The notes under the pieces were generated by a model. The model saw only the letters and a program-made list of their open reading frames with translations. It searched no databases and had not been told where the DNA came from. 64,000 bases of DNA from Candidatus Nomurabacteria bacterium (lineage in GTDB: Bacteria > Patescibacteriota > Minisyncoccia > Phycocordibacterales > JAACPR01), in contig JACKFZ010000002.1 in NCBI GenBank assembly GCA_020632215.1, positions 8,701 through 72,700 on the forward strand. The letters run 5' to 3'. Below are positions 1-64,000 of this stretch, in pieces. Made by a program: the position numbers and the translations under genes. Within the stretch, counting starts at the first letter, position 1. Each line of letters starts with the position of its first letter.

Positions 1-934
1 TTCCTCGAAGTCCATATTGATCGATAATACCCTGCTTCATTTCAAAACTCTGATCATTATCGCACCAGATAGTGTGATGTACTCCATCTCTTTCAAAATT
101 AATTACTTCGGCACCCAACTCATTATCAAATTTTCGACTTCTGCTAGATTTTTTTGCTTTTTTGTATGCTTTTTCAGTCAAATTGTAAGTGGTACTATTC
201 GTTCTAACTCCATCTTGCCATTGCCAACAATACGCCGGAATACCCAGAGATAGTTTTTCAGCAGGAGCTTGATCCAGCATATAATTCAAAATTCTTTTTA
301 CATATGGGAGAGAAGCAACTGGGCCAATAGAATTTGGGTCATCATAAGTCATCAGAGAAAGAAAATCAGAATATTTTGCTAACTTTTTATAATCATAAGC
401 ACTACTCCAATCCTGAGTCTTACTATTTGGATCATAATCATCGGAGCGGACAATGACCGCTACACTAAATTCCAGACCTTCTGCTTGCATTCTCTCATAA
501 GTCTTTTTTACAAAATCCACATACATATCTCTATCTAGGTGATTTATATTTTCAAAATCAAATTGCCATCCAGCGTAATCATTTTTCTTAGCTTCTTTAA
601 CCATAAAATCAATGATTTTATCTTGAGCGCTAGGAGTAATCAAAATTGTAGACATCAATACTTTACTAAAATCATCCTGAACTATGAGTGGCACAGTTTT
701 GACTTTTCTCTTTTTTGACTCTTTGATGAGCTTTCTTTCTTTTGGTTTTGAAATATTCAAATCATACCCAACTTCATAAATCTGAGGTGCAACAACATCT
801 ATCTGCTTATAATTCTTTTTAAAATCAGAAAGTCCATAAACATTATTAAAAAAGTAGAAAAGGTTCTCTCCGGCAAAAGCAGAGTGTGGCACAGCAATTG
901 ATATTAGTAAAAATAAAGTAATTAATTTTTTCAT
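1..934 (-). CDS. Secreted GH18-like (chitinase-like/YaaH-like) protein, partial (runs off the window start)
   Basis: Reverse-complementing from the ATG at 934 gives MKKLITLFLLISIAVPHSAFA (signal peptide). The reading frame stays open to position 1. The internal motif DYAGWQFDFENI resembles a degenerate GH18 DGxDxDWE catalytic motif. The gene is absent from the ORF track because it is not closed within the window. Confidence 0.4.
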   Translation of the reverse strand, partial: MKKLITLFLLISIAVPHSAFAGENLFYFFNNVYGLSDFKKNYKQIDVVAPQIYEVGYDLNISKPKERKLIKESKKRKVKTVPLIVQDDFSKVLMSTILITPSAQDKIIDFMVKEAKKNDYAGWQFDFENINHLDRDMYVDFVKKTYERMQAEGLEFSVAVIVRSDDYDPNSKTQDWSSAYDYKKLAKYSDFLSLMTYDDPNSIGPVASLPYVKRILNYMLDQAPAEKLSLGIPAYCWQWQDGVRTNSTTYNLTEKAYKKAKKSSRSRKFDNELGAEVINFERDGVHHTIWCDNDQSFEMKQGIIDQYGLRG

Positions 935-975
935 TCTAGTATTGACCCTATTTTAGCAGATTTCTTAGCAAAAGG

Positions 976-1890
976 TTACAAACTGTGATACAAGACTAAT
1001 AGTCCAAGAAACATCATGGCCACAAAAATCAGCTTTGGCAGAATGACTTTTTTTGATATGTCTTCTTTGATAAGTTTTGGAAAGAATATAGTTAGAATAA
1101 CGCCTATTAAGATAGTAAAGAATGGCTGAACACCATTGAAAATCTGGACCAGTGCTACTGGTGTCAGTATAAAAGCAAAGCTAAAGATCATCAGTGCACT
1201 TATGTTTAATGTTTCATTTAAAATATTGAGAGTAATCATTTGACCAGTGGCAGACTGAAAAACCTTCTTGAGTTCAGTTCTAATCTTTTTACTAAAAATA
1301 ATAATCAGAATTCCTAAAATGCCAGCGCCTATAGATTCCCAAAAGAAATTTACCCAAAAATTTCCTTCTACTAATCCAACAAATCTAAAAATATTAGACT
1401 GAATAGCTAGCGTCAGAGAAGACAAAAGTGTTAATAAAAGGACTTTCTTATTAAAAGTAGCTTTACTACGAAAGTCTAGAGATAATCCAACAGCAGCAAA
1501 CATTACTATGAAAATGGCAATAACCTGGGTATGAGTCAGTATATCTCCTAAGAAAATATAGCCAATAATATATGAAAAGATTGTAATGGTTTGAAAAAAC
1601 GGTGCCACTAAAGAAGCATCATTTTCTTCTAATGCTCTATAGTATGGAATGAAGCCAAGCATCGACAATGCACCAGAGATAAAAAGAATGAGAATGTAAA
1701 TTAAATCGATATTAAAATCTAAATGAAAGAAAAAGAAAAATGGCAGAATAACTAAACTAGCCAGAGATGAAATTACCACCAAGAGCATTACTCCCTTTTC
1801 CTTAAAAAATCGAGATAACAAATATTTATCAAGGTAAACACTAATGGACCATAGCAGTGGAGGTAATAAAAGAAGTAGAAACCAAGACAT
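976..1890 (-). CDS. Polytopic membrane protein, DMT/EamA-like transporter
   Basis: 304 aa and about 10 predicted hydrophobic helices. The size and hydropathy pattern fit a drug/metabolite transporter. No diagnostic motif was recognised. Confidence 0.35.
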   Translation of the reverse strand: MSWFLLLLLPPLLWSISVYLDKYLLSRFFKEKGVMLLVVISSLASLVILPFFFFFHLDFNIDLIYILILFISGALSMLGFIPYYRALEENDASLVAPFFQTITIFSYIIGYIFLGDILTHTQVIAIFIVMFAAVGLSLDFRSKATFNKKVLLLTLLSSLTLAIQSNIFRFVGLVEGNFWVNFFWESIGAGILGILIIIFSKKIRTELKKVFQSATGQMITLNILNETLNISALMIFSFAFILTPVALVQIFNGVQPFFTILIGVILTIFFPKLIKEDISKKVILPKLIFVAMMFLGLLVLYHSL

Positions 1891-1909
1891 AGATAAATTT
1901 TATCAGAAA

Positions 1910-3019
1910 TTAATGATGGTGGTGATTATGACCTTCTACCTCCTTTAGTTTGTCTGAGAACCAGACTGCCAAAAAAGTAGTAACAGGCACAGTAAGTATT
2001 AACCCTATGCTACCAACGATAGTTCTAGCAATCTCTGTTGAAAAAATCTCATTATTAATAATAGTTCCAAAAGATGCCTCGCTTTGCGAGAACCAAAGAA
2101 GCAATGGTAAAGATACTCCAGCATATGCCAAAACTATAGTATTTACTAAAGCACTTACGTGCTCCCTTCCTACACGTATAGCTTTTTCATATAAAACTTT
2201 CTTAGAAATTTTTTCAGAAGCAGACTTAATTTCATGAACTACGGCTACTTGTGTAATAGCGATATCATCCAAAACTCCAAGTACACCGATGATTATTCCG
2301 CCCAAGAGTAACCCTTGAAAATCCAACATCCCGCCAGTACTAAAATTCAAATATGTTGTCTCGTCAGAAAAAAATCCAGACAGACTCAATATTTTTATCG
2401 ATAGATTGGCCAATATTCCAGTAATCAAAATTGTTAGCACCGTACCACCATATGCAATAACAGAACTCATTTTAAATCCATGAGTAAAGAAAATTGCAAC
2501 AAACAAAATCAAAGAACCAATCAAAATACTAGTCACTATCGGGTTATAGCCCTTGATCAGAAGTGGTAATAAAACGTATACAATAACCAAAAAACTTCCC
2601 ACCAAACTAATCAAAGATCTGAATCCTTGCCACTTACCAAAAATCAAAACCACTGAAGCAAACAGTATGGCCAGAAAAGCAATAGCTACTCTCCTGTCTA
2701 CATCTCTTACTGAATATAATTCTTGTCCGGAAATAGTTTTTAAATAATTTAGAAAAAACTTTTGACCTTCTTTCAAGATAATGTAATCATTTTCAAATTC
2801 GACTACCTCATCTTTCTTTTCACCTTCAAGAATCTGAACTTTTATATACTGCACTTCAGTTTTAGTATTGGTGCCAGGAATAATTTTCTCTTCTTGATTT
2901 GAAACTTCAATAACTTTAGCTTTCCACAAACCCTGTAACTCTTGCTGGATCTCCTGTCCTTCAGAGACAAAAGGAAGGAATATAAAAATAAAAATTATTA
3001 TAGCCAATATTTTTTTCAT
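1910..3019 (-). CDS. YibE/F-like membrane protein with natural poly-His C-terminus
   Basis: Signal peptide, then a soluble domain of about 100 aa, then multiple TM helices. C-terminal HNHHHH. The architecture is typical of the YibE/F family. It sits next to the ZIP and CorA transporter genes. Confidence 0.45.
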   Translation of the reverse strand: MKKILAIIIFIFIFLPFVSEGQEIQQELQGLWKAKVIEVSNQEEKIIPGTNTKTEVQYIKVQILEGEKKDEVVEFENDYIILKEGQKFFLNYLKTISGQELYSVRDVDRRVAIAFLAILFASVVLIFGKWQGFRSLISLVGSFLVIVYVLLPLLIKGYNPIVTSILIGSLILFVAIFFTHGFKMSSVIAYGGTVLTILITGILANLSIKILSLSGFFSDETTYLNFSTGGMLDFQGLLLGGIIIGVLGVLDDIAITQVAVVHEIKSASEKISKKVLYEKAIRVGREHVSALVNTIVLAYAGVSLPLLLWFSQSEASFGTIINNEIFSTEIARTIVGSIGLILTVPVTTFLAVWFSDKLKEVEGHNHHHH

Positions 3020-3031
3020 GTGGCTATTATA

Positions 3032-3937
3032 CTAGATTAACTCTGGCATTTCCCCATCCTCTATATATTCATCGTGATATTCAGGAATATTCAATTCTTC
3101 GTCTCTATGTTCATCTGCATGACCATGAGGATCAAGTCCTTCTTTTTCCAAAAAATATCCAGTAACAGACTCTGTGACCAATATCAATAATGCTCCGACA
3201 AAAACCCAGATAAAATATTGCAAATACTTTTTGTTCTGATGTGAATGTCTAAAAGATTCTGGAATCAAGTCTGTTGTCAAAATGTATATAAAAACTCCAG
3301 CAGAAAAACCGATAAGTGGTCCAACCAATTCTTCAAATGATGAAATGTAGTACCCTCCTATTGCACCTATCAAAATAGTTGAGGCACTAATAAAATTTCT
3401 AGTTAACGCTTCTTTTGTAGAATATCCCGCTGATTTTAAAATAAAATATTCTGCAATCTCTTGTACAAACTCATGAGCGATCACACCTATTGTCGCCAAA
3501 AAACCAAGACGTATATCTACTACAAAAACAGTAGCCAGCAAAACCCCGTCTCCCGCATTATGAAAAGAATCTCCCAACATTACCCTATTGGCACTTTTCT
3601 TTGTATTCTCAACGAGACAATGTGTATCGTCATGATGACAGTGAGTTTCGGGAAACAGTTTTTCAATAAAATAGAAAATAAGAAATCCGAATATAATTGC
3701 AAAAGTTGTAGCCTTTGTGTCATGTGCAAATTCCAAAGCTTCATTCACAAGATTGTATGCAATCACCAAAAACACACCTGATGCAAAAGCAATCAAATAC
3801 TTCATATTTCTCTCTGTCCAATCTTTCAAAAATCTAGAAGAAAAAAACACTCCAGACAGAGAGACCAACATAACTACAAAAGATGTCGCCAAAATTGATA
3901 TTAAAGTGATGCTCATTAGTTTCTCAATATAAACCAA
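3032..3937 (-). CDS. ZIP-family divalent metal (Zn/Fe) transporter
   Basis: His-rich loops (HCHHDDTHC, DPHGHADEHRDEE). The TM motif GVIAHEFVQEIAEY matches the ZIP HExPEG signature helix. About 8 TM segments. Confidence 0.6.
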   Translation of the reverse strand: MVYIEKLMSITLISILATSFVVMLVSLSGVFFSSRFLKDWTERNMKYLIAFASGVFLVIAYNLVNEALEFAHDTKATTFAIIFGFLIFYFIEKLFPETHCHHDDTHCLVENTKKSANRVMLGDSFHNAGDGVLLATVFVVDIRLGFLATIGVIAHEFVQEIAEYFILKSAGYSTKEALTRNFISASTILIGAIGGYYISSFEELVGPLIGFSAGVFIYILTTDLIPESFRHSHQNKKYLQYFIWVFVGALLILVTESVTGYFLEKEGLDPHGHADEHRDEELNIPEYHDEYIEDGEMPELI

Positions 3938-3959
3938 CTACAGTTTTAGTCAATCTATA

Positions 3960-4886
3960 TCAAAACCACTTATTTCTCTTAAAAACTGCAAACATAGCCC
4001 CCGACACTACAACTGTAATAAACAACACTATCCAAAATCCATATTGATTATGCATAAAAGGAATAGGCACATTCATACCAAACAAACTAGAAATGATAGT
4101 TGGCACAGTCAAGATAATAGTTAGAGCAGTTAACAAACGAATCACTCTGTTCAAGTTGTTGGTCAAAATAGTTGAATAGGCATCACGAATATTTGTAATA
4201 TTTTTTAAGTTACTCTTACAAGTCTCGATCAACTGACTATTGAAAAGCTCATTGTCCTCAATTAAATCTTTGTCTGATTCATAAAGAGATATATATTTTC
4301 CACTAAGCAAAGAGTCCAAAGAAACATTGGTTGGCACTAAAGCTGATAAAAAATCATTCAGAGTAGACTCGAACTGAACAAAGCTGACTATTTCTCTGTT
4401 AGAAATAGTGCGAAAATCAACTGTCGCTTTTCTCACTCCCCTATTTATATTCTGCACAAATCTATTGTACGTATTATGAATCTCAGACATTATTAAGAAA
4501 AAAAGTTTTGTTTTCTGGGTAGTAGCATAGTTGACCTGACCTGACATAAACTTTTCAATAATAGTTGGAGACTCCTTTTGAAATAGAGTAAAAATGAATT
4601 TATCTCCAATGGCCATCAAAATGGGTCTGGTTGTCACTTGCCCGCTATCATCTGAATAAGGCATTCTAGTAAATATATAAGTAATTTTATTTTCTTTCTC
4701 AATTCTAGGAACCTCATTGGGGTCCATGGCATCACGCAAAAGATCTGCTTCAAGCTTCAATTCTTCAGATATTTTCTCTAGTTCATTAACAGAAGGATTT
4801 TCAGCAATAATCCAAGAACCGGTTTTAAGTTCTTCTAGTTCTGTTGGAACTTTTTCTTTGATTGTTTTGTGGAGAATTTTTAACAT
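3960..4886 (-). CDS. corA: CorA-family Mg2+/Co2+ transporter
   Basis: 308 aa. The C-terminus carries two TM helices and the GMN motif (FGMNVPIPF) followed by a basic tail, as is typical for CorA. Confidence 0.75.
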   Translation of the reverse strand: MLKILHKTIKEKVPTELEELKTGSWIIAENPSVNELEKISEELKLEADLLRDAMDPNEVPRIEKENKITYIFTRMPYSDDSGQVTTRPILMAIGDKFIFTLFQKESPTIIEKFMSGQVNYATTQKTKLFFLIMSEIHNTYNRFVQNINRGVRKATVDFRTISNREIVSFVQFESTLNDFLSALVPTNVSLDSLLSGKYISLYESDKDLIEDNELFNSQLIETCKSNLKNITNIRDAYSTILTNNLNRVIRLLTALTIILTVPTIISSLFGMNVPIPFMHNQYGFWIVLFITVVVSGAMFAVFKRNKWF

Positions 4887-4926
4887 TAAAAAAATTATAA
4901 ATCAAAAAATATGAATTACAAAATTT

Positions 4927-5376
4927 TTATTTCTCTTCAAAAATATGTTCTGAGTAATTTTTGTTTTCCAAAGAATTTAAAATGCCATTTTTGACATACT
5001 CAATCGTATTTTCGGGCATATCATCTATTGAAAACCAGCCAAGATCACTACACTTATCTGGTTCCATAATTTTCGGCTCCCCTTCCCATTTTTCGATTAC
5101 AAAAAATAAATTGACATAATCATTACCATCTTTAACCATATGATAATTAAAACTACTAAACTTTATATTTTCTTTCGTAAAATCAACATCTATCTCCTCT
5201 TTTATTTCTCTCACCAAGGATTCTGTTGGCATTTCATTTTCTTCAACATGTCCAGAAGGAATACCGTACATTCCATCACAAAAACCACTATTTTCTCTCC
5301 TCTGTAATAAAACCTTTCCCTCTTTTATAAAAACAGCATAAACAGCTATACAAACTTTGTGTCTAATTTTTGTCAT
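4927..5376 (-). CDS. NUDIX hydrolase
   Basis: Nudix box GHVEENEMPTESLVREIKEEIDV (Gx5Ex7REUxEExGU). The start at MTKIRHK (5376) is chosen because the longer ORF starting at 5550 would overlap the upstream gene by 167 nt. Confidence 0.65.
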   Translation of the reverse strand: MTKIRHKVCIAVYAVFIKEGKVLLQRRENSGFCDGMYGIPSGHVEENEMPTESLVREIKEEIDVDFTKENIKFSSFNYHMVKDGNDYVNLFFVIEKWEGEPKIMEPDKCSDLGWFSIDDMPENTIEYVKNGILNSLENKNYSEHIFEEK

Positions 5377-5383
5377 AGATTGA

Positions 5384-5896
5384 TTATAAATTTCTAGAAT
5401 CGTATGCCCAATGCAAAATTGCTTGTCTTTGTCTTGGTCTACAATGAAAATCTTTTGCTCTACAATTTCTCGTAACCTGTGATATATGTCTTTTGATAGC
5501 TTTCCATCTCTTGATTTGTCTTTGATCTTCTTTTGGCAACCTACGCCCATAATAATATCTAAAATACCATTGCACCCAGCCTCTCGGATCTTCTTTGTAT
5601 ATCCAACCTTTTTGTTGCCAAACTTTCAAGGGTTGCGAAGCTTTTATTTTAAAATGATTCAAATCATTTTCGTGTTTACCACTTTTAGAAATCTTAGCTT
5701 TTTTGAACCATTCTTTTGGAAATTCTTTTTCTCCTCCGTCTAAAAAATATACTCCTCCAAAAATCCCGAGTTCTAACATTTGTTTTGGAGTTAATTCAGG
5801 TTTAAATTCTTTATCAAATTTCTTACCAGTCGGCTCTACTAATTCATATTTATAGCTTCTCTGAAACTTATCTGAAACTTTAATAACTTTTCCCAT
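5384..5896 (-). CDS. Conserved hypothetical protein (W/Y-rich motif GWVQWYFRYYYGRR)
   Basis: 170-aa ORF. No family was recognised. It lies 8 nt upstream of the NUDIX gene and was probably co-transcribed with it. Confidence 0.4.
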   Translation of the reverse strand: MGKVIKVSDKFQRSYKYELVEPTGKKFDKEFKPELTPKQMLELGIFGGVYFLDGGEKEFPKEWFKKAKISKSGKHENDLNHFKIKASQPLKVWQQKGWIYKEDPRGWVQWYFRYYYGRRLPKEDQRQIKRWKAIKRHISQVTRNCRAKDFHCRPRQRQAILHWAYDSRNL

Positions 5897-5898
5897 AA

Positions 5899-6879
5899 TT
5901 ATTTACAGACTATTCTAAGTTCTGCTAAATCATCGACACTTGGTTCTAGATTCAGGACATCTTGTTTATCCAACAAGTAATACATTATTGACTCTTCATT
6001 ACTGACATGATCCAAACCAAGGGCATGTGCCAACTCGTGAGCTAAAGTCAAACGCAAATCAGGAATACTATAATACTGATAAACATTGACGGCATAAGTA
6101 TCAAAATCACCACTATTTATCACTTCAGATTCACCAAAGTTGCTATTGTGAATATCAGTTTGACGACTTAGCTCTTTTTGTAATATCTCTATTTTATCTG
6201 CCAATGCGTTTATACTATCAGCATTATTATTTATTTTATCCTGCTCTTTTTCCAATCCTTGAAAAACTACTTTTATAAAATGTTCATCATCTTTCAACTC
6301 TTGATATTCTTTTTGGCTACCTCCATTCTTATTCCAATCGTCTACTGACTTATTAAATTTGTCTAACAACGATTCGTATTCTGCAACATCTGATTCGTAA
6401 GTGGCCAAAGAATGATTATGCTCTGATGATAATACTTCATATTGATCAACCAGTTTTTCAAACTGAGCCCACTTATTATCTAAACTATTCTCTGACTGTT
6501 TGGCTGCAAGAATATCCGCCTGTCTTTCGTCAAAAATAAAATTAACTCTGACTGCATCAGGATCACTTGGACTATATTGAAAAAGATCTTGGCCACTGGT
6601 ATTTTCCCAAATACTTTCGGCTTCTTTCAACAAATTAACGATTTGTGACTCACTCAATCCAAATCGCCCATCTATCTCTCCCAAAGTATAAGCCAAAGGT
6701 TCATCACAAGATCTATTTGGGTAAACATCTGATAACTTATTTTTTATGCCAGAAATTTCGCCCGTTAACTTATCTGTGATTGTCTGAATTTGATCTTTTA
6801 CTTTTTGATCATTAGAAATAATAAAAAAAGTCCCAAATACTAATATAAAGAGAGCAATCCAGCGAACTAATGGTGACAT
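5899..6879 (-). CDS. Membrane-anchored metzincin-type zinc metalloprotease with coiled-coil region
   Basis: N-terminal TM/signal anchor. A long charged coiled-coil-like middle region. The C-terminal HELAHALGLDH matches the HExxHxxGxxH metzincin motif. Confidence 0.6.
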   Translation of the reverse strand: MSPLVRWIALFILVFGTFFIISNDQKVKDQIQTITDKLTGEISGIKNKLSDVYPNRSCDEPLAYTLGEIDGRFGLSESQIVNLLKEAESIWENTSGQDLFQYSPSDPDAVRVNFIFDERQADILAAKQSENSLDNKWAQFEKLVDQYEVLSSEHNHSLATYESDVAEYESLLDKFNKSVDDWNKNGGSQKEYQELKDDEHFIKVVFQGLEKEQDKINNNADSINALADKIEILQKELSRQTDIHNSNFGESEVINSGDFDTYAVNVYQYYSIPDLRLTLAHELAHALGLDHVSNEESIMYYLLDKQDVLNLEPSVDDLAELRIVCK

Positions 6880-7004
6880 GGCAATAGTTTACAATTTAAA
6901 ATTTAAAATTAAAAGTTAAAAATTGAATCGTATGATAACCTGTGGAAATCCTTGTTAAAAACTGTGGATAAAATTGATATACCTGTGGATTTGTTGTAGA
7001 ATCA

Positions 7005-7300
7005 AAAGTGGAGGCACACAATTTTCATAAAAAAACCCAAACACTAGAAAGAAGGAAGAGGTGGAAACTAACCAAAAACCGCCAAAAGTTTTGAGTCCTC
7101 AGACCGCCGAAAGCGTTCGATGGCTCAGACGACGTCACGACCCAGCTTGGCTTGCCATGCTTCGTGGAATCACCAATCGCACCACTGTCTGCAGCGGTAA
7201 TTGATTGGCCAGAAGGAAAAAGACCTGCGTGACGATATATGCAATCAACCAACCTCAGCATATCGTCCAACACAGGTCTTTCCTCTATCAAAATTTTTTT
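7005..7300. ncRNA. GC-rich structured non-coding island; candidate ncRNA of unresolved identity
   Basis: This roughly 300-nt segment has clearly higher GC than the flanking AT-rich DNA and has no credible ORF (the 88-aa minus ORF translates as junk). It contains a long imperfect hairpin (about 7190..7290) and several shorter stems. I could not match RNase P, tmRNA or SRP consensus sequences by eye. Confidence 0.2.
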
Positions 7301-7329
7301 ATTACGCCATAGCCTTGGCGAAGGGAAAT

Positions 7330-7905
7330 TTATTCCACCTTATCAAAAGTAAAAGTCTTCACACTATCTAGTGCAATACCATAACCTCTGACAATATCTC
7401 CCGCACTATTATAGTTAACATCTTTCCAATCAAGACCAACTTTCTCTGCTGCTTTTTTCAAGTCTTCCTCATCATCCCCTTCTATTTCTACATAAGTGGG
7501 TACTTGAGGCCAAGTATCTATATCAAAAGTAACATTATCTAAAACAAAAGTATGTCTATACTTCTCTTGTTGTCGTCGCAGAACTAACCCAATATTTTCT
7601 AAGATTAACTTAGCTTTATCAAAATCATCTATATGAATAGTAATATCCAAACCACCAAACATCTTTTTAAGATCAGAACCTAAAGGTTGCATCTTTTTGT
7701 AAGTCATCTCTGTCTTATCACCATTCTTGCGGAGACGTATAAACTCAGTCAGTTTTGTGTTATCTACATCAGATCTTTCAACCAGAAACTCTTGTAACTT
7801 GTTCTCTCCCCTATCTTCTGCTCCCAACTCTTGAAGTTTTTTGATCAAAGCTTCTTTATCTATTTCTAAGAATCTGACTTCAATTTCCTTGTGTTCATCT
7901 TTCAT
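7330..7905 (-). CDS. CYTH-domain protein (class IV adenylyl cyclase / triphosphate tunnel metalloenzyme family)
   Basis: N-terminal EIEVRFLEID resembles the CYTH EIExKF signature. The size of about 190 aa and the overall acidic composition fit the family. Confidence 0.45.
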   Translation of the reverse strand: MKDEHKEIEVRFLEIDKEALIKKLQELGAEDRGENKLQEFLVERSDVDNTKLTEFIRLRKNGDKTEMTYKKMQPLGSDLKKMFGGLDITIHIDDFDKAKLILENIGLVLRRQQEKYRHTFVLDNVTFDIDTWPQVPTYVEIEGDDEEDLKKAAEKVGLDWKDVNYNSAGDIVRGYGIALDSVKTFTFDKVE

Positions 7906-7958
7906 AAGAAAGATTCTAGCATATATATAATTAATAGTTGATAATTGATAATTAATAG

Positions 7959-8333
7959 TTATCGACCTAAATCTTTCGAAATAGTAGAAATAGATGCGCC
8001 AAGAATTTTTGCAATTTCAATTAACTCCTCTTCTAAATACTTGATCTGTTTTCCGTCTACTGTGCTAACCAAACCTACTATCTGCAACCAATAAATAGTC
8101 TCATTTGCAGATTTTAGAGCGTATCGCAAAAAATTAACAAAATCTCTCTTACTAGATCCTCCCTGACCTTCTGTTATGTTAGCACCTACTGACAGAACAC
8201 TTCTTATAATCTGGTTAGATATTACATAGTTCACATTGTCCTTGGGCAATCTTCTTATGTAAGTAATGACCTCGACAGCAACTTTTTTAGAACGAATAAT
8301 GAGTTTCTCACTAAAATCATTGGACACTGCCAA
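7959..8333 (-). CDS. Four-helix-bundle protein (TIGR02436 family; 23S-rRNA-IVS / Avd-like)
   Basis: GANITEGQGGSSKRDFVNFLRYALKSANETIYWL closely matches the family consensus (GANIAEG...S.k.F..FL.iA.GS..E...WL). Confidence 0.7.
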   Translation of the reverse strand: MAVSNDFSEKLIIRSKKVAVEVITYIRRLPKDNVNYVISNQIIRSVLSVGANITEGQGGSSKRDFVNFLRYALKSANETIYWLQIVGLVSTVDGKQIKYLEEELIEIAKILGASISTISKDLGR

Positions 8334-8409
8334 ATTATATATTTTCTAACATTAAGAAATAATAAAATTTTATTAAAGTAATCATTAACTATGAATTACT
8401 AATTATTAA

Positions 8410-9630
8410 CTAAATCACAAACTGCCCATTCTTGTATATCACCTTTTCTCTTCCATTTTTCAAAGTAGCAGTCACTACTCTATCTGATGTCGAAATAATA
8501 TCTGTATGAACAGCATCACATTTGTTAAAGCCAAGTTTCTTCCAACCACTTTCAGAAACTTTTTTAATGTCTCCATCATAACTATCTCTATATGAGTTGC
8601 CCAAAGCTATGTGAGTGTTGCCATATTTCCCTCCGAAGTTTTCATCGTACAAAGTGTTAGCCATAAACTTATTTATTCTAGAAAATCTTTTATCAGTTAG
8701 AGAAAATTCACCTACTTTGTCTGCATTTTCTACAGCGATCATTTCTCTCAATGTTTTCTGATTTTTCGAAGCCGTAGCTTTGACCACTTTTCCATTTTCA
8801 AAAAAGAGTTCAATATCTTTTATTAATTGACCACTATAATACAATGGCTCATTAAATTTAATTCTTCCATTAGTTCCTCTCCAATCTGGAGAACAAAATA
8901 TTTCAAAACTTGGAATATTGTATCCTCTGCCTCCAAGAAATCTCCTTCTCTCTCCAAGTTTAATATTTAAATCAACATCTTTTCCTAATATATGAAAAGT
9001 CTCTATATCAAGCTTGTTTAATTTTTTAATATAAGTTTGAATATCTTTCTCTAACTGTTGCCATTTTTTTACAGGATTCTCTGTATCCAGATAACAAGCT
9101 TTTTCTATTTGCTTCCAAAAATTCTGGTAGCTCATACCCGCTTCTTTTGCCATACCTTTTGTCCCATATAGACATAATGTCCAAGTTAATTTGCCAGCTT
9201 CTTCTTTTTTCCGTCTCATCTCCATATATGGAGCCATCGATTTGCGAACGATACCAATTTTTTTAGATTCGACACCTTCAAGAATGTGCAGATCTTCATC
9301 ACTAATAATATACAAGGTATGATCTACTGTTGCCAAAAGACCTTTGTAATATTCTTTTGGAAAAAAGTTTAGTTGGTCAATATTCCCATGTTTTAATAAA
9401 AATAAATTAGCGGGACCTGAATCTTCATTTGGAATGTATCTGGAAATGACATGCCCTCCTGCTTTCCAAATCTTTTCTCTAACAGCAAAAAATAAAGGCT
9501 TGGCTGTCTCATGCGCCGTTAATAAAACAGTATCTCCTTTTCTAATTCCTTTTCCTCCATTCAATGCGTAGTGAACCATGACGTCTGCATATCGATCTAT
9601 GGTTTTCTGGCTTGGTTTATATTCGCTCAT
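8410..9630 (-). CDS. Aminopeptidase, M29 (AmpS/PepS)-like
   Basis: 406 aa. The N-terminal region resembles thermophilic aminopeptidase family members. The assignment rests on overall similarity only. Confidence 0.45.
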   Translation of the reverse strand: MSEYKPSQKTIDRYADVMVHYALNGGKGIRKGDTVLLTAHETAKPLFFAVREKIWKAGGHVISRYIPNEDSGPANLFLLKHGNIDQLNFFPKEYYKGLLATVDHTLYIISDEDLHILEGVESKKIGIVRKSMAPYMEMRRKKEEAGKLTWTLCLYGTKGMAKEAGMSYQNFWKQIEKACYLDTENPVKKWQQLEKDIQTYIKKLNKLDIETFHILGKDVDLNIKLGERRRFLGGRGYNIPSFEIFCSPDWRGTNGRIKFNEPLYYSGQLIKDIELFFENGKVVKATASKNQKTLREMIAVENADKVGEFSLTDKRFSRINKFMANTLYDENFGGKYGNTHIALGNSYRDSYDGDIKKVSESGWKKLGFNKCDAVHTDIISTSDRVVTATLKNGREKVIYKNGQFVI

Positions 9631-9760
9631 GATTAGTCAATAGTAAATAGTTAATAGTTAATAGTCAAACTAAGTTAGCGGATAATAGTCAGCCATCAGT
9701 TTAATATTAAAAAGTAATTTATGACCTCTCGATACCGACCGCTGATAGTTGATCACTTTT

Positions 9761-11077
9761 TTATCGGCTTCTTCTTTTTTTCTTTTTAGCCACTTTCTCT
9801 GTTTCAATCTTGACCATCTGCTCCAATCTCCTAATGTCTGCAAGTAATTTTGGTCGATCTTTGTTAACCATAATTACATTGAAGACACTTTTGCCTCCAT
9901 TTTTAGCATATGTAGCTTTATCACCAATTTTCTTATTTTGCATCAAAGTATGCATGGATTTTAACTCCTGTGCCTTCTTCAAACCTTTAATATTTTTGAT
10001 AATGCCTTCTTCTTTGGCAAAGAATTTTAGAAAAGCAGAATGAGCTTTGATTTTTCGCGGAATTTTTGGAGTCTTTGGAATAGTAATATCTACAGAGTTG
10101 GCTAAATGCTTGATGCCGTAAGACAATTCGTATAGTTCCGCTCGATAACCTCCAACTCTCGCCCCAATCTCAACAATGAACCATTCTTTATCTCTCTTTA
10201 GTAGCTCCGCATGAAAAGGTATGCTTCTCAGACCTAGTGCACGGACACCTTTTTCTGCAACTTCTTCTGCATCTCTAATGGTTTCTTTGCTTAAATTAGT
10301 TGGTGTGATTTGTTGATATCCAAAAAAGTCATCAAACCCTATCTGCTTGCCAGTTTTTATTGCCATCATTGGGCAAAAATAGATCATACCTCTAGAGTTT
10401 ATATATCCATCAATCGAATACATTTCTCCTTCTATAAACTGTTCGACTAATACTTCTGGATCATTCCTTTGTCCACCTGCATCTTTATAAATAGCTTTTA
10501 TCTTTCGGAAAACTTGAGAAAGATTTTTTTCCAACTCCTCTCTATGAAAAACAACACTAACCAATAAACTTTGTGCTAGGCCAGAAGGCTTTATCACCAA
10601 AGGAAATTGAATCTTCTTTTCTATGGCAGATAAAGTCGTTTTCTTTTTATCCTTAACAAGCATAAATTTTGGAGTAATTTTTTTGTCATATGCAGAAAAC
10701 TTTCTTCTCATTTGATACTTATTAGTAGACCAAAGCAATGAATCCGTAGTAGGTGTTCGAAGATATGGAATATGTGGCACCACTTTTCTAAAATTCAAGA
10801 TCTGAGATTCAATTCTGCAAAAAGCAGCGGCTAGTTGATCTTGAAAAGGTTTGATTGCATTAAAAATAGAGTCGGAAGAATCATAGTTGCAAGAGACAAC
10901 ATGGTCAAATTTCTTCAAAACTGCTCGGTCTTCGCGACCAGCATTCTTTTGATCATACATCAACATAAACTTATAGGTACGTTGGTGACGCTCTTTAATT
11001 TGCTTCAAAACTTTTAATATCCCCTCTTGAGGAACATCGATAAGCAGTATGATATTTTTTTTCTTTTTTCTTGGCAT
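9761..11077 (-). CDS. ATP-grasp domain protein (carboxylate-amine ligase-like)
   Basis: Central PLVIKPSGLAQS...EQFIEGEMYSIDGY...FIVEIGARVGGY resembles the ATP-grasp ATP-binding and catalytic segments. Basic tails at both termini. Confidence 0.5.
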   Translation of the reverse strand: MPRKKKKNIILLIDVPQEGILKVLKQIKERHQRTYKFMLMYDQKNAGREDRAVLKKFDHVVSCNYDSSDSIFNAIKPFQDQLAAAFCRIESQILNFRKVVPHIPYLRTPTTDSLLWSTNKYQMRRKFSAYDKKITPKFMLVKDKKKTTLSAIEKKIQFPLVIKPSGLAQSLLVSVVFHREELEKNLSQVFRKIKAIYKDAGGQRNDPEVLVEQFIEGEMYSIDGYINSRGMIYFCPMMAIKTGKQIGFDDFFGYQQITPTNLSKETIRDAEEVAEKGVRALGLRSIPFHAELLKRDKEWFIVEIGARVGGYRAELYELSYGIKHLANSVDITIPKTPKIPRKIKAHSAFLKFFAKEEGIIKNIKGLKKAQELKSMHTLMQNKKIGDKATYAKNGGKSVFNVIMVNKDRPKLLADIRRLEQMVKIETEKVAKKKKRRSR

Positions 11078-11358
11078 TATTATTGAAATAATTAAAGGCT
11101 AGACCAACCCGAACCGCGTAGCAATTTTAGATTGGCATAAAAAAAGCTGCTCTCTAGAGCAGTTGCCAATATGATGCCTCCGCAAGATTCTTTTGTCAAT
11201 AGTATCTGTGGATGAATCCTTCATTTCTTTTTCATTAAAAAATCATATCTATGATATAATTCGGCCATGTCCGATGTATTTTAATCGGGCTTTAATTTTC
11301 TAAGTTATTTTTTAGAAAATTAGGCGTAAGCCTTTTATCATTAACCTCACAATATTTA

Positions 11359-11513
11359 TGTCAGACGACATGCAAAATGATGGTTCTTCAGTACCAATGG
11401 CGGACCAAAGTGGAGACATGCCACAACCAGACAGTGGTGAGGGGTCAGCAACTCCTGATACTGCTGCACCTTCAGAAGAAGGTAGCGATGCTTCTCCAGA
11501 AGCAGCAATGTAG
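11359..11513 (+). CDS. Small acidic low-complexity ORF (51 aa) upstream of infC; possible leader peptide
   Basis: The ATG..TAG ORF encodes MSDDMQNDGSSVPMADQSGDMPQPDSGEGSATPDTAAPSEEGSDASPEAAM. A hairpin with a T-run follows directly. No clear Shine-Dalgarno sequence. It is below the 60-aa cutoff of the ORF track. Confidence 0.2.
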
Positions 11514-11534
11514 TATCAAAGCATGCTTATAAGT

Positions 11535-11580
11535 CCCACGTGATCCGGCTAAACCGGACTTTACGTGGGGTTTTTATATT
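11535..11580 (+). terminator. Rho-independent terminator/attenuator hairpin preceding infC
   Basis: cccacgtgatccggctaaaccggactttacgtgggg followed by tttttatatt. Stem CCCACGT/ACGTGGG. Confidence 0.5.
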
Positions 11581-11662
11581 AAAAAAGTATTGAAAAATGA
11601 AGATTCTGTGATATATTCACTGGGCACAAATAATTCATTAGTTTTAACTAAACAAAGATAAA

Positions 11663-12196
11663 TTGAGAAATAATTTTAAGAAACAAGAACCAAAAACTCG
11701 CATCAACGAAATGATCAGAGCGGAGGTTCTTCGTGTTATTGGAGCAAATGGAGAAAATCTTGGTGAAATATCAAAAAAAGAGGCTCTAGAACAAGCTCGT
11801 GAAGCTGAACTAGACCTAATAGAAATCTCCCCGAATGCAACCCCGCCAGTTGCAAAAATAATGGATTATGGTAAGTTTCAGTACGACCAAAAGAAGAAGC
11901 AAAAGGTTCAAAAAGCCAAAGCCCACAACGTAGAAGTCAAAAGTGTCCAGGTCAAAGTTGGCACGGACGAAAATGATCTTTCTATAAAAGCTAAAAGAGT
12001 TTCTGTGTGGCTAAACGAAGGACATCGAGTCAAAATAGAGTTATTCTTACCAGGTAGAACTAAGTATCTGGAAAAAGATTTTCTAAATGATAGACTAAAT
12101 CGAATACTTAAACTTCTGACTGTGGAATTCAATGTTACAGAAGAAGCTAAGAAAAATCCAAAAGGCCTGTATACAATAATAGAAAGAAAAAGGTAA
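11663..12196 (+). CDS. infC: Translation initiation factor IF-3
   Basis: RINEMIRAEVLRVIGANGENLGEISKKEALEQAREAELDLIEISPNATPPVAKIMDYGKFQY is a typical IF-3 N-domain/linker. It is followed by rpmI and rplT, the conserved infC-rpmI-rplT order. Confidence 0.9.
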   Translation: MRNNFKKQEPKTRINEMIRAEVLRVIGANGENLGEISKKEALEQAREAELDLIEISPNATPPVAKIMDYGKFQYDQKKKQKVQKAKAHNVEVKSVQVKVGTDENDLSIKAKRVSVWLNEGHRVKIELFLPGRTKYLEKDFLNDRLNRILKLLTVEFNVTEEAKKNPKGLYTIIERKR

Positions 12197-12201
12197 TTAT
12201 T

Positions 12202-12387
12202 ATGAAAACAAATAAATCATTTAAAAAAAGACTAAAAGTCACAAAAAATGGAAAAGTGTTAGCCAGAAAATCTGGTCAGAACCATTTCAATGCCAAAGAA
12301 AGTGGCCAAACTGGTCTAAAGAAAAAGAGAACTCAAAAAGTTCACATGTCTAATAAGGCAAAAAGTCGATTCCTAGCTGGAGTCTAA
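12202..12387 (+). CDS. rpmI: 50S ribosomal protein L35
   Basis: 61-aa basic protein whose position between infC and rplT and pattern KKRLKVTKNGKV...KKKRTQ are as expected for L35. Confidence 0.85.
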   Translation: MKTNKSFKKRLKVTKNGKVLARKSGQNHFNAKESGQTGLKKKRTQKVHMSNKAKSRFLAGV

Positions 12388-12424
12388 CTTTTAATTATCA
12401 ATTTTAAATTATTAATTACTTTAT

Positions 12425-12772
12425 ATGACAAGAGTAAAAAAAGGAAAAAATGCTATCAAGAATAGAAGAACTGTCCTTTCAATGGCTAAAGGTTTTCGAC
12501 ATGGAAGAAAAAGTAAAGAAAGACTAGCGATAGAAGCCATCAAGCATGCTGGTAAACACTCTTTCAACGACAGACGAAAGAAAAAGTCAGACTTTAGAGG
12601 ACTCTGGATCACCAGACTAAATGCCGCTCTGAGACTAGAAGGAGAAAGCTATAGTAAATTCTTTGGAAAAGTAAGTAAGAAAGGGATAAAGCTAAATAGA
12701 AAGACCTTGTCAGAAATAGCGTTAGATCACCCAGATAGTTTCAAACGAGTAGTAGCAGAAGTTAATAAATAA
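12425..12772 (+). CDS. rplT: 50S ribosomal protein L20
   Basis: MTRVKKGKNAIKNRRTVLSMAKGFRHGRKS...DRRKKKSDFRGLWITRLNAALR matches the L20 consensus. Confidence 0.9.
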   Translation: MTRVKKGKNAIKNRRTVLSMAKGFRHGRKSKERLAIEAIKHAGKHSFNDRRKKKSDFRGLWITRLNAALRLEGESYSKFFGKVSKKGIKLNRKTLSEIALDHPDSFKRVVAEVNK

Positions 12773-12775
12773 AAA

Positions 12776-12812
12776 ATAAACCCCTCGAGAAGAGGGGGTT
12801 TATTTCAGACTA
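12776..12812. terminator. Bidirectional intrinsic terminator between rplT (+) and the NUDIX gene (-)
   Basis: aaaaataaacccctcgagaagagggggtttatttc has stem CCCCTC/GAGGGG with A/T runs on both sides. Confidence 0.7.
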
Positions 12813-13387
12813 TCAAACACCTCCGTCAGATTAGTCAGATATGAGGTAAAAGTCTTTTCTAAATGAGGAAACATCTTTTCATATTCATCCTTATAAATGA
12901 CCAAATCCTCTTTTCCCTCTTTCAACCATTTATCGAGAGTATCAATGTGGACCCACTTCACCTTTTCTACCTCCTTTCCTATATTTTTTAAATCAGCATT
13001 GTCTATATCTTTTCTAACAAGAAAAACATCGCTGAACTCATTATTGATATAAGTATTATTATTCCTGGTTGTCTGTCTTTTTTCCTGAAATAAAAACCAA
13101 ACTTCATTTGGATCTAAAGTAATACCGATTTCTTCCTTAGCCTCTCTGATAACACAATCATTAACATTTTCTCCAGATTCAACATGTCCAGAAACCGATA
13201 AATCCCATTTGCCCTTATTACTTCTCAGCCAATCTGCCCTTTTTTGTAGCAACACCTCATTACTACTATTCACAATCCAAACATGAATAGATTTGTGCCA
13301 CAGACCCAAACCATGAACATCATCACGATTCCTAACTCCTCCTGTTAGATTACCCGTATTGTCTAAAATATCAATTAATTCACTCAT
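12800..13387 (-). CDS. NUDIX hydrolase
   Basis: Nudix box GHVESGENVNDCVIREAKEEIGI. Confidence 0.7.
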   Translation of the reverse strand: MSELIDILDNTGNLTGGVRNRDDVHGLGLWHKSIHVWIVNSSNEVLLQKRADWLRSNKGKWDLSVSGHVESGENVNDCVIREAKEEIGITLDPNEVWFLFQEKRQTTRNNNTYINNEFSDVFLVRKDIDNADLKNIGKEVEKVKWVHIDTLDKWLKEGKEDLVIYKDEYEKMFPHLEKTFTSYLTNLTEVFDSLK

Positions 13388-14748
13388 AGCTCGTAAGTCT
13401 GATTGATCTCTGGTACCACAGCATTAACATCTAGATTATCTCTAATCTTTTGTGCTAAAAACATAGAAGATTTTGGTTCTCCCATAACTACAAAAACTTT
13501 CTTGTATTGCTCAGCACCATGAGAAACAAACTCCAAAAGTCCATCAGAATCACAATGGGAAGAATATCCATCTATAGAAATTATTTCAGCATTTATATTT
13601 ACTTCTTCATTATTAATAAAAACTTTTTTCTGACCTTCTTTGATTTTTCTACCAAGAGTGCCCGCAACTTGGTAACCAATAACCAGCAAAGCATTTCTTC
13701 TGTTTGGTAATAATTTTTTCTCATGTTCTGTAATGCGTCCTCCCTCACTCATCCCAGAACCAGCGATCAAAACAAAAGGTGGTTTAGTATTATAAATATC
13801 TCTCGACTGGTCTGCCTTCAAAGTCATTGATAACTTTGGAAAATCAAATATATCATCACCACTTTTGATCTCTTTTTGAACATTGTCATTATAGTGACTC
13901 AGATATTTTGCATAGACACTAGTAATTTTTATACCCAATGGAGAATCTAAAAAAACTGGCACACTTTTGACTTGTCCACCCTCTATCAAATTATCAAGCT
14001 CGTGCAGCAACACCTGTGTTTTTTCTATTGAAAAAACAGGAATAACCATTACACCACCTCTATCGATAACCCTATTCAAGGCTACTTTTAGTTTCTCAGT
14101 CCTCATTTCTTTCTCTTCGTGGTTACGATCGCCATATACACTTTCAATCACCAGATAATCAGCATCAGTCACTTTTTCTGTATCTCTTAACAAAGGTGTT
14201 GGAGAATTTCCCAAATCACCCGTAAAAGCAATCTTTTTGCCAGAACTTTTATCAGTTATTTCAAAAATAGCAGATCCGAGAATATGCCCAGCATCTTTGG
14301 CAAAAATAGCAAAGCTACCAATGTCAAACACTTGATGATAATCAAGTGTTTGCCACAGAGACAAAGTCTTTTCTATATCTTTTTCGTCATAAAGAGGTTC
14401 TTTATTATTTCTCTTAGACTCAACACTAGAAATCTTCAGGGCATCTTCGAACATATATTTAGCAATATCTAAAGTTGGAGCAGTAGAAAATATTTTTCCT
14501 TTGAAACCGTCTTTCACTAACTTTCCTATTCTGCCTATATGATCAAGATGAGCGTGAGTAACTAATAGATAATCAATCTCAGCAGGATTATATTTAAAAT
14601 CTTCCCTGTTTGGATCCTTATCTCTAAAGTATCCTTGCACCAAACCACAATCAATCAAGATCTTGGTCATTGCATTTTCCAGAAGAAAATTAGCACCTGT
14701 TACCGTACCAACTCCACCAAAAAAAGTTAGTTTTAGTTTATTCGACAT
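13384..14748 (-). CDS. MBL-fold beta-CASP family RNA-metabolising metallo-hydrolase (CPSF/RNase J-like)
   Basis: HxHxDH motif VTHAHLDHIGRIG. The size of about 450 aa and the downstream D/H motifs match the beta-CASP architecture. Confidence 0.65.
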   Translation of the reverse strand: MSNKLKLTFFGGVGTVTGANFLLENAMTKILIDCGLVQGYFRDKDPNREDFKYNPAEIDYLLVTHAHLDHIGRIGKLVKDGFKGKIFSTAPTLDIAKYMFEDALKISSVESKRNNKEPLYDEKDIEKTLSLWQTLDYHQVFDIGSFAIFAKDAGHILGSAIFEITDKSSGKKIAFTGDLGNSPTPLLRDTEKVTDADYLVIESVYGDRNHEEKEMRTEKLKVALNRVIDRGGVMVIPVFSIEKTQVLLHELDNLIEGGQVKSVPVFLDSPLGIKITSVYAKYLSHYNDNVQKEIKSGDDIFDFPKLSMTLKADQSRDIYNTKPPFVLIAGSGMSEGGRITEHEKKLLPNRRNALLVIGYQVAGTLGRKIKEGQKKVFINNEEVNINAEIISIDGYSSHCDSDGLLEFVSHGAEQYKKVFVVMGEPKSSMFLAQKIRDNLDVNAVVPEINQTYEL

Positions 14749-15151
14749 TGTTATTAGATTTTAATATTTTTAATTTAAAATACAAAAAACTTAAAGTAGC
14801 TCCTACCATATCCATCACAATATCACTGATTGTATCTAGTTGATCTTTCAATACATCTGTCAAACCAACAAATACCTCCCAAAGTTCCCAAATCAATCCA
14901 ACAATCAGCACTGATCCAATGGTAATAAAAAATACATAAAAAAAATGAGACTGATCTAAATTAGAAAAACCTGAAGTATAAAATATGAAAAGAAATAGAA
15001 AACCTAGAGATAATCCCCCTAATCCATGCATTAAGATATCAAACCAATCCACGGTCCAATAAAGGAATAATACAAGAGCTATTTTGTGCAAAATAGCTAC
15101 CAAAATAAGAGTTAAAAATACTTCTTTGAAAAGTGGTTTCTGAAAAATCAT
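14738..15151 (-). CDS. Small polytopic membrane protein, hypothetical
   Basis: 137 aa with 4 hydrophobic helices. Its stop overlaps the start of the downstream MBL gene by 11 nt, which suggests co-transcription. Confidence 0.4.
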   Translation of the reverse strand: MIFQKPLFKEVFLTLILVAILHKIALVLFLYWTVDWFDILMHGLGGLSLGFLFLFIFYTSGFSNLDQSHFFYVFFITIGSVLIVGLIWELWEVFVGLTDVLKDQLDTISDIVMDMVGATLSFLYFKLKILKSNNNVE

Positions 15152-15327
15152 ACTGATATTCTACCAACTGTATTAAATACTGCTACCAGCAATAGCTCAG
15201 CTCCTATTTATTTTAAATAATAGTAAAAATATGGCTAAAATTAATAGTTTTTTGCTTTATCGTGCCCCACATCTTCGGACTTGACTTTGTATTCAAAAAA
15301 TGCTACAATATTGTTATTAAAAGGTAA

Positions 15328-17118
15328 ATGAATTATATGAAAAAATTATCATTAGTATTATCAATAGTTGCACTAACAATTGCTTTTACGCCAGTAAACA
15401 AAGCTGAAGCTGCTCCAGAATGTACACTTACAGCTGATTCTAGCGCCGGAGAATATATTGTTAACTTTAGCGGTAAAACAATCTTTAGTAATGCAAGTCC
15501 TGGTTCTATTAAAACAGAAAATCTTAGTATTCCGGCCGGTACTTACAACCTAACTGCTGTAACATGGGATAACCATTCATCACACGGTGGTCAAGGACAA
15601 ACAGCAGAAAAAGTTAAGTTCATTGCCTCAAACAATGGGACAAAGCTTTTCACAACTTCAGCAACCAAAGACATCGCTGAGTCAAAAAACTTCCAAACAA
15701 CAACCTTTGGTTCGAGTTATACTGCAAACAATACAATCACTACTCTTGTAGCAACTCACGCTGCACGTGGTACAGGAAATTACCAAAGTGTTGTACCACT
15801 TTGTGTGAAATTTACACCAGTATCTACTCCCCCACCAAGTCCAGATGTACAAGTTTCTTGTGACGCTTCACCTTCATCAGTACAAACAGGTCAAACTGTA
15901 ACTTGGGATGCGGATGCTTCAGGTGGTAATGGTTCATATACTTACTCTTGGACTGGCGCTGTAACTAGCTCGAACGAATCCCCTACTTCATCATATAGTT
16001 CGACTGGAACAAAAACAGCTACTGTCACTGTAACATCTGGAGGGAAAACAGCTTCTGCTACATGTTCTGTAAATGTAAGCTCAACACCTTCTAATGATTT
16101 GCAAGTTTCTTGTGACGCTTCACCTTCATCAGTACAAACAGGTCAAACTGTAACTTGGGATGCGGATGCTTCAGGTGGTAATGGTTCATATACTTACTCT
16201 TGGTCATCTGGATCAAGTAATGAGCACTTTACAAACTCATACAGCTCAACTGGAACAAGAACTCAGACAGTTACAGTCACATCTGGCTCTCAAACAAAAT
16301 CAGCTACATGTTCTGTAAATGTAACAAACAACTCATCAAGTAGCTTTGATGTAACATGTAGAGCGAGTGATACTAGAATCGAAGAAGGTGACTCTGTAAC
16401 TTTTACAGCTGATGTTGATGGTGGTGACTCTCCTTTCGATTACGATTGGAACGGTGATATTTCTGGAGACAGCAGAAGTGAAACTGTTAGATTTACACGA
16501 AGTGGTAGATATGATGTAGAAGTGACAGTTACTGACGACAACGGACAAAGACGAACTGATAGCTGTCCTGTAATAGTAGTAGAAGATCCAGAAAACGATG
16601 ATCTGGATGTCGTCTGTAGAGTTTCAGATACTTCGATTAATTCAGGAGACAGAGTAACTTTTACAGCTGACGTTGATGGTGGTAATTCTCCTTACGACTA
16701 TGATTGGCGAGGTGATATATCTGGAAATGACAGAACAGAGAGCGTACGATTCAGCAGAGACGGTAGATACGAAGTAAGAGTTACTGTAGAAGATGATGAT
16801 GGTAATAGAGCTTCTGACACTTGTCCTGTAGTTCGAGTGACCAATGAAGTAACTACTGGTCAATATCTTTTAAACACTACTACTTTCTACGATAACCCTC
16901 CTTCTGCTCCTCTTTCATCATTAAGCTCAGTATATCTATCACAGATCCCTTATACAGGGGCAAAAGAAGTCCTAACAATTATTGGATACATTGCCCTAGT
17001 ATTTGTATGGAGCGCAGGAATACTATATTTCCTAGCAAGACGAAAAAGTAAGAAAGCAAAGACTAATAGTATCGAAGCATTCAAGAATGCAAACAAACAA
17101 GCAGTAGTTATCGAATAA
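15328..17118 (+). CDS. Secreted PKD/Ig-like repeat surface protein with C-terminal LPxTG-like (IPYTG) sorting signal
   Basis: Signal peptide MKKLSLVLSIVALTIAFTPVNKAEA. Two near-identical internal domains (DVQVSCDASPSSVQTGQTVTWDADASGGNGSYTYSW..., twice) and two further related domains (TFTADVDGG.SP.DYDW.GDISG). C-terminal IPYTG, then a hydrophobic helix, then RRKSKKAK. A strong terminator follows. Confidence 0.6.
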   Translation: MNYMKKLSLVLSIVALTIAFTPVNKAEAAPECTLTADSSAGEYIVNFSGKTIFSNASPGSIKTENLSIPAGTYNLTAVTWDNHSSHGGQGQTAEKVKFIASNNGTKLFTTSATKDIAESKNFQTTTFGSSYTANNTITTLVATHAARGTGNYQSVVPLCVKFTPVSTPPPSPDVQVSCDASPSSVQTGQTVTWDADASGGNGSYTYSWTGAVTSSNESPTSSYSSTGTKTATVTVTSGGKTASATCSVNVSSTPSNDLQVSCDASPSSVQTGQTVTWDADASGGNGSYTYSWSSGSSNEHFTNSYSSTGTRTQTVTVTSGSQTKSATCSVNVTNNSSSSFDVTCRASDTRIEEGDSVTFTADVDGGDSPFDYDWNGDISGDSRSETVRFTRSGRYDVEVTVTDDNGQRRTDSCPVIVVEDPENDDLDVVCRVSDTSINSGDRVTFTADVDGGNSPYDYDWRGDISGNDRTESVRFSRDGRYEVRVTVEDDDGNRASDTCPVVRVTNEVTTGQYLLNTTTFYDNPPSAPLSSLSSVYLSQIPYTGAKEVLTIIGYIALVFVWSAGILYFLARRKSKKAKTNSIEAFKNANKQAVVIE

Positions 17119-17130
17119 TAAATAAACCTC

Positions 17131-17166
17131 TTCTCTCCCCGCCGCGTCAAACGCGGCGGGGTTTTT
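17131..17166 (+). terminator. Rho-independent terminator
   Basis: ccccgccgcgtcaaacgcggcgggg followed by tttttatat. Confidence 0.75.
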
Positions 17167-17223
17167 ATATAAAAAAAGCCACGCCTCAGCGTAGCCACAA
17201 CCTCCTTTCTTTAGTTTGATTTG

Positions 17224-17667
17224 TTACCAAGAATAGCCGAATATTTCTGGCATCTTAACTCTCATAACAGTTGTCCTATCTGGCATCACGACATAGAAGC
17301 AAGATAGATGTTCGCATTCCGCAGACAATTCTGACTGAACAACCGTAGCCGACAGTGTTTTCAGCATTGCTATAATTAGCTTCTTTTCCTCGGTGTTCTG
17401 CAGAAAATCTGCCTGTAATTTCGTAACATTAACTTCTGTGGCATTGGATATTTCTTCTGTTATGTACCATTCAGGATACTGACTGTTATCCTCAATCATA
17501 GTCCACAAGGTTTGAAGTCTAGCCAAGATTTTGCAAGAACGTGGACTAACACGACCAACAGGTTCTCCATTTACAGTACGCCAAGTGACAAGTTTATCGT
17601 CAGGTAATTCAGAAATTTCACGCACTCCGCTGAGCACGTCCAACAAGATGAAAAAAAGAGCACGCAT
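17224..17667 (-). CDS. Hypothetical protein in a compositionally atypical, higher-GC island
   Basis: 147-aa ORF. Its codon composition differs from the neighbouring genes. No domain was recognised. Confidence 0.35.
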   Translation of the reverse strand: MRALFFILLDVLSGVREISELPDDKLVTWRTVNGEPVGRVSPRSCKILARLQTLWTMIEDNSQYPEWYITEEISNATEVNVTKLQADFLQNTEEKKLIIAMLKTLSATVVQSELSAECEHLSCFYVVMPDRTTVMRVKMPEIFGYSW

Positions 17668-18017
17668 TTGCTTGATATTACTTATTGTATGTTTTTAGTC
17701 AAGCAAAAACAAAAACCCCTGTTTTCACAGAGGCTCTTGTGTCGTCCGGCGATAAACCTAGTCAAACTAGGTGGGCAACTTGAACTTTAAACCAAGATTT
17801 AAAGTTAGACAGTCAGCCCTAAAAATTTAATAATTAGATTATTCGCCGGACTGTACTTCAATTATACTCCTTAAAAGTTTTTGCAATACTTGTAAAAACT
17901 TTTTTTCGTTTCGTAATTTTAATATCTGATATATCTGTCATATTTTGTTTGTTTTGACAAATATATCTAAATTGGTTAATCTCAGAACAGAAACAAATAG
18001 TCCAATCCATTTCTTCC

Positions 18018-18485
18018 ATGAAAATAGATTTTTTACCGGATTATTACATATTAGTAATTAAGTCAACCAATCATTGGCCCTCTTCAGCGGCTCTAAAGGA
18101 ATTTTTCCAAAGTATACAGATCACGGCAACGAACGTACCAAAAAAAGGCTCTATGATAAGCCTATCTGGAATCAAATACAATCAAAAATTCTTGCTAATT
18201 GAAGGGCTTTTCTTTGCTAAAATGAATCCAGAAATGGTTACCTCGACGAAAATCAATTTCGAATTTGACCAAAATGGTGTATCCATCACCATAACAGTCG
18301 GCAATGTGGTTAAGACCAGTAGAGTCTCTAGAGACATACTGAGTTTAGCCTACAACGCGAGCGAACCAACTCCATATCAAGCACCAGTTCAAATTCCTGA
18401 GTGGAAATTTCGAATGTGGAGGATGCAACTGAAAATCCGCCGTTTCTGGCGGATAATCAAAAACATTTTCGGGTTTCGATGCTAG
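18018..18485 (+). CDS. Hypothetical protein (same island)
   Basis: 155-aa ORF with no recognisable domain. It ends 20 nt before the ndk stop, on the opposite strand. Confidence 0.3.
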   Translation: MKIDFLPDYYILVIKSTNHWPSSAALKEFFQSIQITATNVPKKGSMISLSGIKYNQKFLLIEGLFFAKMNPEMVTSTKINFEFDQNGVSITITVGNVVKTSRVSRDILSLAYNASEPTPYQAPVQIPEWKFRMWRMQLKIRRFWRIIKNIFGFRC

Positions 18486-18505
18486 AATCGGACCCACCCT
18501 TTTAT

Positions 18506-19108
18506 CTACTCTAGTAACCCATCGAGGTTTACATCGTAAAGAATTTCTTCTTGTATCAATCTATACTTCAAAAGTTCCTCTTCGCTGAACCAATGTGGTA
18601 ATTCTTGATTTGCCTCTTCTACTGAACCTGAAGCATGTATAAGGTTTCTAACAGCTCTTTGATCTGTATCTGCCATTTGATATGAATCTAAGACAAAATC
18701 ACCTCTAATAGTTCCAACATCTGATGAAAGTGGCTCTGTTCCTCCCACAATCTTTCTAACAATACCCACAGAGTGTGCACCTTGCCATGCCATGACTACA
18801 ACTGGACCAGAAGCTATGTAGTTCACCAGAACATCAATAACCTTATCCCCTACTTCTTCAGGATTTTCTGATGGTGGTTGTTGTCCTTTTTTCTTATAAC
18901 TTTCAATAGCTTTTTCTCCCACTTTTTTCTTCCATTCTGGGTCTATAGAGTAATGAGCTCTAACATGATCTTCTGCTGGAACAATCATTTTCATTCCTAT
19001 AAGCTTTAAACCAACTCTCTCTAGCCTACCTATAATCTCCCCTATTAATGATCTTTGAACACCATCTGGCTTTATGATCACAAGTGTTTTTTCATCTTTA
19101 AAATCCAT
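18506..19108 (-). CDS. ndk: Nucleoside diphosphate kinase
   Basis: LVIIKPDGVQRSLIGEIIGRLERVGLKLIGMKM and the active-site region NLIHASGSVEEANQEL (NxxHGSD-type). It carries an internal insertion of about 50 aa relative to canonical 140-aa NDKs. Confidence 0.85.
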   Translation of the reverse strand: MDFKDEKTLVIIKPDGVQRSLIGEIIGRLERVGLKLIGMKMIVPAEDHVRAHYSIDPEWKKKVGEKAIESYKKKGQQPPSENPEEVGDKVIDVLVNYIASGPVVVMAWQGAHSVGIVRKIVGGTEPLSSDVGTIRGDFVLDSYQMADTDQRAVRNLIHASGSVEEANQELPHWFSEEELLKYRLIQEEILYDVNLDGLLE

Positions 19109-19282
19109 AACAATTTTTTATTAAATAAATTAAGTGCAAAAACTATATCAGATAATAGTAAATAGTAAATAGTAAATAGTAAGTAGTGCTCAGTTTCCAG
19201 GTGTCAAAAAACCGAAGTAGTTGTCATTCCCGCGGAGGCGGGAATCCCGTACAAACTTAGGTATTATTATTGCCACTTTTTT

Positions 19283-19567
19283 CTAATCAAATTGTATGAC
19301 AAAAAATCCTTTGTCTGCTAACTCTGGTTGCTGTTCTTTCCATTGCTTCCAATCAATCTTAGCAACATACCTTACTTGCTTTTCAATAAACCTTCCAGAT
19401 GGTTTTCTATCTTTTCCTTCTCCAACCCATTCTTCTAAACGTAAAATGTCCCCATCTTCAATCACGAAATCAGCCAACCGAAGCTCGAACTTCTTTTTGC
19501 CAGACAATATCATATCGAACCATTCTGTATCGATTTTTTTAGTAATAGTTTTCATAATGTGTATCAA
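19283..19567 (-). CDS. DUF3850/ASCH-like (PUA-fold) small protein
   Basis: TEWFDMILSGKKKFELRLADFVIEDGDILRLEEW matches the DUF3850 pattern (ExF..v..G.KtFElR.nDRdf.vGD.L.L.E). Confidence 0.5.
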   Translation of the reverse strand: MIHIMKTITKKIDTEWFDMILSGKKKFELRLADFVIEDGDILRLEEWVGEGKDRKPSGRFIEKQVRYVAKIDWKQWKEQQPELADKGFFVIQFD

Positions 19568-19814
19568 AGTATATCAAAAGTGCCTAAAGTTTCTCGGGAT
19601 TCCAGAACAATTCTGGAATGACAATAATCTTTCAAAGTCTAGAATTTGGTGCTTAGAATTTGTTTCGAATTTCGGATTTCGTACTTCGAATTTACACCTT
19701 TGTATTTTGTTATTTGTAATTTGCTTGGGATTTGCCTGCCCGCCGTAGCTTTGCTGTGCCATATGTAGCTTTAGCGAAGTATAGGCGTAGGAGGGGGATT
19801 TGTTTTTTTGAAAT

Positions 19815-20585
19815 CTATACTTTTGTGAGTATCTCTGGTCCATTCTCAGTCACCGCCACAGTGTGCTCAAACTGCGCCGCTATTGATCCGTCTTTAGTAA
19901 CAAAAGTAAAACCATCTCTAGCCAGCTTTATGTCGCCTCCTCCAAGTGAAAACATTGGTTCGATAGCAATGACTAAACCTTCTTCCATGACAACTCCTTC
20001 CCCTTTTCGTCCCTCATTAGGAACATATGGATCTTCATGAACAGCATAACCAACACCATGACCAGAAAGACCTTGTATGATACCAAAACCGTTGTCATGA
20101 GCCTGTTTTGCCACAGCAGAACCTATATCACCAATTTTATTACCAATACGAGCTTGCTTAACACCACTCGACAAAGCCTCTTTTGTTACTTGTAATAACC
20201 TCTTTGCTTCTAGAGAAATTTCTCCCACACCAATAGTAATAGCATGGTCCAAAAACATACCCTTATGAATCAAGCCACAATCTAGACCAACAATGTCGCC
20301 TTCTCGAATTTCTTTAGAATTAATAGCTGGCACACCATGAACAATTTCTTCATTTATCGAAACACAAAGAGTAGAAGGAAAACCTTTTTTTGTATTACTT
20401 GGTTTGTAGTCTAAAAAAGATGGCCTGTCTCCACCTTCAACTATTAGCTTGAAGGCAAGTTTGTCCAAATCTCCTGTCATTACGCCTGGCTTGCAAGCTT
20501 CAGCTATTTTCTGAAGTATCACGGCCAGTCTGCGACCACCTTCTCGCATTATCTCAATTTCTTCTTTTGTCTTTAGTTTTATCAT
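19815..20585 (-). CDS. map: Methionine aminopeptidase type I
   Basis: MIKLKTKEEIEIMREGGRRLA..., the HGIP-type metal-ligand regions, and a position downstream of secY. Confidence 0.9.
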   Translation of the reverse strand: MIKLKTKEEIEIMREGGRRLAVILQKIAEACKPGVMTGDLDKLAFKLIVEGGDRPSFLDYKPSNTKKGFPSTLCVSINEEIVHGVPAINSKEIREGDIVGLDCGLIHKGMFLDHAITIGVGEISLEAKRLLQVTKEALSSGVKQARIGNKIGDIGSAVAKQAHDNGFGIIQGLSGHGVGYAVHEDPYVPNEGRKGEGVVMEEGLVIAIEPMFSLGGGDIKLARDGFTFVTKDGSIAAQFEHTVAVTENGPEILTKV

Positions 20586-20587
20586 TT

Positions 20588-20670
20588 GATTAGTTAGTAG
20601 TAAATAGTAAATAGTTAGTAGAAAATTTCAAGTTTGGACCTATTTACTATTTACTATTTTCTAATACTCA
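20588..20670. repeat. Inverted-repeat element of TAGTAAA/TAGTTAG heptamer arrays (family A) between map and secY
   Basis: tagtagtaaatagtaaatagttagtag then an 18-nt spacer then cctatttactatttactatttt. This forms a long AT-rich hairpin. Confidence 0.8.
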
Positions 20671-21935
20671 CGCATTGAAACTTGCGCGTCTATTTTCTTT
20701 ATAAGATCAATCACAACAGATACAGCAATAAGCAGAGCTGTTCCTCCGATAGTTAGAGATGTGATACCAGAGAATCCTTGAACAATAATAGGCAGAACGG
20801 CGATGAAACCAAGAAATAAAGCCCCTACTAAAGTAATTCTAGTGATAACATTACCAATGTGTTTTGCTGTAGATTCACCAGGTCTAACACCAGGAATAAA
20901 GGCCCCGCTTCTTTGTAGATTCTTGGAAATAGTATCAGGATCAAATGTTACAGCTGTATAAAAGTATGTAAATAAGAATACTAAGACGAAGTATGCAATT
21001 CCATAATACAAAGTATTTTGAGTAACAGTGTTAATCCATCTCACTATTGTCTGCACAGTGTTGTTCTGAACAAAGACTAAGAAATTCGCAGCCATCTGTG
21101 GCAATAACAAAATAGACAGGGCAAAGATGATTGGAATAACTCCTGCTTGATTTACTCGTAAAGGCAAATATGTAGAAGTTCCTCCATATACTTTATCCCC
21201 TCTCATTTGTTTTGCGTAAGTAATAGGGATAGGTCTTTCAGCTTCTGTAATGATCACCACCCCAAAAATAATGATGAGGGCAACAATCAAAAATGCAATA
21301 TAGGTGGGAATCTGAGCAACATTGTAGTTCAACAGAACTTGTGATAGACCTTGTGGTAGCCCAGCCACGATACCTGAAAAGATGATCAGAGAAACTCCAT
21401 TACCAATACCAAATTCACTAATTAACTCTCCAATCCACATCAATAATAGTGATCCCGTTACAACAGCTACAATACTTGTAATCATTTGAAAATCAGAAAG
21501 ACCAGGAATAACACCTTGCTTTTGTAATAAAACGATAAAACTTACACCTTGAACAACAGCTAGAGGAACTGTTAAGTATCGAGAAAACATCATAAACTTT
21601 TTTCGTCCTGCTTCTCCTTCTTCATGATAGAGAGCCTTCAACTTATCTGACATCATAGTCAAAAGTTGCATGATAATAGACGATGTAATGTACGGAGCAA
21701 CTCCTAGCATCATTATAGAGATGTTAGACAATCCACCTCCAGAAAAAATATTCAAGAGACCGAAAAATTGATTACCTGAAAAGAATCTCTCTAATTGAAC
21801 ATGATCAACACCAGGGATAGGAATAGCAGCCAATAATCTAAAAACAAACAAAGCACCTAGAACAAAGAGGATTCTATTTCTCAACTTTTTATCTTTTAAA
21901 ATAAGTCTTAATTTTGAGATGAATGCATCAAACAT
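20661..21935 (-). CDS. secY: Preprotein translocase subunit SecY
   Basis: 424 aa with 10 TM helices. Typical SecY N-terminus (RNRILFVLGALFVFRL) and position after rplO. Confidence 0.9.
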   Translation of the reverse strand: MFDAFISKLRLILKDKKLRNRILFVLGALFVFRLLAAIPIPGVDHVQLERFFSGNQFFGLLNIFSGGGLSNISIMMLGVAPYITSSIIMQLLTMMSDKLKALYHEEGEAGRKKFMMFSRYLTVPLAVVQGVSFIVLLQKQGVIPGLSDFQMITSIVAVVTGSLLLMWIGELISEFGIGNGVSLIIFSGIVAGLPQGLSQVLLNYNVAQIPTYIAFLIVALIIIFGVVIITEAERPIPITYAKQMRGDKVYGGTSTYLPLRVNQAGVIPIIFALSILLLPQMAANFLVFVQNNTVQTIVRWINTVTQNTLYYGIAYFVLVFLFTYFYTAVTFDPDTISKNLQRSGAFIPGVRPGESTAKHIGNVITRITLVGALFLGFIAVLPIIVQGFSGITSLTIGGTALLIAVSVVIDLIKKIDAQVSMREY

Positions 21936-21966
21936 ATTTATATTCTACCCTTTTTTTAGGGAAACT

Positions 21967-22419
21967 TTACTTACTATCCACTACAATAGCTCCACCAGCC
22001 GCCTCAATCTTTGCCCTTGCAGGAGCAGAGACAATGCAATTTTCGATAGATAATTTCTTACTTAATTCACCATTACCAAGAATCTTAACTGCGGGAATCT
22101 TACCTCCCTGTCGCTTAACAAGCTTTTTTTCAAACAAAGTATTTGGAGAAACAACGTCTCCTACATTAAATAATGTATCTAAAGTAGAAACATTTACCAC
22201 TTCTGGTTTTGTTTGAATACTTGTGTTTCCATGCTTTCCTCTACCTCGAAGTTTTGGAAGTTTCTTAATCAGATCTCTAATATCAGGCCGAATGCCATGA
22301 CCTCCGTGTTGATGTTGTCCTTTGTGACCTCGTCCAGAAGTCTTTCCTCTTTTTCCTCCTCTACCAACTTGAATAGACTTCTTTCTTGGTGTATTTCTTT
22401 TTATTTGATTCATTTGCAT
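21967..22419 (-). CDS. rplO: 50S ribosomal protein L15
   Basis: The Gly/Arg-rich GRGGKRGKTSGRGHKGQ region is typical of L15. The start is placed at MQMNQ so that it does not overlap rpsE. No L30 gene lies between rpsE and rplO. Confidence 0.85.
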   Translation of the reverse strand: MQMNQIKRNTPRKKSIQVGRGGKRGKTSGRGHKGQHQHGGHGIRPDIRDLIKKLPKLRGRGKHGNTSIQTKPEVVNVSTLDTLFNVGDVVSPNTLFEKKLVKRQGGKIPAVKILGNGELSKKLSIENCIVSAPARAKIEAAGGAIVVDSK

Positions 22420-22420
22420 G

Positions 22421-23026
22421 TTATTTCTTTTCACTCTTAACATTGACCCTACTCCTATTTGGCTTTAATTGTGACAGAGCTTTGATAGTAGCTTTAGCAA
22501 TATTTAATTTATTCTTGCTACCAGATAGAATTTTTCCATTGATATTCTTTAGACCCACAAGTTCTACTACATCTCTCAATGCACTACCAGCAACGATTCC
22601 TCGTCCTGGTGCTGACTTTAGAACTACACAAGCACTAGAGTATTTTGCTTCAGTATCATGATTGATAGATCCATTAGTGTTTAATTCAAGCTTTAGCATG
22701 TCTTTTTTAGCATTCTTGACAGCCTTTTCAATAGCTAGAGAAGTATCACCAGCTTTTCCGACTCCAACACCGACCTTTCCTTTCTTATCACCAATAACGA
22801 TAGCAACACTAAAACTAAATCTCCGTCCTCCAGAAGATACTCGGGTTACTCTTCTAATATCTAAAATCTTTTGATCAAACTCTGATCTAGGAGCACCTTC
22901 TCTTCCCTTTCTTGGGTTTCTTTTATTCTTCTTGAATTCTCTCTGTCCTCCTCTAACAAAAGGCTTCTGTTCTTCAGAATTATTATTGCTTGTGTTGTTA
23001 TTATTTTTAATTTGATCTTCTGACAT
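22421..23026 (-). CDS. rpsE: 30S ribosomal protein S5 (with N-terminal N/S-rich extension)
   Basis: RVTRVSSGGRRFSFSVAIVIGDKKGKVGVGVGKAGDTSLAIEKA is the S5 core. Confidence 0.9.
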   Translation of the reverse strand: MSEDQIKNNNNTSNNNSEEQKPFVRGGQREFKKNKRNPRKGREGAPRSEFDQKILDIRRVTRVSSGGRRFSFSVAIVIGDKKGKVGVGVGKAGDTSLAIEKAVKNAKKDMLKLELNTNGSINHDTEAKYSSACVVLKSAPGRGIVAGSALRDVVELVGLKNINGKILSGSKNKLNIAKATIKALSQLKPNRSRVNVKSEKK

Positions 23027-23031
23027 ATTTC

Positions 23032-23376
23032 TTAAAATTTCAATCCAGCTTCTCTGGCTGCATCTGCTAAAGCCTTCACACTCCCTGCGTAAAGAAAGCC
23101 TCCTCTATCAAAGACAACCGAATCGATCTTTTTGGCTTTCAAAGCTTCTGCCACACTTTTACCTGTCTCAGAAGCTTTTTCTTTTGAAGTCTTAGCCTTT
23201 GATGTTTGAGAGTTAGCTGATGCTATAGTGACACCTTCATCATCATTTATAGCTTGAACATAAAGATACTTATTTGATCGAAAAACAGCCAGTCGTGGTC
23301 TAGAAGCAGTTCCATGAACTCTAGCTCTGATTCTGTTGTGTCTTTTTATTCTTTTTTCTGATTTTGAAATACTCAT
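23032..23376 (-). CDS. rplR: 50S ribosomal protein L18
   Basis: [18 protein letters not shown]... is the L18 signature. Confidence 0.9.
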
Positions 23377-23388
23377 ATTAACTTGTCA

Positions 23389-23922
23389 CTACACGGCTTT
23401 CTTTCCCTCTTTTCTTCTAATGACTTCGCCTGCATATCTGATTCCTTTCCCTTTGTATGGCTCAGGTTTCTTACGTGCTCGAACATTAGCAGCAAATTGT
23501 CCAACAGCTTCCTTATCACTTCCTGAAATAGTGATTGTATCTTTTTCAACAAGACACTTGATTTTTGGATCGACAGGTAACTCTACAGGATGAGAGAACC
23601 CGATACTCAATACTAACTTGTCTCCTTTCATCTCTGCTCTGTAACCAACACCTTCGATAATCAGCTTCTTTTCATAACCCTTAGTTACTCCTTCTACCAT
23701 ATTACCTAAATAAGAAGCATAAGTACCCCAAAGTGCCAATGTTTCTAATTTACTATCTCTGGGTGAAAGAATAACATTGTTATCCTCAATCTTAATATCC
23801 ACAACTGGTTTGTAAGCTAGGTTTAGTTCTCCTAATGGACCTTTAACATTAACAAGCCCTTCTGCAATATTAACTTCAGTTTTATCAGGAATAGCTATTG
23901 GTTTTTTTCCGACTCGTGACAT
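23389..23922 (-). CDS. rplF: 50S ribosomal protein L6
   Basis: MSRVGKKPIAIPDKTEV... The start at MSRVG avoids an overlap with rpsH. Confidence 0.9.
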   Translation of the reverse strand: MSRVGKKPIAIPDKTEVNIAEGLVNVKGPLGELNLAYKPVVDIKIEDNNVILSPRDSKLETLALWGTYASYLGNMVEGVTKGYEKKLIIEGVGYRAEMKGDKLVLSIGFSHPVELPVDPKIKCLVEKDTITISGSDKEAVGQFAANVRARKKPEPYKGKGIRYAGEVIRRKEGKKAV

Positions 23923-23930
23923 AATCTTTA

Positions 23931-24323
23931 TTACCAAATTTCAAATAAAATTTCTCCACCCACTTTTGCTTTCTTCGCTTCTCGATCTGACATTACTCCT
24001 TGTGGTGTTGAGATAACAGATATCCCGTAATTATTCTTGACTGGGAAAATATCTTTTATTCCTTTGTAGATTCTTCTAGAGAATTTTGAAACTCTTCTAA
24101 CGCCGTGAATTGCAGGAACTCCAGCTTCATATTTTAGACTAACGTCTAAATGCTTTTTCACATCCTTACCCTTCACTTCAAAGTCAGAGATGAATCCTTC
24201 TTTTTTCAAAACAGAAAGAATATTTTCTTTTAGTTTTGAATAAGGCGCAGAAAAAATATCTTTCTTTCCTATAGAAGCATTCTTAAGGCCATTTATCAGA
24301 TTTGCAATTGGATCACCTACCAT
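23931..24323 (-). CDS. rpsH: 30S ribosomal protein S8
   Basis: [21 protein letters not shown]... is the S8 N-terminus. Confidence 0.9.
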
Positions 24324-24502
24324 GAAGATTTCTTTATTCCAGGGATTTTCCCGTCGTTAGCTAATTCTCTAAAACAAATTCGGCACATATCAAAATCTCG
24401 CATATATGCCTTTTTTCGACCACATTTAAAACATCTTCGAACCACTCGGCTCTTAAATTTTGGTGTGCGTGTAGCACGAACTTTTACTGATGTTTTTGCC
24501 AT
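24317..24502 (-). CDS. rpsZ: 30S ribosomal protein S14 type Z (zinc-binding)
   Basis: 61 aa with a CxxC...CxxC pattern ([20 protein letters not shown]). Confidence 0.9.
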
Positions 24503-24642
24503 GATTTATATGCTTCAAGCTATCTATTTTGCAACAAAAAAAGACTAAAAATTAGCCTGAATTTAAAAGCTAATAGCTTGTTTTAGCGTTGGCATATACT
24601 ATCAAGAGAGCCGCAGGAAGTCAATAGGATTTTGGGTTTAAC

Positions 24643-24876
24643 TTAAAGGGTTTTTTGGAAGAAAATCGGAAGTAGTAGATAGCATACTAAAACAACCCAC
24701 AACCATATCTCTTGAGGTTTACTTAGCAATGAAAAAACTATAAAAAATGCCTGCAGACCAACATAAACAAAATGATACCAGCCAATTAGGTTCAATTTTC
24801 TACTATTAGAAAACATCCAGTTATTTGAAGACTTAAAGCGATTGATATAAACAAAATAAATAGCCCAAATTACCAA
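24643..24876 (-). CDS. Small hydrophobic membrane ORF, hypothetical
   Basis: 77-aa hydrophobic ORF. The reading frame stays open further upstream without an ATG. It is part of the insertion between rplE and rpsZ. Confidence 0.25.
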   Translation of the reverse strand: MVIWAIYFVYINRFKSSNNWMFSNSRKLNLIGWYHFVYVGLQAFFIVFSLLSKPQEIWLWVVLVCYLLLPIFFQKTL

Positions 24877-25089
24877 GGCCAGAATTATACTTAGCCAGAT
24901 ATTATTCAGATTATTGAAAATACCATAATGAACAGCTAATCAAAAATAGGAAGAAATATAGTATCGCCAATAGCGCCAGTTAAGTTAGATGGAAAAGTAC
25001 CTTGTTTTTTATAAAAGTGAGTATAAGTCCAATATACAAATGGACTAACAAGCCAAGTCACTATTTACAGCTAATAATATATTCATAGA

Positions 25090-25320
25090 CTAAATATTCT
25101 TTCTCAACCTGTTATATTCGTCAACCGAAATATTGCAGTCATTCAAAATCTTTCTCAAAAGACCACGACTTATATCTGTTTTTTTCATTGGAATAACAGT
25201 GGTTCTTCCATCTTTGTGAGCAAGAAAAATATGAGATCCTTCTGCATCTCTTTCTTCAAAACCTAACTTTATCAATATTTTCTTGAGCTTTAATGGCTTT
25301 ATTAAAGCAAGTTTAGGCAT
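25090..25320 (-). CDS. hicA: HicA-family toxin (mRNA interferase, YcfA-like)
   Basis: KKILIKLGFEERDAEGSHIFLAHKDGRTTVIPMKKTDISRGLLRKILND matches the HicA G-SH...G..vtvP.H motif. It overlaps hicB by 8 nt. Confidence 0.75.
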   Translation of the reverse strand: MPKLALIKPLKLKKILIKLGFEERDAEGSHIFLAHKDGRTTVIPMKKTDISRGLLRKILNDCNISVDEYNRLRKNI

Positions 25321-25558
25321 TTTTTAGAGTAATATTTTGGATACCGACGAAGGTGTTTATTTTCGTTTTCTTTTGATTTCTCAAACAAAGCTTAGCAACT
25401 TGTTCTAGATTTTTTAACATCTCAACTTGAGTCTTACCCTCCGCATAGCAAGACTGAAGTGTGGGAATAGAACCGACAAAGACTCCGTCTTCGTCTTTTT
25501 CAATATAGACTACCAAGTTATTTAGCCTCTGTTTTTTCATTATTTCCGATATTAACAT
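25313..25558 (-). CDS. hicB: HicB-family antitoxin (UPF0150-like)
   Basis: YIEKDEDGVFVGSIPTLQSCYAEGKTQVEMLKNLEQVAKLCL fits the HicB N-domain pattern (EkdedGgy.v..Pdlpgc.tqGdT.eEA..na.eal). Confidence 0.65.
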   Translation of the reverse strand: MLISEIMKKQRLNNLVVYIEKDEDGVFVGSIPTLQSCYAEGKTQVEMLKNLEQVAKLCLRNQKKTKINTFVGIQNITLKNA

Positions 25559-25610
25559 AAATTATGAAGGAATTCTATTTTTAAAATAATCTGCAAACTA
25601 TAGCAAAATG

Positions 25611-25640
25611 AAAAAACCCAGCACCACACAGGGTGCTGGG
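25611..25640 (-). terminator. Rho-independent terminator after rplE
   Basis: The minus-strand transcript reads cccagcaccctgtgtggtgctggg followed by ttttttcatttt. It lies 15 nt after the rplE stop and separates rplE from the hicBA/rpsZ segment. Confidence 0.55.
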
Positions 25641-25654
25641 AAGAAATTAAAATC

Positions 25655-26191
25655 TTACTTCTTAAAAGGAAATCCCAACAACTTTAGAAAAGCTTCTGTT
25701 TCTACCTTAGTCTTTGAAGTAGTAACCACAGTTACTGCCATTCCAAAAACATCTTTTAGATCTTCGTCGGCTGTTTCAGGGAAAATAGTATTTTCTCTAA
25801 TGCCTAGAGTATAGTTACCCATCTCATCAACTCCTGACAAATTAATACCTCTAAAGTCTCTAGTTCGTGGCAAAGCAATATTTACTAGTCTATCTAGAAA
25901 ATCATACATTCTCTCCCCTCTTAGAGTCACTTGATATCCAGAAATCTGTCCTTCTCTCACCTTGAAGGTTGCAATTGATTTTTTAGCTGGTCGCAGTGAA
26001 GGTTTTTGTCCGGTGATAACTGCTAGTTTTTCTGGAATCAGTTCTACTTTTCTTTTATCAGTCTTGATTTTTCCAACACCTGTAGAAACAACAACCTTAG
26101 TTAGCCTAGGTGCTTGCATAACATTCTTATAGCTAAATTGATCTTTTAGTTTTTCAAATGCTTTCTTTTGTTTATCTTTTATTCTTTCCAT
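25655..26191 (-). CDS. rplE: 50S ribosomal protein L5
   Basis: MERIKDKQKKAFEKLKDQFSYKNVMQAPRLTKVVVSTGVG... is typical L5. Confidence 0.9.
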   Translation of the reverse strand: MERIKDKQKKAFEKLKDQFSYKNVMQAPRLTKVVVSTGVGKIKTDKRKVELIPEKLAVITGQKPSLRPAKKSIATFKVREGQISGYQVTLRGERMYDFLDRLVNIALPRTRDFRGINLSGVDEMGNYTLGIRENTIFPETADEDLKDVFGMAVTVVTTSKTKVETEAFLKLLGFPFKK

Positions 26192-26197
26192 AATATT

Positions 26198-26500
26198 TTA
26201 AATTTCTTCTCCACTTTTAACAGAGACTCGAACCTTTTTACCGTTAACCACCTTTGAGCTCAACCTTGTAGCTTTTCCGCTCTTATCCATCAAAGCAACG
26301 TTTGAAACATGAATAGGAAGTGTTCGATCTATGATTTCTCCCGCCTTTCCTTGTTGTCTGCTCTTTTGATGTTTCTTAACAACGTTTACACCTTCAACAA
26401 TCACCTTATCTAAGCTCGGTAAAGAACGTAACACTTTCCCAGTCTTTCCTTTATCTTTTCCTGCTAGCACTATTACATTGTCGCCTTTCTTGATTTTCAT
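26198..26500 (-). CDS. rplX: 50S ribosomal protein L24
   Basis: MKIKKGDNVIVLAGKDKGKTGKV... has the KOW motif. Confidence 0.9.
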   Translation of the reverse strand: MKIKKGDNVIVLAGKDKGKTGKVLRSLPSLDKVIVEGVNVVKKHQKSRQQGKAGEIIDRTLPIHVSNVALMDKSGKATRLSSKVVNGKKVRVSVKSGEEI

Positions 26501-26517
26501 GATATTGCAAATAATTT

Positions 26518-26889
26518 TTATATAACTTCAGGTGCTAATGAAATTATCTTCTGATAACCTTTTTCTTGTAACTCTCTTGGTACTGGGCCAAAAACACGGT
26601 TAGCAATTGGTTCACCTTTTGTTTTGTCTATAATGATAACAGAGTTATCGTCAAAGCGAATATATGAACCATCTTTTCTTCTAAAAGGTTTCTTTTGCCT
26701 AACCACCACAGCTCGTAAAACATCTTTCTTTTTTACTTGCTTTCGAGGTTCTGCTTTTTGTACAGACAAAACTACAATATCGCCGATTTCGGCGTATCGT
26801 TTTTTTGAAGAGCCAAGAACTTTGAAAATTCTTCCTATTTTTGCTCCTGAGTTATCTGTGATTGTAACAATTGTTTGTGGTTGAATCAT
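26518..26889 (-). CDS. rplN: 50S ribosomal protein L14
   Basis: MIQPQTIVTITDNSGAKIGRIFKVLG... Confidence 0.9.
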   Translation of the reverse strand: MIQPQTIVTITDNSGAKIGRIFKVLGSSKKRYAEIGDIVVLSVQKAEPRKQVKKKDVLRAVVVRQKKPFRRKDGSYIRFDDNSVIIIDKTKGEPIANRVFGPVPRELQEKGYQKIISLAPEVI

Positions 26890-26893
26890 AAGC

Positions 26894-27157
26894 CTATTTT
26901 GACACTATAAAATGTTTTGTTTTTGAAAGTGGTTTACACTCTTTGATCTCGACCTTGTCTCCCACTTTGCAAGTATTACCTTCATCGTGAGCTTTATACT
27001 TCTTCACTCTTGTGATGAATTTACCATACTTTGCATGCTTGAAATATCTAGATACTGCAACAACAATAGTGTCCTTCATTTTGTCAGACACAACAACACC
27101 ATTAAGAACTTTTCCTTTTGCTGTGTTTGTATTCTTTTCTGTTGTTTCTTTTTTCAT
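26894..27157 (-). CDS. rpsQ: 30S ribosomal protein S17
   Basis: GKVLNGVVVSDKMKDTIVVAVSRYFKHAKYGKFITRVKKYKAHDE. Confidence 0.9.
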   Translation of the reverse strand: MKKETTEKNTNTAKGKVLNGVVVSDKMKDTIVVAVSRYFKHAKYGKFITRVKKYKAHDEGNTCKVGDKVEIKECKPLSKTKHFIVSK

Positions 27158-27161
27158 AAAA

Positions 27162-27353
27162 TTATTTTTCTTTTCTTGAATTTAGCTCTGTCTCTATTCT
27201 AGCGATATCTCTTCTGATGTTTTTCCCGTCTTTGATATCTCTAGTCTTACTTCCTGAAAGTCCAAATCTGAAATGTCTCAAATCTTCTCTTTTTTCCTTC
27301 AGTTCCTTGAGCAGGTCAACTTCATTCTTTTTTTCTAAATTTTTTACAGTCAT
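27162..27353 (-). CDS. rpmC: 50S ribosomal protein L29
   Basis: 63 aa, LLKELKEKREDLRHFRF. Confidence 0.85.
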   Translation of the reverse strand: MTVKNLEKKNEVDLLKELKEKREDLRHFRFGLSGSKTRDIKDGKNIRRDIARIETELNSRKEK

Positions 27354-27370
27354 GATACTTTACTTAAAAT

Positions 27371-27793
27371 TTAATCTCTTGCAACTACCTTAGTCTTTAT
27401 GGGCAATTTTGTACCAGCCTTTCTCAAAGCCTCTCTAGCAACTGTATCTGCCACTCCATCTATTTCAAAAATAATTCGACCTGGTCTAACTTCAAAAACA
27501 TACCCTTGTGGATCACCTTTACCTTTACCCATTTTTACTTCGGCAGGCTTCTTTGTAAAAGGTCGGTCAGGGAAAATTCTAATCCAAGAACGTCCTGTCT
27601 TGCCCATATATCGTGACATAGCTCGTCTAGCAGCTTCGATCTGATTTGAAGTAACTCTCTTTGCTGTAGTAGCTTTCAAACCATGAGAACCAAAAGACAA
27701 AGTTACTCCTCTAGTTTCTGGTCGTGTAAATTTAGCTGGGTTCTTTCGCCCTGTTTGCCATTTTCTATGTTGTACTTTTTTTGGGAATAACAT
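27371..27793 (-). CDS. rplP: 50S ribosomal protein L16
   Basis: MLFPKKVQHRKWQTGRKNP... Confidence 0.9.
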   Translation of the reverse strand: MLFPKKVQHRKWQTGRKNPAKFTRPETRGVTLSFGSHGLKATTAKRVTSNQIEAARRAMSRYMGKTGRSWIRIFPDRPFTKKPAEVKMGKGKGDPQGYVFEVRPGRIIFEIDGVADTVAREALRKAGTKLPIKTKVVARD

Positions 27794-27811
27794 AAGCCTT
27801 TCTTATTAAAA

Positions 27812-28480
27812 TTATTTGGTATCGTTTTCAAAAACTTCTCCTCTATAAATCCAAACCTTAATACCAAGAGTTCCTTGGGGTATCTTTGCCCTTTCTCTTG
27901 CAAAATCGATATCAGCTCGGAAAGTTTGCAGAGGAATCCGACCTTTCTTCAATTCCTCGGTTCGGGCCATATCAGCCCCATTCAAACGACCTCCGATTCT
28001 GATTCTGACTCCTTCTACATCCCTGTTCGCCATAACCTTATCGACCATTTGCTTTAACACGCGTCTAAAAGGCATTCTTTTTTGTAAAGCATCCTTAACC
28101 ATAAGAGCCACCAACTGAGCATTACTCTCTGGTGATTTGACTTCCTCAATATCAATTTTTAGTTCTACATTTTCTAAAACTAAACCTTTCTTATTCAAAA
28201 GTCTTTGTATGTCAGTTCGAAGTTTGACTGCCCCTTCTCCACTTCTTCCGATGATTAGACCTGGTCTTGAAGTCTTGATAACAATTCTAAGCATTGAATC
28301 GTTTCTTTCGATTTCAATATCAGCAACATGCATGTCAGCTAGCTTCTTGGCTAGATATTCTCGTAGAAGAATATCTCCTTTTAGATAATCTCTATATTTT
28401 TTATTATCACCAAACCAACGAGATTTCCACTCTCTTAAAATTCCTAATCTATGTGAATATGGGTGAACTGTGTGTGACAT
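27812..28480 (-). CDS. rpsC: 30S ribosomal protein S3
   Basis: MSHTVHPYSHRLGILREWKSRWF... plus KH-domain region. Confidence 0.9.
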   Translation of the reverse strand: MSHTVHPYSHRLGILREWKSRWFGDNKKYRDYLKGDILLREYLAKKLADMHVADIEIERNDSMLRIVIKTSRPGLIIGRSGEGAVKLRTDIQRLLNKKGLVLENVELKIDIEEVKSPESNAQLVALMVKDALQKRMPFRRVLKQMVDKVMANRDVEGVRIRIGGRLNGADMARTEELKKGRIPLQTFRADIDFARERAKIPQGTLGIKVWIYRGEVFENDTK

Positions 28481-28482
28481 AA

Positions 28483-28968
28483 TTATTTCTTATTATTTTT
28501 AGTCTTAGTCTTAGAAGACATCGTCTTTTTTGCTTTTGAGACAGGTTTTTTAGTAGTTGTTTTTACTTTAGTTTCTTCCTTTTTTGGTAAATCAGCCTTT
28601 GATGACTCTTTCTTATTCTTAGCAGATTTTTTTACTCCTTTTTTTGAATCCAAAATAACAGTAACAATACTAGTCCTTTTGTTTATTGGAAAAGCCGCAC
28701 CTCGCGCACGAGGTCTCCATCTTTTAATAGTGTATCCTTCATCGACTGTAATAGTCTTGATAAAAAGATCTGTAGAATCCATTCCGAAGTTGTTGGTTGC
28801 ATTTGCTTTTGCAGATTCAATCAACTTTTGCAGAGGAAGAGCCGATCTCTTAGCAATGAATTGAAGGTTGGTAATAGCAGTATCAACTTTCTTACCACGC
28901 AAAGCATTCGCAACAAGTCTAACTTTACGTGCTGATTGTCTATAATTTTTTAATACTGCTTTAACCAT
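28483..28968 (-). CDS. rplV: 50S ribosomal protein L22 with Lys-rich C-terminal extension
   Basis: RQSARKVRLVANALRGKKVDTAITNLQF..., followed by a K-rich tail. Confidence 0.9.
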   Translation of the reverse strand: MVKAVLKNYRQSARKVRLVANALRGKKVDTAITNLQFIAKRSALPLQKLIESAKANATNNFGMDSTDLFIKTITVDEGYTIKRWRPRARGAAFPINKRTSIVTVILDSKKGVKKSAKNKKESSKADLPKKEETKVKTTTKKPVSKAKKTMSSKTKTKNNKK

Positions 28969-28973
28969 AATAT

Positions 28974-29300
28974 TTAAGCGTTTGCTTTGGCAGCTTTAGC
29001 TGCTGCGATTTCAGCTTGTTTCTTAGCTTGGTCTAATTCCTTCTGCATCTTACCTCCGTGTCGGTAGAATTTCTTTGTAGGAGAAAATTCACCGAGGCGG
29101 TGTCCTACCATTTCCTCGGTTACAAAGACATCTATGAAATCCTTCCCATTGTGGACCTTGAAAGTAAATCCGACCATCTCTGGAGAGATTTGACTATTTC
29201 TTGCCCATGTCTTAAGAGGCCCTGCTTCTGCTGGCTTTTTACCCTCGATTTTCTTCAAGAGTTTTTCATCTACATATGGACCTTTTTTAAGCGACCTAGT
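28974..29300 (-). CDS. rpsS: 30S ribosomal protein S19 (A/K-rich C-terminal tail)
   Basis: [20 protein letters not shown]...[34 protein letters not shown]. The start is at [10 protein letters not shown]. Confidence 0.9.
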
Positions 29301-29376
29301 CATAAAAAATATACAAAGCTCCAATGGAGCTTGGTGGCTGTATATACTAACAGATATCGTTTTAAAGTCAACAAAT

Positions 29377-29495
29377 TAGTTAGTAGTAAATAGTAAATAG
29401 TTAGTAGACTTATTAGATTGATTCTTAGCCGTATATTTTACTCTTTCTTTCTCAATGAACCACTCCTATTTACTACTTACTATTAACTATTACCT
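29377..29495. repeat. Family A heptamer inverted-repeat element between rpsS and the M16 peptidase gene
   Basis: ttagttagtagtaaatagtaaatagttagtag ... ctatttactacttactattaactat. Confidence 0.8.
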
Positions 29496-29518
29496 AATAA
29501 TATGTATAATTTGGCCAT

Positions 29519-30784
29519 ATGAATTACAAAAAAACTGTCTTAGACAATGGTCTACGGATTATCACTGTTCCAATGAAAGATTCTCAGACCAGTATAGCCA
29601 TGGTTCTGGTAGAAGCTGGCTCTCACTATGAAGATGAAAAAATTAATGGTCTTTCTCATTTCCTAGAGCATATGTGTTTTAAAGGTACTAAAAACCGCAC
29701 AGGTCATGAGATAAACAGTTATTTAGACTCTATAGGAGCAGAAGCCAATGCTTTTACTGGCTTTGAATATACTGGTTACTATGCCAAAGCTCATTTTAAA
29801 AAGATAAATAAAATATTAGATGTAGTTTCAGATATTTATCTAAACTCTACTTTTCCAGAAAAAGGTATTGAGCCAGAACGAGGAGTCATTATCGAGGAGA
29901 TAAATATGTATGAAGATTTGCCTCAAAGTCAGGTGTGGTATGAGTGGGTTAAACTTCTCTACCCTAACCAACCAGCAGGTAGAAGTATCTTAGGACCAAA
30001 AGAAAATATTAGAAGTTTTAAGCAAAAAGATTTCATAGACTATTACAAAAAACATTACATCGCAGAAAAAACTGTGGTCATTGTTGCTGGTAACATTGAT
30101 CAAAAAGAAGTCTTAAGAGATGTTAAAGAAAAATTTAAAAATATTCCTACTGGCAAAATAGTCAAAAAAGATAAAGTTAAAGAATACCAAAAAGCTCCTC
30201 AGATAAATGTTAGATACAAGAAAACTGATCAGACACACTTAGTTCTTGGTTTTCGAGCTTTTGATTTGAAGAATAAAAAGAATATGGCTCTGAAAGTTGC
30301 TTCTGTTGTTCTAGGAAAGGGCTTCAGCTCTCGCCTATTCAAGAGAATGAGGGATGAACTAGGAATGTGCTACTATACTCGCGCTTCTGCCGAAGCCTTA
30401 ACAGATCATGGATATTTCACTGTCTCTGCTGGTGTAACAAATAGCAGAGTAGAGGAAGCTATAGAAGTGATTGTAGATGAATTTAAGAGATTAAGAGATG
30501 AACTAATATCTGATGAAGAGATAAAGAAAGCTAAAGACTTTGCCATTGGTCACACTGCTATTGGTCTTGAAACTTCTGATGCTATAGCTGACTTCTATGG
30601 TTTCCAAGAACTTCAACACGAAGAGATCAAGAATCCTAAGGATAAGATAAGAAAGTTAAAAGAAGTGACATCCAAAGATGTTCAGAAAGTTATACAAGAG
30701 ATTGTAAAGAATGATAGATTGAATCTAGCACTGATTGGTCCATTTAAAGAAAATAAGAAGTTTAAAAAGATTTTGAAGGTATAA
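29519..30784 (+). CDS. M16-family (pitrilysin/insulinase-like) zinc peptidase
   Basis: The inverted zincin motif HFLEHM (HxxEH) near the N-terminus. About 420 aa with M16 N- and C-domains. Plus strand inside a minus-strand operon. Confidence 0.7.
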   Translation: MNYKKTVLDNGLRIITVPMKDSQTSIAMVLVEAGSHYEDEKINGLSHFLEHMCFKGTKNRTGHEINSYLDSIGAEANAFTGFEYTGYYAKAHFKKINKILDVVSDIYLNSTFPEKGIEPERGVIIEEINMYEDLPQSQVWYEWVKLLYPNQPAGRSILGPKENIRSFKQKDFIDYYKKHYIAEKTVVIVAGNIDQKEVLRDVKEKFKNIPTGKIVKKDKVKEYQKAPQINVRYKKTDQTHLVLGFRAFDLKNKKNMALKVASVVLGKGFSSRLFKRMRDELGMCYYTRASAEALTDHGYFTVSAGVTNSRVEEAIEVIVDEFKRLRDELISDEEIKKAKDFAIGHTAIGLETSDAIADFYGFQELQHEEIKNPKDKIRKLKEVTSKDVQKVIQEIVKNDRLNLALIGPFKENKKFKKILKV

Positions 30785-30792
30785 GTTAAAAA

Positions 30793-31263
30793 CTATTTTA
30801 GAGAAATTTGTTGTATGTCAACTTCTATCGCTTCTGGATCAATAATAAAACGATCTACACCTTCTTTGTCTGGTACAAGATGTAAATGAAGATGGACAGG
30901 TTTGTAATAAGTTGACCCATTTTCCACAGAATCAAATCTAGTTCGAATCATCAAAACAAATTGATCTACATTACTACCACTATCTTGTTTTATTCCCAAA
31001 GATAAGAAGTGCTTTATTATCCTTTTATAAAATATTTGCAAATCTTCAAGCTCCTCAATTTTTAAATCTGTAAAGTCAGATATATGTCTCTTGGGAATCA
31101 ACATGGTATGAAACTTCCAATATGGAGATAGATTTGCAATCCATACCCAATAATCTGATTCGCCTAATACTATTTGTTTACCTAAATCACAAAGAGGACA
31201 ATACCCGTCTGAAAAACTTTTTACAAGTTCTTCATATTCTTTTCTTGAAAGTAATTTATTCAT
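30793..31263 (-). CDS. HIT-family (histidine triad) protein
   Basis: VHLHLHLVP is the HxHxHxx histidine-triad motif. A CxxC pair lies near the N-terminus. Confidence 0.65.
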   Translation of the reverse strand: MNKLLSRKEYEELVKSFSDGYCPLCDLGKQIVLGESDYWVWIANLSPYWKFHTMLIPKRHISDFTDLKIEELEDLQIFYKRIIKHFLSLGIKQDSGSNVDQFVLMIRTRFDSVENGSTYYKPVHLHLHLVPDKEGVDRFIIDPEAIEVDIQQISLK

Positions 31264-31420
31264 AATTATTTAGTATACCTAAAGTTGCTCGGGATCCCCA
31301 GAACCAGAACAAAGTTCGGTTCTGGGCTTCGCCAGATTCACACTCCTCTAGGAAGACGTGGTAATAAAGTTTTAATATTTAAAATTTGTTTCGGATTTCG
31401 TGCTTCGAATTTCGGATTTC

Positions 31421-31450
31421 AAAAAAGCCGAGCATTGCTCGGCTTTTTTT
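31421..31450. terminator. Bidirectional intrinsic terminator downstream of rplB
   Basis: aaaaaagccgagcattgctcggcttttttt is a perfect GC-rich stem with A/T runs on both sides. Confidence 0.75.
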
Positions 31451-32297
31451 AGTTTCTTTTCTTTTTCTTTCGTCTTTCGACAATCATTGTATTTGAATAT
31501 TTCTTTGGTTTTCGAGTCTTGACTCCATAAGCAAGCTTGCCTTGTCTTGTCTTTGGACCTCGTCTTAGACCAATACCTTGTCGTCCTTCTCCACCTCCAT
31601 GAGGGTGATCAACTGGGTTCATAGCACTACCACGAACTGTTGGTCTTCGTCCCATATGTCTAGATCGTCCAGCTTTTCCAATATTTCGAAGTTTATGTTC
31701 ACTGTTTGAAACTTCTCCGATAGATGCCCAAGCAGTATTTAAAACTTTTCTAATTTCTGATGAAGGCATTTTTAATTGAGTAATCTTTGCATCTGGGTCT
31801 TGTGCAACCACTTCCGCGTAGTTACCAGCTGATCTTACAAGTACAGCTCCAGCTCCTGGTTTTAGTTCAACATTGTATACAAATGTTCCAACTGGAATAT
31901 TTAGCAATACTGTTCTGTTACCAGACTTTATCTTAGCCTTCTCACTAACAACAAAATCATCTCCCACCTTTAGATTTGATGGAGCAACCACATATCGTCT
32001 TTCACCATCTGCATAAAGAGCAAGAGCAATGAAAGCAGATCTGTTTGGATCATATTCGATACTCTCAACCTTTGCAGGAATATCCTTCTTGTTATATTTA
32101 AAATCAACTTCTCGATAGAGTCTCTTGTGCCCTCCTCCTTTGTGTCTTGTAGTAATTCTACCTTTATTGTTTCGTCCTACTGCTCTCTTTCTTCCCTTTG
32201 TAAGAGATTTGTTTGGTTTGCTAGCAGTTAACGAGTCTTTATATGACACAACTGTCATACCTCGAACTCCTGCTGATGTTGGTTTATATTTTTTCAT
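31449..32297 (-). CDS. rplB: 50S ribosomal protein L2 (basic C-terminal extension)
   Basis: ...GGGHKRLYREVDFK... and the RGSAMNPVDHPHGGGEG core. Confidence 0.9.
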   Translation of the reverse strand: MKKYKPTSAGVRGMTVVSYKDSLTASKPNKSLTKGRKRAVGRNNKGRITTRHKGGGHKRLYREVDFKYNKKDIPAKVESIEYDPNRSAFIALALYADGERRYVVAPSNLKVGDDFVVSEKAKIKSGNRTVLLNIPVGTFVYNVELKPGAGAVLVRSAGNYAEVVAQDPDAKITQLKMPSSEIRKVLNTAWASIGEVSNSEHKLRNIGKAGRSRHMGRRPTVRGSAMNPVDHPHGGGEGRQGIGLRRGPKTRQGKLAYGVKTRKPKKYSNTMIVERRKKKKRN

Positions 32298-32396
32298 ATT
32301 TTTGAGTTAGCACCACGTCAGACGCAGTATACAACCTCGGTTAATATTTATAATGTGGGAAAGATACTACCTTAAATGCAGGGAAATGGCAAACTT

Positions 32397-32780
32397 CTAT
32401 ACAAACTCTATCTTATCCCCTTTCTTCAAGTAAATATATGCTTTCTTTCCTCCTGACTTAAATCCTCGGCTAGTACCAGTTCGCTTTCGTCTAACAACTT
32501 TCTTTGAGGGAATCTTTGTAATATTAACCTTTCTAGGAGTAACTTTATAGATTGATTGAATCGCCTTCTTTACATCCTCCATTTGTGCACGTGGATCTAT
32601 TTGAAAAACATAAGCATTAAGAGTTTCAGGAATAATTGTAGCTTTTTCAGTAATTCTAGGCTTCTTCAAAACCCAAGAAAAATCTCCTGTCACTTCCTTT
32701 ACATCAGCAGAAGTTTTTTTAACTTCTTTTTTCGCTTTAGTAACTTTTGATTCTTTTGTATCTTTTTTGAATAATGCCAT
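32397..32780 (-). CDS. rplW: 50S ribosomal protein L23
   Basis: ...VLKKPRITEKATIIPETLNAYVFQIDPRA... The start is at MALFKK to avoid an overlap with rplD. Confidence 0.85.
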   Translation of the reverse strand: MALFKKDTKESKVTKAKKEVKKTSADVKEVTGDFSWVLKKPRITEKATIIPETLNAYVFQIDPRAQMEDVKKAIQSIYKVTPRKVNITKIPSKKVVRRKRTGTSRGFKSGGKKAYIYLKKGDKIEFV

Positions 32781-32781
32781 G

Positions 32782-33444
32782 TTATTTAATTCTACTCTTA
32801 AGAATTTCAAAACTCTTTTCAGGGTTTTCGATGATAATAAATTTGTAGTTTAGAATATCTACGGGGTTTAGATTTCTAACCTCATCAAGTTTGATATTTG
32901 AGAAGTTAGCAAAACTTTTTTTGGTTTTTAGATCATTTTCATCAACTGCCACAAAAGCTGCATTCTTTCTTTTAGTAGCTAATGTCTCCAGACCTTTATT
33001 TTTTGAAATAGCTTTGATAATTTCTTTAGCTTCGGCAGTCTTTGGAACTTCAAACTCTAGGGAATCAATCAAGATTAGTTCACCATCTTTAGCTTTTTGA
33101 GAAAGGATAGTATTAACAGCTTTGACTTTCATCTTTCTATTAACCTTTCGGTCGAAATTCCTTTCATTGGTAGGTCCATGAGCCACTCCACCACCAACCC
33201 AAATAGGAGATCTCTTTGATCCATGTCGTGCACGACCAGTTCCTTTTTGTCTCCAAGGTTTTTTGCCTGTACCAGATACTTCACTTCTATCTTTTACTTT
33301 TGCAATAGCATTTCTCTTATTGCTTTCCATAGAAGTAACAACTTGGTGAATAAAATCATCATCCCAAGCAATACCAAAGATTTCTGATGGTAACTCGATT
33401 TGTTTTACTTCTTTTCCTGTTTTGTCATAAACTGCTGTTTTCAT
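32782..33444 (-). CDS. rplD: 50S ribosomal protein L4
   Basis: KPWRQKGTGRARHGSKRSPIWVGGGVAHGP. Confidence 0.9.
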   Translation of the reverse strand: MKTAVYDKTGKEVKQIELPSEIFGIAWDDDFIHQVVTSMESNKRNAIAKVKDRSEVSGTGKKPWRQKGTGRARHGSKRSPIWVGGGVAHGPTNERNFDRKVNRKMKVKAVNTILSQKAKDGELILIDSLEFEVPKTAEAKEIIKAISKNKGLETLATKRKNAAFVAVDENDLKTKKSFANFSNIKLDEVRNLNPVDILNYKFIIIENPEKSFEILKSRIK

Positions 33445-33469
33445 AACTTGTACTAAATTTATTTCAGTA

Positions 33470-34081
33470 TTATCCTCTTATTTCTACCAATGTTCCTTTT
33501 CTCCCTGGAATAGCACCTCTTAGATAGATGATATTCTCACTAGAATCAATTTTGATAATCTTAACTTTCTTATGAGTAACCTTGTCACCTCCTGTTCGTC
33601 CGGCCATTCTGATACCTTTTCTAACCCTCTGAACTCCACCAGCTCCAATAGAACCAGGCGATCTTTCAGTATGTTTTTGACCATGACTTCTAGGGCCTCC
33701 GTGGAAACCATGCCTTTTGACTACACCTTGAAATCCTTTTGATTTTGAAATAGAAGAAGTGCTAACTAGTTCTCCTTCTGCAAAAGCATCGAGTTTTATC
33801 ACATCTCCCACTTTTAACTCCAAAGAATCTTCAGAAACAGAGTTTTCTACCAGATGAGCAAAGTTTCCCAATCCTTTAGTATGACCCCTTTGAGGTCTAG
33901 AGATATTCTTCTCTTTCTTCTCTCCAAATCCAACTTGAACAGCATCATATCCATCATTTTCCAATGTTTTGATCTGAGTAACTGTCACTGGACCTACCTT
34001 AACAACGGTAACAGGTTGAACACAATCATTTTCATCAAATATCTGTGTCATGTATTCTTTTGTGCCAAGAATGAATTTCAT
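33470..34081 (-). CDS. rplC: 50S ribosomal protein L3
   Basis: MKFILGTKEYMTQIFDENDCVQPVTVVKVGPVTVTQIKT... Confidence 0.9.
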   Translation of the reverse strand: MKFILGTKEYMTQIFDENDCVQPVTVVKVGPVTVTQIKTLENDGYDAVQVGFGEKKEKNISRPQRGHTKGLGNFAHLVENSVSEDSLELKVGDVIKLDAFAEGELVSTSSISKSKGFQGVVKRHGFHGGPRSHGQKHTERSPGSIGAGGVQRVRKGIRMAGRTGGDKVTHKKVKIIKIDSSENIIYLRGAIPGRKGTLVEIRG

Positions 34082-34162
34082 TTTTGTTTAGTATGTAGAA
34101 TGTAGTATTTAGAGTTTGTTTTCCTCTTCTATCTGTCTGCCGGCAGGCATACAACATTCTGG

Positions 34163-34582
34163 TTAAACCATCTTCACATCTATGTTGACACCGGACGGAA
34201 GACTTAGGTTTGTTAGTGCCTCGATGACTTTAGCATCAGGATTAATAATGTCAATTAACCTTTTATGTATTCGCATTTCAAACTGCTCTCGTGCATCTTC
34301 ATAGATGAAAGTTGAACGGTTAACTGTATACTTCTTTATTTCTGTAGGAAGCGGGATAGGACCACTAATCTTTGCATCAAATCTCAAAGCTGTGTCAATA
34401 ATTTGTTTCACTGATGAATCCAGGATCTTGTGCTCATAAGCTCTGATCCTTATTCTCAACTTAGAAACAATTTCTGAGTCAGTTTTTGGTTTTGATTTTG
34501 CGGCAGTTTTCGAAACAGCTTTAGTAGTCTTTGTTGCCAACTCCTTTTTTGTATTACTTTTTGTTGCTTTTGTTTCAGCCAT
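34163..34582 (-). CDS. rpsJ: 30S ribosomal protein S10 with about 40-aa K/T-rich N-terminal extension
   Basis: ...KLRIRIRAYEHKILDSSVKQIIDTALRFDAKISGPIPLPTEIKKYTVNRS... Confidence 0.9.
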   Translation of the reverse strand: MAETKATKSNTKKELATKTTKAVSKTAAKSKPKTDSEIVSKLRIRIRAYEHKILDSSVKQIIDTALRFDAKISGPIPLPTEIKKYTVNRSTFIYEDAREQFEMRIHKRLIDIINPDAKVIEALTNLSLPSGVNIDVKMV

Positions 34583-34587
34583 ATTTT

Positions 34588-34668
34588 TTAGTATATAGAA
34601 TGTAGTATTTAGTATGTAGTATGATTTTACTCTTCTACATTCTAAATTCTACATACTACATTCTTTCC
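34588..34668. repeat. Inverted-repeat element of TAGTATG/TAGAATG/TAGTATT heptamers (family B) between rpsJ and tuf
   Basis: tagtatatagaatgtagtatttagtatgtagtatg ... ctacattctaaattctacatactacattc. Confidence 0.8.
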
Positions 34669-34671
34669 TGG

Positions 34672-35871
34672 TTAAGCTACGATTTTTGTAACAACTCCAG
34701 CACCAACAGTTTTACCTCCTTCTCGAATAGCAAATCTTTGCTTTTCTTCTAGAGCAACAGGAGCTGTAAGCTTTACTTTGAAAGTAACAGTATCCCCAGG
34801 CATAACCATTTCTGTTCCTTCTGTTAAAGTAACTTCTCCAGTAACATCAGTTGTTCTGATATAGAACTGAGGCTTGTAACCTGAGAAGAATGGTGTATGT
34901 CTTCCTCCTTCTTCTTTCTTTAGAATATATACTTCTGATTCAAATTCTGTATGTGGTGTAACAGAACCTGGAGCAGACAGAACTTGTCCTCGGTGAATGT
35001 CTTCTTTCTTAACACCCCGAAGAAGGATACCAGCGTTATCTCCTGCCATACCTTCATCAAGTTGCTTATTGAACATTTCAATACCTGTAACTGTGTACTT
35101 TGTTGTATCTTTGATACCAACAATTTCAACATCTGTACCAACTTTGATTGTTCCTCTTTCAATTCTTCCTGTTACAACAGTTCCTCTACCTTCAATTGAG
35201 AAGATATCTTCAACTGGCATAAGGAAAGGTTTGTCAGTTTCTCTTTCTGGCAATGGGAAGTAGCTATCCATATTGTCGATAAGTTCTAGAACTTTCTTAA
35301 CCCATTCATCATCAGCAGATGAAGCTTCCAGAGCTTTTAGAGCTGAACCTTTGATAATCGGAGCGTTAGCACCATCAAATCCATTAGCAGTTAAAAGTTC
35401 TCTGATTTCTTCTTCAACTAGATCAACCATTTCTGCATCATCTACCATATCAACTTTGTTGATGAAAACCATAATCTTTGGAACACCGACTTGTCGTGCC
35501 AACAGAACGTGCTCTCTTGTTTGAGGCATCATACCATCTGTAGCAGCAACTACGAGAACAGCACCATCCATCTGAGCAGCACCAGTAATCATGTTCTTGA
35601 TGTAGTCAGCGTGACCAGGAGCATCAATGTGAGCGTAGTGTCTATTAGGTGTAAAGTATTCATTGTGAGAAAGAGCAATAGTAATACCTCTTGCCTTTTC
35701 TTCTGGAGCGTTGTCGATTTGGTCGACAGCCTTCTCATTTGCACCATATTCTCCACCTTTTAGGTTTAGAGAGTGCAAAATAGCCGCAGTAAGAGTAGTC
35801 TTACCGTGGTCAACGTGTCCAATTGTACCAACGTTTACGTGTGGTTTTGAACGATCAAATGCTTCTGCCAT
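34672..35871 (-). CDS. tuf: Elongation factor Tu
   Basis: [14 protein letters not shown]..., the [26 protein letters not shown] region, and a length of 399 aa. Confidence 0.95.
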
Positions 35872-35911
35872 AATTTTTTAATTAAAAGTTAATAATTAAT
35901 AATTTAAAGTT

Positions 35912-36040
35912 AAAATCCGAAATTCGAATCTCGAAATACGAAACAAATTTTAATTTCTAAATCCTAAATTAAAAACATTTATTTAGAATTTAAGGTTTAG
36001 ATATTGTTTCGGATTTCGGATTTCGTGCTTCGAATTTCAA
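35912..36040. promoter_or_regulatory. Inverted pair of the recurrent motif TTTCGGATTTCGTGCTTCGAATTTC (family D) upstream of tuf
   Basis: aaaatccgaaattcgaatctcgaaatacgaaacaaa at 35912..35950, and gtttcggatttcggatttcgtgcttcgaatttc at 36005..36040. The same motif occurs at 19661..19700, 31385..31420, 60158..60185 (reverse) and 60216..60250. Confidence 0.6.
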
Positions 36041-36158
36041 GTCTGCATACAGACTTGCTAATTGTCTGAGAACACCGCACGAGAATTTGGCATTCTCAAA
36101 CAACTCGCTATTACCCTTTTTAATACAAAAAAAGACGCCTAAATCAGCATTCTGATTT
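36038..36158. promoter_or_regulatory. Three distinct short palindromes in the tuf upstream region
   Basis: CAAGTCTG-CATA-CAGACTTG at 36038..36057, GAGAAT-TTGGC-ATTCTC at 36081..36097, and AAATCAG-CAT-TCTGATTT at 36141..36158. On the minus strand the last one is followed by a T-run, so it may terminate the upstream rplL-side transcript. Confidence 0.45.
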
Positions 36159-36284
36159 TTGCCTCAAAAGTTTCGTAAATAGCGTGAGAGTTATGTTATC
36201 AGATAAAAAAGAGATGTCAATAAGCCCCTTATAACAACTGCTAATAAAGTTACATAAAAGAAAAAATAAAAAAATATGAAATTC

Positions 36285-36641
36285 TTACTTCCCTAAAAAA
36301 CTAGCAATAAAGTCAGCTACCATTTTTTGAATTTCCAATATCTTTTTCTCTAATTCATCAATAGAAACTTGTTGAGACGAGCTAGTAGCATTCACCAATG
36401 TGCCTGTTCTTTGCTCATCCTTTAATTGTTTTTTGGTCTTTAAAAACACATTCTTACTACTTCTACCTGAATTTTTTAAAGCTTTATTTACTTGTTTTTG
36501 TAATTGATTAACCAAATCTTGTAATTGATCTTCTGTGTATTCACTTGTATCTAGATCAAACGAAGATGCCTTGGCTTCTCCTATAAATAAACTAGTTGAT
36601 ATAAAAATGATTAGTAGTATTACTAAAATTCTTTTTGTCAT
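36285..36641 (-). CDS. Small secreted hypothetical protein
   Basis: 118 aa with a signal peptide, followed by a charged coiled-coil-like region. Confidence 0.4.
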   Translation of the reverse strand: MTKRILVILLIIFISTSLFIGEAKASSFDLDTSEYTEDQLQDLVNQLQKQVNKALKNSGRSSKNVFLKTKKQLKDEQRTGTLVNATSSSQQVSIDELEKKILEIQKMVADFIASFLGK

Positions 36642-36719
36642 GAGCCATATTATATTGAAAAAAAAACAAAACGAACAGAGGTTATCCGTTCGTTTTGTTA
36701 ATAATTTTAGAAAACTAGC

Positions 36720-37205
36720 TTATTTCAACTCTACAGTAGCACCAGCTTCTTCTAACTTCTTCTTCATTTCTTCTGCTTCTTCTTTCTTCACTCCTGCCTT
36801 TACATCTCCAGGAGCACCATCAACGATATCTTTAGCTTCCTTTAGTCCAAGACCAAGCACTTCCTTGATAACCTTGATGACAGCAATCTTTTGAGCCCCA
36901 GCATCCTTTAGATGAACTGTAAACTCACTTTGTTCATCACCAGCACCCGCATCACCACCTGCTGCAGGAGCGGCGGCAACAGCTACAGCTGAAACACCAA
37001 ATTTCTTTTCTAACAATTTCACAAGTTCGTTTAATTCAAGAACACTCATTGATTCTATTTGTTCAACAAGAGTCTTGAACTTTGCTGGAACTTCTACGTT
37101 TTCCCCGTTATCGTCAGATTTTACAGGATCAGCACCTTCGTCAGCTTTAACTTCTTCAGCAGGAGCTTCTGTATTTTCAGCAATTTTATTTTCTTCGTCT
37201 GTCAT
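36720..37205 (-). CDS. rplL: 50S ribosomal protein L7/L12 with about 40-aa acidic N-terminal extension
   Basis: ...[31 protein letters not shown]... then the C-terminal domain [27 protein letters not shown]...[10 protein letters not shown]. Confidence 0.9.
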
Positions 37206-37209
37206 AATA

Positions 37210-37298
37210 TTAGTTAGTAGTTAGTAGTAAATAGTAAGTAGTTTTAGTAAATAAAAAATTAGATTCTATTTACTATTTAGTATTTACTATTTACTGAT
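37210..37298. repeat. Family A heptamer inverted-repeat element between rplL and rplJ
   Basis: ttagttagtagttagtagtaaatagtaagtag ... ctatttactatttagtatttactatttact. Confidence 0.8.
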
Positions 37299-37300
37299 TA

Positions 37301-37789
37301 TTAAGCTTCTTTTGTATCTGCATAGGCTTTTACAACCATAGCAAAACCTTGAATTGGTGAGTTGATAACATTCACAAACATACCGAGCAATGTTTCTCTA
37401 GAAGGAATCTGAGCAATTTCTTCAATCCCATTCTTATCTAGAAACTTTCCTTCAAAAACTCCTCCCAACATCTGGATGTTGTCTGAAAATTGTTTCTGGA
37501 ATTTGAAAATCTCTCTCGCTGGAGCTATTAAGTCATCAGCATAAACCAAGGCCAACTCTCCATCCAAACTCGGAAGCTCTCCTTCAATAGAAGAGTCTTC
37601 AAAAGCTTTTCGGATTAGAGTTTTTCTTGCAACAAAATATGATACATCTGCTTTTCGAAGTTCATTCCTCATCGCAGCTGTCTCAGATACAGGCAAACCA
37701 TGAAAATTCACAAAGACTATGGAATCTTTTTTGGTTACATCCCTTAACTTGTCCAAGATTTCTTTTTTCTTATCTTTTGTAACTGCCAT
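37301..37789 (-). CDS. rplJ: 50S ribosomal protein L10
   Basis: MAVTKDKKKEILDKLRDVTKKDSIVFVNFHGLPVSETAAMRNELRK... Confidence 0.9.
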   Translation of the reverse strand: MAVTKDKKKEILDKLRDVTKKDSIVFVNFHGLPVSETAAMRNELRKADVSYFVARKTLIRKAFEDSSIEGELPSLDGELALVYADDLIAPAREIFKFQKQFSDNIQMLGGVFEGKFLDKNGIEEIAQIPSRETLLGMFVNVINSPIQGFAMVVKAYADTKEA

Positions 37790-37794
37790 TTGAT

Positions 37795-37885
37795 TTGATT
37801 AGTAAATAGTAAGTAGTAAATAGTAAGTAGCTTTAGTAAATAAAATTAGATTCTATTTACTATGTTAGTATTTACTATTTACTAG
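37795..37885. repeat. Family A heptamer inverted-repeat element upstream of rplJ
   Basis: tgattagtaaatagtaagtagtaaatagtaagtag ... ctatttactatgttagtatttactatttactag. Confidence 0.8.
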
Positions 37886-37963
37886 TTTTCCGACCAGATA
37901 AGGCCGGAAATGAGAAAGCGTACCTATATTACGCAAAACCTCGAGAGGTCTTAAATAGTATGT

Positions 37964-38030
37964 AGAATGTAGTATTTAGTATGTAGAGTTGGTTATCCTT
38001 TCTCTGCATTCTAAATCTACCTACCACATC
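37964..38030. repeat. Family B heptamer inverted-repeat element upstream of rplJ
   Basis: tagtatgtagaatgtagtatttagtatgtagag ... gcattctaaatctacctaccacatc. Confidence 0.7.
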
Positions 38031-38096
38031 CTCATCGCCTCTTGTCTTTGGCCTTATGGATGTATAGATTACCGTTTTTTACAAAAAAGTCAACAT

Positions 38097-39281
38097 CTAC
38101 TCTTCTATTGAAAAATCAACTATTTCTTTGAAGCCACCAGGAAAAGTTACCTCCATTTCATAAGTCCCTTCTGACACATCATCAACAAGAGTAAAGTAAG
38201 CATTGTATGACTTAGCCTGACCAGCATATATCACATCATCTAAATTAAAATAATCATTACAAATTCCCACATCTTCCAAACCATCAACGTCCAGTTTAAT
38301 GGCTTCACAAGAATCTAGATTATCAACAATACTACTAGAAGTGTTGTTTGCAATTGTTCCAGAAACAATTATTGTTTCTCCTGGCTTAAAAATTTCTTTG
38401 TTCAAAGTAACCTTAGTTGTCACACTTTCTTCTAAAACAGTATCTGCATCATTACTGATTTTAAAGTCAATATAAGCTTTGTTATTTCCTGGGAAAATAA
38501 CTGTTAGTTTATACTTTCCTTCTGCTATTCGTTCTGGTTGTTCTGGAACAAGTTCTACCTTATAAGTGGCTGATTCTCCATTTCTTAGAGTAATAACAGT
38601 TTCGTAAGTATAGCAAGGAAAAGGACCTTGAATGTAACCATAGTACGGTTTGTTAATATCGACAGTCATCCCCGTACAATTGGATACTGGACCTTCTATA
38701 TCTACCCCGGAATTATTTGTAATTTTACCTGTTATTAATATTCTTTCATTAGCTTCGTACTCATCTTTATTAGTATCTAAATACAAACTAATGCCTCCAT
38801 TGTTACTAGTTGATGAATTATAAAATGAACTGCTTGAGTTAGAGCCACAAGAAGTATTTATGAATGATAAAGTTCTGGGACCGACTACTCCAAAACCAGT
38901 TGTATTAGCGTCACCAGAAGAGACAATACCTCGTGATGCTTGGAATCTTTTAACGGAGTCGACAGTTACGCTTCCATAATATCCAGTAATTTCAGGGTAG
39001 GTAAAAAAACCTCTATCTCTGAGATATCTTTGCAAAGCGGAGACTTGGCCAGCAGTAGAAAAATCATTGTCACCAATATACATAGTTCTGTTGAAGATTG
39101 CACAAGACTGCCCCGAACCACTTGAGTTTGAAGTGGTGCTACCAGTTTCTAATTGACCCAATTGTTGCCTGATTCTCAATAAAGCTTGTTCAATAGTTTC
39201 CAAACTTTGAGCTTGGGCTACAGAAAAACCAGTAATGAGTAAGAAGGTTAATAATATTGATGCTAGTACTTTTTTTCTCAT
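38097..39281 (-). CDS. Secreted protein with peptidoglycan-binding (PG_binding_1-like) domain and two Ig-like repeats
   Basis: Signal peptide. GQVSALQRYLRDRGFFTYPEITGYYGSVTVDSVKRFQASRGI resembles the PG-binding three-helix domain. Two related C-terminal beta domains. Confidence 0.55.
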   Translation of the reverse strand: MRKKVLASILLTFLLITGFSVAQAQSLETIEQALLRIRQQLGQLETGSTTSNSSGSGQSCAIFNRTMYIGDNDFSTAGQVSALQRYLRDRGFFTYPEITGYYGSVTVDSVKRFQASRGIVSSGDANTTGFGVVGPRTLSFINTSCGSNSSSSFYNSSTSNNGGISLYLDTNKDEYEANERILITGKITNNSGVDIEGPVSNCTGMTVDINKPYYGYIQGPFPCYTYETVITLRNGESATYKVELVPEQPERIAEGKYKLTVIFPGNNKAYIDFKISNDADTVLEESVTTKVTLNKEIFKPGETIIVSGTIANNTSSSIVDNLDSCEAIKLDVDGLEDVGICNDYFNLDDVIYAGQAKSYNAYFTLVDDVSEGTYEMEVTFPGGFKEIVDFSIEE

Positions 39282-40090
39282 TGATTATTTTCTATATAAG
39301 ATTGATCTGATATTGTGCTAAGTTTTCTAACAAACATTATTATACCTAAACTAAAGAGAAAACCTGCAATTGAAAACAAAACATCCGAAATATCACCTTG
39401 CCAGTAAACTTCCGCTGTCTCTCGAAAAGCAAAAACTAGGTCAGCAGCAACCATAACGATCAGACCTAGATTATAGATAAAAAGACCAGAAAAAATCTTT
39501 CCCCCAGCCACAGTCAAGATAATAATAGACATGACTATCAGTATAAGGTCTGAGACAGAGTAGAAGAAATTAAAAAATGTCTCATTCAAACCTACTCCAT
39601 CTTCTCCACCCCACATTGGCACACCAACTAATTGGATAACAATATAGCCAACAATTAATAAAAACACAATAGCAGTAATAATTTTTCTGGCGTTAATACT
39701 ACTTTTGAAAATTTTGAAAAAATAGAAAAAAGCAATGATGTTAAAAATAGTATAAAGCAACCATAAATAGTCAGCGAAAGAAGGAAAAGGTAAATCATTA
39801 TCTAAGAAGATTGCATAGTATGCCCAAACTAAAAAACCAAATCCTAAAAATAAAGTAGAGATACTGGCAAACAACAAGCCTTTCGATTGAGCATTACTGA
39901 TACTCATCCTCTTGATTCCACGAAAGCCAAAAAATGATCCGTAGAGCATCACTAGAGCCATGACAGGCACGACCCATCTGTTAAAAGCCGTCTCATACCC
40001 ACTGTAAGTGATATTTAAAAATAGATGATATCCAAGTAGTAAGACAAAAATGATAACTAGATGAGTAGTAGCCTTTTTATAATTCATCAT
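39278..40090 (-). CDS. Polytopic membrane protein, hypothetical
   Basis: 270 aa with about 8 TM helices. It overlaps the downstream secreted-protein gene by 4 nt. Confidence 0.45.
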   Translation of the reverse strand: MMNYKKATTHLVIIFVLLLGYHLFLNITYSGYETAFNRWVVPVMALVMLYGSFFGFRGIKRMSISNAQSKGLLFASISTLFLGFGFLVWAYYAIFLDNDLPFPSFADYLWLLYTIFNIIAFFYFFKIFKSSINARKIITAIVFLLIVGYIVIQLVGVPMWGGEDGVGLNETFFNFFYSVSDLILIVMSIIILTVAGGKIFSGLFIYNLGLIVMVAADLVFAFRETAEVYWQGDISDVLFSIAGFLFSLGIIMFVRKLSTISDQSYIENNQ

Positions 40091-40183
40091 TATAGTAATT
40101 CTAAAAAGTATTTAGATTGAAAACAACCTAGTTATGCAATGAAAAAACCCTACACAACATGGTGTAGGGTTGAAAAAGAGACT

Positions 40184-42331
40184 TTATCCTCTTTGAGCTT
40201 TAATAGTCTGAGCTACATTTGGTGGTACCACTTCGTAGTGATCAAATTCCATGGTTGCAGATCCACGACCTTCTGTCATAGATCGAAGTCTAGTCGTATA
40301 TCCAAACATTTCTGACAGTGGCACAAGAGCATGTACTGCTTGAACACCTGGCCCTCTATCTTCCATACCTTGGACTTGTCCTCTCTTTGAAGATAAGTCT
40401 CCGGTAATATCTCCAGTAAATTTATCTGGAACAACCACTTCAACCTTCATCACTGGTTCTAGTAGTACAGGCTGTGCTTTTTCTGCTGCTTCTTTGAAAG
40501 CAAATGTAGCAGCTAGTTTGAAAGCAATTTCACTTGAGTCCACTTCATGATATGAACCATCGAATAGTTCTGTTGAAACATCAACCATTCTATAACCAGC
40601 AACAATTCCTCTTTCCATTGCTTCCTTAACCCCTTTCTCAACAGCAGGAATAAATTCATTTGGAACAACACCTCCTTTAATATTGTTAATAAATTCCATT
40701 CCTTCACTCCTTTTAACATTCTTAGCAATTTTCTCGTCAGGATCTGTGCTCTTTTCTAGTGGTTTAATTCGAATCTTAACGTGACCATATTGTCCCTTAC
40801 CTCCTGATTGTTTGATATATTTATGTTCAGCTTCAGCTGGAATTTGAATTGTTTCTCGATAAGCGACTTGTGGTTGTCCAACATTAGCTTCAACATTAAA
40901 TTCTCTTTTCATACGATCAACAAGGACTTCTAGGTGTAATTCTCCCATACCCGAAATAATAGTTTCTAGTGTTTCATCATCAGTTGTAACCTTAAAAGTA
41001 GGATCTTCATCAGCAAGTTTTCTAAGAGCCATTCCCATTTTTTCTTGATCTGCTTTTGTCTTTGGTTCAATTCGTAGCGAAACAACTGGCTCTGCAAATT
41101 CAATCTTGTGAAGTTCAATAGCATGAGCTTCATCACAAAGAGTGTCAGAAGTATGAGTATCTTTCAGACCAACAGCTGCAGCAATTTCTCCAGCATAAAC
41201 TGTTTTTACTTCTTCTCTTTCATTGGCATGCATTCGTAGTATTCGTCCCAATCTCTCTTTGTTACCTGTTGATGCATTATAAACATATGAACCTGCTTCA
41301 ATTTTTCCAGAATAAACTCTGAAGTATGTAAGCTGTCCAACATAAGGATCAGTCTGAAGTTTAAAAGCAAGAGCAGAAAAAGGTTCTTCGTCTGAAGCTT
41401 TTCTGTCTATTTCTTCACTAGTTTTTGGATCAACACCAGTTATTGGTGGGATATCTATAGGAGATGGTAGATAGTCGACAACGGCGTCTAGTACTAATTG
41501 AACACCCACATTTTTCAAAGCAGAACCTGTAAATACAGGCACAACATCACCAGAAATAACAGCTTTTCTCAAAGTCTTTTTCAAATCTTCTAAAGCAATT
41601 TCCTTTCCTTCCAGAAAATCATTCATTTGAGCTTCATCATTTTCAACAATTTTTTCAATAAGCTCGCTTCTATATTTTTCTGCATCAGCCTTTAGTTCTT
41701 CTGGAATATCAATTTCAATAACGTCATTGCCCATATTCCCCTCAAACTTGTACCCTTTCATCCTTAGCAAATCTACTACTCCTTCATGATTACCTTCTTC
41801 CCCAATAGGTATCTGAGCCCTAACCGCATTCTTTGTTAGCCGATCCAAAATAGATTTGTATGATCTTTCAAAACTTGCTCCTGTTCGATCTAGTTTGTTA
41901 ATAAAACAAATTCTTGGAACTTTATATTTATCAGCTTGTCTCCAAACTGTTTCTGATTGTGGTTCAACACCAGCAACACCGTCAAAAACAACCACTCCTC
42001 CGTCTAGAACCTTGAGAGATCTTTCTACTTCTGCAGTAAAGTCAACGTGACCAGGTGTATCGATAATATTAAAACGATGTTTAAAATCTTGGTTGCCTTT
42101 CTCGTAAGTAGGAATCCAAAAAGCAGTTGTAGCAGCTGAAGTGATAGTAATACCTCTTTCTCTTTCTTGTTCCATCCAGTCCATAGTTGCCTCTCCCTCA
42201 TGAACCTCTCCAATTTTATGAGAAACACCAGTGTAGAACAAAACACGCTCTGTTGTTGTTGTTTTACCAGCATCAATATGTGCAATAATTCCAATATTGC
42301 GAACTTTTTCTAATGGATAATCTCTCGACAT
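40184..42331 (-). CDS. fusA: Elongation factor G
   Basis: [20 protein letters not shown]..., 715 aa. Confidence 0.95.
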
Positions 42332-42342
42332 AACTTCTGTAA

Positions 42343-42432
42343 ATTAATAGTTAATAATTAATAGTTAATAATTAATAGTTAATAATTAATAGTTAATAGT
42401 TAATACTTATCAATTATTAATTAAATAATAAA
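42343..42432. repeat. Tandem AT-rich 14-mer (agttaataattaat) array, a family A variant, upstream of fusA
   Basis: aattaatagttaataattaatagttaataattaatagttaataattaatagttaatagttaatac. Confidence 0.75.
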
Positions 42433-42485
42433 GCCCCAGGAGCACTGAAGTCCGTCCATCATAACAGAAAAGTGGGATTAGTAAA

Positions 42486-42575
42486 GTTAGACATCAGACA
42501 TCAGATGTTGGAAGATTCATTGATAACTTATGTCTGGTGTCTGAAATCTGACGTCTAGTCTTCAGTTTTTAGTGG
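42486..42575. repeat. Inverted-repeat element of GACATCA/GTCTGAA heptamers (family C) between fusA and the NTF2-like gene
   Basis: gttagacatcagacatcagatg ... tgtctggtgtctgaaatctgacgtctagtcttcag. Confidence 0.7.
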
Positions 42576-42616
42576 CTAGTGATCAGTGATTAATTTAAAC
42601 AATACTTATAATAGGA

Positions 42617-42979
42617 TTAGTAATTAGTAGTTCTCTCTATTATCTGATTATTCTCGTCAAACGTAAACTCATCTGTAAATTCAAAATTGACTTCTTCTCC
42701 ATCATCAGTACCAATAAAAGAACCTTTGACTAAAACAGAATTATTATCTGGATTATATATCAAACTACTTACTGTATGATTGCCAGAAAGTTTTCTATCG
42801 TTCATATAGAAACCCACAAGTTGTTCTCTACCCTCTAAGACCAAATTATTCCGTCTATATCTGATACTTTCAGAAAAAAGATTCCCCATACCATCCCAGT
42901 CACTACGATCTACTAACCGATAATAATCATTTGCAAGTCCAATAAGTACGCTTTCATTTTCAGGAGATTCAAAACTCAT
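42617..42979 (-). CDS. NTF2/SnoaL-like small protein, hypothetical
   Basis: 120 aa. The N-terminal half resembles the NTF2-like fold in a general way (DYYRLVDRSDWDGMGNLFSESIRY). The assignment is weak. Confidence 0.3.
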   Translation of the reverse strand: MSFESPENESVLIGLANDYYRLVDRSDWDGMGNLFSESIRYRRNNLVLEGREQLVGFYMNDRKLSGNHTVSSLIYNPDNNSVLVKGSFIGTDDGEEVNFEFTDEFTFDENNQIIERTTNY

Positions 42980-43069
42980 AAAATGTATACTATAAAAAAT
43001 ATGCTCAAATTACAATAATAAGAATGTTAAATCGCCTTTCACTAGTCACTAAAAACTGAAAACTAGAAA

Positions 43070-43519
43070 TTAATCTTCAAACTTCTTCCTTTCACTAATC
43101 AAAGCATAAAATATATATAGTGTAATGATTATTGGAATTAAACCAACTATTGCTACTCGGCTTGCAGATATATCACCATTTTGTATTTGAGGCAGACTAT
43201 TTATCATGTTTAGAAACTCAGGGGCAGCAAAAGCACTTTTTGCCAATGAAGCCAGTGAGTCCAGAAGAGCTAGGTAGTAGCCCCATTTAGTCATAGTTAC
43301 CAAACCGAATACTATAAATACATAGACTAAGATAAGTAGTGAGTCATGCATTACTATCTCTCCTATTCCTTGCCCTTCTCCTAAAACAGAGAATAGATTA
43401 AGTGATAAACCAATAATAGATAAAATAAATAGAGCGACTACGATTTTTATTCTCAAAGGAATTTTATTATTCTTATTTTTCATACCTAAAATTTTACAGA
43501 TTAAAAAGAATTCAGACAA
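43070..43519 (-). CDS. Small membrane protein, hypothetical
   Basis: 149 aa with 4 hydrophobic helices. Confidence 0.35.
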   Translation of the reverse strand: MSEFFLICKILGMKNKNNKIPLRIKIVVALFILSIIGLSLNLFSVLGEGQGIGEIVMHDSLLILVYVFIVFGLVTMTKWGYYLALLDSLASLAKSAFAAPEFLNMINSLPQIQNGDISASRVAIVGLIPIIITLYIFYALISERKKFED

Positions 43520-43524
43520 TAGGA

Positions 43525-43650
43525 GTTGTCAGATGTCAGAAAAAATTATAAAAAAATAGTAACTGTTGTCTAATGTCTGAAGTCTAGTGTCTGAAGTCTG
43601 AAGTCTGAAGTCTAGTGTCTGAAGTCTGAAGTCTAGTGTCTGATAACTGA
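43525..43650. repeat. Family C: tandem GTCTGAA/GTCTAGT heptamer array (about 11 units) with an upstream inverted copy
   Basis: ttgtcagatgtcag ... gtctgaagtctagtgtctgaagtctgaagtctgaagtctagtgtctgaagtctgaagtctagtgtctgat. Confidence 0.85.
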
Positions 43651-43654
43651 CTAA

Positions 43655-43840
43655 TTAAAGTCCTAAAATTCTCCTCTTTGCTTCCCTAACAACATTTTCA
43701 TCAAATGGTATCGCCATCAAAGCCATCTTTTCAATATGATCTTGTGTGGCCATTTCTTTACAAATCATTATGAGGCCTTCCACTTCTCTCTCATCAACAA
43801 TTCTTTGCTCTTCTACAATCAGAGAATCGTTTCTAAACAT
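43655..43840 (-). CDS. Small hypothetical ORF
   Basis: 61 aa. No features. Confidence 0.2.
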   Translation of the reverse strand: MFRNDSLIVEEQRIVDEREVEGLIMICKEMATQDHIEKMALMAIPFDENVVREAKRRILGL

Positions 43841-43906
43841 TTTTATATAATAACAAAAACCAGCACCCTATAGGTGCCAGTTTTTCACAAATAATAAAAT
43901 TGGAGA

Positions 43907-44377
43907 CTACCAAGCGAAGTGTGCAAATGCTTTATTTGCTTCTGCCATCTTGTGGGTATTTTCTCTCTTCTTAACTGCTTCACCTTCATTTTGACTAGCA
44001 GCAATAATTTCATCAGCTAGTTTGTAAACCATAGACTTTCCCTTTTTCGTATTTGCAGCAGCCTTGATCCAAGTCATAGCCAAGAAAAGTCTCCTCTCTG
44101 GTCTAACTTCCCGTGGGACTTGATAGTTAGCACCCCCAACTCGTCTTGATCTCACTTCCATTTGAGGAGCTGCATTTCTGAGAGCTTGATCAAAAACTTC
44201 TAAAGGATTTTCTACCTTTGCTTTTTTCTTTATTTCTTCAAAAGCGCCGTAGACAACTTTTCTAGCTGTCTCTTTCTTCCCCCCTTCCATAACGTGGTTA
44301 ATAAACTTCTCAACTTTTACTGAGTTGTACCTTATATCTGGCTTTACAATATTTCTATTTTTAACTGGTCTTCGCAT
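43907..44377 (-). CDS. rpsG: 30S ribosomal protein S7
   Basis: MRRPVKNRNIVKPDIRYNSVKVEKFINHVMEGGKK... Confidence 0.9.
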   Translation of the reverse strand: MRRPVKNRNIVKPDIRYNSVKVEKFINHVMEGGKKETARKVVYGAFEEIKKKAKVENPLEVFDQALRNAAPQMEVRSRRVGGANYQVPREVRPERRLFLAMTWIKAAANTKKGKSMVYKLADEIIAASQNEGEAVKKRENTHKMAEANKAFAHFAW

Positions 44378-44415
44378 GATTTTAGTTAATAGTTAGTAGG
44401 TGGTAGTTAATAGTG

Positions 44416-44829
44416 TTAATTTGATTTTGGTTTCTTAGCTCCATATCGACTTCTTCCCTTAGCTCGTTTTTGAACTCCTTCAGCATCCAAAACACCTCGA
44501 ACAACTGTATATCGAATGTTAACATCCTTTACTCTACCTCCTCGAAGCAATACTACTGAGTGTTCTTGTAGATTATGACCCATACCAGGAATATATGCTG
44601 TTACTTCCATACCATTTGTTAATCTAACCCTAGCAATTTTTCTAATAGCTGAGTTTGGTTTTCTAGGTGTCTTTGTTGTCACTTTTGTACATACACCTCT
44701 TTTAAAAGGAGAGTTATAGTAAGTAGGTCTATTTTTCAAAGTATTGAAACCACGTTGAAGAGCAACAGCCTTTGATTTCTTGGCTGTCCTTGTTCTGTTT
44801 TTTCTTACTAATTGATTGATTGTTGGCAT
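44416..44829 (-). CDS. rpsL: 30S ribosomal protein S12
   Basis: [25 protein letters not shown]...[17 protein letters not shown]. Confidence 0.95.
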
Positions 44830-44831
44830 GT

Positions 44832-44920
44832 GTATTTAGTATGTAGAATTTAGAATGCAGTATGTAATGTAATATGTAGAGTTATTTTATATACTACATT
44901 CTAAATTCTACCTTCTAACT
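44832..44920. repeat. Family B heptamer inverted-repeat element between the giant gene and rpsL
   Basis: tgtatttagtatgtagaatttagaatgcagtatgtaatgtaatatgtagag ... tatactacattctaaattctaccttct. Confidence 0.75.
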
Positions 44921-44984
44921 AAAAAGACCTCTTTCGAGTAGCTGATACTCTAATATATATGTATATTTTTTGCAAGTGCCTCAA

Positions 44985-47900
44985 TTACTGAGCGGTGCTT
45001 AGATTGTCACTATTTTGACTTGTTTGCTCAGTATTAGAATCTACTGGCTCTGTTACCGTAGGTTCAATAACCTCCTCAACAGGTGTTGTTTCATCTACAA
45101 CTGGCTCTGGTTCAGATGCTGGAGCTGGGTCTGTTACTTGCTCTTCTATAACAGGATTTTCCTCAACAGGTGTTGTTTCATCTACAACTGGCTCTGGTTC
45201 AGATACTGGAGCCGGGTCACTGGAAGAATCACCACTATCATCGATCAAAGTGTTTTGCAAAGTAGAACTAGTAACATCTTCAGGTGCAGTTCCACACTCT
45301 CCATTCCTTGTCACAGTCATTCCGTTCTTAATACTTAGACAATATGGTTCACCTGTTTCTTCATCATACAAAGTGATACCTGTAGGTTTTTCTGGAGAAC
45401 CAACAGTTAGTTTTTGGAAGACACTAACAACTGATGAGTAGCTATTGTTAGCAATATCTTGTACTTGTTCTGATAATGCTTGAATCTTAGTATTTAATTC
45501 TTTAATTGCAGAAATAATATATGGAATAAATCCACCATAAGATACTGATTTCAAATGCTCTCCATCAGGTGATGTTTTTACTAATTCTGGGAAAATACTT
45601 TCTACTTCTTGTGCAATTAGACCAATTCTCTTTTCGTTGTTTTCATCTGTCTTCCATTCAAATTCTACCGGTTTCAAATCTACAAATTTTGCCAAGATAT
45701 CTTGAGAGGAAAGTTCTGTGATTTCCTCTTTCAATCTTTGGTCTGATGTACAAATCCATGAAGCATCGCTTGGGTCTATTTCACAGTACGCATTTGCATC
45801 TTGGAATCTAACAGGTGAACCACTTGTTGCATGGAATACATGCAATGGTCGTACAGGTGAAGTGGTACCAACTCCAATATAGCCAGAATCACTTATAAAT
45901 ATGGATGTGTTTGACCCAGAATTTATTCCAAAACTTCCACTTGAAGTAATACCGTCTAAATCAAATGTGATTGTGTTTGTGGCATTTCCAAGAATGATAT
46001 TCCCATCTACCGCCAAATCATCGCCGACCGCTAGATTTCCAGCAAAGCTTGAGGTGTTTGTGGCATTTATTACTAATGCACCTCCAAATACTGATGTTGT
46101 TGAACCAACTCGTAAAGAGTCGACCACTGCACGGCCAGTTACATCTAGAGAATTTGCAAATGAAACATTTCCATTCTCATCCAACACAATTGAAGGAGTA
46201 GATGTTGGGGCGCTCAACAAATTGATTCTTTGACCAATTTCTTGAATAGCGTTTACTGTAACAGCTGCAATGTTTCCGTAAGAAATTCCCTTCTTTCCGT
46301 CTTCTCCATGAACAAGTTCTGGCAAGACACCTTCCAATTCTTGCGCCACGAATCCGATTGTCTCTATATATATGTCTTCTCCGAGTTCGTTTTGACCAGC
46401 TTTTATCTTATATCGTCGAGGTATTAAGTCCATAATCTCTGTTAGACCATAGTTCAAATTGACAATATCGCTTTTAATAGAAACATCAGAAGCGTTGGTC
46501 CATTCTCCTGCAGCATTCAAGGTTGCTGTGTTTCCTGCTCCACCTTCAAAGTTTAGAACTTGAGAAGTATTCATATAAATTGCGCGGTAATCTCCATCTG
46601 AGGCCTCTAGGTAAATTCCGCCAGACGCATCATTTGAAGACTGAGTAATGGCCAAAGCACTACTTGGTGATGATGTACCAATTCCAACACCCCCTGACAA
46701 ATAGTAAATATCGCTTCCTGATTGAGCCCAGAAGCTTCCGCTAGAGTCTCCCCCAATAGCAAAGTAAAATTCATCACCTTTTCCAGATGAGTTTGAACTT
46801 GCACTACTTGAGTTGATTCTTAAATTAAACCCATATGCTGTTTGGGATTCATCATCAAGTGGCGCAAAGACACGATCGCTGGCAACTGACCAACTTGTTT
46901 GGACTGATCCTAAAATAGCGTAGTTTGCAGAATCCATTGGGTCTTCAAAGTTAATCCAGTATCGACCTGTGGCAATTTCGGCGACACTATTTACATTTGA
47001 GCTACCAAATATAGCAGTTCTTTCCAAAGTCACATTTCCAGAAGTTGTTCCTGAAGTACCATGAGTAACTGTGAAGGTATTTGCATCTGCAACACTTGTA
47101 ACTGTGAATAATCCATCGGCAGCTGCACCAGTAGTGAAGTTCAAGTAAACTTTATGGCCCACAATATGTCCGTGTGCAGTTGCAGTGACAGTCACAGTAG
47201 TACCTGATCTTGAATATGTACCAGAAAGATCATCATCGGTCGGTCCATTAACATAAGCCCAAGTACTTGTCGCAGAATTTAAGGCGGAAATATCGGCTTC
47301 AAGCGCAACAATTTTGTCATAGATTGCATTTTTGGAAGCGGCACCAGTGTCGCTATCCCAACCCACACCAAAGGCGGTATCGGAAGGAACAATTGGAATC
47401 CAAGACCCTCCGCTGTCTTTGGCTTCAACGACTCCAGAGTTGTCTCGGACTCCATATCCGGTTGATCCAAAAGTGCTTCCAAAGTTTAGATAAGAAGGTC
47501 CAAGTTGTGCATAAGATGCACCATCAGTAAAAGATAAGTTTGTTGAAAGCAAGTCAAACTGATTACTTCCGCTATTAAGCGCGATGCTGTTGTAATTTAA
47601 ATCCAGACCATTACCACTATTCACCGTCTGAACAACAGAAATATCATCATAAACCGTCAAAGTTTTTCCTGTCTGCAGAGTGCTTGCGTTCAAACCAATT
47701 CCAACTTGATTTGCACTGGCATCAACAAACAGACCATGACTAGCGCCAGTTGCCTCCCATCTGAAATCTTCCGTAGTTCCACCAGATTCGTTTCCAACAA
47801 GACCAACTGATGTAGAGAAAGTTAACCCAGCATCGTCTGTTAATGTGTCGGCATCACTTGCAAAAGGAACTCTTCCTGCAGTCAAAGTTCCATCGATACC

Positions 47901-50900
47901 ACCAGAGCTTGCCGCCCACTGAACACCCGTTCCGGTTGACTGAAGAACATAACCACTTGTTCCAAGAGAGGCATTGTTATCGTAAAGTCCTCCAGTCAAA
48001 GCGAAGTCTCCATCAACAGAAAGTGTGGCATACGGAGTCGATGTTCCAACTCCGACTTTTGCTGTTTCAGAACCATTATCTCCTTTAACAACAAAAACTT
48101 CATTATTTAAGACTGATGCTGTAGAGTTATAAATGACAAAATTTACACCGTTAGTATTTATATCAGAGCCTACAGTTAATACATCGGTGATTTGACCTGC
48201 ACCATCATTATTACCAACAACAAAAGCTCTAGTTTGATTGTCTGATTCAACGGCTAAATCACCTGAAGGTGTAGTTGTACCAATTCCAGTAAATCCTGAA
48301 TACCCGCTAATAGTAAACACTGGATAATTTGTTGGTCCCTCCGCTCTTATTGCAGCCTGAAAGATAGGGTTTGTTTGATTGTCAGTACCGACAACAGAGA
48401 ATCTAGCATAAGGACTTGTTGTTCCGACACCTACATGCCCTGCATTATCAGCAAGAAAGATCGTGTCATACTCTGGATCAGCAGAAAATGGTATAGATAA
48501 TAAGAACAGATCATTGGCCTCTGTACCTTCAACTGCCAACGTAGTAGAAACAGTACTTGTTCCAATTCCAAAATAATTATTTGTTGCATCCCAATAAAAA
48601 TCGCCCTTATCTTGAGCCAGATTTCCTGACCCATCAATAAACAAAACCGCACCAGGATCTCCTGAACCAATAGAATCTCCAATTGAGATTGACCCGGATG
48701 ACGCACCCCAAGTTGGAAGTCCACCAGATACAGATAGAACTTGTCCACTTGTTCCAATAGGAAGTTTAGCCAATGAATTTGAACCATCAGCATAAAGAAT
48801 ATCTCCGGCTGTATAAGTTGTAATTCCTGTACCACCATAAACCTCTCCTATAGCACTTCCATTCCATGTACCACTAGTAATAGTTCCTACGGTTGCAAGT
48901 GAAGAAGCACTTGTGAGATTAGCTAAGGTATCAATAGCAGATTCAATAGTAGATTCTGTTGTGGCGTCTAAACTATCAATATTCAGAATTGACGTATTCC
49001 CACCACTATCATAAATAATAGCTGAACTATTGACACTTAGGTAACCATTTGCATCAAGGTTAATTGAATAAACACCATCAATAGAATCTAGATCAGATAT
49101 TGTGATTCCAGAATTTTTAATAATTTTCCCAGTTGTCCCATTAAATCTCACTATTGCATTATTGGTTGCACTAGCTGGGCCACTAACATCTCCACTACCA
49201 CTAGCAACATCTTGCCAAGTTGGTGCTGTCCCTGTTCCATTTGAGGTTAATGTTTGACCACTTGTTCCAAAGAGACCATTCAGTGTTAGATAATTTGTTG
49301 TATTGAAGTTTGTTGTTGTTGCATTAGTAAAGACTCCTGTTGAAGCTGATGAAATACCTATTGGTGTATTATTAATTGTTCCACCTGATATAGTTAGATC
49401 ATTTGCAACATATGTATCAGCAACTGCTGTACCTTGCCATACACCAGTTCCAATAGTTCCAACCGTTGAAAGATTAGCCAAAGTTGTAATGTTTGGAAGT
49501 GTTGTTGTAGCACTTAGTCTGTTATCGAATCTTGTGTTGGTGAAGTAGAGATTGGTTGAACCTTCACTTAAAGCATCAGTGTCTGTTGCATTGAAGAAGT
49601 TGTAGAAAGGAATACCGAAGCTTGTGAGATTTGTGGCATCTAAGTAGTAACTTCCCTCTTGTCCATCGAATGTTCCTGTCCAGTTGCCTGTGGCGTCTAG
49701 AGTAATAGCTTCACCTACACAGTTAATACCTGTTCCTTCAACATCAGAACAATCAAATGATAATGTGTCATCTGTTAAATCAACACCTGTGCTGACTGCT
49801 AGGTTAGTGTTAGCACTAATGTCGATAGTGTCATTGTTAGTAAAGACATTAGTAACACCTGTTAGGAATGATTCAAGTGAGCTTTCGGTATTGTTGTTCC
49901 AGATTGTAGTTGAAGCATTGATGTAATCTGCAACGTCTGTGTCTGTGTAATGAGTTAGATCTGAGATTTGGCTTTCTGTGATTGAAAGATTAGCCAAAGT
50001 TGTAATGTTTGGAAGTGTTGTTGTAGCACTTAGTCTGTTATCGAATCTTGTGTTGGTGAAGTAGAGATTAGTTGAACCTTCACTTAAAGCATCAGTGTCT
50101 GTTGCATTGAAGAAGTTGTAGAAAGGAATACCGAAGCTTGTGAGATTTGTGGCATCTAAGTAGTAACTTCCCTCTTGTCCATCGAATGTTCCTGTCCAGT
50201 TGCCTGTGGCGTCTAGAGTAATAGCTTCACCTACACAGTTAATACCTGTTCCTTCAACATCAGAACAATCAAATGATAATGTGTCATCTGTTAAATCAAC
50301 ACCTGTGCTGACTGCTAGGTTAGTGTTAGCACTAATGTCGATAGTGTCATTGTTAGTAAAGACATTAGTAACACCTGTTAGGAATGATTCAAGTGAGCTT
50401 TCGGTATTGTTGTTCCAGATTGTAGTTGAAGCATTGATGTAATCTGCAACGTCTGTGTCTGTGTAATGAGTTAGATCTGAGATTTGGCTTTCTGTGATTG
50501 AAAGATTAGCCAAAGTTGTAATGTTTGGAAGTGTTGTTGTAGCACTTAGTCTGTTATCGAATCTTGTGTTGGTGAAGTAGAGATTAGTTGAACCTTCACT
50601 TAAAGCATCAGTGTCTGTTGCATTGAAGAAGTTGTAGAAAGGAATACCGAAGCTTGTGAGATTTGTGGCATCTAAGTAGTAACTTCCCTCTTGTCCATCG
50701 AATGTTCCTGTCCAGTTGCCTGTGGCGTCTAGAGTAATAGCTTCACCTACACAGTTAATACCTGTTCCTTCAACATCAGAACAATCAAATGATAATGTGT
50801 CATCTGTTAAATCAACACCTGTGCTGACTGCTAGGTTAGTGTTAGCACTAATGTCGATAGTGTCATTGTTAGTAAAGACATTAGTAACACCTGTTAGGAA

Positions 50901-53900
50901 TGATTCAAGTGAGCTTTCGGTATTGTTGTTCCAGATTGTAGTTGAAGCATTGATGTAATCTGCAACGTCTGTGTCTGTGTAATGAGTTAGATCTGAGATT
51001 TGGCTTTCTGTGATTGAAAGATTAGCCAAAGTTGTAATGTTTGGAAGTGTTGTTGTAGCACTTAGTCTGTTATCGAATCTTGTGTTGGTGAAGTAGAGAT
51101 TAGTTGAACCTTCACTTAAAGCATCAGTGTCTGTTGCATTGAAGAAGTTGTAGAAAGGAATACCGAAGCTTGTGAGATTTGTGGCATCTAAGTAGTAACT
51201 TCCCTCTTGTCCATCGAATGTTCCTGTCCAGTTGCCTGTGGCGTCTAGAGTAATAGCTTCACCTACACAGTTAATACCTGTTCCTTCAACATCAGAACAA
51301 TCAAATGATAATGTGTCATCTGTTAAATCAACACCTGTGCTGACTGCTAGGTTAGTGTTAGCACTAATGTCGATAGTGTCATTGTTAGTAAAGACATTAG
51401 TAACACCTGTTAGGAATGATTCAAGTGAGCTTTCGGTATTGTTGTTCCAGATTGTAGTTGAAGCATTGATGTAATCTGCAACGTCTGTGTCTGTGTAATG
51501 AGTTAGATCTGAGATTTGGCTTTCTGTGATTGAAAGATTAGCCAAAGTTGTAATGTTTGGAAGTGTTGTTGTAGCACTTAGTCTGTTATCGAATCTTGTG
51601 TTGGTGAAGTAGAGATTAGTTGAACCTTCACTTAAAGCATCAGTGTCTGTTGCATTGAAGAAGTTGTAGAAAGGAATACCGAAGCTTGTGAGATTTGTGG
51701 CATCTAAGTAGTAACTTCCCTCTTGTCCATCGAATGTTCCTGTCCAGTTGCCTGTGGCGTCTAGAGTAATAGCTTCACCTACACAGTTAATACCTGTTCC
51801 TTCAACATCAGAACAATCAAATGATAATGTGTCATCTGTTAAATCAACACCTGTGCTGACTGCTAGGTTAGTGTTAGCACTAATGTCGATAGTGTCATTG
51901 TTAGTAAAGACATTAGTAACACCTGTTAGGAATGATTCAAGTGAGCTTTCGGTATTGTTGTTCCAGATTGTAGTTGAAGCATTGATGTAATCTGCAACGT
52001 CTGTGTCTGTGTAATGAGTTAGATCTGAGATTTGGCTTTCTGTGATTGAAAGATTAGCCAAAGTTGTAATGTTTGGAAGTGTTGTTGTAGCACTTAGTCT
52101 GTTATCGAATCTTGTGTTGGTGAAGTAGAGATTAGTTGAACCTTCACTTAAAGCATCAGTGTCTGTTGCATTGAAGAAGTTGTAGAAAGGAATACCGAAG
52201 CTTGTGAGATTTGTGGCATCTAAGTAGTAACTTCCCTCTTGTCCATCGAATGTTCCTGTCCAGTTGCCTGTGGCGTCTAGAGTAATAGCTTCACCTACAC
52301 AGTTAATACCTGTTCCTTCAACATCAGAACAATCAAATGATAATGTGTCATCTGTTAAATCAACACCTGTGCTGACTGCTAGGTTAGTGTTAGCACTAAT
52401 GTCGATAGTGTCATTGTTAGTAAAGACATTAGTAACACCTGTTAGGAATGATTCAAGTGAGCTTTCGGTATTGTTGTTCCAGATTGTAGTTGAAGCATTG
52501 ATGTAATCTGCAACGTCTGTGTCTGTGTAATGAGTTAGATCTGAGATTTGGCTTTCTGTGATTGAAAGATTAGCCAAAGTTGTAATGTTTGGAAGTGTTG
52601 TTGTAGCACTTAGTCTGTTATCGAATCTTGTGTTGGTGAAGTAGAGATTAGTTGAACCTTCACTTAAAGCATCAGTGTCTGTTGCATTGAAGAAGTTGTA
52701 GAAAGGAATACCGAAGCTTGTGAGATTTGTGGCATCTAAGTAGTAACTTCCCTCTTGTCCATCGAATGTTCCTGTCCAGTTGCCTGTGGCGTCTAGAGTA
52801 ATAGCTTCACCTACACAGTTAATACCTGTTCCTTCAACATCAGAACAATCAAATGATAATGTGTCATCTGTTAAATCAACACCTGTGCTGACTGCTAGGT
52901 TAGTGTTAGCACTAATGTCGATAGTGTCATTGTTAGTAAAGACATTAGTAACACCTGTTAGGAATGATTCAAGTGAGCTTTCGGTATTGTTGTTCCAGAT
53001 TGTAGTTGAAGCATTGATGTAATCTGCAACGTCTGTGTCTGTGTAATGAGTTAGATCTGAGATTTGGCTTTCTGTGATTGAAAGATTAGCCAAAGTTGTA
53101 ATGTTTGGAAGTGTTGTTGTAGCACTTAGTCTGTTATCGAATCTTGTGTTGGTGAAGTAGAGATTAGTTGAACCTTCACTTAAAGCATCAGTGTCTGTTG
53201 CATTGAAGAAGTTGTAGAAAGGAATACCGAAGCTTGTGAGATTTGTGGCATCTAAGTAGTAACTTCCCTCTTGTCCATCGAATGTTCCTGTCCAGTTGCC
53301 TGTGGCGTCTAGAGTAATAGCTTCACCTACACAGTTAATACCTGTTCCTTCAACATCAGAACAATCAAATGATAATGTGTCATCTGTTAAATCAACACCT
53401 GTGCTGACTGCTAGGTTAGTGTTAGCACTAATGTCGATAGTGTCATTGTTAGTAAAGACATTAGTAACACCTGTTAGGAATGATTCAAGTGAGCTTTCGG
53501 TATTGTTGTTCCAGATTGTAGTTGAAGCATTGATGTAATCTGCAACGTCTGTGTCTGTGTAATGAGTTAGATCTGAGATTTGGCTTTCTGTGATTGAAAG
53601 ATTAGCCAAAGTTGTAATGTTTGGAAGTGTTGTTGTAGCACTTAGTCTGTTATCGAATCTTGTGTTGGTGAAGTAGAGATTAGTTGAACCTTCACTTAAA
53701 GCATCAGTGTCTGTTGCATTGAAGAAGTTGTAGAAAGGAATACCGAAGCTTGTGAGATTTGTGGCATCTAAGTAGTAACTTCCCTCTTGTCCATCGAATG
53801 TTCCTGTCCAGTTGCCTGTGGCGTCTAGAGTAATAGCTTCACCTACACAGTTAATACCTGTTCCTTCAACATCAGAACAATCAAATGATAATGTGTCATC

Positions 53901-56900
53901 TGTTAAATCAACACCTGTGCTGACTGCTAGGTTAGTGTTAGCACTAATGTCGATAGTGTCATTGTTAGTAAAGACATTAGTAACACCTGTTAGGAATGAT
54001 TCAAGTGAGCTTTCGGTATTGTTGTTCCAGATTGTAGTTGAAGCATTGATGTAATCTGCAACGTCTGTGTCTGTGTAATGAGTTAGATCTGAGATTTGGC
54101 TTTCTGTGATTGAAAGATTAGCCAAAGTTGTAATGTTTGGAAGTGTTGTTGTAGCACTTAGTCTGTTATCGAATCTTGTGTTGGTGAAGTAGAGATTAGT
54201 TGAACCTTCACTTAAAGCATCAGTGTCTGTTGCATTGAAGAAGTTGTAGAAAGGAATACCGAAGCTTGTGAGATTTGTGGCATCTAAGTAGTAACTTCCC
54301 TCTTGTCCATCGAATGTTCCTGTCCAGTTGCCTGTGGCGTCTAGAGTAATAGCTTCACCTACACAGTTAATACCTGTTCCTTCAACATCAGAACAATCAA
54401 ATGATAATGTGTCATCTGTTAAATCAACACCTGTGCTGACTGCTAGGTTAGTGTTAGCACTAATGTCGATAGTGTCATTGTTAGTAAAGACATTAGTAAC
54501 ACCTGTTAGGAATGATTCAAGTGAGCTTTCGGTATTGTTGTTCCAGATTGTAGTTGAAGCATTGATGTAATCTGCAACGTCTGTGTCTGTGTAATGAGTT
54601 AGATCTGAGATTTGGCTTTCTGTGATTGAAAGATTAGCCAAAGTTGTAATGTTTGGAAGTGTTGTTGTAGCACTTAGTCTGTTATCGAATCTTGTGTTGG
54701 TGAAGTAGAGATTAGTTGAACCTTCACTTAAAGCATCAGTGTCTGTTGCATTGAAGAAGTTGTAGAAAGGAATACCGAAGCTTGTGAGATTTGTGGCATC
54801 TAAGTAGTAACTTCCCTCTTGTCCATCGAATGTTCCTGTCCAGTTGCCTGTGGCGTCTAGAGTAATAGCTTCACCTACACAGTTAATACCTGTTCCTTCA
54901 ACATCAGAACAATCAAATGATAATGTGTCATCTGTTAAATCAACACCTGTGCTGACTGCTAGGTTAGTGTTAGCACTAATGTCGATAGTGTCATTGTTAG
55001 TAAAGACATTAGTAACACCTGTTAGGAATGATTCAAGTGAGCTTTCGGTATTGTTGTTCCAGATTGTAGTTGAAGCATTGATGTAATCTGCAACGTCTGT
55101 GTCTGTGTAATGAGTTAGATCTGAGATTTGGCTTTCTGTGATTGAAAGATTAGCCAAAGTTGTAATGTTTGGAAGTGTTGTTGTAGCACTTAGTCTGTTA
55201 TCGAATCTTGTGTTGGTGAAGTAGAGATTAGTTGAACCTTCACTTAAAGCATCAGTGTCTGTTGCATTGAAGAAGTTGTAGAAAGGAATACCGAAGCTTG
55301 TGAGATTTGTGGCATCTAAGTAGTAACTTCCCTCTTGTCCATCGAATGTTCCTGTCCAGTTGCCTGTGGCGTCTAGAGTTAGTGCACCGCTTGAGATTGT
55401 TAGACCTGAACCTGTGAGGTCTGTTACGTATTCCGAGTTAATTCCAAATGTGTCTGTGTAGAAGGTGGTTGAGGTTGCACCAGTAACTGTAATGTCATCA
55501 AAAAGAGAATCCCCAATAACCTCTAAGATATACCCTGATGATGTTGTCGCACTACCACCTACAATAACAACATCAGATGTGTCATCTGGGTATATGGCTA
55601 GATTATCTGTGGTCGTTGCCCAAACTCCAGATCCTCCACCTCCTCCTGTTGAATCAGCTCCCCAAGTCGGCACACCTCCAGAAACTTTCAAAACTTGACC
55701 GCTAGACCCTATAGGCAACTTAGCTAATGAATTGGCACCATCAGCATAAAGAATATCACCCGTCGTGTATGTTGTAATTCCAGTGCCACCATAGACTTCT
55801 CCTATAACACTTCCATTCCACACACCACTTGTAATAGTTCCTATAGTAGCAAGTGAAGAAGCAGATGTTAGATTAGATAAGGTATCAATAGCAGATTCAA
55901 TAGTAGATTCTGTTGTGGTATCTAGTGCATCAATGTTTGAGAGAGTAGCTGTTCCTGCTGAGTCAGTAATAATAGATGTTCCAGCTATTGTTAAACTTCC
56001 ACTTGTATTTAGATCTACAGATGCTACACCATCTATGTTATTTGAATCATCTATGGTGATTCCTGAATTTTGAATGGTTGTTCCTGTTATTCCGTTAAAT
56101 CTTACTATTGCGTTATCTGTAGCTCCAATTGGACCTGAGACATTGCCAGCTCCTGAGGGAGTTGCCCAAGTTCCATCTCCTCGCCAAAATGTTGCACTTG
56201 ATGCTCCGGTTCCTGAGCCTAAGTTTGTGACAGGAAGATTTCCACTAACATCACTTGCCAAATCAACCTGATCCAGAGTAATTTGTTGTCCTGATAATGT
56301 GAGGTAATCATAAGAGCCTGCAAGTGTGACTGGATCATGTGAAGAAATACCTAGAGATGATGTGGCTACCGTGTCCCATCTACTACCTGTCCAGTACAGC
56401 ACATCTCCATATGCACTACCTGCTTCGTGTGCAATTGTAGTTGAAGCATTGATATATGAAGCAACTCTTGCATCTGTAAAATACAAATTGGTACCTCCTT
56501 CACTTAGAGCATCTGTAGTAGTACCTGCAAGATGACCTGCAAAGTCTGTAATTGTGTAGTGATCTAGATTACTGATTTGAGATTCAGTGATTGAAAGATT
56601 AGGTAGTGCTGTGATTGAAGCAACAGATGATGTGGCAGCCAAGCTTGAAGTGAATCTGTTTTCTGTGTAGTAGAAGTTGTTTGATCCTTCACTTAGAGCG
56701 TCTGTGGTTGTGGCATACCAGTTTGCAAGTGATAGATAGTTTGAAGCTGTTATGTTGTCGTCTATGTATGCATCGCCGATTGAAGTCCCATTCCACACAC
56801 CTGAAGTAATAGTACCTACTGTGGAAAGATTAGGAAGAGCAGTTAGCGTACCAACTGATGATGTTGCATTGATTCGTGCATCTGCTCTGGCATTGGTGAA

Positions 56901-59342
56901 GTAGAGATTAGTTGAACCTTCACTTAAAGCATCAGTGTCTGTTGCATTGAAGAAGTTGTAGAAAGGAATACCGAAGCTTGTGAGATTTGTGGCATCTAAG
57001 TAGTAACTTCCCTCTTGTCCATCGAATGTTCCTGTCCAGTTGCCTGTGGCGTCTAGAGTAATAGCTTCACCTACACAGTTAATACCTGTTCCTTCAACAT
57101 CAGAACAATCAAATGATAATGTGTCATCTGTTAAATCAACACCTGTGCTGACTGCTAGGTTAGTGTTAGCACTAATGTCGATAGTGTCATTGTTAGTAAA
57201 GACATTAGTAACACCTGTTAGGAATGATTCAAGTGAGCTTTCGGTATTGTTGTTCCAGATTGTAGTTGAAGCATTGATGTAATCTGCAACGTCTGTGTCT
57301 GTGTAATGAGTTAGATCTGAGATTTGGCTTTCTGTGATTGAAAGATTAGCCAAAGTTGTAATGTTTGGAAGTGTTGTTGTAGCACTTAGTCTGTTATCGA
57401 ATCTTGTGTTGGTGAAGTAGAGATTGGTTGAACCTTCACTTAAAGCATCAGTGTCTGTTGCATTGAAGAAGTTGTAGAAAGGAATACCGAAGCTTGTGAG
57501 ATTTGTGGCATCTAAGTAGTAACTTCCCTCTTGTCCATCGAATGTTCCTGTCCAGTTGCCTGTGGCGTCTAGAGTTAGTGCACCGCTTGAGATTGTTAGA
57601 CCTGAACCTGTGAGGTCTGTTACGTATTCCGAGTTAATTCCAAATGTGTCTGTGTAGAAGGTGGTTGAGGTTGCATTTGTGGTTGTCGAATTTTCAAATA
57701 ATGCATTTCCATTCACGTCCAAAGTTGTTCCGACATCAAAAGTTAATGTTCCAGAAGTAAACGAATCGCTAGCATCACTTCTAAGGAATTGTGTTGAATC
57801 GAAACTATCCAAAGTTGTTGCATCTCCACCTCCGCCACCTCCAGAAATCCCAAGCGAGCTCGTTGCTACCCACTCCACTCCTGATCCTGTTGTTTGCAAA
57901 ACATAACCATTTGTTCCAGCAGAACCATTAGTATCATAGAACTTTCCTGAAAGACTAGCGTCTGTTATATCAACTGATGGCAATGTAGAAGTCGCTGATG
58001 AAGTAGCTATGAAATATGAAGCTCGAACATCTCCATCAAATACTCCGTCCCCAGCAACAGACAAGGTTTTATACGGACTCGAAGTTCCAATACCCAATTT
58101 CTTGTTTGTTTGATCCCAATAGAAATTACTGTTGTCTTGTGACAGAAGACCTGATGAATCTATATACAAAACAGATCCACTAGTACCACTAGTGATGCTA
58201 CTTCCAATTGAAACACTAGCACTGACTGCTCCCCAAATAGGATCTGTACCTGTTCCTTGAGAAATAAGAGCTTGTCCTGATGTGCCCCATAAACCGTTTA
58301 AAGTAAATCCGCCTTCAAAATCTATATCGCCAGAAATTGTTGACGATGAATTTGTAACGGTAATTGTAGAAAATGTTGTATCACCCGCTGTTAGAGAATC
58401 ATTCCCAATATCAATTGATCCAAAACCAGAAGTAATAGATCCAGAATCTAAAACACCAACCGAAGTTGCATCAGCAACTGTACTGTAGTTTGTACTACTT
58501 CCTCCGTAAATATTTTTTATTGTTACACCTTGTCCTGAAAAGGATTCAATTTTGTTATTCAAATCATTCAAAACTTTTTCAATTGATGAAAGATTGATAC
58601 CACTAACAATAACAGGGGAGGTGTAGACTGTTTGAGAAACAACTCGATCTGGAATATTATTTGCGACATTCGAATTATCACTTTGATTGTCAGCAACCAA
58701 AACTTTTTTATCCTGACAAGAATTAAAACCTATCCAACTGGTGAAACCACAGTAAACATTTTTGATAAAACTTTTTACAAAAGTTCCTTCACTAGCAACT
58801 GCCAATTGATTTGAAGGATCACTAATTTTTGATGTATTTATTTTTTCAAAAACAGAATCTAAACTGTCACTAACATTGGCTACTAATCTATGAGCGAAAT
58901 CTGAAGTCTCCACAAGAGAACCTTCTACAAAATTTTTGCTAGCAAGTTGTTGAGAGAAATTTGCAGGAATCATCCCACTAGCCACCAAAGCAAAAATAAA
59001 AAAGAAAGAAGTTGTTAGATAAAATCCACGCAAAAAGTTTTTAGCTTTTTTGTCCTCTTGATGTTTATAAAATGAACTTCCAATTCTAGCTTGGGAAGCT
59101 TGCTTGTATGCTGTAGATTTTTCTTGAGACAATTCTTCTGATCGCCTAGTTTTTTCTATAGCCATCCTCTCGATATATTCCCTGACAGATTTCTCTTCTA
59201 CTAGCCATGCTCTTCCCACCATCTTTCCATCCAACATTCCTTGTCGACAAAGTCGCCCGACATAGTCGCTACTATAACCCAAAAGGTTGGCGGCCTCTTT
59301 GGCTGAAATATATTTTTTATTATCAATATCAAAACGATTCAT
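44985..59342 (-). CDS. Giant (4,785 aa) tail-fibre-like surface protein: N-terminal excisionase-type HTH, one TM helix, large T/S/N/G-rich repeat ectodomain, two C-terminal Peptidase_S74 intramolecular-chaperone domains
   Basis: The single ORF is open over 14,358 nt. Residues about 10-60 (ISAKEAANLLGYSSDYVGRLCRQGMLDGKMVGRAWLVEEKSVREYI) match the excisionase/MerR-type HTH pattern. The TM helix FYLTTSFFFIFALVASGMIPANF is at about residues 105-127. The recurring tail-fibre motif GIGT.SPy..L.V.GD occurs several times. About 11.5 nucleotide-identical 172-aa repeats. Near the C-terminus are two S74-like domains (SDVSIKSDIVNL...IGFVAQELEGVLPELV...YGNIAAVTVNAIQEIGQRINLL and SDQRLKEEITEL...IGLIAQEVESIFPELV...GFIPYIISAIKELNTKIQAL). 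The C-terminal tail carries the duplicated motif DPAPxSEPEPVVDETTPVEE. Confidence 0.8.
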   Translation of the reverse strand: MNRFDIDNKKYISAKEAANLLGYSSDYVGRLCRQGMLDGKMVGRAWLVEEKSVREYIERMAIEKTRRSEELSQEKSTAYKQASQARIGSSFYKHQEDKKAKNFLRGFYLTTSFFFIFALVASGMIPANFSQQLASKNFVEGSLVETSDFAHRLVANVSDSLDSVFEKINTSKISDPSNQLAVASEGTFVKSFIKNVYCGFTSWIGFNSCQDKKVLVADNQSDNSNVANNIPDRVVSQTVYTSPVIVSGINLSSIEKVLNDLNNKIESFSGQGVTIKNIYGGSSTNYSTVADATSVGVLDSGSITSGFGSIDIGNDSLTAGDTTFSTITVTNSSSTISGDIDFEGGFTLNGLWGTSGQALISQGTGTDPIWGAVSASVSIGSSITSGTSGSVLYIDSSGLLSQDNSNFYWDQTNKKLGIGTSSPYKTLSVAGDGVFDGDVRASYFIATSSATSTLPSVDITDASLSGKFYDTNGSAGTNGYVLQTTGSGVEWVATSSLGISGGGGGGDATTLDSFDSTQFLRSDASDSFTSGTLTFDVGTTLDVNGNALFENSTTTNATSTTFYTDTFGINSEYVTDLTGSGLTISSGALTLDATGNWTGTFDGQEGSYYLDATNLTSFGIPFYNFFNATDTDALSEGSTNLYFTNTRFDNRLSATTTLPNITTLANLSITESQISDLTHYTDTDVADYINASTTIWNNNTESSLESFLTGVTNVFTNNDTIDISANTNLAVSTGVDLTDDTLSFDCSDVEGTGINCVGEAITLDATGNWTGTFDGQEGSYYLDATNLTSFGIPFYNFFNATDTDALSEGSTNLYFTNARADARINATSSVGTLTALPNLSTVGTITSGVWNGTSIGDAYIDDNITASNYLSLANWYATTTDALSEGSNNFYYTENRFTSSLAATSSVASITALPNLSITESQISNLDHYTITDFAGHLAGTTTDALSEGGTNLYFTDARVASYINASTTIAHEAGSAYGDVLYWTGSRWDTVATSSLGISSHDPVTLAGSYDYLTLSGQQITLDQVDLASDVSGNLPVTNLGSGTGASSATFWRGDGTWATPSGAGNVSGPIGATDNAIVRFNGITGTTIQNSGITIDDSNNIDGVASVDLNTSGSLTIAGTSIITDSAGTATLSNIDALDTTTESTIESAIDTLSNLTSASSLATIGTITSGVWNGSVIGEVYGGTGITTYTTGDILYADGANSLAKLPIGSSGQVLKVSGGVPTWGADSTGGGGGSGVWATTTDNLAIYPDDTSDVVIVGGSATTSSGYILEVIGDSLFDDITVTGATSTTFYTDTFGINSEYVTDLTGSGLTISSGALTLDATGNWTGTFDGQEGSYYLDATNLTSFGIPFYNFFNATDTDALSEGSTNLYFTNTRFDNRLSATTTLPNITTLANLSITESQISDLTHYTDTDVADYINASTTIWNNNTESSLESFLTGVTNVFTNNDTIDISANTNLAVSTGVDLTDDTLSFDCSDVEGTGINCVGEAITLDATGNWTGTFDGQEGSYYLDATNLTSFGIPFYNFFNATDTDALSEGSTNLYFTNTRFDNRLSATTTLPNITTLANLSITESQISDLTHYTDTDVADYINASTTIWNNNTESSLESFLTGVTNVFTNNDTIDISANTNLAVSTGVDLTDDTLSFDCSDVEGTGINCVGEAITLDATGNWTGTFDGQEGSYYLDATNLTSFGIPFYNFFNATDTDALSEGSTNLYFTNTRFDNRLSATTTLPNITTLANLSITESQISDLTHYTDTDVADYINASTTIWNNNTESSLESFLTGVTNVFTNNDTIDISANTNLAVSTGVDLTDDTLSFDCSDVEGTGINCVGEAITLDATGNWTGTFDGQEGSYYLDATNLTSFGIPFYNFFNATDTDALSEGSTNLYFTNTRFDNRLSATTTLPNITTLANLSITESQISDLTHYTDTDVADYINASTTIWNNNTESSLESFLTGVTNVFTNNDTIDISANTNLAVSTGVDLTDDTLSFDCSDVEGTGINCVGEAITLDATGNWTGTFDGQEGSYYLDATNLTSFGIPFYNFFNATDTDALSEGSTNLYFTNTRFDNRLSATTTLPNITTLANLSITESQISDLTHYTDTDVADYINASTTIWNNNTESSLESFLTGVTNVFTNNDTIDISANTNLAVSTGVDLTDDTLSFDCSDVEGTGINCVGEAITLDATGNWTGTFDGQEGSYYLDATNLTSFGIPFYNFFNATDTDALSEGSTNLYFTNTRFDNRLSATTTLPNITTLANLSITESQISDLTHYTDTDVADYINASTTIWNNNTESSLESFLTGVTNVFTNNDTIDISANTNLAVSTGVDLTDDTLSFDCSDVEGTGINCVGEAITLDATGNWTGTFDGQEGSYYLDATNLTSFGIPFYNFFNATDTDALSEGSTNLYFTNTRFDNRLSATTTLPNITTLANLSITESQISDLTHYTDTDVADYINASTTIWNNNTESSLESFLTGVTNVFTNNDTIDISANTNLAVSTGVDLTDDTLSFDCSDVEGTGINCVGEAITLDATGNWTGTFDGQEGSYYLDATNLTSFGIPFYNFFNATDTDALSEGSTNLYFTNTRFDNRLSATTTLPNITTLANLSITESQISDLTHYTDTDVADYINASTTIWNNNTESSLESFLTGVTNVFTNNDTIDISANTNLAVSTGVDLTDDTLSFDCSDVEGTGINCVGEAITLDATGNWTGTFDGQEGSYYLDATNLTSFGIPFYNFFNATDTDALSEGSTNLYFTNTRFDNRLSATTTLPNITTLANLSITESQISDLTHYTDTDVADYINASTTIWNNNTESSLESFLTGVTNVFTNNDTIDISANTNLAVSTGVDLTDDTLSFDCSDVEGTGINCVGEAITLDATGNWTGTFDGQEGSYYLDATNLTSFGIPFYNFFNATDTDALSEGSTNLYFTNTRFDNRLSATTTLPNITTLANLSITESQISDLTHYTDTDVADYINASTTIWNNNTESSLESFLTGVTNVFTNNDTIDISANTNLAVSTGVDLTDDTLSFDCSDVEGTGINCVGEAITLDATGNWTGTFDGQEGSYYLDATNLTSFGIPFYNFFNATDTDALSEGSTNLYFTNTRFDNRLSATTTLPNITTLANLSITESQISDLTHYTDTDVADYINASTTIWNNNTESSLESFLTGVTNVFTNNDTIDISANTNLAVSTGVDLTDDTLSFDCSDVEGTGINCVGEAITLDATGNWTGTFDGQEGSYYLDATNLTSFGIPFYNFFNATDTDALSEGSTNLYFTNTRFDNRLSATTTLPNITTLANLSTVGTIGTGVWQGTAVADTYVANDLTISGGTINNTPIGISSASTGVFTNATTTNFNTTNYLTLNGLFGTSGQTLTSNGTGTAPTWQDVASGSGDVSGPASATNNAIVRFNGTTGKIIKNSGITISDLDSIDGVYSINLDANGYLSVNSSAIIYDSGGNTSILNIDSLDATTESTIESAIDTLANLTSASSLATVGTITSGTWNGSAIGEVYGGTGITTYTAGDILYADGSNSLAKLPIGTSGQVLSVSGGLPTWGASSGSISIGDSIGSGDPGAVLFIDGSGNLAQDKGDFYWDATNNYFGIGTSTVSTTLAVEGTEANDLFLLSIPFSADPEYDTIFLADNAGHVGVGTTSPYARFSVVGTDNQTNPIFQAAIRAEGPTNYPVFTISGYSGFTGIGTTTPSGDLAVESDNQTRAFVVGNNDGAGQITDVLTVGSDINTNGVNFVIYNSTASVLNNEVFVVKGDNGSETAKVGVGTSTPYATLSVDGDFALTGGLYDNNASLGTSGYVLQSTGTGVQWAASSGGIDGTLTAGRVPFASDADTLTDDAGLTFSTSVGLVGNESGGTTEDFRWEATGASHGLFVDASANQVGIGLNASTLQTGKTLTVYDDISVVQTVNSGNGLDLNYNSIALNSGSNQFDLLSTNLSFTDGASYAQLGPSYLNFGSTFGSTGYGVRDNSGVVEAKDSGGSWIPIVPSDTAFGVGWDSDTGAASKNAIYDKIVALEADISALNSATSTWAYVNGPTDDDLSGTYSRSGTTVTVTATAHGHIVGHKVYLNFTTGAAADGLFTVTSVADANTFTVTHGTSGTTSGNVTLERTAIFGSSNVNSVAEIATGRYWINFEDPMDSANYAILGSVQTSWSVASDRVFAPLDDESQTAYGFNLRINSSSASSNSSGKGDEFYFAIGGDSSGSFWAQSGSDIYYLSGGVGIGTSSPSSALAITQSSNDASGGIYLEASDGDYRAIYMNTSQVLNFEGGAGNTATLNAAGEWTNASDVSIKSDIVNLNYGLTEIMDLIPRRYKIKAGQNELGEDIYIETIGFVAQELEGVLPELVHGEDGKKGISYGNIAAVTVNAIQEIGQRINLLSAPTSTPSIVLDENGNVSFANSLDVTGRAVVDSLRVGSTTSVFGGALVINATNTSSFAGNLAVGDDLAVDGNIILGNATNTITFDLDGITSSGSFGINSGSNTSIFISDSGYIGVGTTSPVRPLHVFHATSGSPVRFQDANAYCEIDPSDASWICTSDQRLKEEITELSSQDILAKFVDLKPVEFEWKTDENNEKRIGLIAQEVESIFPELVKTSPDGEHLKSVSYGGFIPYIISAIKELNTKIQALSEQVQDIANNSYSSVVSVFQKLTVGSPEKPTGITLYDEETGEPYCLSIKNGMTVTRNGECGTAPEDVTSSTLQNTLIDDSGDSSSDPAPVSEPEPVVDETTPVEENPVIEEQVTDPAPASEPEPVVDETTPVEEVIEPTVTEPVDSNTEQTSQNSDNLSTAQ
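49466..55378. repeat. Perfect 516-bp (172-aa) tandem repeat array, about 11.5 copies, inside the giant gene
   Basis: The nucleotide sequence recurs with an exact 516-nt period. Antisense ORFs with identical translations begin at 49684, 50200, ... 54844. The first copy differs at 49551 (g versus a). An extra copy and its flank (about 56880..57680) duplicate 54800..55480. Confidence 0.9.
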
Positions 59343-59533
59343 TGAGTACTATTTGCGTTGCGGATAAGTGGTTGCAGTCACCTATTCCATAGCTCAGATT
59401 TGGGTGAATTCCCTTGACGCATTTCGAGAAAATTCACTACCTATATTTTATCGTCCATGTACATATTTATATATAAAAAATAACTTGCCCGTGTGGACAA
59501 GTTCGTTCATCCGAAAAAACTATATTTTACAAG

Positions 59534-60142
59534 CTATATCGGATATCCAGTAAAAATTTTAACCAGCCAAAATATTAACGGAGTAAAAAATTTCCAGATG
59601 AAGAAGATAAATATAATGATCAGAAAAAAGCCTTGTTTCTCAATGGTTTCACGCAATCCTAAATATTTTTGAGGTAAAAGCGAAAATAATACTTTTGATC
59701 CATCTAGCGGAGGAATAGGGATTAAATTAAAAATAGCCAAGACAACATTAATAATTACAATCAGCATTGATATTTCATAAAAAGATGGTGTAACTAGATT
59801 TCCGCCAAATTTTATAAAAATTCCAAAAATAAATGCAATAAAAAGATTTGAAAATGGGCCAGCAATTGCTACCAAAAATTCGCCCCATCTTCTATTTTTT
59901 AAATTATACGGATTATATGGAACAGGCTTTGCCCAGCCAAAAATAAATCCCCCGGGGAGAATTGCTAGCAACAATGGAAAAATAATTGAACCAAACACAT
60001 CTAAATGTTTCACCGGATTCAAAGTTAATCTTCCTTGATATTGTGCTGTCCTATCCCCCAAGGCCAAGGCCATATATCCATGAGAAACTTCATGGACAAC
60101 AGCTGACATAATTAAGACAATAATTGAAAAAATAATTTCCAT
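59534..60142 (-). CDS. Site-2 protease (M50 family) intramembrane zinc metalloprotease, small form
   Basis: The HExxH motif sits in a TM helix (VVHEVSHGYMAL). The second motif NLIPIPPLDGSKV matches the S2P NxxPxxxLDGG signature. Several TM helices. The start is placed at MEIIF because the upstream extension overlaps a repeated intergenic motif. Confidence 0.7.
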   Translation of the reverse strand: MEIIFSIIVLIMSAVVHEVSHGYMALALGDRTAQYQGRLTLNPVKHLDVFGSIIFPLLLAILPGGFIFGWAKPVPYNPYNLKNRRWGEFLVAIAGPFSNLFIAFIFGIFIKFGGNLVTPSFYEISMLIVIINVVLAIFNLIPIPPLDGSKVLFSLLPQKYLGLRETIEKQGFFLIIIFIFFIWKFFTPLIFWLVKIFTGYPI

Positions 60143-60338
60143 AAATTTAAAAAATGAAATCCGAAATACAAAATTCGAAACATTAGTTGGAAACACAAAT
60201 TTAGTTTATAAAGACTTTCGGATTTCGTGCTTCGTGCTTCGAATTTCTCTTGGTTGCATTATAAAGAAAGTGTGTTAGGATAGCAAAACCTAATTCTCCA
60301 ACCTAATTAGAAAACAGGAGAGATTTAAGAAAAAAGAT

Positions 60339-60581
60339 ATGGCAAATAAATGCGACATCACAGGAAAAAAAACTAGAGTAGGAGGAGGTTACTCAAACCG
60401 AACTCGTGCTACTCAATTCAATCCTTCAGGAAAAAGACGAAGGAAAGTTAACCTGCAAAAGAAAAAAGTTTTTGTTCCAGAAATTGGAAAATCGGTGACA
60501 CTAAATATTTCTGCAAAAGCTATCAAAACCATCAACAAAAAAGGTGCGTACAAAACTTTGAAAGACGCAAATTTAATTTAA
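60339..60581 (+). CDS. rpmB: 50S ribosomal protein L28
   Basis: MANKCDITGKKTRVGGGYSNRTRATQFNPSGKRRRKVNLQKK... An AGGAGA RBS lies upstream. Confidence 0.85.
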   Translation: MANKCDITGKKTRVGGGYSNRTRATQFNPSGKRRRKVNLQKKKVFVPEIGKSVTLNISAKAIKTINKKGAYKTLKDANLI

Positions 60582-61444
60582 TTTTCGAACCACACTTCCC
60601 TACCATTGGATCTCGCAACAATCGTCGCGAGATTTTTTGTTTCAAAAATTTCTACATTAAATTTTTTTAGTGAATCCAAAACTTCTTGATGAGGATGTCC
60701 GAACGAATTATTTTTTCCTGCAGAAATAATTCCATACTTTGCTTTTACAAAACCAAGAAATAAATCTGATGTTGAAGTGTTGGATCCGTGATGCCCAACT
60801 TTTAAAACATCACTCTCTAAATAATTACCAAAAATTGAAATTAAATATTGTTCAACATTTTTTGGTGAATCACCTGTTAAGAGAAAAGAAGTTTTCCCAT
60901 AAATTAATTTTGCAACAATTGATGTTTCGTTTTTTTCATTCGTAACAAAATCATCATCAGGGAATAAGATATCTAGATAGATGTCGCGATCTATATCAAG
61001 AAAAATCTTATCTCCTCTTTTGACATTTATAAGTTTGGCATTCTGTTGACTACTTCTTTTTTCAATTTCAAAAACAATATCAGTATCTTCATGTTTCTCT
61101 GATTCAAATAAATAGTCAGTGGAATAAGATGATAAAACAGCAGGAAAACCTCCAATATGATCTGCATCAGGATGAGTCATCAAAATAGCATCAATATTTT
61201 TATCAAACCAACTTAACTTTTTTCCTACCTCTTCAACAACTTTCCCATCTAAACCCGCATCAACAAGAACCTGATTACCATTAGGAGACTCGATCAAGAT
61301 AGCGTCACCTTGCCCAACATCGAGAAAATAAACTGACAACAATTCCTTTTCTTTTACAAAATGAATGTTTTTAAAAAGAAAGACTGCAGAAAATAGTAAT
61401 AATACTGTTAAAAATACGATATATAAAAATCTTTTTGTCAGCAT
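60578..61444 (-). CDS. MBL-fold metallo-hydrolase of the ComEC C-terminal-domain type (standalone, N-terminal TM anchor)
   Basis: YFLDVGQGDAILIESPNGNQVLVDAG...ILMTHPDADHIGG...LKVGHHGS...GHPHQEVL reproduces the ComEC/Rec2 beta-lactamase-domain motifs. Confidence 0.65.
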   Translation of the reverse strand: MLTKRFLYIVFLTVLLLFSAVFLFKNIHFVKEKELLSVYFLDVGQGDAILIESPNGNQVLVDAGLDGKVVEEVGKKLSWFDKNIDAILMTHPDADHIGGFPAVLSSYSTDYLFESEKHEDTDIVFEIEKRSSQQNAKLINVKRGDKIFLDIDRDIYLDILFPDDDFVTNEKNETSIVAKLIYGKTSFLLTGDSPKNVEQYLISIFGNYLESDVLKVGHHGSNTSTSDLFLGFVKAKYGIISAGKNNSFGHPHQEVLDSLKKFNVEIFETKNLATIVARSNGREVWFEN

Positions 61445-61500
61445 ATTATGACCATAACATTATTGATATAATAAAATTATTAAAAATTAATCAACTATTT

Positions 61501-62091
61501 ATGAAGAAATACACAGCAAAAACATTCGATATTCCAGAATTAAAAGGGATTTCTGCTAAAAATATAGAAGAACATCTCAAACTTTATGAAGGGTATGTGA
61601 AACACACCAATTTAATTCTGGAAAAAATAGCTGAGCTAGGTGGAAGTGAAGAAAACGCCTATGCTGTAGCTGAAATGCAACGTAGATTTGGCTTTGAATT
61701 TGATGGTATGAGAAATCACGAATACTATTTTTCTTCATTAGAAGGTGGATCTAAGCCAATAGATGAATCTAATAATTTACACAAGGCTATTACTGAAGAA
61801 TGGGGATCTTTTGATTCTTGGTTAAATAGATTCAAAACATTAGCAAAAACTAGAGGCATTGGGTGGGCAATATTATATTTTGATAAAAAAGAAGGAAAAC
61901 TACTAAACTCTTGGGTAGACGAGCAACATTTAGGCCACTTAACAGGTCTATCTCCTATTTTAGCTCTAGATATGTGGGAGCATTCTTTTGTTTCCGACTA
62001 TCAACCAAGTGGTAGAGGACAATATATAGAAGATTTTTTTGAAAATCTAAACTGGAACGTTATAAAGGACAATTTTGAAAAGGCACAATAA
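61501..62091 (+). CDS. Fe/Mn superoxide dismutase-like protein
   Basis: IEEHLKLYEGYVKHTN (like MEIHHTKHHQTYVNN), NHEYYF (like NHSLFW) and LDMWEHSFV (like LDVWEHAYY). Three of the four Mn/Fe ligand positions (H, H, D...H) appear to be conserved. The start is at MKKYTAK. Confidence 0.55.
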   Translation: MKKYTAKTFDIPELKGISAKNIEEHLKLYEGYVKHTNLILEKIAELGGSEENAYAVAEMQRRFGFEFDGMRNHEYYFSSLEGGSKPIDESNNLHKAITEEWGSFDSWLNRFKTLAKTRGIGWAILYFDKKEGKLLNSWVDEQHLGHLTGLSPILALDMWEHSFVSDYQPSGRGQYIEDFFENLNWNVIKDNFEKAQ

Positions 62092-62181
62092 TTATAAAGG
62101 ACATTTTGAAAAAAACTGCATACCTTCATTTTGGAATTTAGGTATGATAGTGTAATTCCAGAATGCGTTCCACGTGTTCCA

Positions 62182-62386
62182 GGTAGGATGGTTTCACGGA
62201 AAGCGAGCCGGGTTAAACATACCCGGAACCTCACGTGCCGAAAGAAAAATGCATAAGTCGCCGGAACCATCCTACCCGTTTTTATTTTTATTTATCTATG
62301 CTAGAGTACTTCCCAGAGTGGCTCCAAAGTCGGAAAGTGCAATCTCATACGCGCAGGGAACGAGCGCAAATGCACTGGAGCCACTC
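62182..62386 (+). ncRNA. Two adjacent GC-rich long-stem structured elements, each followed by a T-run; candidate small ncRNA(s) or compound terminators
   Basis: Element 1 spans 62182..62292: ggtaggatggtt then about 70 nt then aaccatcctaccc then gtttttatttttattt. Element 2 spans 62316..62386: gagtggctcca then an internal gcgc stem then tggagccactc then gcccttttatc. Both are GC-rich in an AT-rich genome. The overlapping ORFs translate as junk. Confidence 0.25.
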
Positions 62387-62396
62387 GCCCTTTTAT

Positions 62397-63752
62397 CTAA
62401 AACCTCCAAACCACGAAAGAAAGTTCGGAGAACCACTTTACTATCTCTATCTGATAAATAAGTAGTAAATTTACGAAAAATCCTGGTAATAAAGCTATTT
62501 GCACAGAAAATATACCAATTACTCCAGCAATAAAACCAATAAGCATTGTGAGTGGAATAGTTGGCAAAACTATAATATTGACTACTAAAGCTACTGTCGA
62601 TAGCTCTCCCGTCATATTTATAAGCAATGGTAAAACTGAAATCTGAGTTGCTAAAGTTGAAGAGACAATCTCTCTAACACCAAATTTCTCTGGTAAGAAT
62701 GGAAATATTTTTAAGATATATGGAGTAATGTGAACTAGCCCAAGAGTTGCTACAAAACTCAACTGAAACCCTGGATCGCCAAGCAAGATTCTAGGATTGA
62801 GAAAAACCATAATAAAAGCTGCTAACAACAATGAACGATTGATAGCATATGATCTATACAAATATTCTGAAAGCATCACAAGAAAAACCATAATGCTAGA
62901 TCTAATTATCGTCGCATTAGCTCCAGTCAAAATAGCAAATAGAAAAATAGATATGGTACCAGCAATAAAACTCCCAGTCCTTGGTAAAAACTGAAATGTT
63001 CTTTTGATCATCTGAGCTACAATAGCGATGTTGTATCCAGAAAGAACGACGATGTGAATCAATCCAACTTTTCTAAATCTATCTAAGAGATCTTTTCCTA
63101 AAGCTTGTTTAGCTCCGACAATCAAACCTGCTGCTAAAGGAGACTGTGGAGGAACCAGAACCCTATTCAATCCATCAATGAATTTTTGTTTGATAAAAAA
63201 TAAAAATCTTTTTATGGACCATTCTCCATCGTCAAGAACCTCAACTTGTGGACGATAGATTGTATAAAAAATATTTTCTCTTGCTAAAAAAGAAACGTAG
63301 TCAAACTCAATACCATTATCATTTTCAAAGTTCTCTGGTGCTTCTAACTTCCCAGTAATAGAAACTTTATTACCATACTCAAATCTTGGAAAAGGAGAAG
63401 TAAATATCTGAACTACTTCATAACTATTCTCTAACTTTATTTTATAGATAACCGCATTTTGACGAATATCTGGTTCATCATCTACAAAGCCGATTAGAGT
63501 TGCATTCTCATCTACATTGTTAAGACTAGATTGATGATGAGAGATAAAGTAGTTAGTTCTCAATATGCCAAGTAGCATTGCGCAGACAATAACAATAAAA
63601 AAGGCTTGCTGTTTATTTTTAAAAATAAACATTACAATAAATATTAAGAAGCTAAATAAAACAATCTCTGTGTATGAAATTTTAAATAGACTAGCTATTC
63701 CGACAGCAAATAGAAAAGATATGATAAAACCATAGTAATATTGCTTTGCCAC
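62397..63752 (-). CDS. comEC: ComEC/Rec2 competence membrane channel (DUF4131 + Competence domains), lacking the MBL domain
   Basis: 451-aa polytopic membrane protein. VGLIHIVVLSGYNIAIV matches the conserved ComEC H..SG.N motif. The N-terminal DUF4131-like OB region is present. Confidence 0.65.
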   Translation of the reverse strand: MAKQYYYGFIISFLFAVGIASLFKISYTEIVLFSFLIFIVMFIFKNKQQAFFIVIVCAMLLGILRTNYFISHHQSSLNNVDENATLIGFVDDEPDIRQNAVIYKIKLENSYEVVQIFTSPFPRFEYGNKVSITGKLEAPENFENDNGIEFDYVSFLARENIFYTIYRPQVEVLDDGEWSIKRFLFFIKQKFIDGLNRVLVPPQSPLAAGLIVGAKQALGKDLLDRFRKVGLIHIVVLSGYNIAIVAQMIKRTFQFLPRTGSFIAGTISIFLFAILTGANATIIRSSIMVFLVMLSEYLYRSYAINRSLLLAAFIMVFLNPRILLGDPGFQLSFVATLGLVHITPYILKIFPFLPEKFGVREIVSSTLATQISVLPLLINMTGELSTVALVVNIIVLPTIPLTMLIGFIAGVIGIFSVQIALLPGFFVNLLLIYQIEIVKWFSELSFVVWRF

Positions 63753-64000
63753 TTATGTAAGTATAGAAGCAATAGATAAAATATTGATGAATTTATAATT
63801 AATTTTTCGACTTGAAAAAATATATAGAAAGAGTATAGTCGGAATTGTGAAAACTAAGATTGTTCTTCTTGTCGGGCTTGCCATCTGTTTGGTGGCAAGC
63901 ATGTTTTACCGGCCACATAACTGGGAAATGTGGCTCTGGTACTCCATCACGTTTTGAGAAATGACCCCGAGCACTTAGCAGACGATGACTAAGTCGTGTA

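What the first reader, a model, noticed from the sequence alone, without database searches (positions are those of the whole stretch)
44985..60196. Giant tail-fibre-like surface protein with a cytoplasmic excisionase-type HTH and one TM helix, directly downstream of a site-2 protease: candidate contact-sensing regulated-intramembrane-proteolysis module
Seen in sequence: the 4,785-aa ORF starts with a domain that matches the excisionase/MerR-type HTH (ISAKEAANLLGYSSDYVGRLCRQGMLDGKMVGRAWLVEEKSVREYI). This is followed about 100 residues in by one hydrophobic helix, and then by more than 4,600 residues of extracytoplasmic T/S/N/G-rich repeats. The repeats carry GIGT.SPy..L.V.GD tail-fibre motifs and two Peptidase_S74-type intramolecular chaperone domains (conserved IG(F/L)IAQE(L/V)E...PELV...AIKEL blocks). 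The small M50 site-2 protease gene (HEVSHG and LDG motifs) lies 190 nt upstream on the same strand. Established knowledge: S2P proteases release membrane-tethered transcription factors and anti-sigma factors by cleavage near or within the membrane; S74 domains mark phage tail fibres and tailspikes that recognise surface glycans; giant surface proteins in CPR bacteria have been proposed to mediate attachment to host cells. Inference: the huge ectodomain may act as a host-contact sensor whose engagement, or the S74 autoprocessing, triggers S2P cleavage and release of the HTH into the cytoplasm. A DNA-binding HTH fused to a tail-fibre-like giant adhesin is not an architecture I recognise as described.
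Basis: partly seen in the sequence, partly recalled or inferred. Interest (0 to 1): 0.85.

Follow-up and report, generated by a model that had tools for sequence, protein, structure and literature searches.

The report
Membrane-anchored tail-fibre-like giant protein with HTH
The giant gene really encodes a membrane-anchored, phage-tail-fibre-like surface protein with a DNA-binding-type domain on its cytoplasmic end, and it belongs to a large, apparently undescribed family in ultra-small (CPR) bacteria. Its position next to the site-2 protease gene is a local accident, not a conserved signalling module.

Summary
The ORF at 44985-59342 (-) encodes 4,785 aa. It has an N-terminal excisionase-type HTH (Pfam HTH_17 and TIGR01764, both above their cut-offs), one N-in transmembrane helix, a T/S/G/N-rich fibre ectodomain, and two Peptidase_S74 domains with intact SDxxxK motifs. 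A small M50 gene lies 191 nt upstream.

The same HTH-TM-fibre(-S74) architecture recurs in many independent Patescibacteria (Paceibacteria) genomes, so the fusion and the start codon are real.

- None of 80 homologous loci (each up to +-10 kb) holds an M50 gene.
- In five distinct related contexts the order is ComEC-SOD-MBL-rpmB-M50 then rpsL-rpsG-fusA. M50 abuts rpsL directly or is separated by one unrelated gene.
- A terminator-like hairpin follows M50.

The giant gene therefore sits in a variable slot.

The S74 sites lie more than 4,100 residues outside the membrane, so they cannot free the HTH or act as canonical site-1 cuts.

Best reading: a trimeric host-attachment fibre, like Bdellovibrio MAT fibres, held by a type II anchor. 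Its Xis/BldC/RacA-like HTH probably acts while still tethered. What the HTH actually does is unresolved.

I found no curated family or paper describing this architecture.

The parts
44985..59342 (-). Giant ORF, 4,785 aa. It is a type II membrane-anchored fibre protein.
59166..59312 (-). Excisionase/Xis-type winged HTH, residues 11-59.
   Evidence: Pfam HTH_17 at 33.6 bits. TIGR01764 at 33 bits. PHROG excisionase family. AF2 pLDDT >95. Foldseek hits to Xis, BldC, TraN, RdfS and RacA.
59067..59195 (-). Long charged cytoplasmic helix, residues 50-92. It links the HTH to the membrane. A 'RR.EL..E...Y' motif in it is shared with many family members.
58968..59033 (-). Single transmembrane helix, residues about 104-125, oriented N-in.
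   Evidence: KD scan and flanking charges. AF2 helix at 104-121. In the family, K+R before the TM exceeds K+R after it in 71 of 92 proteins.
56541..57572 (-). Two diverged copies of the 172-aa fibre unit, residues 591-934.
49701..55376 (-). Array of eleven tandem 172-aa (516-nt) units, residues 1323-3214. Ten successive pairs are identical at the DNA level. The units carry the 'ALSEG.NLYFT' motif shared with phage minor tail proteins.
46320..46490 (-). Peptidase_S74 intramolecular chaperone domain 1, with SDVSIK at residue 4285.
45576..45746 (-). Peptidase_S74 domain 2, residues 4533-4589, with SDQRLK at residue 4533.
44988..45425 (-). C-terminal tail: a conserved Cys-containing block (…PTGITLYDEETGEPYCLSIKNG…) followed by a P/E/T-rich low-complexity end.
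   Evidence: the same block occurs in P0070
59482..59503 (-). Terminator-like hairpin (9-bp stem plus T-run) 31 nt after the M50 stop codon. It lies between M50 and the giant gene.
   Evidence: -12.5 kcal/mol, z -4.1
59534..60142 (-). Small M50 site-2 protease family gene. It is not part of the giant gene's system but part of the conserved rpmB-M50-rpsL neighbourhood.
44416..44829 (-). rpsL, the conserved downstream neighbour of M50 in relatives. It marks the other edge of the variable slot that the giant gene occupies.

Best explanation
The gene encodes one member of a large Patescibacteria (class Paceibacteria) family of type II membrane-anchored, phage-tail-fibre-like surface fibres.

Shown:
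- The protein has a basic N-terminal cytoplasmic module: a Xis/BldC-type winged HTH plus a long helix, pI 9.5.
- It has one N-in TM helix.
- It has an acidic (pI 4.05), mosaic, T/S/G-rich ectodomain of about 4,660 residues built from tail-fibre-like modules.
- It has two C-terminal S74 intramolecular chaperone domains with intact SDxxxK catalytic motifs.

Inferred from what is established for S74 proteins and for Bdellovibrio MAT fibres:
- The ectodomain is exported with the TM helix as a signal anchor.
- It trimerises from the C-terminus under the S74 chaperones, which then cut themselves off at Ser4285 and/or Ser4533.
- This leaves a very long trimeric beta-helical fibre standing on three TM helices. 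Its likely role is to recognise or attach to the host cell of this probably episymbiotic bacterium.
- Extrapolating from about 0.7 Å per residue for MAT Bd3182, the fibre could be roughly 0.3 µm long.

The cytoplasmic HTH is a hallmark of the family. Small 300-400-aa membrane proteins carry one or two copies of it. It most likely works while still tethered. It could bind DNA as an architectural or tethering element, as Xis, BldC and RacA do, or it could act as a membrane-bound one-component regulator. In either case it would not need to be released.

The neighbouring M50 protease is a housekeeping gene of the conserved rpmB-M50-rpsL neighbourhood. The giant gene has landed in a variable slot beside it.
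For: Architecture.

The HTH fold matches DNA-binding architectural proteins:
- Pukovnik Xis, TM 0.71-0.74.
- BldC, TM 0.7-0.8, rmsd 1.5-1.7 Å.
- TraN, RdfS and RacA.

The family is large and cellular:
- An exhaustive HMMER search with residues 1-240 gave 5,318 clusters at E<=1e-3 and 631 at E<=1e-10. Of the top 150, 132 have a TM after the last HTH and 17 are at least 600 aa.
- P0025, P0043 and P0064 carry both HTH_17 and Peptidase_S74. L076 carries S74 too.
- 403 matches were found in representative genomes. Of the 80 kept, 78 are titled as Patescibacteria-type or unclassified ('uncultured bacterium') MAGs and two carry other taxon labels.
- Only 1 match was found in 2.9 M viral contigs.

The ectodomain is mosaic and fibre-like:
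- PHROG tail-fibre families, E down to 2e-33.
- PDB hits to a long tail fibre distal subunit (6f45) and to the Bdellovibrio MAT fibre Bd2133 (8ond).
- Modules are shared piecemeal with other family giants.
- MAT biology is described in PMC10769870.

M50 is unlinked:
- 0 of 80 loci hold an M50 gene.
- The conserved M50|rpsL junction is seen in relatives.
- The closest relative has other genes in the slot.
- A terminator-like hairpin follows M50.
Against: No experiment exists on any member. Trimerisation, S74 cleavage, surface exposure and DNA binding are all inferred.

Nothing here distinguishes DNA binding at the membrane from proteolytic release, or from a protein-protein role of the HTH.

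The type II topology is the one S2P substrates have, and an M50 gene is present in the genome, so cleavage in trans remains possible.

The AF2 model rests on a 14-sequence alignment, and the Foldseek E-values are weak (at least 0.017) because the domain is small.

The copy number of the perfectly identical repeats, and hence the exact protein length, may be an assembly estimate.
Confidence: 0.55

Rival explanations
1. The giant ectodomain senses host contact. Engagement or S74 autoprocessing triggers cleavage of the TM segment by the adjacent M50 site-2 protease, which releases the HTH as a transcription factor.
For: The N-in, single-pass topology is that of S2P substrates. The M50 has an intact HExxH and LDG. 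The two genes are 191 nt apart on the same strand. The HTH is a credible DNA-binding fold.
Against: The adjacency is unique to this genome:
- 0 of 80 homologous loci have an M50 gene.
- The orthologous M50 abuts rpsL in L086 and L087 and is one unrelated gene away in L082 and L084/85.

A terminator-like hairpin separates the two genes.

The S74 sites are more than 4,100 residues from the membrane, so they cannot act as a canonical site-1 cut. No site-1 protease candidate lies nearby.
Confidence: 0.08
2. The HTH is not used for DNA binding. It is a cytoplasmic protein-protein or assembly module, as the HTH of RodZ binds MreB. It would dock the fibre base to a common cytoplasmic partner, or to the small HTH-TM protein encoded next to many giants.
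For: The HTH sequence is strongly conserved (40-60 % identity; invariant D26, Y27 and G43; near-invariant C32, R33 and W46) across proteins whose ectodomains are unrelated. That fits a common partner better than many different operators. In 17 loci a small 2xHTH-TM gene lies directly upstream of a giant HTH-TM gene.
Against: The closest folds are all DNA binders. The module is basic, with pI 9.5. The canonical excisionase wing 'GRxW' and the recognition-helix Arg are kept. Architectural DNA binders such as Xis, BldC and RacA also share conserved HTHs.
Confidence: 0.2
3. The architecture is an artefact. Either a small HTH gene has been fused to a fibre gene by mis-assembly or frameshift, or the true start lies after the TM helix.
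For: There are perfectly identical 516-nt repeats inside the gene. No SD site marks the start. The protein was not found in the large protein collection.
Against: The HTH, linker and TM are in one frame with no stop. The next in-frame Met (M36) would cut the HTH. The same HTH-TM-fibre fusion is seen in 35 giants from independent genomes and in 17 further database proteins. No gene in this window uses an SD site. The repeats lie more than 3.9 kb from the N-terminus.
Confidence: 0.02
4. The gene is a prophage or phage-derived tail-fibre gene carried in the chromosome. It would serve a virion or a tailocin, not the cell.
For: It has S74 domains and many PHROG tail-fibre matches. Its G+C content is higher than that of its flanks.
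Against: No other phage genes are nearby; the flanks are M50, rpsL, rpsG and fusA. An N-terminal cytoplasmic domain plus a TM anchor is incompatible with a virion fibre. The family is chromosomal and syntenic (obg-gatB-HTH genes in 60-69 of 80 loci). It is almost absent from viral contigs, with 1 locus.
Confidence: 0.02

Closest known systems
Bdellovibrio bacteriovorus MAT (mosaic adhesive trimer) fibres, e.g. Bd3182 and Bd2133 (PMC10769870)
   Same: Both are cell-encoded, phage-tail-fibre-like trimeric beta-helix fibres of a bacterium that lives on other bacteria. Both have capping-loop motifs of the V-G-x-G-x-x-P-x-x-x-L type (here GIGTSSPYKTLSV and similar). Both have mosaic tips. Both families have one subfamily ending in an S74 chaperone with SDxxxK and one without. 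There is a direct sequence hit to 8ond (Bd2133).
   Different: [quoted passage not shown] The window protein is 4,785 aa and starts instead with a cytoplasmic HTH and a TM anchor. It has two S74 domains in series and a long array of identical repeats.
MYRF (myelin regulatory factor), a eukaryotic membrane-bound transcription factor with an S74/ICA domain (PMC3742443, PMC8326128)
   Same: The same three kinds of parts occur in one polypeptide: a DNA-binding domain, a triple-beta-helix plus S74 self-cleaving trimerisation domain, and one TM helix.
   Different: The order and the topology differ. MYRF is DBD - beta-helix/S74 - TM, so self-cleavage frees the DBD trimer. Here the order is HTH - TM - fibre - S74, so the S74 sites lie on the other side of the membrane, more than 4,100 residues away, and cannot free the HTH. 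The DBD types are also unrelated: Ndt80-like versus Xis/MerR-like.
S2P-dependent regulated intramembrane proteolysis systems (RseA/RseP, RsiW/RasP, pro-sigmaK/SpoIVFB)
   Same: The candidate substrate is single-pass and N-in, with a cytoplasmic regulatory domain. An M50 protease with HExxH and LDG lies nearby.
   Different: There is no conserved genetic link between the protease and the protein (0 of 80 loci). No site-1 cut is available near the membrane. The M50 is a minimal form of about 200 aa without PDZ or CBS domains, and it sits in a housekeeping neighbourhood.
Membrane-bound one-component regulators (ToxR, TcpP, CadC); own knowledge
   Same: These also have an N-terminal cytoplasmic DNA-binding domain, one TM helix and an extracytoplasmic domain, and they can act on DNA without leaving the membrane.
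   Different: Those proteins use an OmpR-type winged helix and small periplasmic sensor domains. This protein has an excisionase-type HTH and a multi-thousand-residue fibre.
Xis/BldC/RacA-type small MerR-like winged-helix proteins (PDB 4j2n, 6ama, 5i44)
   Same: These are the best structural matches to residues 1-60. RacA also joins such an HTH to a long helix and tethers DNA to a membrane-associated site.
   Different: They are soluble proteins. None is fused to a TM helix or to an extracellular domain.

Membership tests
HTH_17 / excisionase-family DNA-binding domain (PF12728, TIGR01764) | Sequence match above the curated cut-offs | tested here: met
   Pfam 33.6 bits against a cut-off of 27. 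TIGR01764 33 bits against a cut-off of 28.8.
HTH_17 / excisionase-family DNA-binding domain (PF12728, TIGR01764) | Winged-helix fold: two helices plus a beta-hairpin wing | tested here: met
   The AF2 model has pLDDT >95 for residues 1-75. Foldseek gives TM 0.7-0.8 to Xis and BldC.
HTH_17 / excisionase-family DNA-binding domain (PF12728, TIGR01764) | Binds DNA | not testable with these tools
   Only indirect support: the cytoplasmic part has pI 9.5, and R33 and the GRxW wing are conserved.
Peptidase_S74 intramolecular chaperone (PF13884) | Sequence match above the cut-off | tested here: met
   88.1 bits, two stretches. PDB hit to 6f45.
Peptidase_S74 intramolecular chaperone (PF13884) | Catalytic Ser-x4-Lys (SDxxxK) motif | tested here: met
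   SDVSIK at residue 4285 and SDQRLK at residue 4533. The motif is as defined in PMC10769870.
Peptidase_S74 intramolecular chaperone (PF13884) | Autocleavage and trimerisation of the upstream fibre | not testable with these tools
   Needs expression of, for example, residues 4100-4785 with and without S4285A and S4533A.
S2P regulated-intramembrane-proteolysis module (protease plus dedicated substrate) | Substrate is single-pass with the N-terminus in the cytoplasm | tested here: met
S2P regulated-intramembrane-proteolysis module (protease plus dedicated substrate) | Conserved genetic linkage or co-transcription of protease and substrate | tested here: not met
   0 of 80 homologous loci have an M50 gene. 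The M50 orthologue abuts rpsL in relatives. A terminator-like hairpin lies between the two genes.
S2P regulated-intramembrane-proteolysis module (protease plus dedicated substrate) | A site-1 cleavage that shortens the ectodomain close to the membrane | tested here: not met
   The only recognisable cleavage motifs are the S74 sites at residues 4285 and 4533, more than 4,100 residues from the TM. No protease gene other than M50 is in the flanks. An unrecognised site cannot be excluded.
S2P regulated-intramembrane-proteolysis module (protease plus dedicated substrate) | Release of the cytoplasmic domain | not testable with these tools
   Needs tagged-protein experiments.
Bdellovibrio MAT fibre family | Beta-helical fibre with V-G-x-x-x-x-P-x-x-x-L capping loops, optionally ending in S74 | tested here: met
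   Six GIGT-type loops. Sequence hit to Bd2133 (8ond), E 1.8e-4. S74 end.
Bdellovibrio MAT fibre family | Signal peptide followed by the conserved ~130-aa beta-rich N-terminal domain | tested here: not met
   The N-terminus is an HTH plus a long helix plus a TM. The protein therefore works like a MAT fibre but is not a member of that family.
MYRF-type self-cleaving membrane transcription factor | [quoted passage not shown] | tested here: not met
   The order here is HTH - TM - fibre - S74.
Peptidase M50 (the neighbouring gene) | HExxH and LDG motifs in a polytopic membrane protein, with a Pfam match | tested here: met
   A 100 % identical database protein is named 'site-2 protease family protein [Candidatus Nomurabacteria bacterium]'.

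The most novel reading that the evidence does not exclude
The HTH-TM-fibre proteins of Paceibacteria, together with the small 2xHTH-TM proteins encoded beside many of them, could form a direct surface-to-chromosome signalling or tethering system. Trimerisation or host engagement of a ~0.3-µm tail-fibre-like adhesin would change DNA binding by three clustered Xis/BldC-like domains at the inner face of the membrane. This could happen with or without proteolytic release. It would let an ultra-small episymbiont couple host contact to gene expression or nucleoid organisation without classical two-component relays.
Probability: 0.2. Interest if true: 0.85.

Novelty: new variant of a known kind. Interest (0 to 1): 0.55.

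Why it matters
How CPR/Patescibacteria recognise and hold on to their hosts is largely unknown. This work shows that one large class, the Paceibacteria, carries a big and rapidly diversifying family of tail-fibre-like surface fibres. These resemble the prey-recognition fibres of Bdellovibrio but are anchored in a different way. Each also carries a DNA-binding-type domain on the cytoplasmic side.

That combination has no curated family, and I found no description of it. It gives concrete constructs for testing host attachment and a possible membrane-to-DNA link.

The result also removes a tempting but wrong inference: that the neighbouring site-2 protease is this protein's dedicated partner.

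Tried and rejected
Searches and tools that gave nothing useful:
- Tandem Repeats Finder found nothing because the period (516 nt) exceeds its limit. I measured the repeats with a script instead.
- The word-indexed protein search with residues 1-240 found nothing. With an alignment of N-terminal modules it returned only 13 short fragments. The exhaustive HMMER search was what revealed the family.
- The first alignment (46 HTH segments) was too diverse for a locus scan. A 10-sequence alignment worked.
- Exact look-ups of the window's M50 and of its 100 % identical database twin found no contig on record.
- Rfam found no RNA family anywhere in the window, including the 191-nt leader.
- Literature searches for HTH_17, Peptidase_S74, giant proteins or tail fibres in CPR/Patescibacteria found no description of this architecture.

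Readings considered and rejected:
- Prophage tail fibre: no phage genes in the flanks, and the family is almost absent from viral contigs.
- Assembly or fusion artefact: the fusion recurs in many genomes.
- S74 autoprocessing as the site-1 cut: it is far too distant from the membrane.

I ran no further search on the 172-aa repeat or on the S74 region. Only window sequences could have served as the alignment, and a monomer model of a trimeric fibre would be unreliable.

Full report
**1. What is in the sequence**

The minus strand of 44985-59342 is one uninterrupted ORF of 4,785 codons. A second minus-strand ORF at 59534-60196 lies 191 nt upstream.

Giant protein, N-terminal end:
- Residues 11-59 match Pfam HTH_17 (33.6 bits, cut-off 27) and NCBIfam TIGR01764 'excisionase family DNA-binding' (33 bits, cut-off 28.8). 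They also match PHROG excisionase families.
- The only strongly hydrophobic 19-residue windows in the whole protein start at residues 103-111. They are preceded by KKAKNFLR and followed by an acidic stretch.
- The part before the helix has pI 9.5 and the part after it pI 4.05.

Giant protein, ectodomain:
- The remainder is T/S/G/N/D-rich and has six GIGT-type loops.
- It has two Peptidase_S74 domains (E 4.6e-25, two stretches). Their catalytic SDxxxK motifs are intact at residues 4285 and 4533.
- It matches many PHROG tail-fibre families, with E down to 2e-33.
- Residues 1323-3214 are eleven tandem 172-aa units. Ten successive pairs are identical base for base.

The upstream ORF is a minimal M50 protease with HEVSH and PPLDG.

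**2. Is the HTH really part of the protein?**

Yes.
- The ATG at 59342 is the first start codon after an in-frame stop, and the next Met (M36) would cut the HTH.
- An SD site cannot be used as a criterion. None of 25 genes checked in the window has one.
- The decisive evidence is comparative. An exhaustive HMMER search with residues 1-240 found 5,318 protein clusters at E<=1e-3 and 631 at E<=1e-10.
- Of the best 150, 145 have two tandem copies of the HTH, 132 have a TM segment after the last HTH, and 17 are at least 600 aa.
- Read directly, the long ones are the same kind of protein: one or two HTHs, one TM, thousands of T/S/G-rich residues with GIGTTSP loops, and often an S74 domain near the C-terminus.
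- Pfam confirms HTH_17 plus Peptidase_S74 in P0025, P0043 and P0064.
- In representative genomes, 403 stretches encode a relative. Of the 80 loci kept, 78 are titled as Patescibacteria-type or unclassified ('uncultured bacterium') MAGs. The named ones are Paceibacteria, Taylor-, Kaiser-, Zambryski- and Nomurabacteria. Two short contigs carry other taxon labels.
- Those loci hold 35 giants (more than 600 aa, or cut by a contig end) with the same N-terminal module.
- The family is cellular: only one related locus exists in 2.9 million viral contigs.

**3. Structure of the cytoplasmic module**

An AlphaFold model of residues 1-135 (14-sequence alignment) has pLDDT above 95 for residues 1-75. It shows these elements:
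- a beta-hairpin;
- helices at 14-21 and 25-33;
- a wing at 39-49;
- a long helix at 50-92;
- a low-confidence linker;
- a helix at 104-121, the TM.

Foldseek against the PDB returns the following for the first ~50 residues:
- mycobacteriophage Pukovnik Xis (TM 0.71-0.74, rmsd 1.7 Å);
- BldC (TM 0.7-0.8, rmsd 1.5-1.7 Å);
- TraN;
- the RdfS excisionase;
- RacA.

E-values are weak (at least 0.017) because the domain is small, but the probabilities are 0.95-1.0. All of these proteins bind DNA, mostly as cooperative or architectural binders. From my own knowledge, RacA tethers the chromosome to the cell pole.

Across the family, D26, Y27 and G43 are invariant. A17, G22, Y23, C32, R33, W46, V48 and S52 are nearly invariant.

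The positive-inside rule puts the HTH in the cytoplasm in 71 of 92 family members, with 8 ties.

**4. The protease link**

(a) Among the 80 homologous loci, 54 carry the full 10 kb upstream. None holds an M50 homologue. I checked by HMM search at E<=1e-4, by a relaxed search at E<=10, and by a motif scan for hydrophobic HExxH...LDG ORFs. Only the window's own gene was found.

The conserved neighbours of these loci are obg (60 of 80) and gatB (69 of 80), immediately upstream on the same strand, with secA further up in 26. The window contains none of these genes. Its giant gene therefore sits at a different site from most family members.

(b) I then started from the M50 itself. Its 100 % identical database twin is named 'site-2 protease family protein [Candidatus Nomurabacteria bacterium]'. 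Orthologues at 59-86 % identity lie in the same conserved order: ComEC - SOD (opposite strand) - MBL - rpmB (opposite strand) - M50. What follows M50 varies:
- L086 and L087: rpsL-rpsG-fusA follow directly.
- L082: one Y1 transposase gene comes first.
- L084 and L085: one methyltransferase gene comes first.
- L081, the closest relative: four secreted proteins without any HTH, after which the contig ends.

tblastn with the giant's N- and C-terminal parts finds nothing in any of these loci. The interval between M50 and rpsL is thus a variable slot, and the giant gene is this lineage's occupant.

(c) A 9-bp G+C-rich hairpin followed by a T-run lies 31 nt after the M50 stop. Its energy is -12.5 kcal/mol with z = -4.1 against shuffles.

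(d) Canonical S2Ps act only after the ectodomain has been trimmed close to the membrane (established knowledge of RseP and RasP). The only recognisable cleavage sites here are the S74 serines, more than 4,100 residues from the TM.

Cleavage in trans by the housekeeping M50 cannot be excluded. Nothing supports it except topology.

**5. What the ectodomain is like**

By sequence, the C-terminal 670 residues hit two solved structures:
- a long tail fibre distal subunit with its S74 chaperone (6f45);
- Bd2133 of Bdellovibrio bacteriovorus (8ond).

Bd2133 belongs to the 'mosaic adhesive trimer' (MAT) fibres. These are cell-encoded, tail-fibre-like trimeric beta-helices on the predator's surface, implicated in recognising prey. 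They have V-G-x-x-x-x-P-x-x-x-L capping loops. Thirteen of the 21 members end in an S74 domain with SDxxxK that cleaves itself off (PMC10769870).

The window protein shows the same loops and S74 ends. Its family likewise has S74 members (P0025, P0043, P0064, L076) and non-S74 members (L033, L034, L074).

Its modules are shared piecemeal with other family giants:
- The 172-aa unit is shared with L075, L066, L073 and L068, with E down to 3e-54.
- The C-terminal 500 residues are shared with L076 at E 1e-64.

In other words the ectodomain is mosaic.

The N-termini differ. MATs start with a signal peptide and a conserved beta-rich domain. This family starts with an HTH and a TM. The window protein therefore works like a MAT fibre but is not a member of that family.

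**6. How it most likely works**

Shown: the domain order, the topology signals, the intact catalytic motifs, the recurrence of the family, and the absence of linkage to M50.

Inferred:
- The TM helix acts as a signal anchor.
- The S74 chaperones nucleate trimerisation from the C-terminus and then cut at Ser4285 and/or Ser4533.
- This leaves a trimeric fibre on three TM helices.
- The published ~550 Å for Bd3182 works out at about 0.7 Å per residue for its ~780-residue mature fibre. Scaling from that gives a fibre of about 0.3 µm. This is a rough extrapolation.
- Three basic Xis/BldC-like HTHs would then cluster beneath the membrane.

I think the HTH most likely acts while tethered, either binding DNA or serving as a membrane-bound regulator like ToxR or CadC. 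My reasons are these:
- Its fold relatives are architectural DNA binders.
- Most relatives carry tandem copies.
- No release mechanism is evident.

A protein-partner role is a serious rival. The HTH is conserved across paralogues with unrelated ectodomains. In 17 loci a small 2xHTH-TM gene also sits directly upstream of the giant.

MYRF is the one described protein that combines a DNA-binding domain, an S74 domain and a TM helix (PMC3742443, PMC8326128). [quoted passage not shown] Here the order rules that out.

**7. Novelty and verdict**

Pfam and NCBIfam have models only for the separate domains. Full-text searches found no paper describing HTH-TM-fibre proteins in CPR bacteria. The library does not cover all journals.

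The architecture is best called a new variant of known kinds, namely cell-encoded tail-fibre-like adhesins and membrane-tethered HTH proteins.

Interest is moderate to fairly high for the family. It is low for the protease link.

Caveats:
- There are no experimental data.
- The alignment behind the structure model is shallow.
- The number of identical repeats may be an assembly estimate.
- The giant protein itself is absent from the large protein collection, although its neighbour M50 is present.

Noticed in passing
window 49701-55376 (-): Eleven tandem 516-nt units lie inside the giant gene. Ten successive pairs are 100 % identical at the DNA level. This points either to very recent expansion or contraction (size-variable fibre) or to an uncertain copy number in the assembly. 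The gene's G+C content (39-43 %) is also higher than that of its flanks (32-36 %).
   Followed up: partly
L002, L004, L005, L011, L016, L024, L034, L044, L046, L053, L060, L078 (around positions 8400-10000 of each locus): In many Paceibacteria a small (300-400 aa) protein with one or two tandem HTHs and one TM is encoded directly upstream of a giant HTH-TM fibre gene, downstream of obg-gatB. Database relatives of this size class often end in the motif 'FSD.V.V.PD.SGTAGVITPVF...G..F.YV.VPV'. The window has no such small gene. The pair may act together.
   Followed up: partly
L081 10840-14810; L082 10596-11168; L084 10693-11706 (the slot between M50 and rpsL): The M50-rpsL interval is a variable slot in relatives. 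It holds four secreted or surface proteins (one resembling a WxL-interacting protein) in the closest relative, a Y1 transposase in another, a methyltransferase in a third, and nothing in two others.
   Followed up: partly
window 42617-43519 (-): Two ORFs sit between rpsG and fusA: one of 149 aa with no family match, and one of 120 aa that is SnoaL-like. Relatives have no counterpart; there rpsG is followed directly by fusA. This is a second lineage-specific insertion in the str operon.
   Followed up: no
window 60578-63752: The ComEC parts are encoded as two separate ORFs: DUF4131+Competence at 62397-63752 (-) and the metallo-beta-lactamase part at 60578-61444 (-). A superoxide dismutase gene on the opposite strand lies between them. 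The same split arrangement is conserved in L081, L082, L084 and L087.
   Followed up: no
whole window (25 gene starts checked): No Shine-Dalgarno-like motif lies upstream of any of the genes examined. Upstream regions are A/T-rich instead. This organism apparently does not rely on SD-led initiation.
   Followed up: no
L052 and L059: Two loci with the Paceibacteria-type HTH-TM genes come from MAGs labelled Acidimicrobiales and Nitrospira. L052 also has the SecA gene shared with the Paceibacteria loci. On these short contigs the likely explanation is binning contamination.
   Followed up: no

Follow-up and report, generated by a model that had tools for sequence, protein, structure and literature searches.

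A 516-nt in-frame repeat array in a giant tail-fibre-like gene of a Candidatus Nomurabacteria bacterium as a possible variable-length stalk

Introduction

Does a long run of identical 516-nt units in a giant gene of an ultra-small Candidatus Nomurabacteria bacterium reflect the chromosome as it is, and what would such a run do to the protein that carries it? A life attached to host cells is generally assumed for Patescibacteria, and to our knowledge their attachment organelles are almost unknown. A first-pass annotation of the window (the whole 64,000-nucleotide stretch of DNA that was analysed, from contig JACKFZ010000002.1) drew attention to the run and offered two readings of it: a very recent expansion or contraction, providing length and phase variation of the ectodomain, or an assembly collapse or mis-join.

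Architecture of the giant gene and its product

The giant gene is located at 44985..59342 and, like all of its features described below, lies on the minus strand. It encodes a protein of 4,785 aa, as determined from the ORF list, the translation and an exact-sequence look-up that identified the product as NCBI MCB9805733.1, 'tail fiber domain-containing protein [Candidatus Nomurabacteria bacterium]'. The frame is unbroken over 14.4 kb and the repeat array is wholly inside the ORF.

The N-terminus contains an HTH_17 or excisionase-type helix-turn-helix (aa 11-59; 59166..59312) that scores above the curated cut-offs of both Pfam PF12728 (31.9 bits vs 27) and TIGR01764 (31.3 vs 28.8), and this family assignment makes it a putative DNA-binding domain. 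A single transmembrane segment is predicted at aa ~103-129 (core GFYLTTSFFFIFALVASGMI; 58968..59027), and when the whole protein was scanned by the Kyte-Doolittle method windows above 1.6 were found at aa 103-111 only. The segment is preceded by a Lys/Arg-rich stretch, and this basic flank on its N-terminal side suggests an N-in signal anchor; the HTH_17 domain is predicted to be cytoplasmic. Beyond the helix, the remaining ~4,650 residues are rich in Thr, Asn and Ser, with the Thr/Ser/Asn/Gly composition of a fibre.

Over its C-terminal ~1,500 residues the protein resembles a tail fibre and includes two intramolecular chaperone domains of the Peptidase_S74 family (PF13884); no specific binding domain was identified in this part of the protein. 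The PF13884 match reaches 90.6 bits (gathering threshold 22) over two stretches, the best at aa 4533-4589 with an E-value of 7.7e-26. The first domain, placed by its motif position, starts at SDVSIK (aa 4285; 46188..46490) and the second at SDQRLK (aa 4533; 45438..45746), with approximate C-terminal limits in both cases. Both domains thus open with an S-D-x-x-x-K motif that includes a candidate Ser-Lys dyad, which we take to correspond to Ser911/Lys916 of endosialidase. Dozens of PHROG tail-fibre families match the C-terminal 400 residues, many of them at the second S74 domain. This domain is followed by a tail of ~150 residues. A C-terminal stretch rich in Pro and Glu (45072..45218) contains two copies of DPAP(V/A)SEPEPVVDETTPVEE 87 nt apart. 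Judging from homology the protein may be exposed on the cell surface and trimeric, with cleavage at the S74 domains and possibly a binding function.

The main array and its duplicated patch

The main array (49466..55379; aa 1322-3293) was delimited by lag-516 self-comparison and BLASTN and consists of 11 full units of 516 nt and a terminal partial unit of 238 nt, or 11.46 copies as assembled in one assembly, making up 41% of the protein. The array was missed by TRF solely because the longest period of that program is 500. When one unit was compared with the gene by BLASTN, the 11 full units (49704..55379) were 100% identical over 5,676 nt and the partial unit (49466..49703) contained 1 mismatch. 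The self-comparison gave an exact run of 5,309 nt (49555..54863 vs +516) after an exact run of 88 nt. The ~11.5 copies first reported are confirmed for the assembled sequence, and the conclusion drawn from them stands, since units identical at the nucleotide level imply very recent amplification or homogenisation. An 80-aa TTG ORF on the plus strand in each unit was rejected as a by-product of the repeat.

The deviating base had been assigned to position 49551 and to the first copy. It is at 49554 (G vs the consensus A) and, given the minus-strand orientation of the gene, belongs to the last, partial and C-proximal copy of the main array, not to its first. The change is synonymous, giving ACC instead of ACT for Thr at unit codon 50, and recurs at 57426 in the first copy of a second, smaller array. 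ACC at this codon is the only variant among the units and is retained in one edge copy per array, 88 nt and 150 nt inside the respective array edges. The same synonymous variant at both edges fits homogenisation of the interior and is unlikely to arise by random error.

The smaller, N-proximal array (56893..57575; aa 590-817) contains 1.32 copies, that is, one full unit with the mismatch at 57426 and 167 nt of a second. It is entered through a 100-nt lead-in (lead-in A, 57576..57675; aa 557-589) identical to one that adjoins the main array (lead-in B, 55380..55479; aa 1289-1321). Lead-in, full unit and 167-nt remainder together form a patch of 783 nt in which 56893..57675 matches 54697..55479 with 1 mismatch (57426/55230) and 99.9% identity. 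The first-pass annotation had described a further copy with about 100 nt of flank, and this duplication was found, with different coordinates and a different character. The borders of the patch are sharp and lie within two old paralogous superblocks that are otherwise ~72-73% identical as protein; a sharp-edged patch of 99.9% identity in such surroundings resembles the product of gene conversion or renewed copying more than the plain addition of one copy.

With its 516 nt the unit spans exactly 172 codons in frame, so a change in copy number would alter the length of the ectodomain, as first proposed. The accompanying proposal of phase variation does not hold: 516 is 3 x 172, the gain or loss of a unit never shifts the frame, and variation would be in length only, with no on/off switching. 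On balance we lean towards a genuine, recently amplified and homogenised in-frame stalk array in a membrane-anchored, tail-fibre-like surface protein, where it would serve as a spacer of variable length.

Independent assemblies and the copy number

Three independent short-read assemblies (Logan SRR12358675, SRR12358676 and SRR26387399) are 99.93-99.97% identical to the window, and the contigs of all three end at 57650/57646, in lead-in A and 26-30 nt into the patch. The 'GAAC' end of contig L091 hints at an alternative junction. Another short-read contig begins inside the final 38 codons of the gene; all other DNA of the organism that was recovered consists of short-read contigs that either break off at the repeat or cover just the 3' end of the gene. 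In the syntenic orthologue of a close relative (L088), one of two 100-N scaffold gaps starts at the equivalent of aa 573, inside the lead-in. The three breaks and the gap at the patch indicate that the repeat is genuine, with a copy number that is provisional. That the repeat itself arose by collapse or mis-join is not supported, in view of these breaks and the gap as well as the intact 14.4-kb frame, and the earlier caution that the copy number is not certifiable from the assembly alone was justified, since no second assembly or read set spans the array. Over 6,351 nt the window and the independent short-read contigs differ by 2 mismatches and no indels, so the base-level quality is high.

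Wider searches added little. No exact 30-mer match was found in metagenome contigs, and when genome, viral and metagenome contigs were scanned with protein patterns only distant relatives appeared, their identity being no higher than 73-78% across a portion of the unit. No close orthologue was found with the N-terminal 589 aa as the query, and literature searches on Patescibacteria tail-fibre giants and on the run and sample accessions yielded nothing specific.

A repeat that exists could still be an artefact in degree, with the 11.46 copies, the perfect identity or both being made by the assembler or by polishing. The assembler could have walked round a graph cycle with a count that was capped or based on coverage, a long-read consensus could have been collapsed or expanded, or real differences could have been evened out by polishing with short reads that map to several places. 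Such polishing, or looping through a graph cycle, would be expected to give perfect identity as well, and the interior copies are 100% identical where the arrays of relatives reach 97.6-98.7%. Every short-read assembly of the organism breaks at the repeat, the contig scans yielded no independent sequence spanning the array, and the 107,484-nt source contig may rest on any sequencing technology. Nevertheless, we consider an artefact of this kind rather unlikely. The graph is not a simple loop: it can be entered at two points and left at two (unit offsets 167 and 238), it includes a SNP bubble, and short-read loop resolvers normally do not solve such graphs. Blanket homogenisation should have erased the ACC variant, which persists at depths of 88 nt and 150 nt in the arrays. 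The long frame is intact, its junctions are in frame with diverged homologous modules, and the agreement with the short-read contigs described above points the same way. Multi-copy arrays are also present in homologues, one of them in a record titled complete genome.

Related giant genes

Giant Patescibacteria proteins, including those of loci L042, L002 and L012 and proteins P0017 and P0033, have the modules GDWTGTFDGQEGSYYL, TDALxEGxxNLY, RFDNRLSATTTLPNITTLANL and ITESQISDLTHYTD in common with the protein studied here, and the N-terminal combination of HTH_17 and transmembrane segment recurs in many of them. Several also contain in-frame, near-identical arrays of long period. L042 (Nomurabacteria HK-STAS-PATE-30) has 3.66 copies of 1878 nt at 98.7% identity, L002 (UBA2163, CP174359.1, the record titled complete genome) at least 3.43 copies of 840 nt at 97.6%, and L012 has 2 copies of 1269 nt at 98.5%. 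These arrays differ from the present one in having 2-3.7 copies, identities of 97.6-98.7% and units of 840, 1269 and 1878 nt, and the full combination of modules in the 172-aa unit is found in almost none of the homologues. Among ~85 related loci of other organisms that were examined, none is near 11.5 copies at 100%, a contrast that weighs against the reading favoured here.

These comparisons bear on whether the expansion, if real, has any function. It could be a neutral and transient amplification in this lineage, its length non-adaptive and destined to decay or collapse. A count this high is confined to this genome, and the full 172-aa unit is nearly unique, with positions ~38-70 alone being widespread and a single protein (P0021) matching positions 3-167. 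The orthologue in L088 is 39-52% identical vs 87% for EF-G, and by this measure the gene is fast-evolving. However, in-frame arrays of long period recur in several homologous giant genes, and 2,200 residues (46% of the protein) would presumably be costly to a reduced genome if useless. That all array periods are multiples of 3 also argues against neutrality, but this is required merely to keep an ORF open. Taken together, a neutral amplification appears fairly improbable.

The 172-residue unit

Searches of Pfam, NCBIfam and PDB sequences with the unit gave nothing significant; its only Pfam match is sub-threshold (DUF2621, 17.3 bits vs 27.7) and its PDB match is at chance level (E 0.27). Among PHROGs the matches were weak and fell on structural and minor tail proteins of phages. 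AlphaFold2 models from alignments of 20 and 51 sequences were of low confidence (pLDDT 54.6 and 68.4; pTM 0.22 and 0.36), showing a mix of helix and coil with moderate confidence in residues 41-100 only, and Foldseek with the unit model gave 0 PDB matches and a best BFVD E-value of 1.3. As no fold was recognised by AlphaFold2 and Foldseek, a 'rigid rod' is an assumption.

The unit was first described as dense in N-x-S/T sequons, and it does contain 8. Composition alone predicts 5.2 per unit and 104.5 in the whole protein, where 155 are observed; this modest enrichment, driven by composition and repetition, is no evidence for N-glycosylation, and the inference from sequon counts was rejected. 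The suggestion of a small disulfide loop fared better. Each unit has one C-x9-C pair, all Cys residues of the ectodomain are in C-x9-14-C pairs, the unit's pair is kept in homologues, and the low-confidence AlphaFold2 model places a hairpin there, so that the pair plausibly forms a local disulfide loop.

The units could instead be ligand-binding modules, so that amplification would provide avidity or multivalency and not reach, or they could present a surface that is immunodominant or serves as a phage decoy. Hundreds of relatives contain the best-conserved sub-motif, TDALSEGSTNLYFT...RFDNRLSATT, repeated many times in each protein; the sub-motif itself weakly matches families of phage structural and minor tail proteins, and it has been noted that some stalk domains of Periscope Proteins may also bind ligands (PMC8201768). 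Against this, the Pfam, NCBIfam, PDB and Foldseek searches revealed no sign in the unit of a binding domain, a lectin or an enzyme, and we regard a primary binding role as doubtful.

Genomic context

The giant gene lies between an M50 site-2 protease gene and rpsL in the core chromosome (str/S10/spc operons). On one side the neighbours encode the M50 protease, an MBL protein and ComEC; on the other side are rpsL, rpsG, fusA, tuf, the S10/spc operons and SecY. An origin as a prophage was rejected, the neighbours being core chromosome with no phage structural module. A terminator-like hairpin (59482..59503, minus strand) separates the giant gene from the upstream M50 gene (59534..60196). Synteny is kept in L088, where the M50 gene also adjoins the giant gene. 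A conserved link with the protease was rejected, as the adjacency is found only in this species and that one close relative; the M50 gene is absent from the others of the 36 loci that carry the HTH-type N-terminus. It is very improbable that the fibre is a contact sensor acting by regulated intramembrane proteolysis, resembling Notch, SREBP or ToxR/TcpP signalling, in which pulling or shedding of the ectodomain at host contact would free the membrane-held HTH_17 domain into the cytoplasm, for example through the adjacent M50 protease, and the copy number would set the sensing distance; many giant homologues share the anchored HTH and the two genes adjoin here and in L088, but the other HTH-type loci lack the protease and the hairpin lies between the genes.

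Relation to known systems

The array has its closest counterparts in the Periscope Proteins, in which high DNA identity of long repeats has been linked to variation in repeat number (Whelan et al. 2021, PMC8201768). Examples include the G5-E repeats of SasG/Aap, Rib, and the SHIRT repeats of Sgo_0707 (PMC8201768). As in these proteins, in-frame repeats of hundreds of nucleotides with very high DNA identity are found in a protein predicted to be on the surface, the array separates the predicted anchor from a distal part that may be the functional one, and intragenic recombination is proposed to generate stalk-length variants. There are also differences. The present unit has no Pfam family or recognisable globular fold, its AlphaFold2 model being of low confidence. 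Periscope Proteins have a C-terminal LPXTG or secretion-system anchor, whereas here the predicted anchor is an N-terminal transmembrane segment with a putatively cytoplasmic HTH, and a tail-fibre-like C-terminal part with S74 domains forms the distal end. The organism is an uncultured Patescibacterium, and for this array length variation between strains is a prediction from one assembly.

The protein is like phage tail fibres and endosialidase-type tailspikes with a C-terminal intramolecular chaperone in its S74 domains (PF13884), S-D-x-x-x-K motifs, PHROG matches and fibre-like composition. It is unlike them in being encoded in the core chromosome beside rpsL, in its transmembrane anchor and HTH, in its length of 4,785 aa, and in its serial pair of S74 domains with a tail of ~150 residues behind them. 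Simple-sequence contingency loci likewise make a surface protein gene variable by repeat-mediated recombination or slippage, but a 516-nt unit inside a coding region is a multiple of three and no frameshift is possible.

Proposed mechanism and significance

If the array is a recently amplified stalk, as we favour, whole 516-nt units would be gained and lost when sister chromosomes undergo unequal homologous recombination or when replication slips between units, each event lengthening or shortening the ectodomain by 172 residues with the frame unbroken. The same process would keep the interior units identical while edge copies escape. In a separate conversion event, the 783-nt tract would have been copied between the starts of the two old paralogous superblocks. 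The array would then act as a 'Periscope'-type stalk that sets the reach of the C-terminal tail-fibre-like part from the N-terminal anchor, presumably toward a host cell or substrate, and the S74 domains would assist folding or trimerisation before being cleaved off.

Recombination-altered stalk length is a known theme of bacterial adhesins, with the lineage and the module being new here. As short-read assemblies of the organism and its relative break or contain a gap at the repeat, genes of this kind are systematically truncated in public MAGs and revealed by long reads alone. Descriptions of the Periscope principle come from pathogens in culture whose repeat domains are globular. If the copy number does vary, the principle would extend to a membrane-tethered, tail-fibre-like giant built from an uncharacterised 172-residue module in an uncultured lineage of episymbionts.

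The Tandem Array of the Giant Gene

The giant gene is the largest ORF in the window (minus strand, 59342 to 44985, 4,785 aa, from the ORF list and translation), and the first-pass annotation had described nearly identical tandem repeats of 516 bp within it. A self-comparison of the window at a lag of 516 bears this out with an unbroken exact run of 5,309 nt, ahead of which lies an exact run of 88 nt. When one unit was compared with the gene by BLASTN, 11 complete units were recovered, all 100% identical, from 55379 to 49704 in the gene direction, followed by a terminal partial unit of 238 nt (49703..49466) with one mismatch. As assembled in the window the main array amounts to 11.46 copies, which take up 41% of the protein (aa 1322-3293). 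Nearer the 5' end of the gene, BLASTN also identified a mini-array (57575..56893) made up of a full unit with one mismatch and 167 nt of a second. Together with its 100-nt lead-in, this stretch (56893..57675) agrees with 54697..55479 at all but one of 783 nt, and identity falls sharply to background at both edges of this patch. The coordinates first assigned were essentially right, except that the odd base lies at 49554 rather than 49551 and that the duplicated tract measures 783 nt; as the gene runs on the minus strand, the divergent copy, described as the first, is the last one in the protein and a partial one. The array escaped TRF solely because that program's maximum period was 500. On the opposite (plus) strand, at 49684-55086 and 57040-57282, each unit carries an 80-aa ORF initiated by TTG; these are a mechanical by-product of the repeat and nothing indicates that they are genes.

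The two single mismatches are the same change, ACC for ACT at codon 50 of the unit (both Thr), located at 57426 in the opening copy of the mini-array and at 49554 in the partial copy that ends the main array; the other 12 of the 14 instances of this codon are ACT. A common synonymous variant in copies adjacent to the boundaries is hard to attribute to random error. Such a pattern is what unequal exchange would leave if it homogenises the interior units while the edge copies escape. The gene is further organised into two superblocks that are old paralogues of one another (aa ~531-1229 and aa ~1263-3547), both built from a lead-in followed by a unit array and the tail module 'VSGP...PTWGA'. At the protein level the two lead-ins share 73% identity across 59 aa and the two tail modules 72% across 173 aa, so the 783-nt patch, at 99.9% identity, looks like recent conversion or re-copying laid over an ancient duplication.

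Is the Array an Assembly Artefact?

The repeat could owe its form to the assembly, an alternative that had been raised at the outset. In three Logan short-read assemblies from different runs (SRR12358675, SRR12358676 and SRR26387399) the M50 gene is present together with the 5' end of the giant gene, matching the window at 99.93-99.97% identity, and all three contigs halt at 57650, although one runs 4 nt further with a variant. This is 26-30 nt inside the patch that begins at 57675, where a real duplication would force the k-mer graph to branch. Similarly, in the orthologue of the nearest syntenic relative, L088, a 100-N scaffold gap starts exactly at the equivalent of aa 573, within the lead-in, and L093, a short-read contig of the same organism, starts inside the final 38 codons of the gene, within or shortly past a C-terminal 87-nt repeat. 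These breaks and the gap indicate that the repeat as such is real, in several samples. It is still conceivable, though we regard it as unlikely, that the copy number, the perfect identity of the units or both are artefacts of degree. Scans of genome, viral and metagenome contigs yielded no sequence besides the window that spans the array. Against such an artefact, the 14.4-kb reading frame is intact, the junctions run in frame into diverged homologous modules, the ACC variant is kept 88 and 150 nt inside the arrays, and the window agrees with the short-read contigs across 6.3 kb with zero indels.

Several observations were made on these related sequences. The last four bases of L091, the contig from SRR26387399, read GAAC where the window has ACAC (57649-57646), and ACAG followed by GAAC is the expected in-frame junction of the lead-in (TAC ACA G..) with the unit's TGG ACA GGA ACA; these four bases may point to a different recombinant junction or be a mere error tip. 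L092, a 2,419-nt ENA scaffold from a second sample, matches the last ~1.1 kb of the gene (window 44888-46011, 99.3%, 8 mismatches) and upstream is joined to an unrelated Peptidase_S9/NUDIX gene, being either a chimeric scaffold or a strain with a stand-alone 286-aa S74 protein. The L088 giant gene has two 100-N gaps (2886-2985 and 8341-8440), and zero plus-strand genes were called over its 7.7-kb region. These gaps show how giant genes vanish from short-read MAG annotations, and the array is of practical importance for MAG quality.

Domains and Predicted Structure of the Giant Protein

NCBI lists the exact protein under MCB9805733.1 with the title 'tail fiber domain-containing protein [Candidatus Nomurabacteria bacterium]'; its contig is 107,484 nt long, and the neighbouring EF-G is MCB9805727.1. 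The giant protein opens with an HTH_17, excisionase-type helix-turn-helix (aa 11-59) and the sole hydrophobic segment of the protein (aa ~103-129), a TM helix, which together occupy 58968-59312 on the minus strand. The remaining ~4,650 residues are rich in Thr, Asn, Asp and Ser and include two Peptidase_S74 intramolecular-chaperone domains, starting with SDVSIK at aa 4285 and SDQRLK at aa 4533. The last 400 residues match dozens of PHROG tail-fibre families. The S74 domains lie in tandem at 45438-46490, separated by ~150 fibre-like residues, and both carry S-D-x-x-x-K, giving two possible autocleavage sites. Beyond the second domain, a Pro/Glu-rich C-terminal tail (45072-45218) contains the 20-aa motif DPAP(V/A)SEPEPVVDETTPVEE twice, with 87-nt spacing.

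The repeat unit had no match among Pfam and NCBIfam families or PDB sequences, and weak matches to PHROG 'structural protein' and 'minor tail protein' families. All cysteines past the TM helix are paired with a spacing of 9-14 residues, including a C-x9-C in every unit that is kept in homologues (e.g. FDCSDVEGAGIDC in the homologous protein P0010). This pattern is compatible with an extracytoplasmic protein bearing local disulfide loops, and the small loop first suggested for the unit gains support from this conservation. The unit had also been called dense in N-x-S/T sequons; they are enriched, though modestly, with 8 per unit against 5.2 expected from composition (155 against 104.5 for the protein).

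AlphaFold2 monomer models of the unit were of low confidence when built with flanks and 20 sequences, in local structure (pLDDT) and more so in overall fold (pTM). Local confidence was intermediate and the overall fold again poor in the ATGNWTG...AITLD register with 51 sequences, where residues 41-100 were modelled with fair to high confidence and helices were predicted at 28-35, 53-62, 90-106 and 109-120. Foldseek with the unit models returned zero PDB matches and nothing significant in BFVD. Fibres that contain S74 domains are trimeric, and if this fibre is too, a monomer prediction is expected to fail.

Relatives of the Repeat Unit

An exhaustive one-unit HMMER search returned 756 cluster representatives at E <= 1e-3, many of them proteins of 1,000-5,700 aa in which as many as 35 stretches match. 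Only positions ~38-70 of the unit (TDALSEGSTNLYFT...) are broadly common. The full 172-aa combination is almost unique, as P0021 alone matches positions 3-167. The unit is therefore one specific chain of short modules that are frequent in the surface giants of Patescibacteria, and 40 of the 42 genome loci recovered have Patescibacteria-type record titles (Paceibacterota, Parcubacteria, Saccharibacteria and similar). Near-identical, in-frame arrays of long period were found in several homologous giant ORFs, those of L042 (Nomurabacteria HK-STAS-PATE-30; 3.66 copies of 1878 nt, 98.7%), L002 (CP174359.1, titled complete genome; at least 3.43 copies of 840 nt, 97.6%) and L012 (2 copies of 1269 nt, 98.5%), so recent in-frame amplification recurs among genes of this class. 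Of the arrays seen, the one in the window is the most extreme, by copy count and by identity.

Genomic Context

In the gene direction, the giant gene is preceded by ComEC, a metallo-beta-lactamase-fold protein and an M50 site-2 protease, and followed by rpsL, rpsG, fusA, tuf, the S10/spc ribosomal operons, SecY, map and ndk. The order M50, giant gene, rpsL is also found in L088, in which EF-G is 87% identical and the giant gene 39% (N-terminal) to 52% (C-terminal), so the giant protein evolves fast. There is little support for the idea that the membrane-tethered HTH is freed on contact via intramembrane proteolysis: the M50 neighbour is missing from the other loci encoding an HTH-type N-terminus (36 loci in all), its adjacency being confined to this species and L088, and a terminator-like hairpin (59503..59482) parts the M50 gene (59534-60196) from the giant gene. 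A prophage location is ruled out by the flanking genes on both sides.

HTH_17 with one TM helix opens many giant Patescibacteria proteins of up to 5,704 aa (L004, L010, L011, L015, L018, L023, L026, L029, L032, L034 and others) and also occurs in clusters of 250-400 aa proteins immediately upstream of giants. A cytoplasmic DNA-binding-type domain tethered to a huge ectodomain is apparently a lineage-typical architecture. The window holds no paralogue. At 15328-17118 (plus strand) it encodes another candidate surface protein, of 596 aa, with PKD, Ig-like and SprB-repeat matches.

TRF also detected short heptamer tandem arrays directly 5' of the start codon in several genes of the minus strand (9634-9668, 19154-19187, 37211-37295, 37800-37830, 42342-42429, 43568-43650 and also 34589-34664). 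On the gene strand the heptamer is T(T/A)ACTAT in 4-12 copies, or TTCAGAC in 8 copies at 43568-43650, and the genes concerned include an M29 peptidase, ndk, two genes at ~37.2-37.8 kb, fusA and the ORF 43070..43519. TRF found none in L088. These arrays may serve as promoter or leader elements, or they may bind a regulator.

A Putative Variable Stalk

The closest known concept for the array is the class of Periscope Proteins. In these surface proteins the stalk is encoded by long DNA repeats of very high mutual identity, arranged in tandem; recombination within the gene alters the repeat number and with it the distance at which a distal functional domain is displayed, and the greatest variation in number accompanies the highest repeat identity (PMC8201768). 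The window's array consists of such repeats. For the giant protein a surface location and a distal functional part are inferred, and rod formation is an assumption. It differs from the class in its mirrored topology with an N-terminal TM anchor and a C-terminal tip, in a unit that is not a known globular domain, and in a distal part that is tail-fibre-like with S74 chaperones. If the array works as a variable stalk of this type, recombination would add or remove whole 172-residue units. Taking the whole chain of reasoning together, we lean towards this reading, as a likeness to the class rather than demonstrated membership of it.

The observation in the first-pass annotation is confirmed and its interpretation is supported in part. 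The unit is 172 codons long, so its gain or loss leaves the reading frame intact, and the proposal that the array is a route to phase variation fails because a unit that is a multiple of three always keeps the frame. High-identity repeat stalks in surface proteins and the tail-fibre annotation of MCB9805733.1 were known already; what is new is the setting, a tail-fibre-like giant of Patescibacteria, and the repeat module itself. The array is striking yet conceptually anticipated, and its key property is a putative variation in length.
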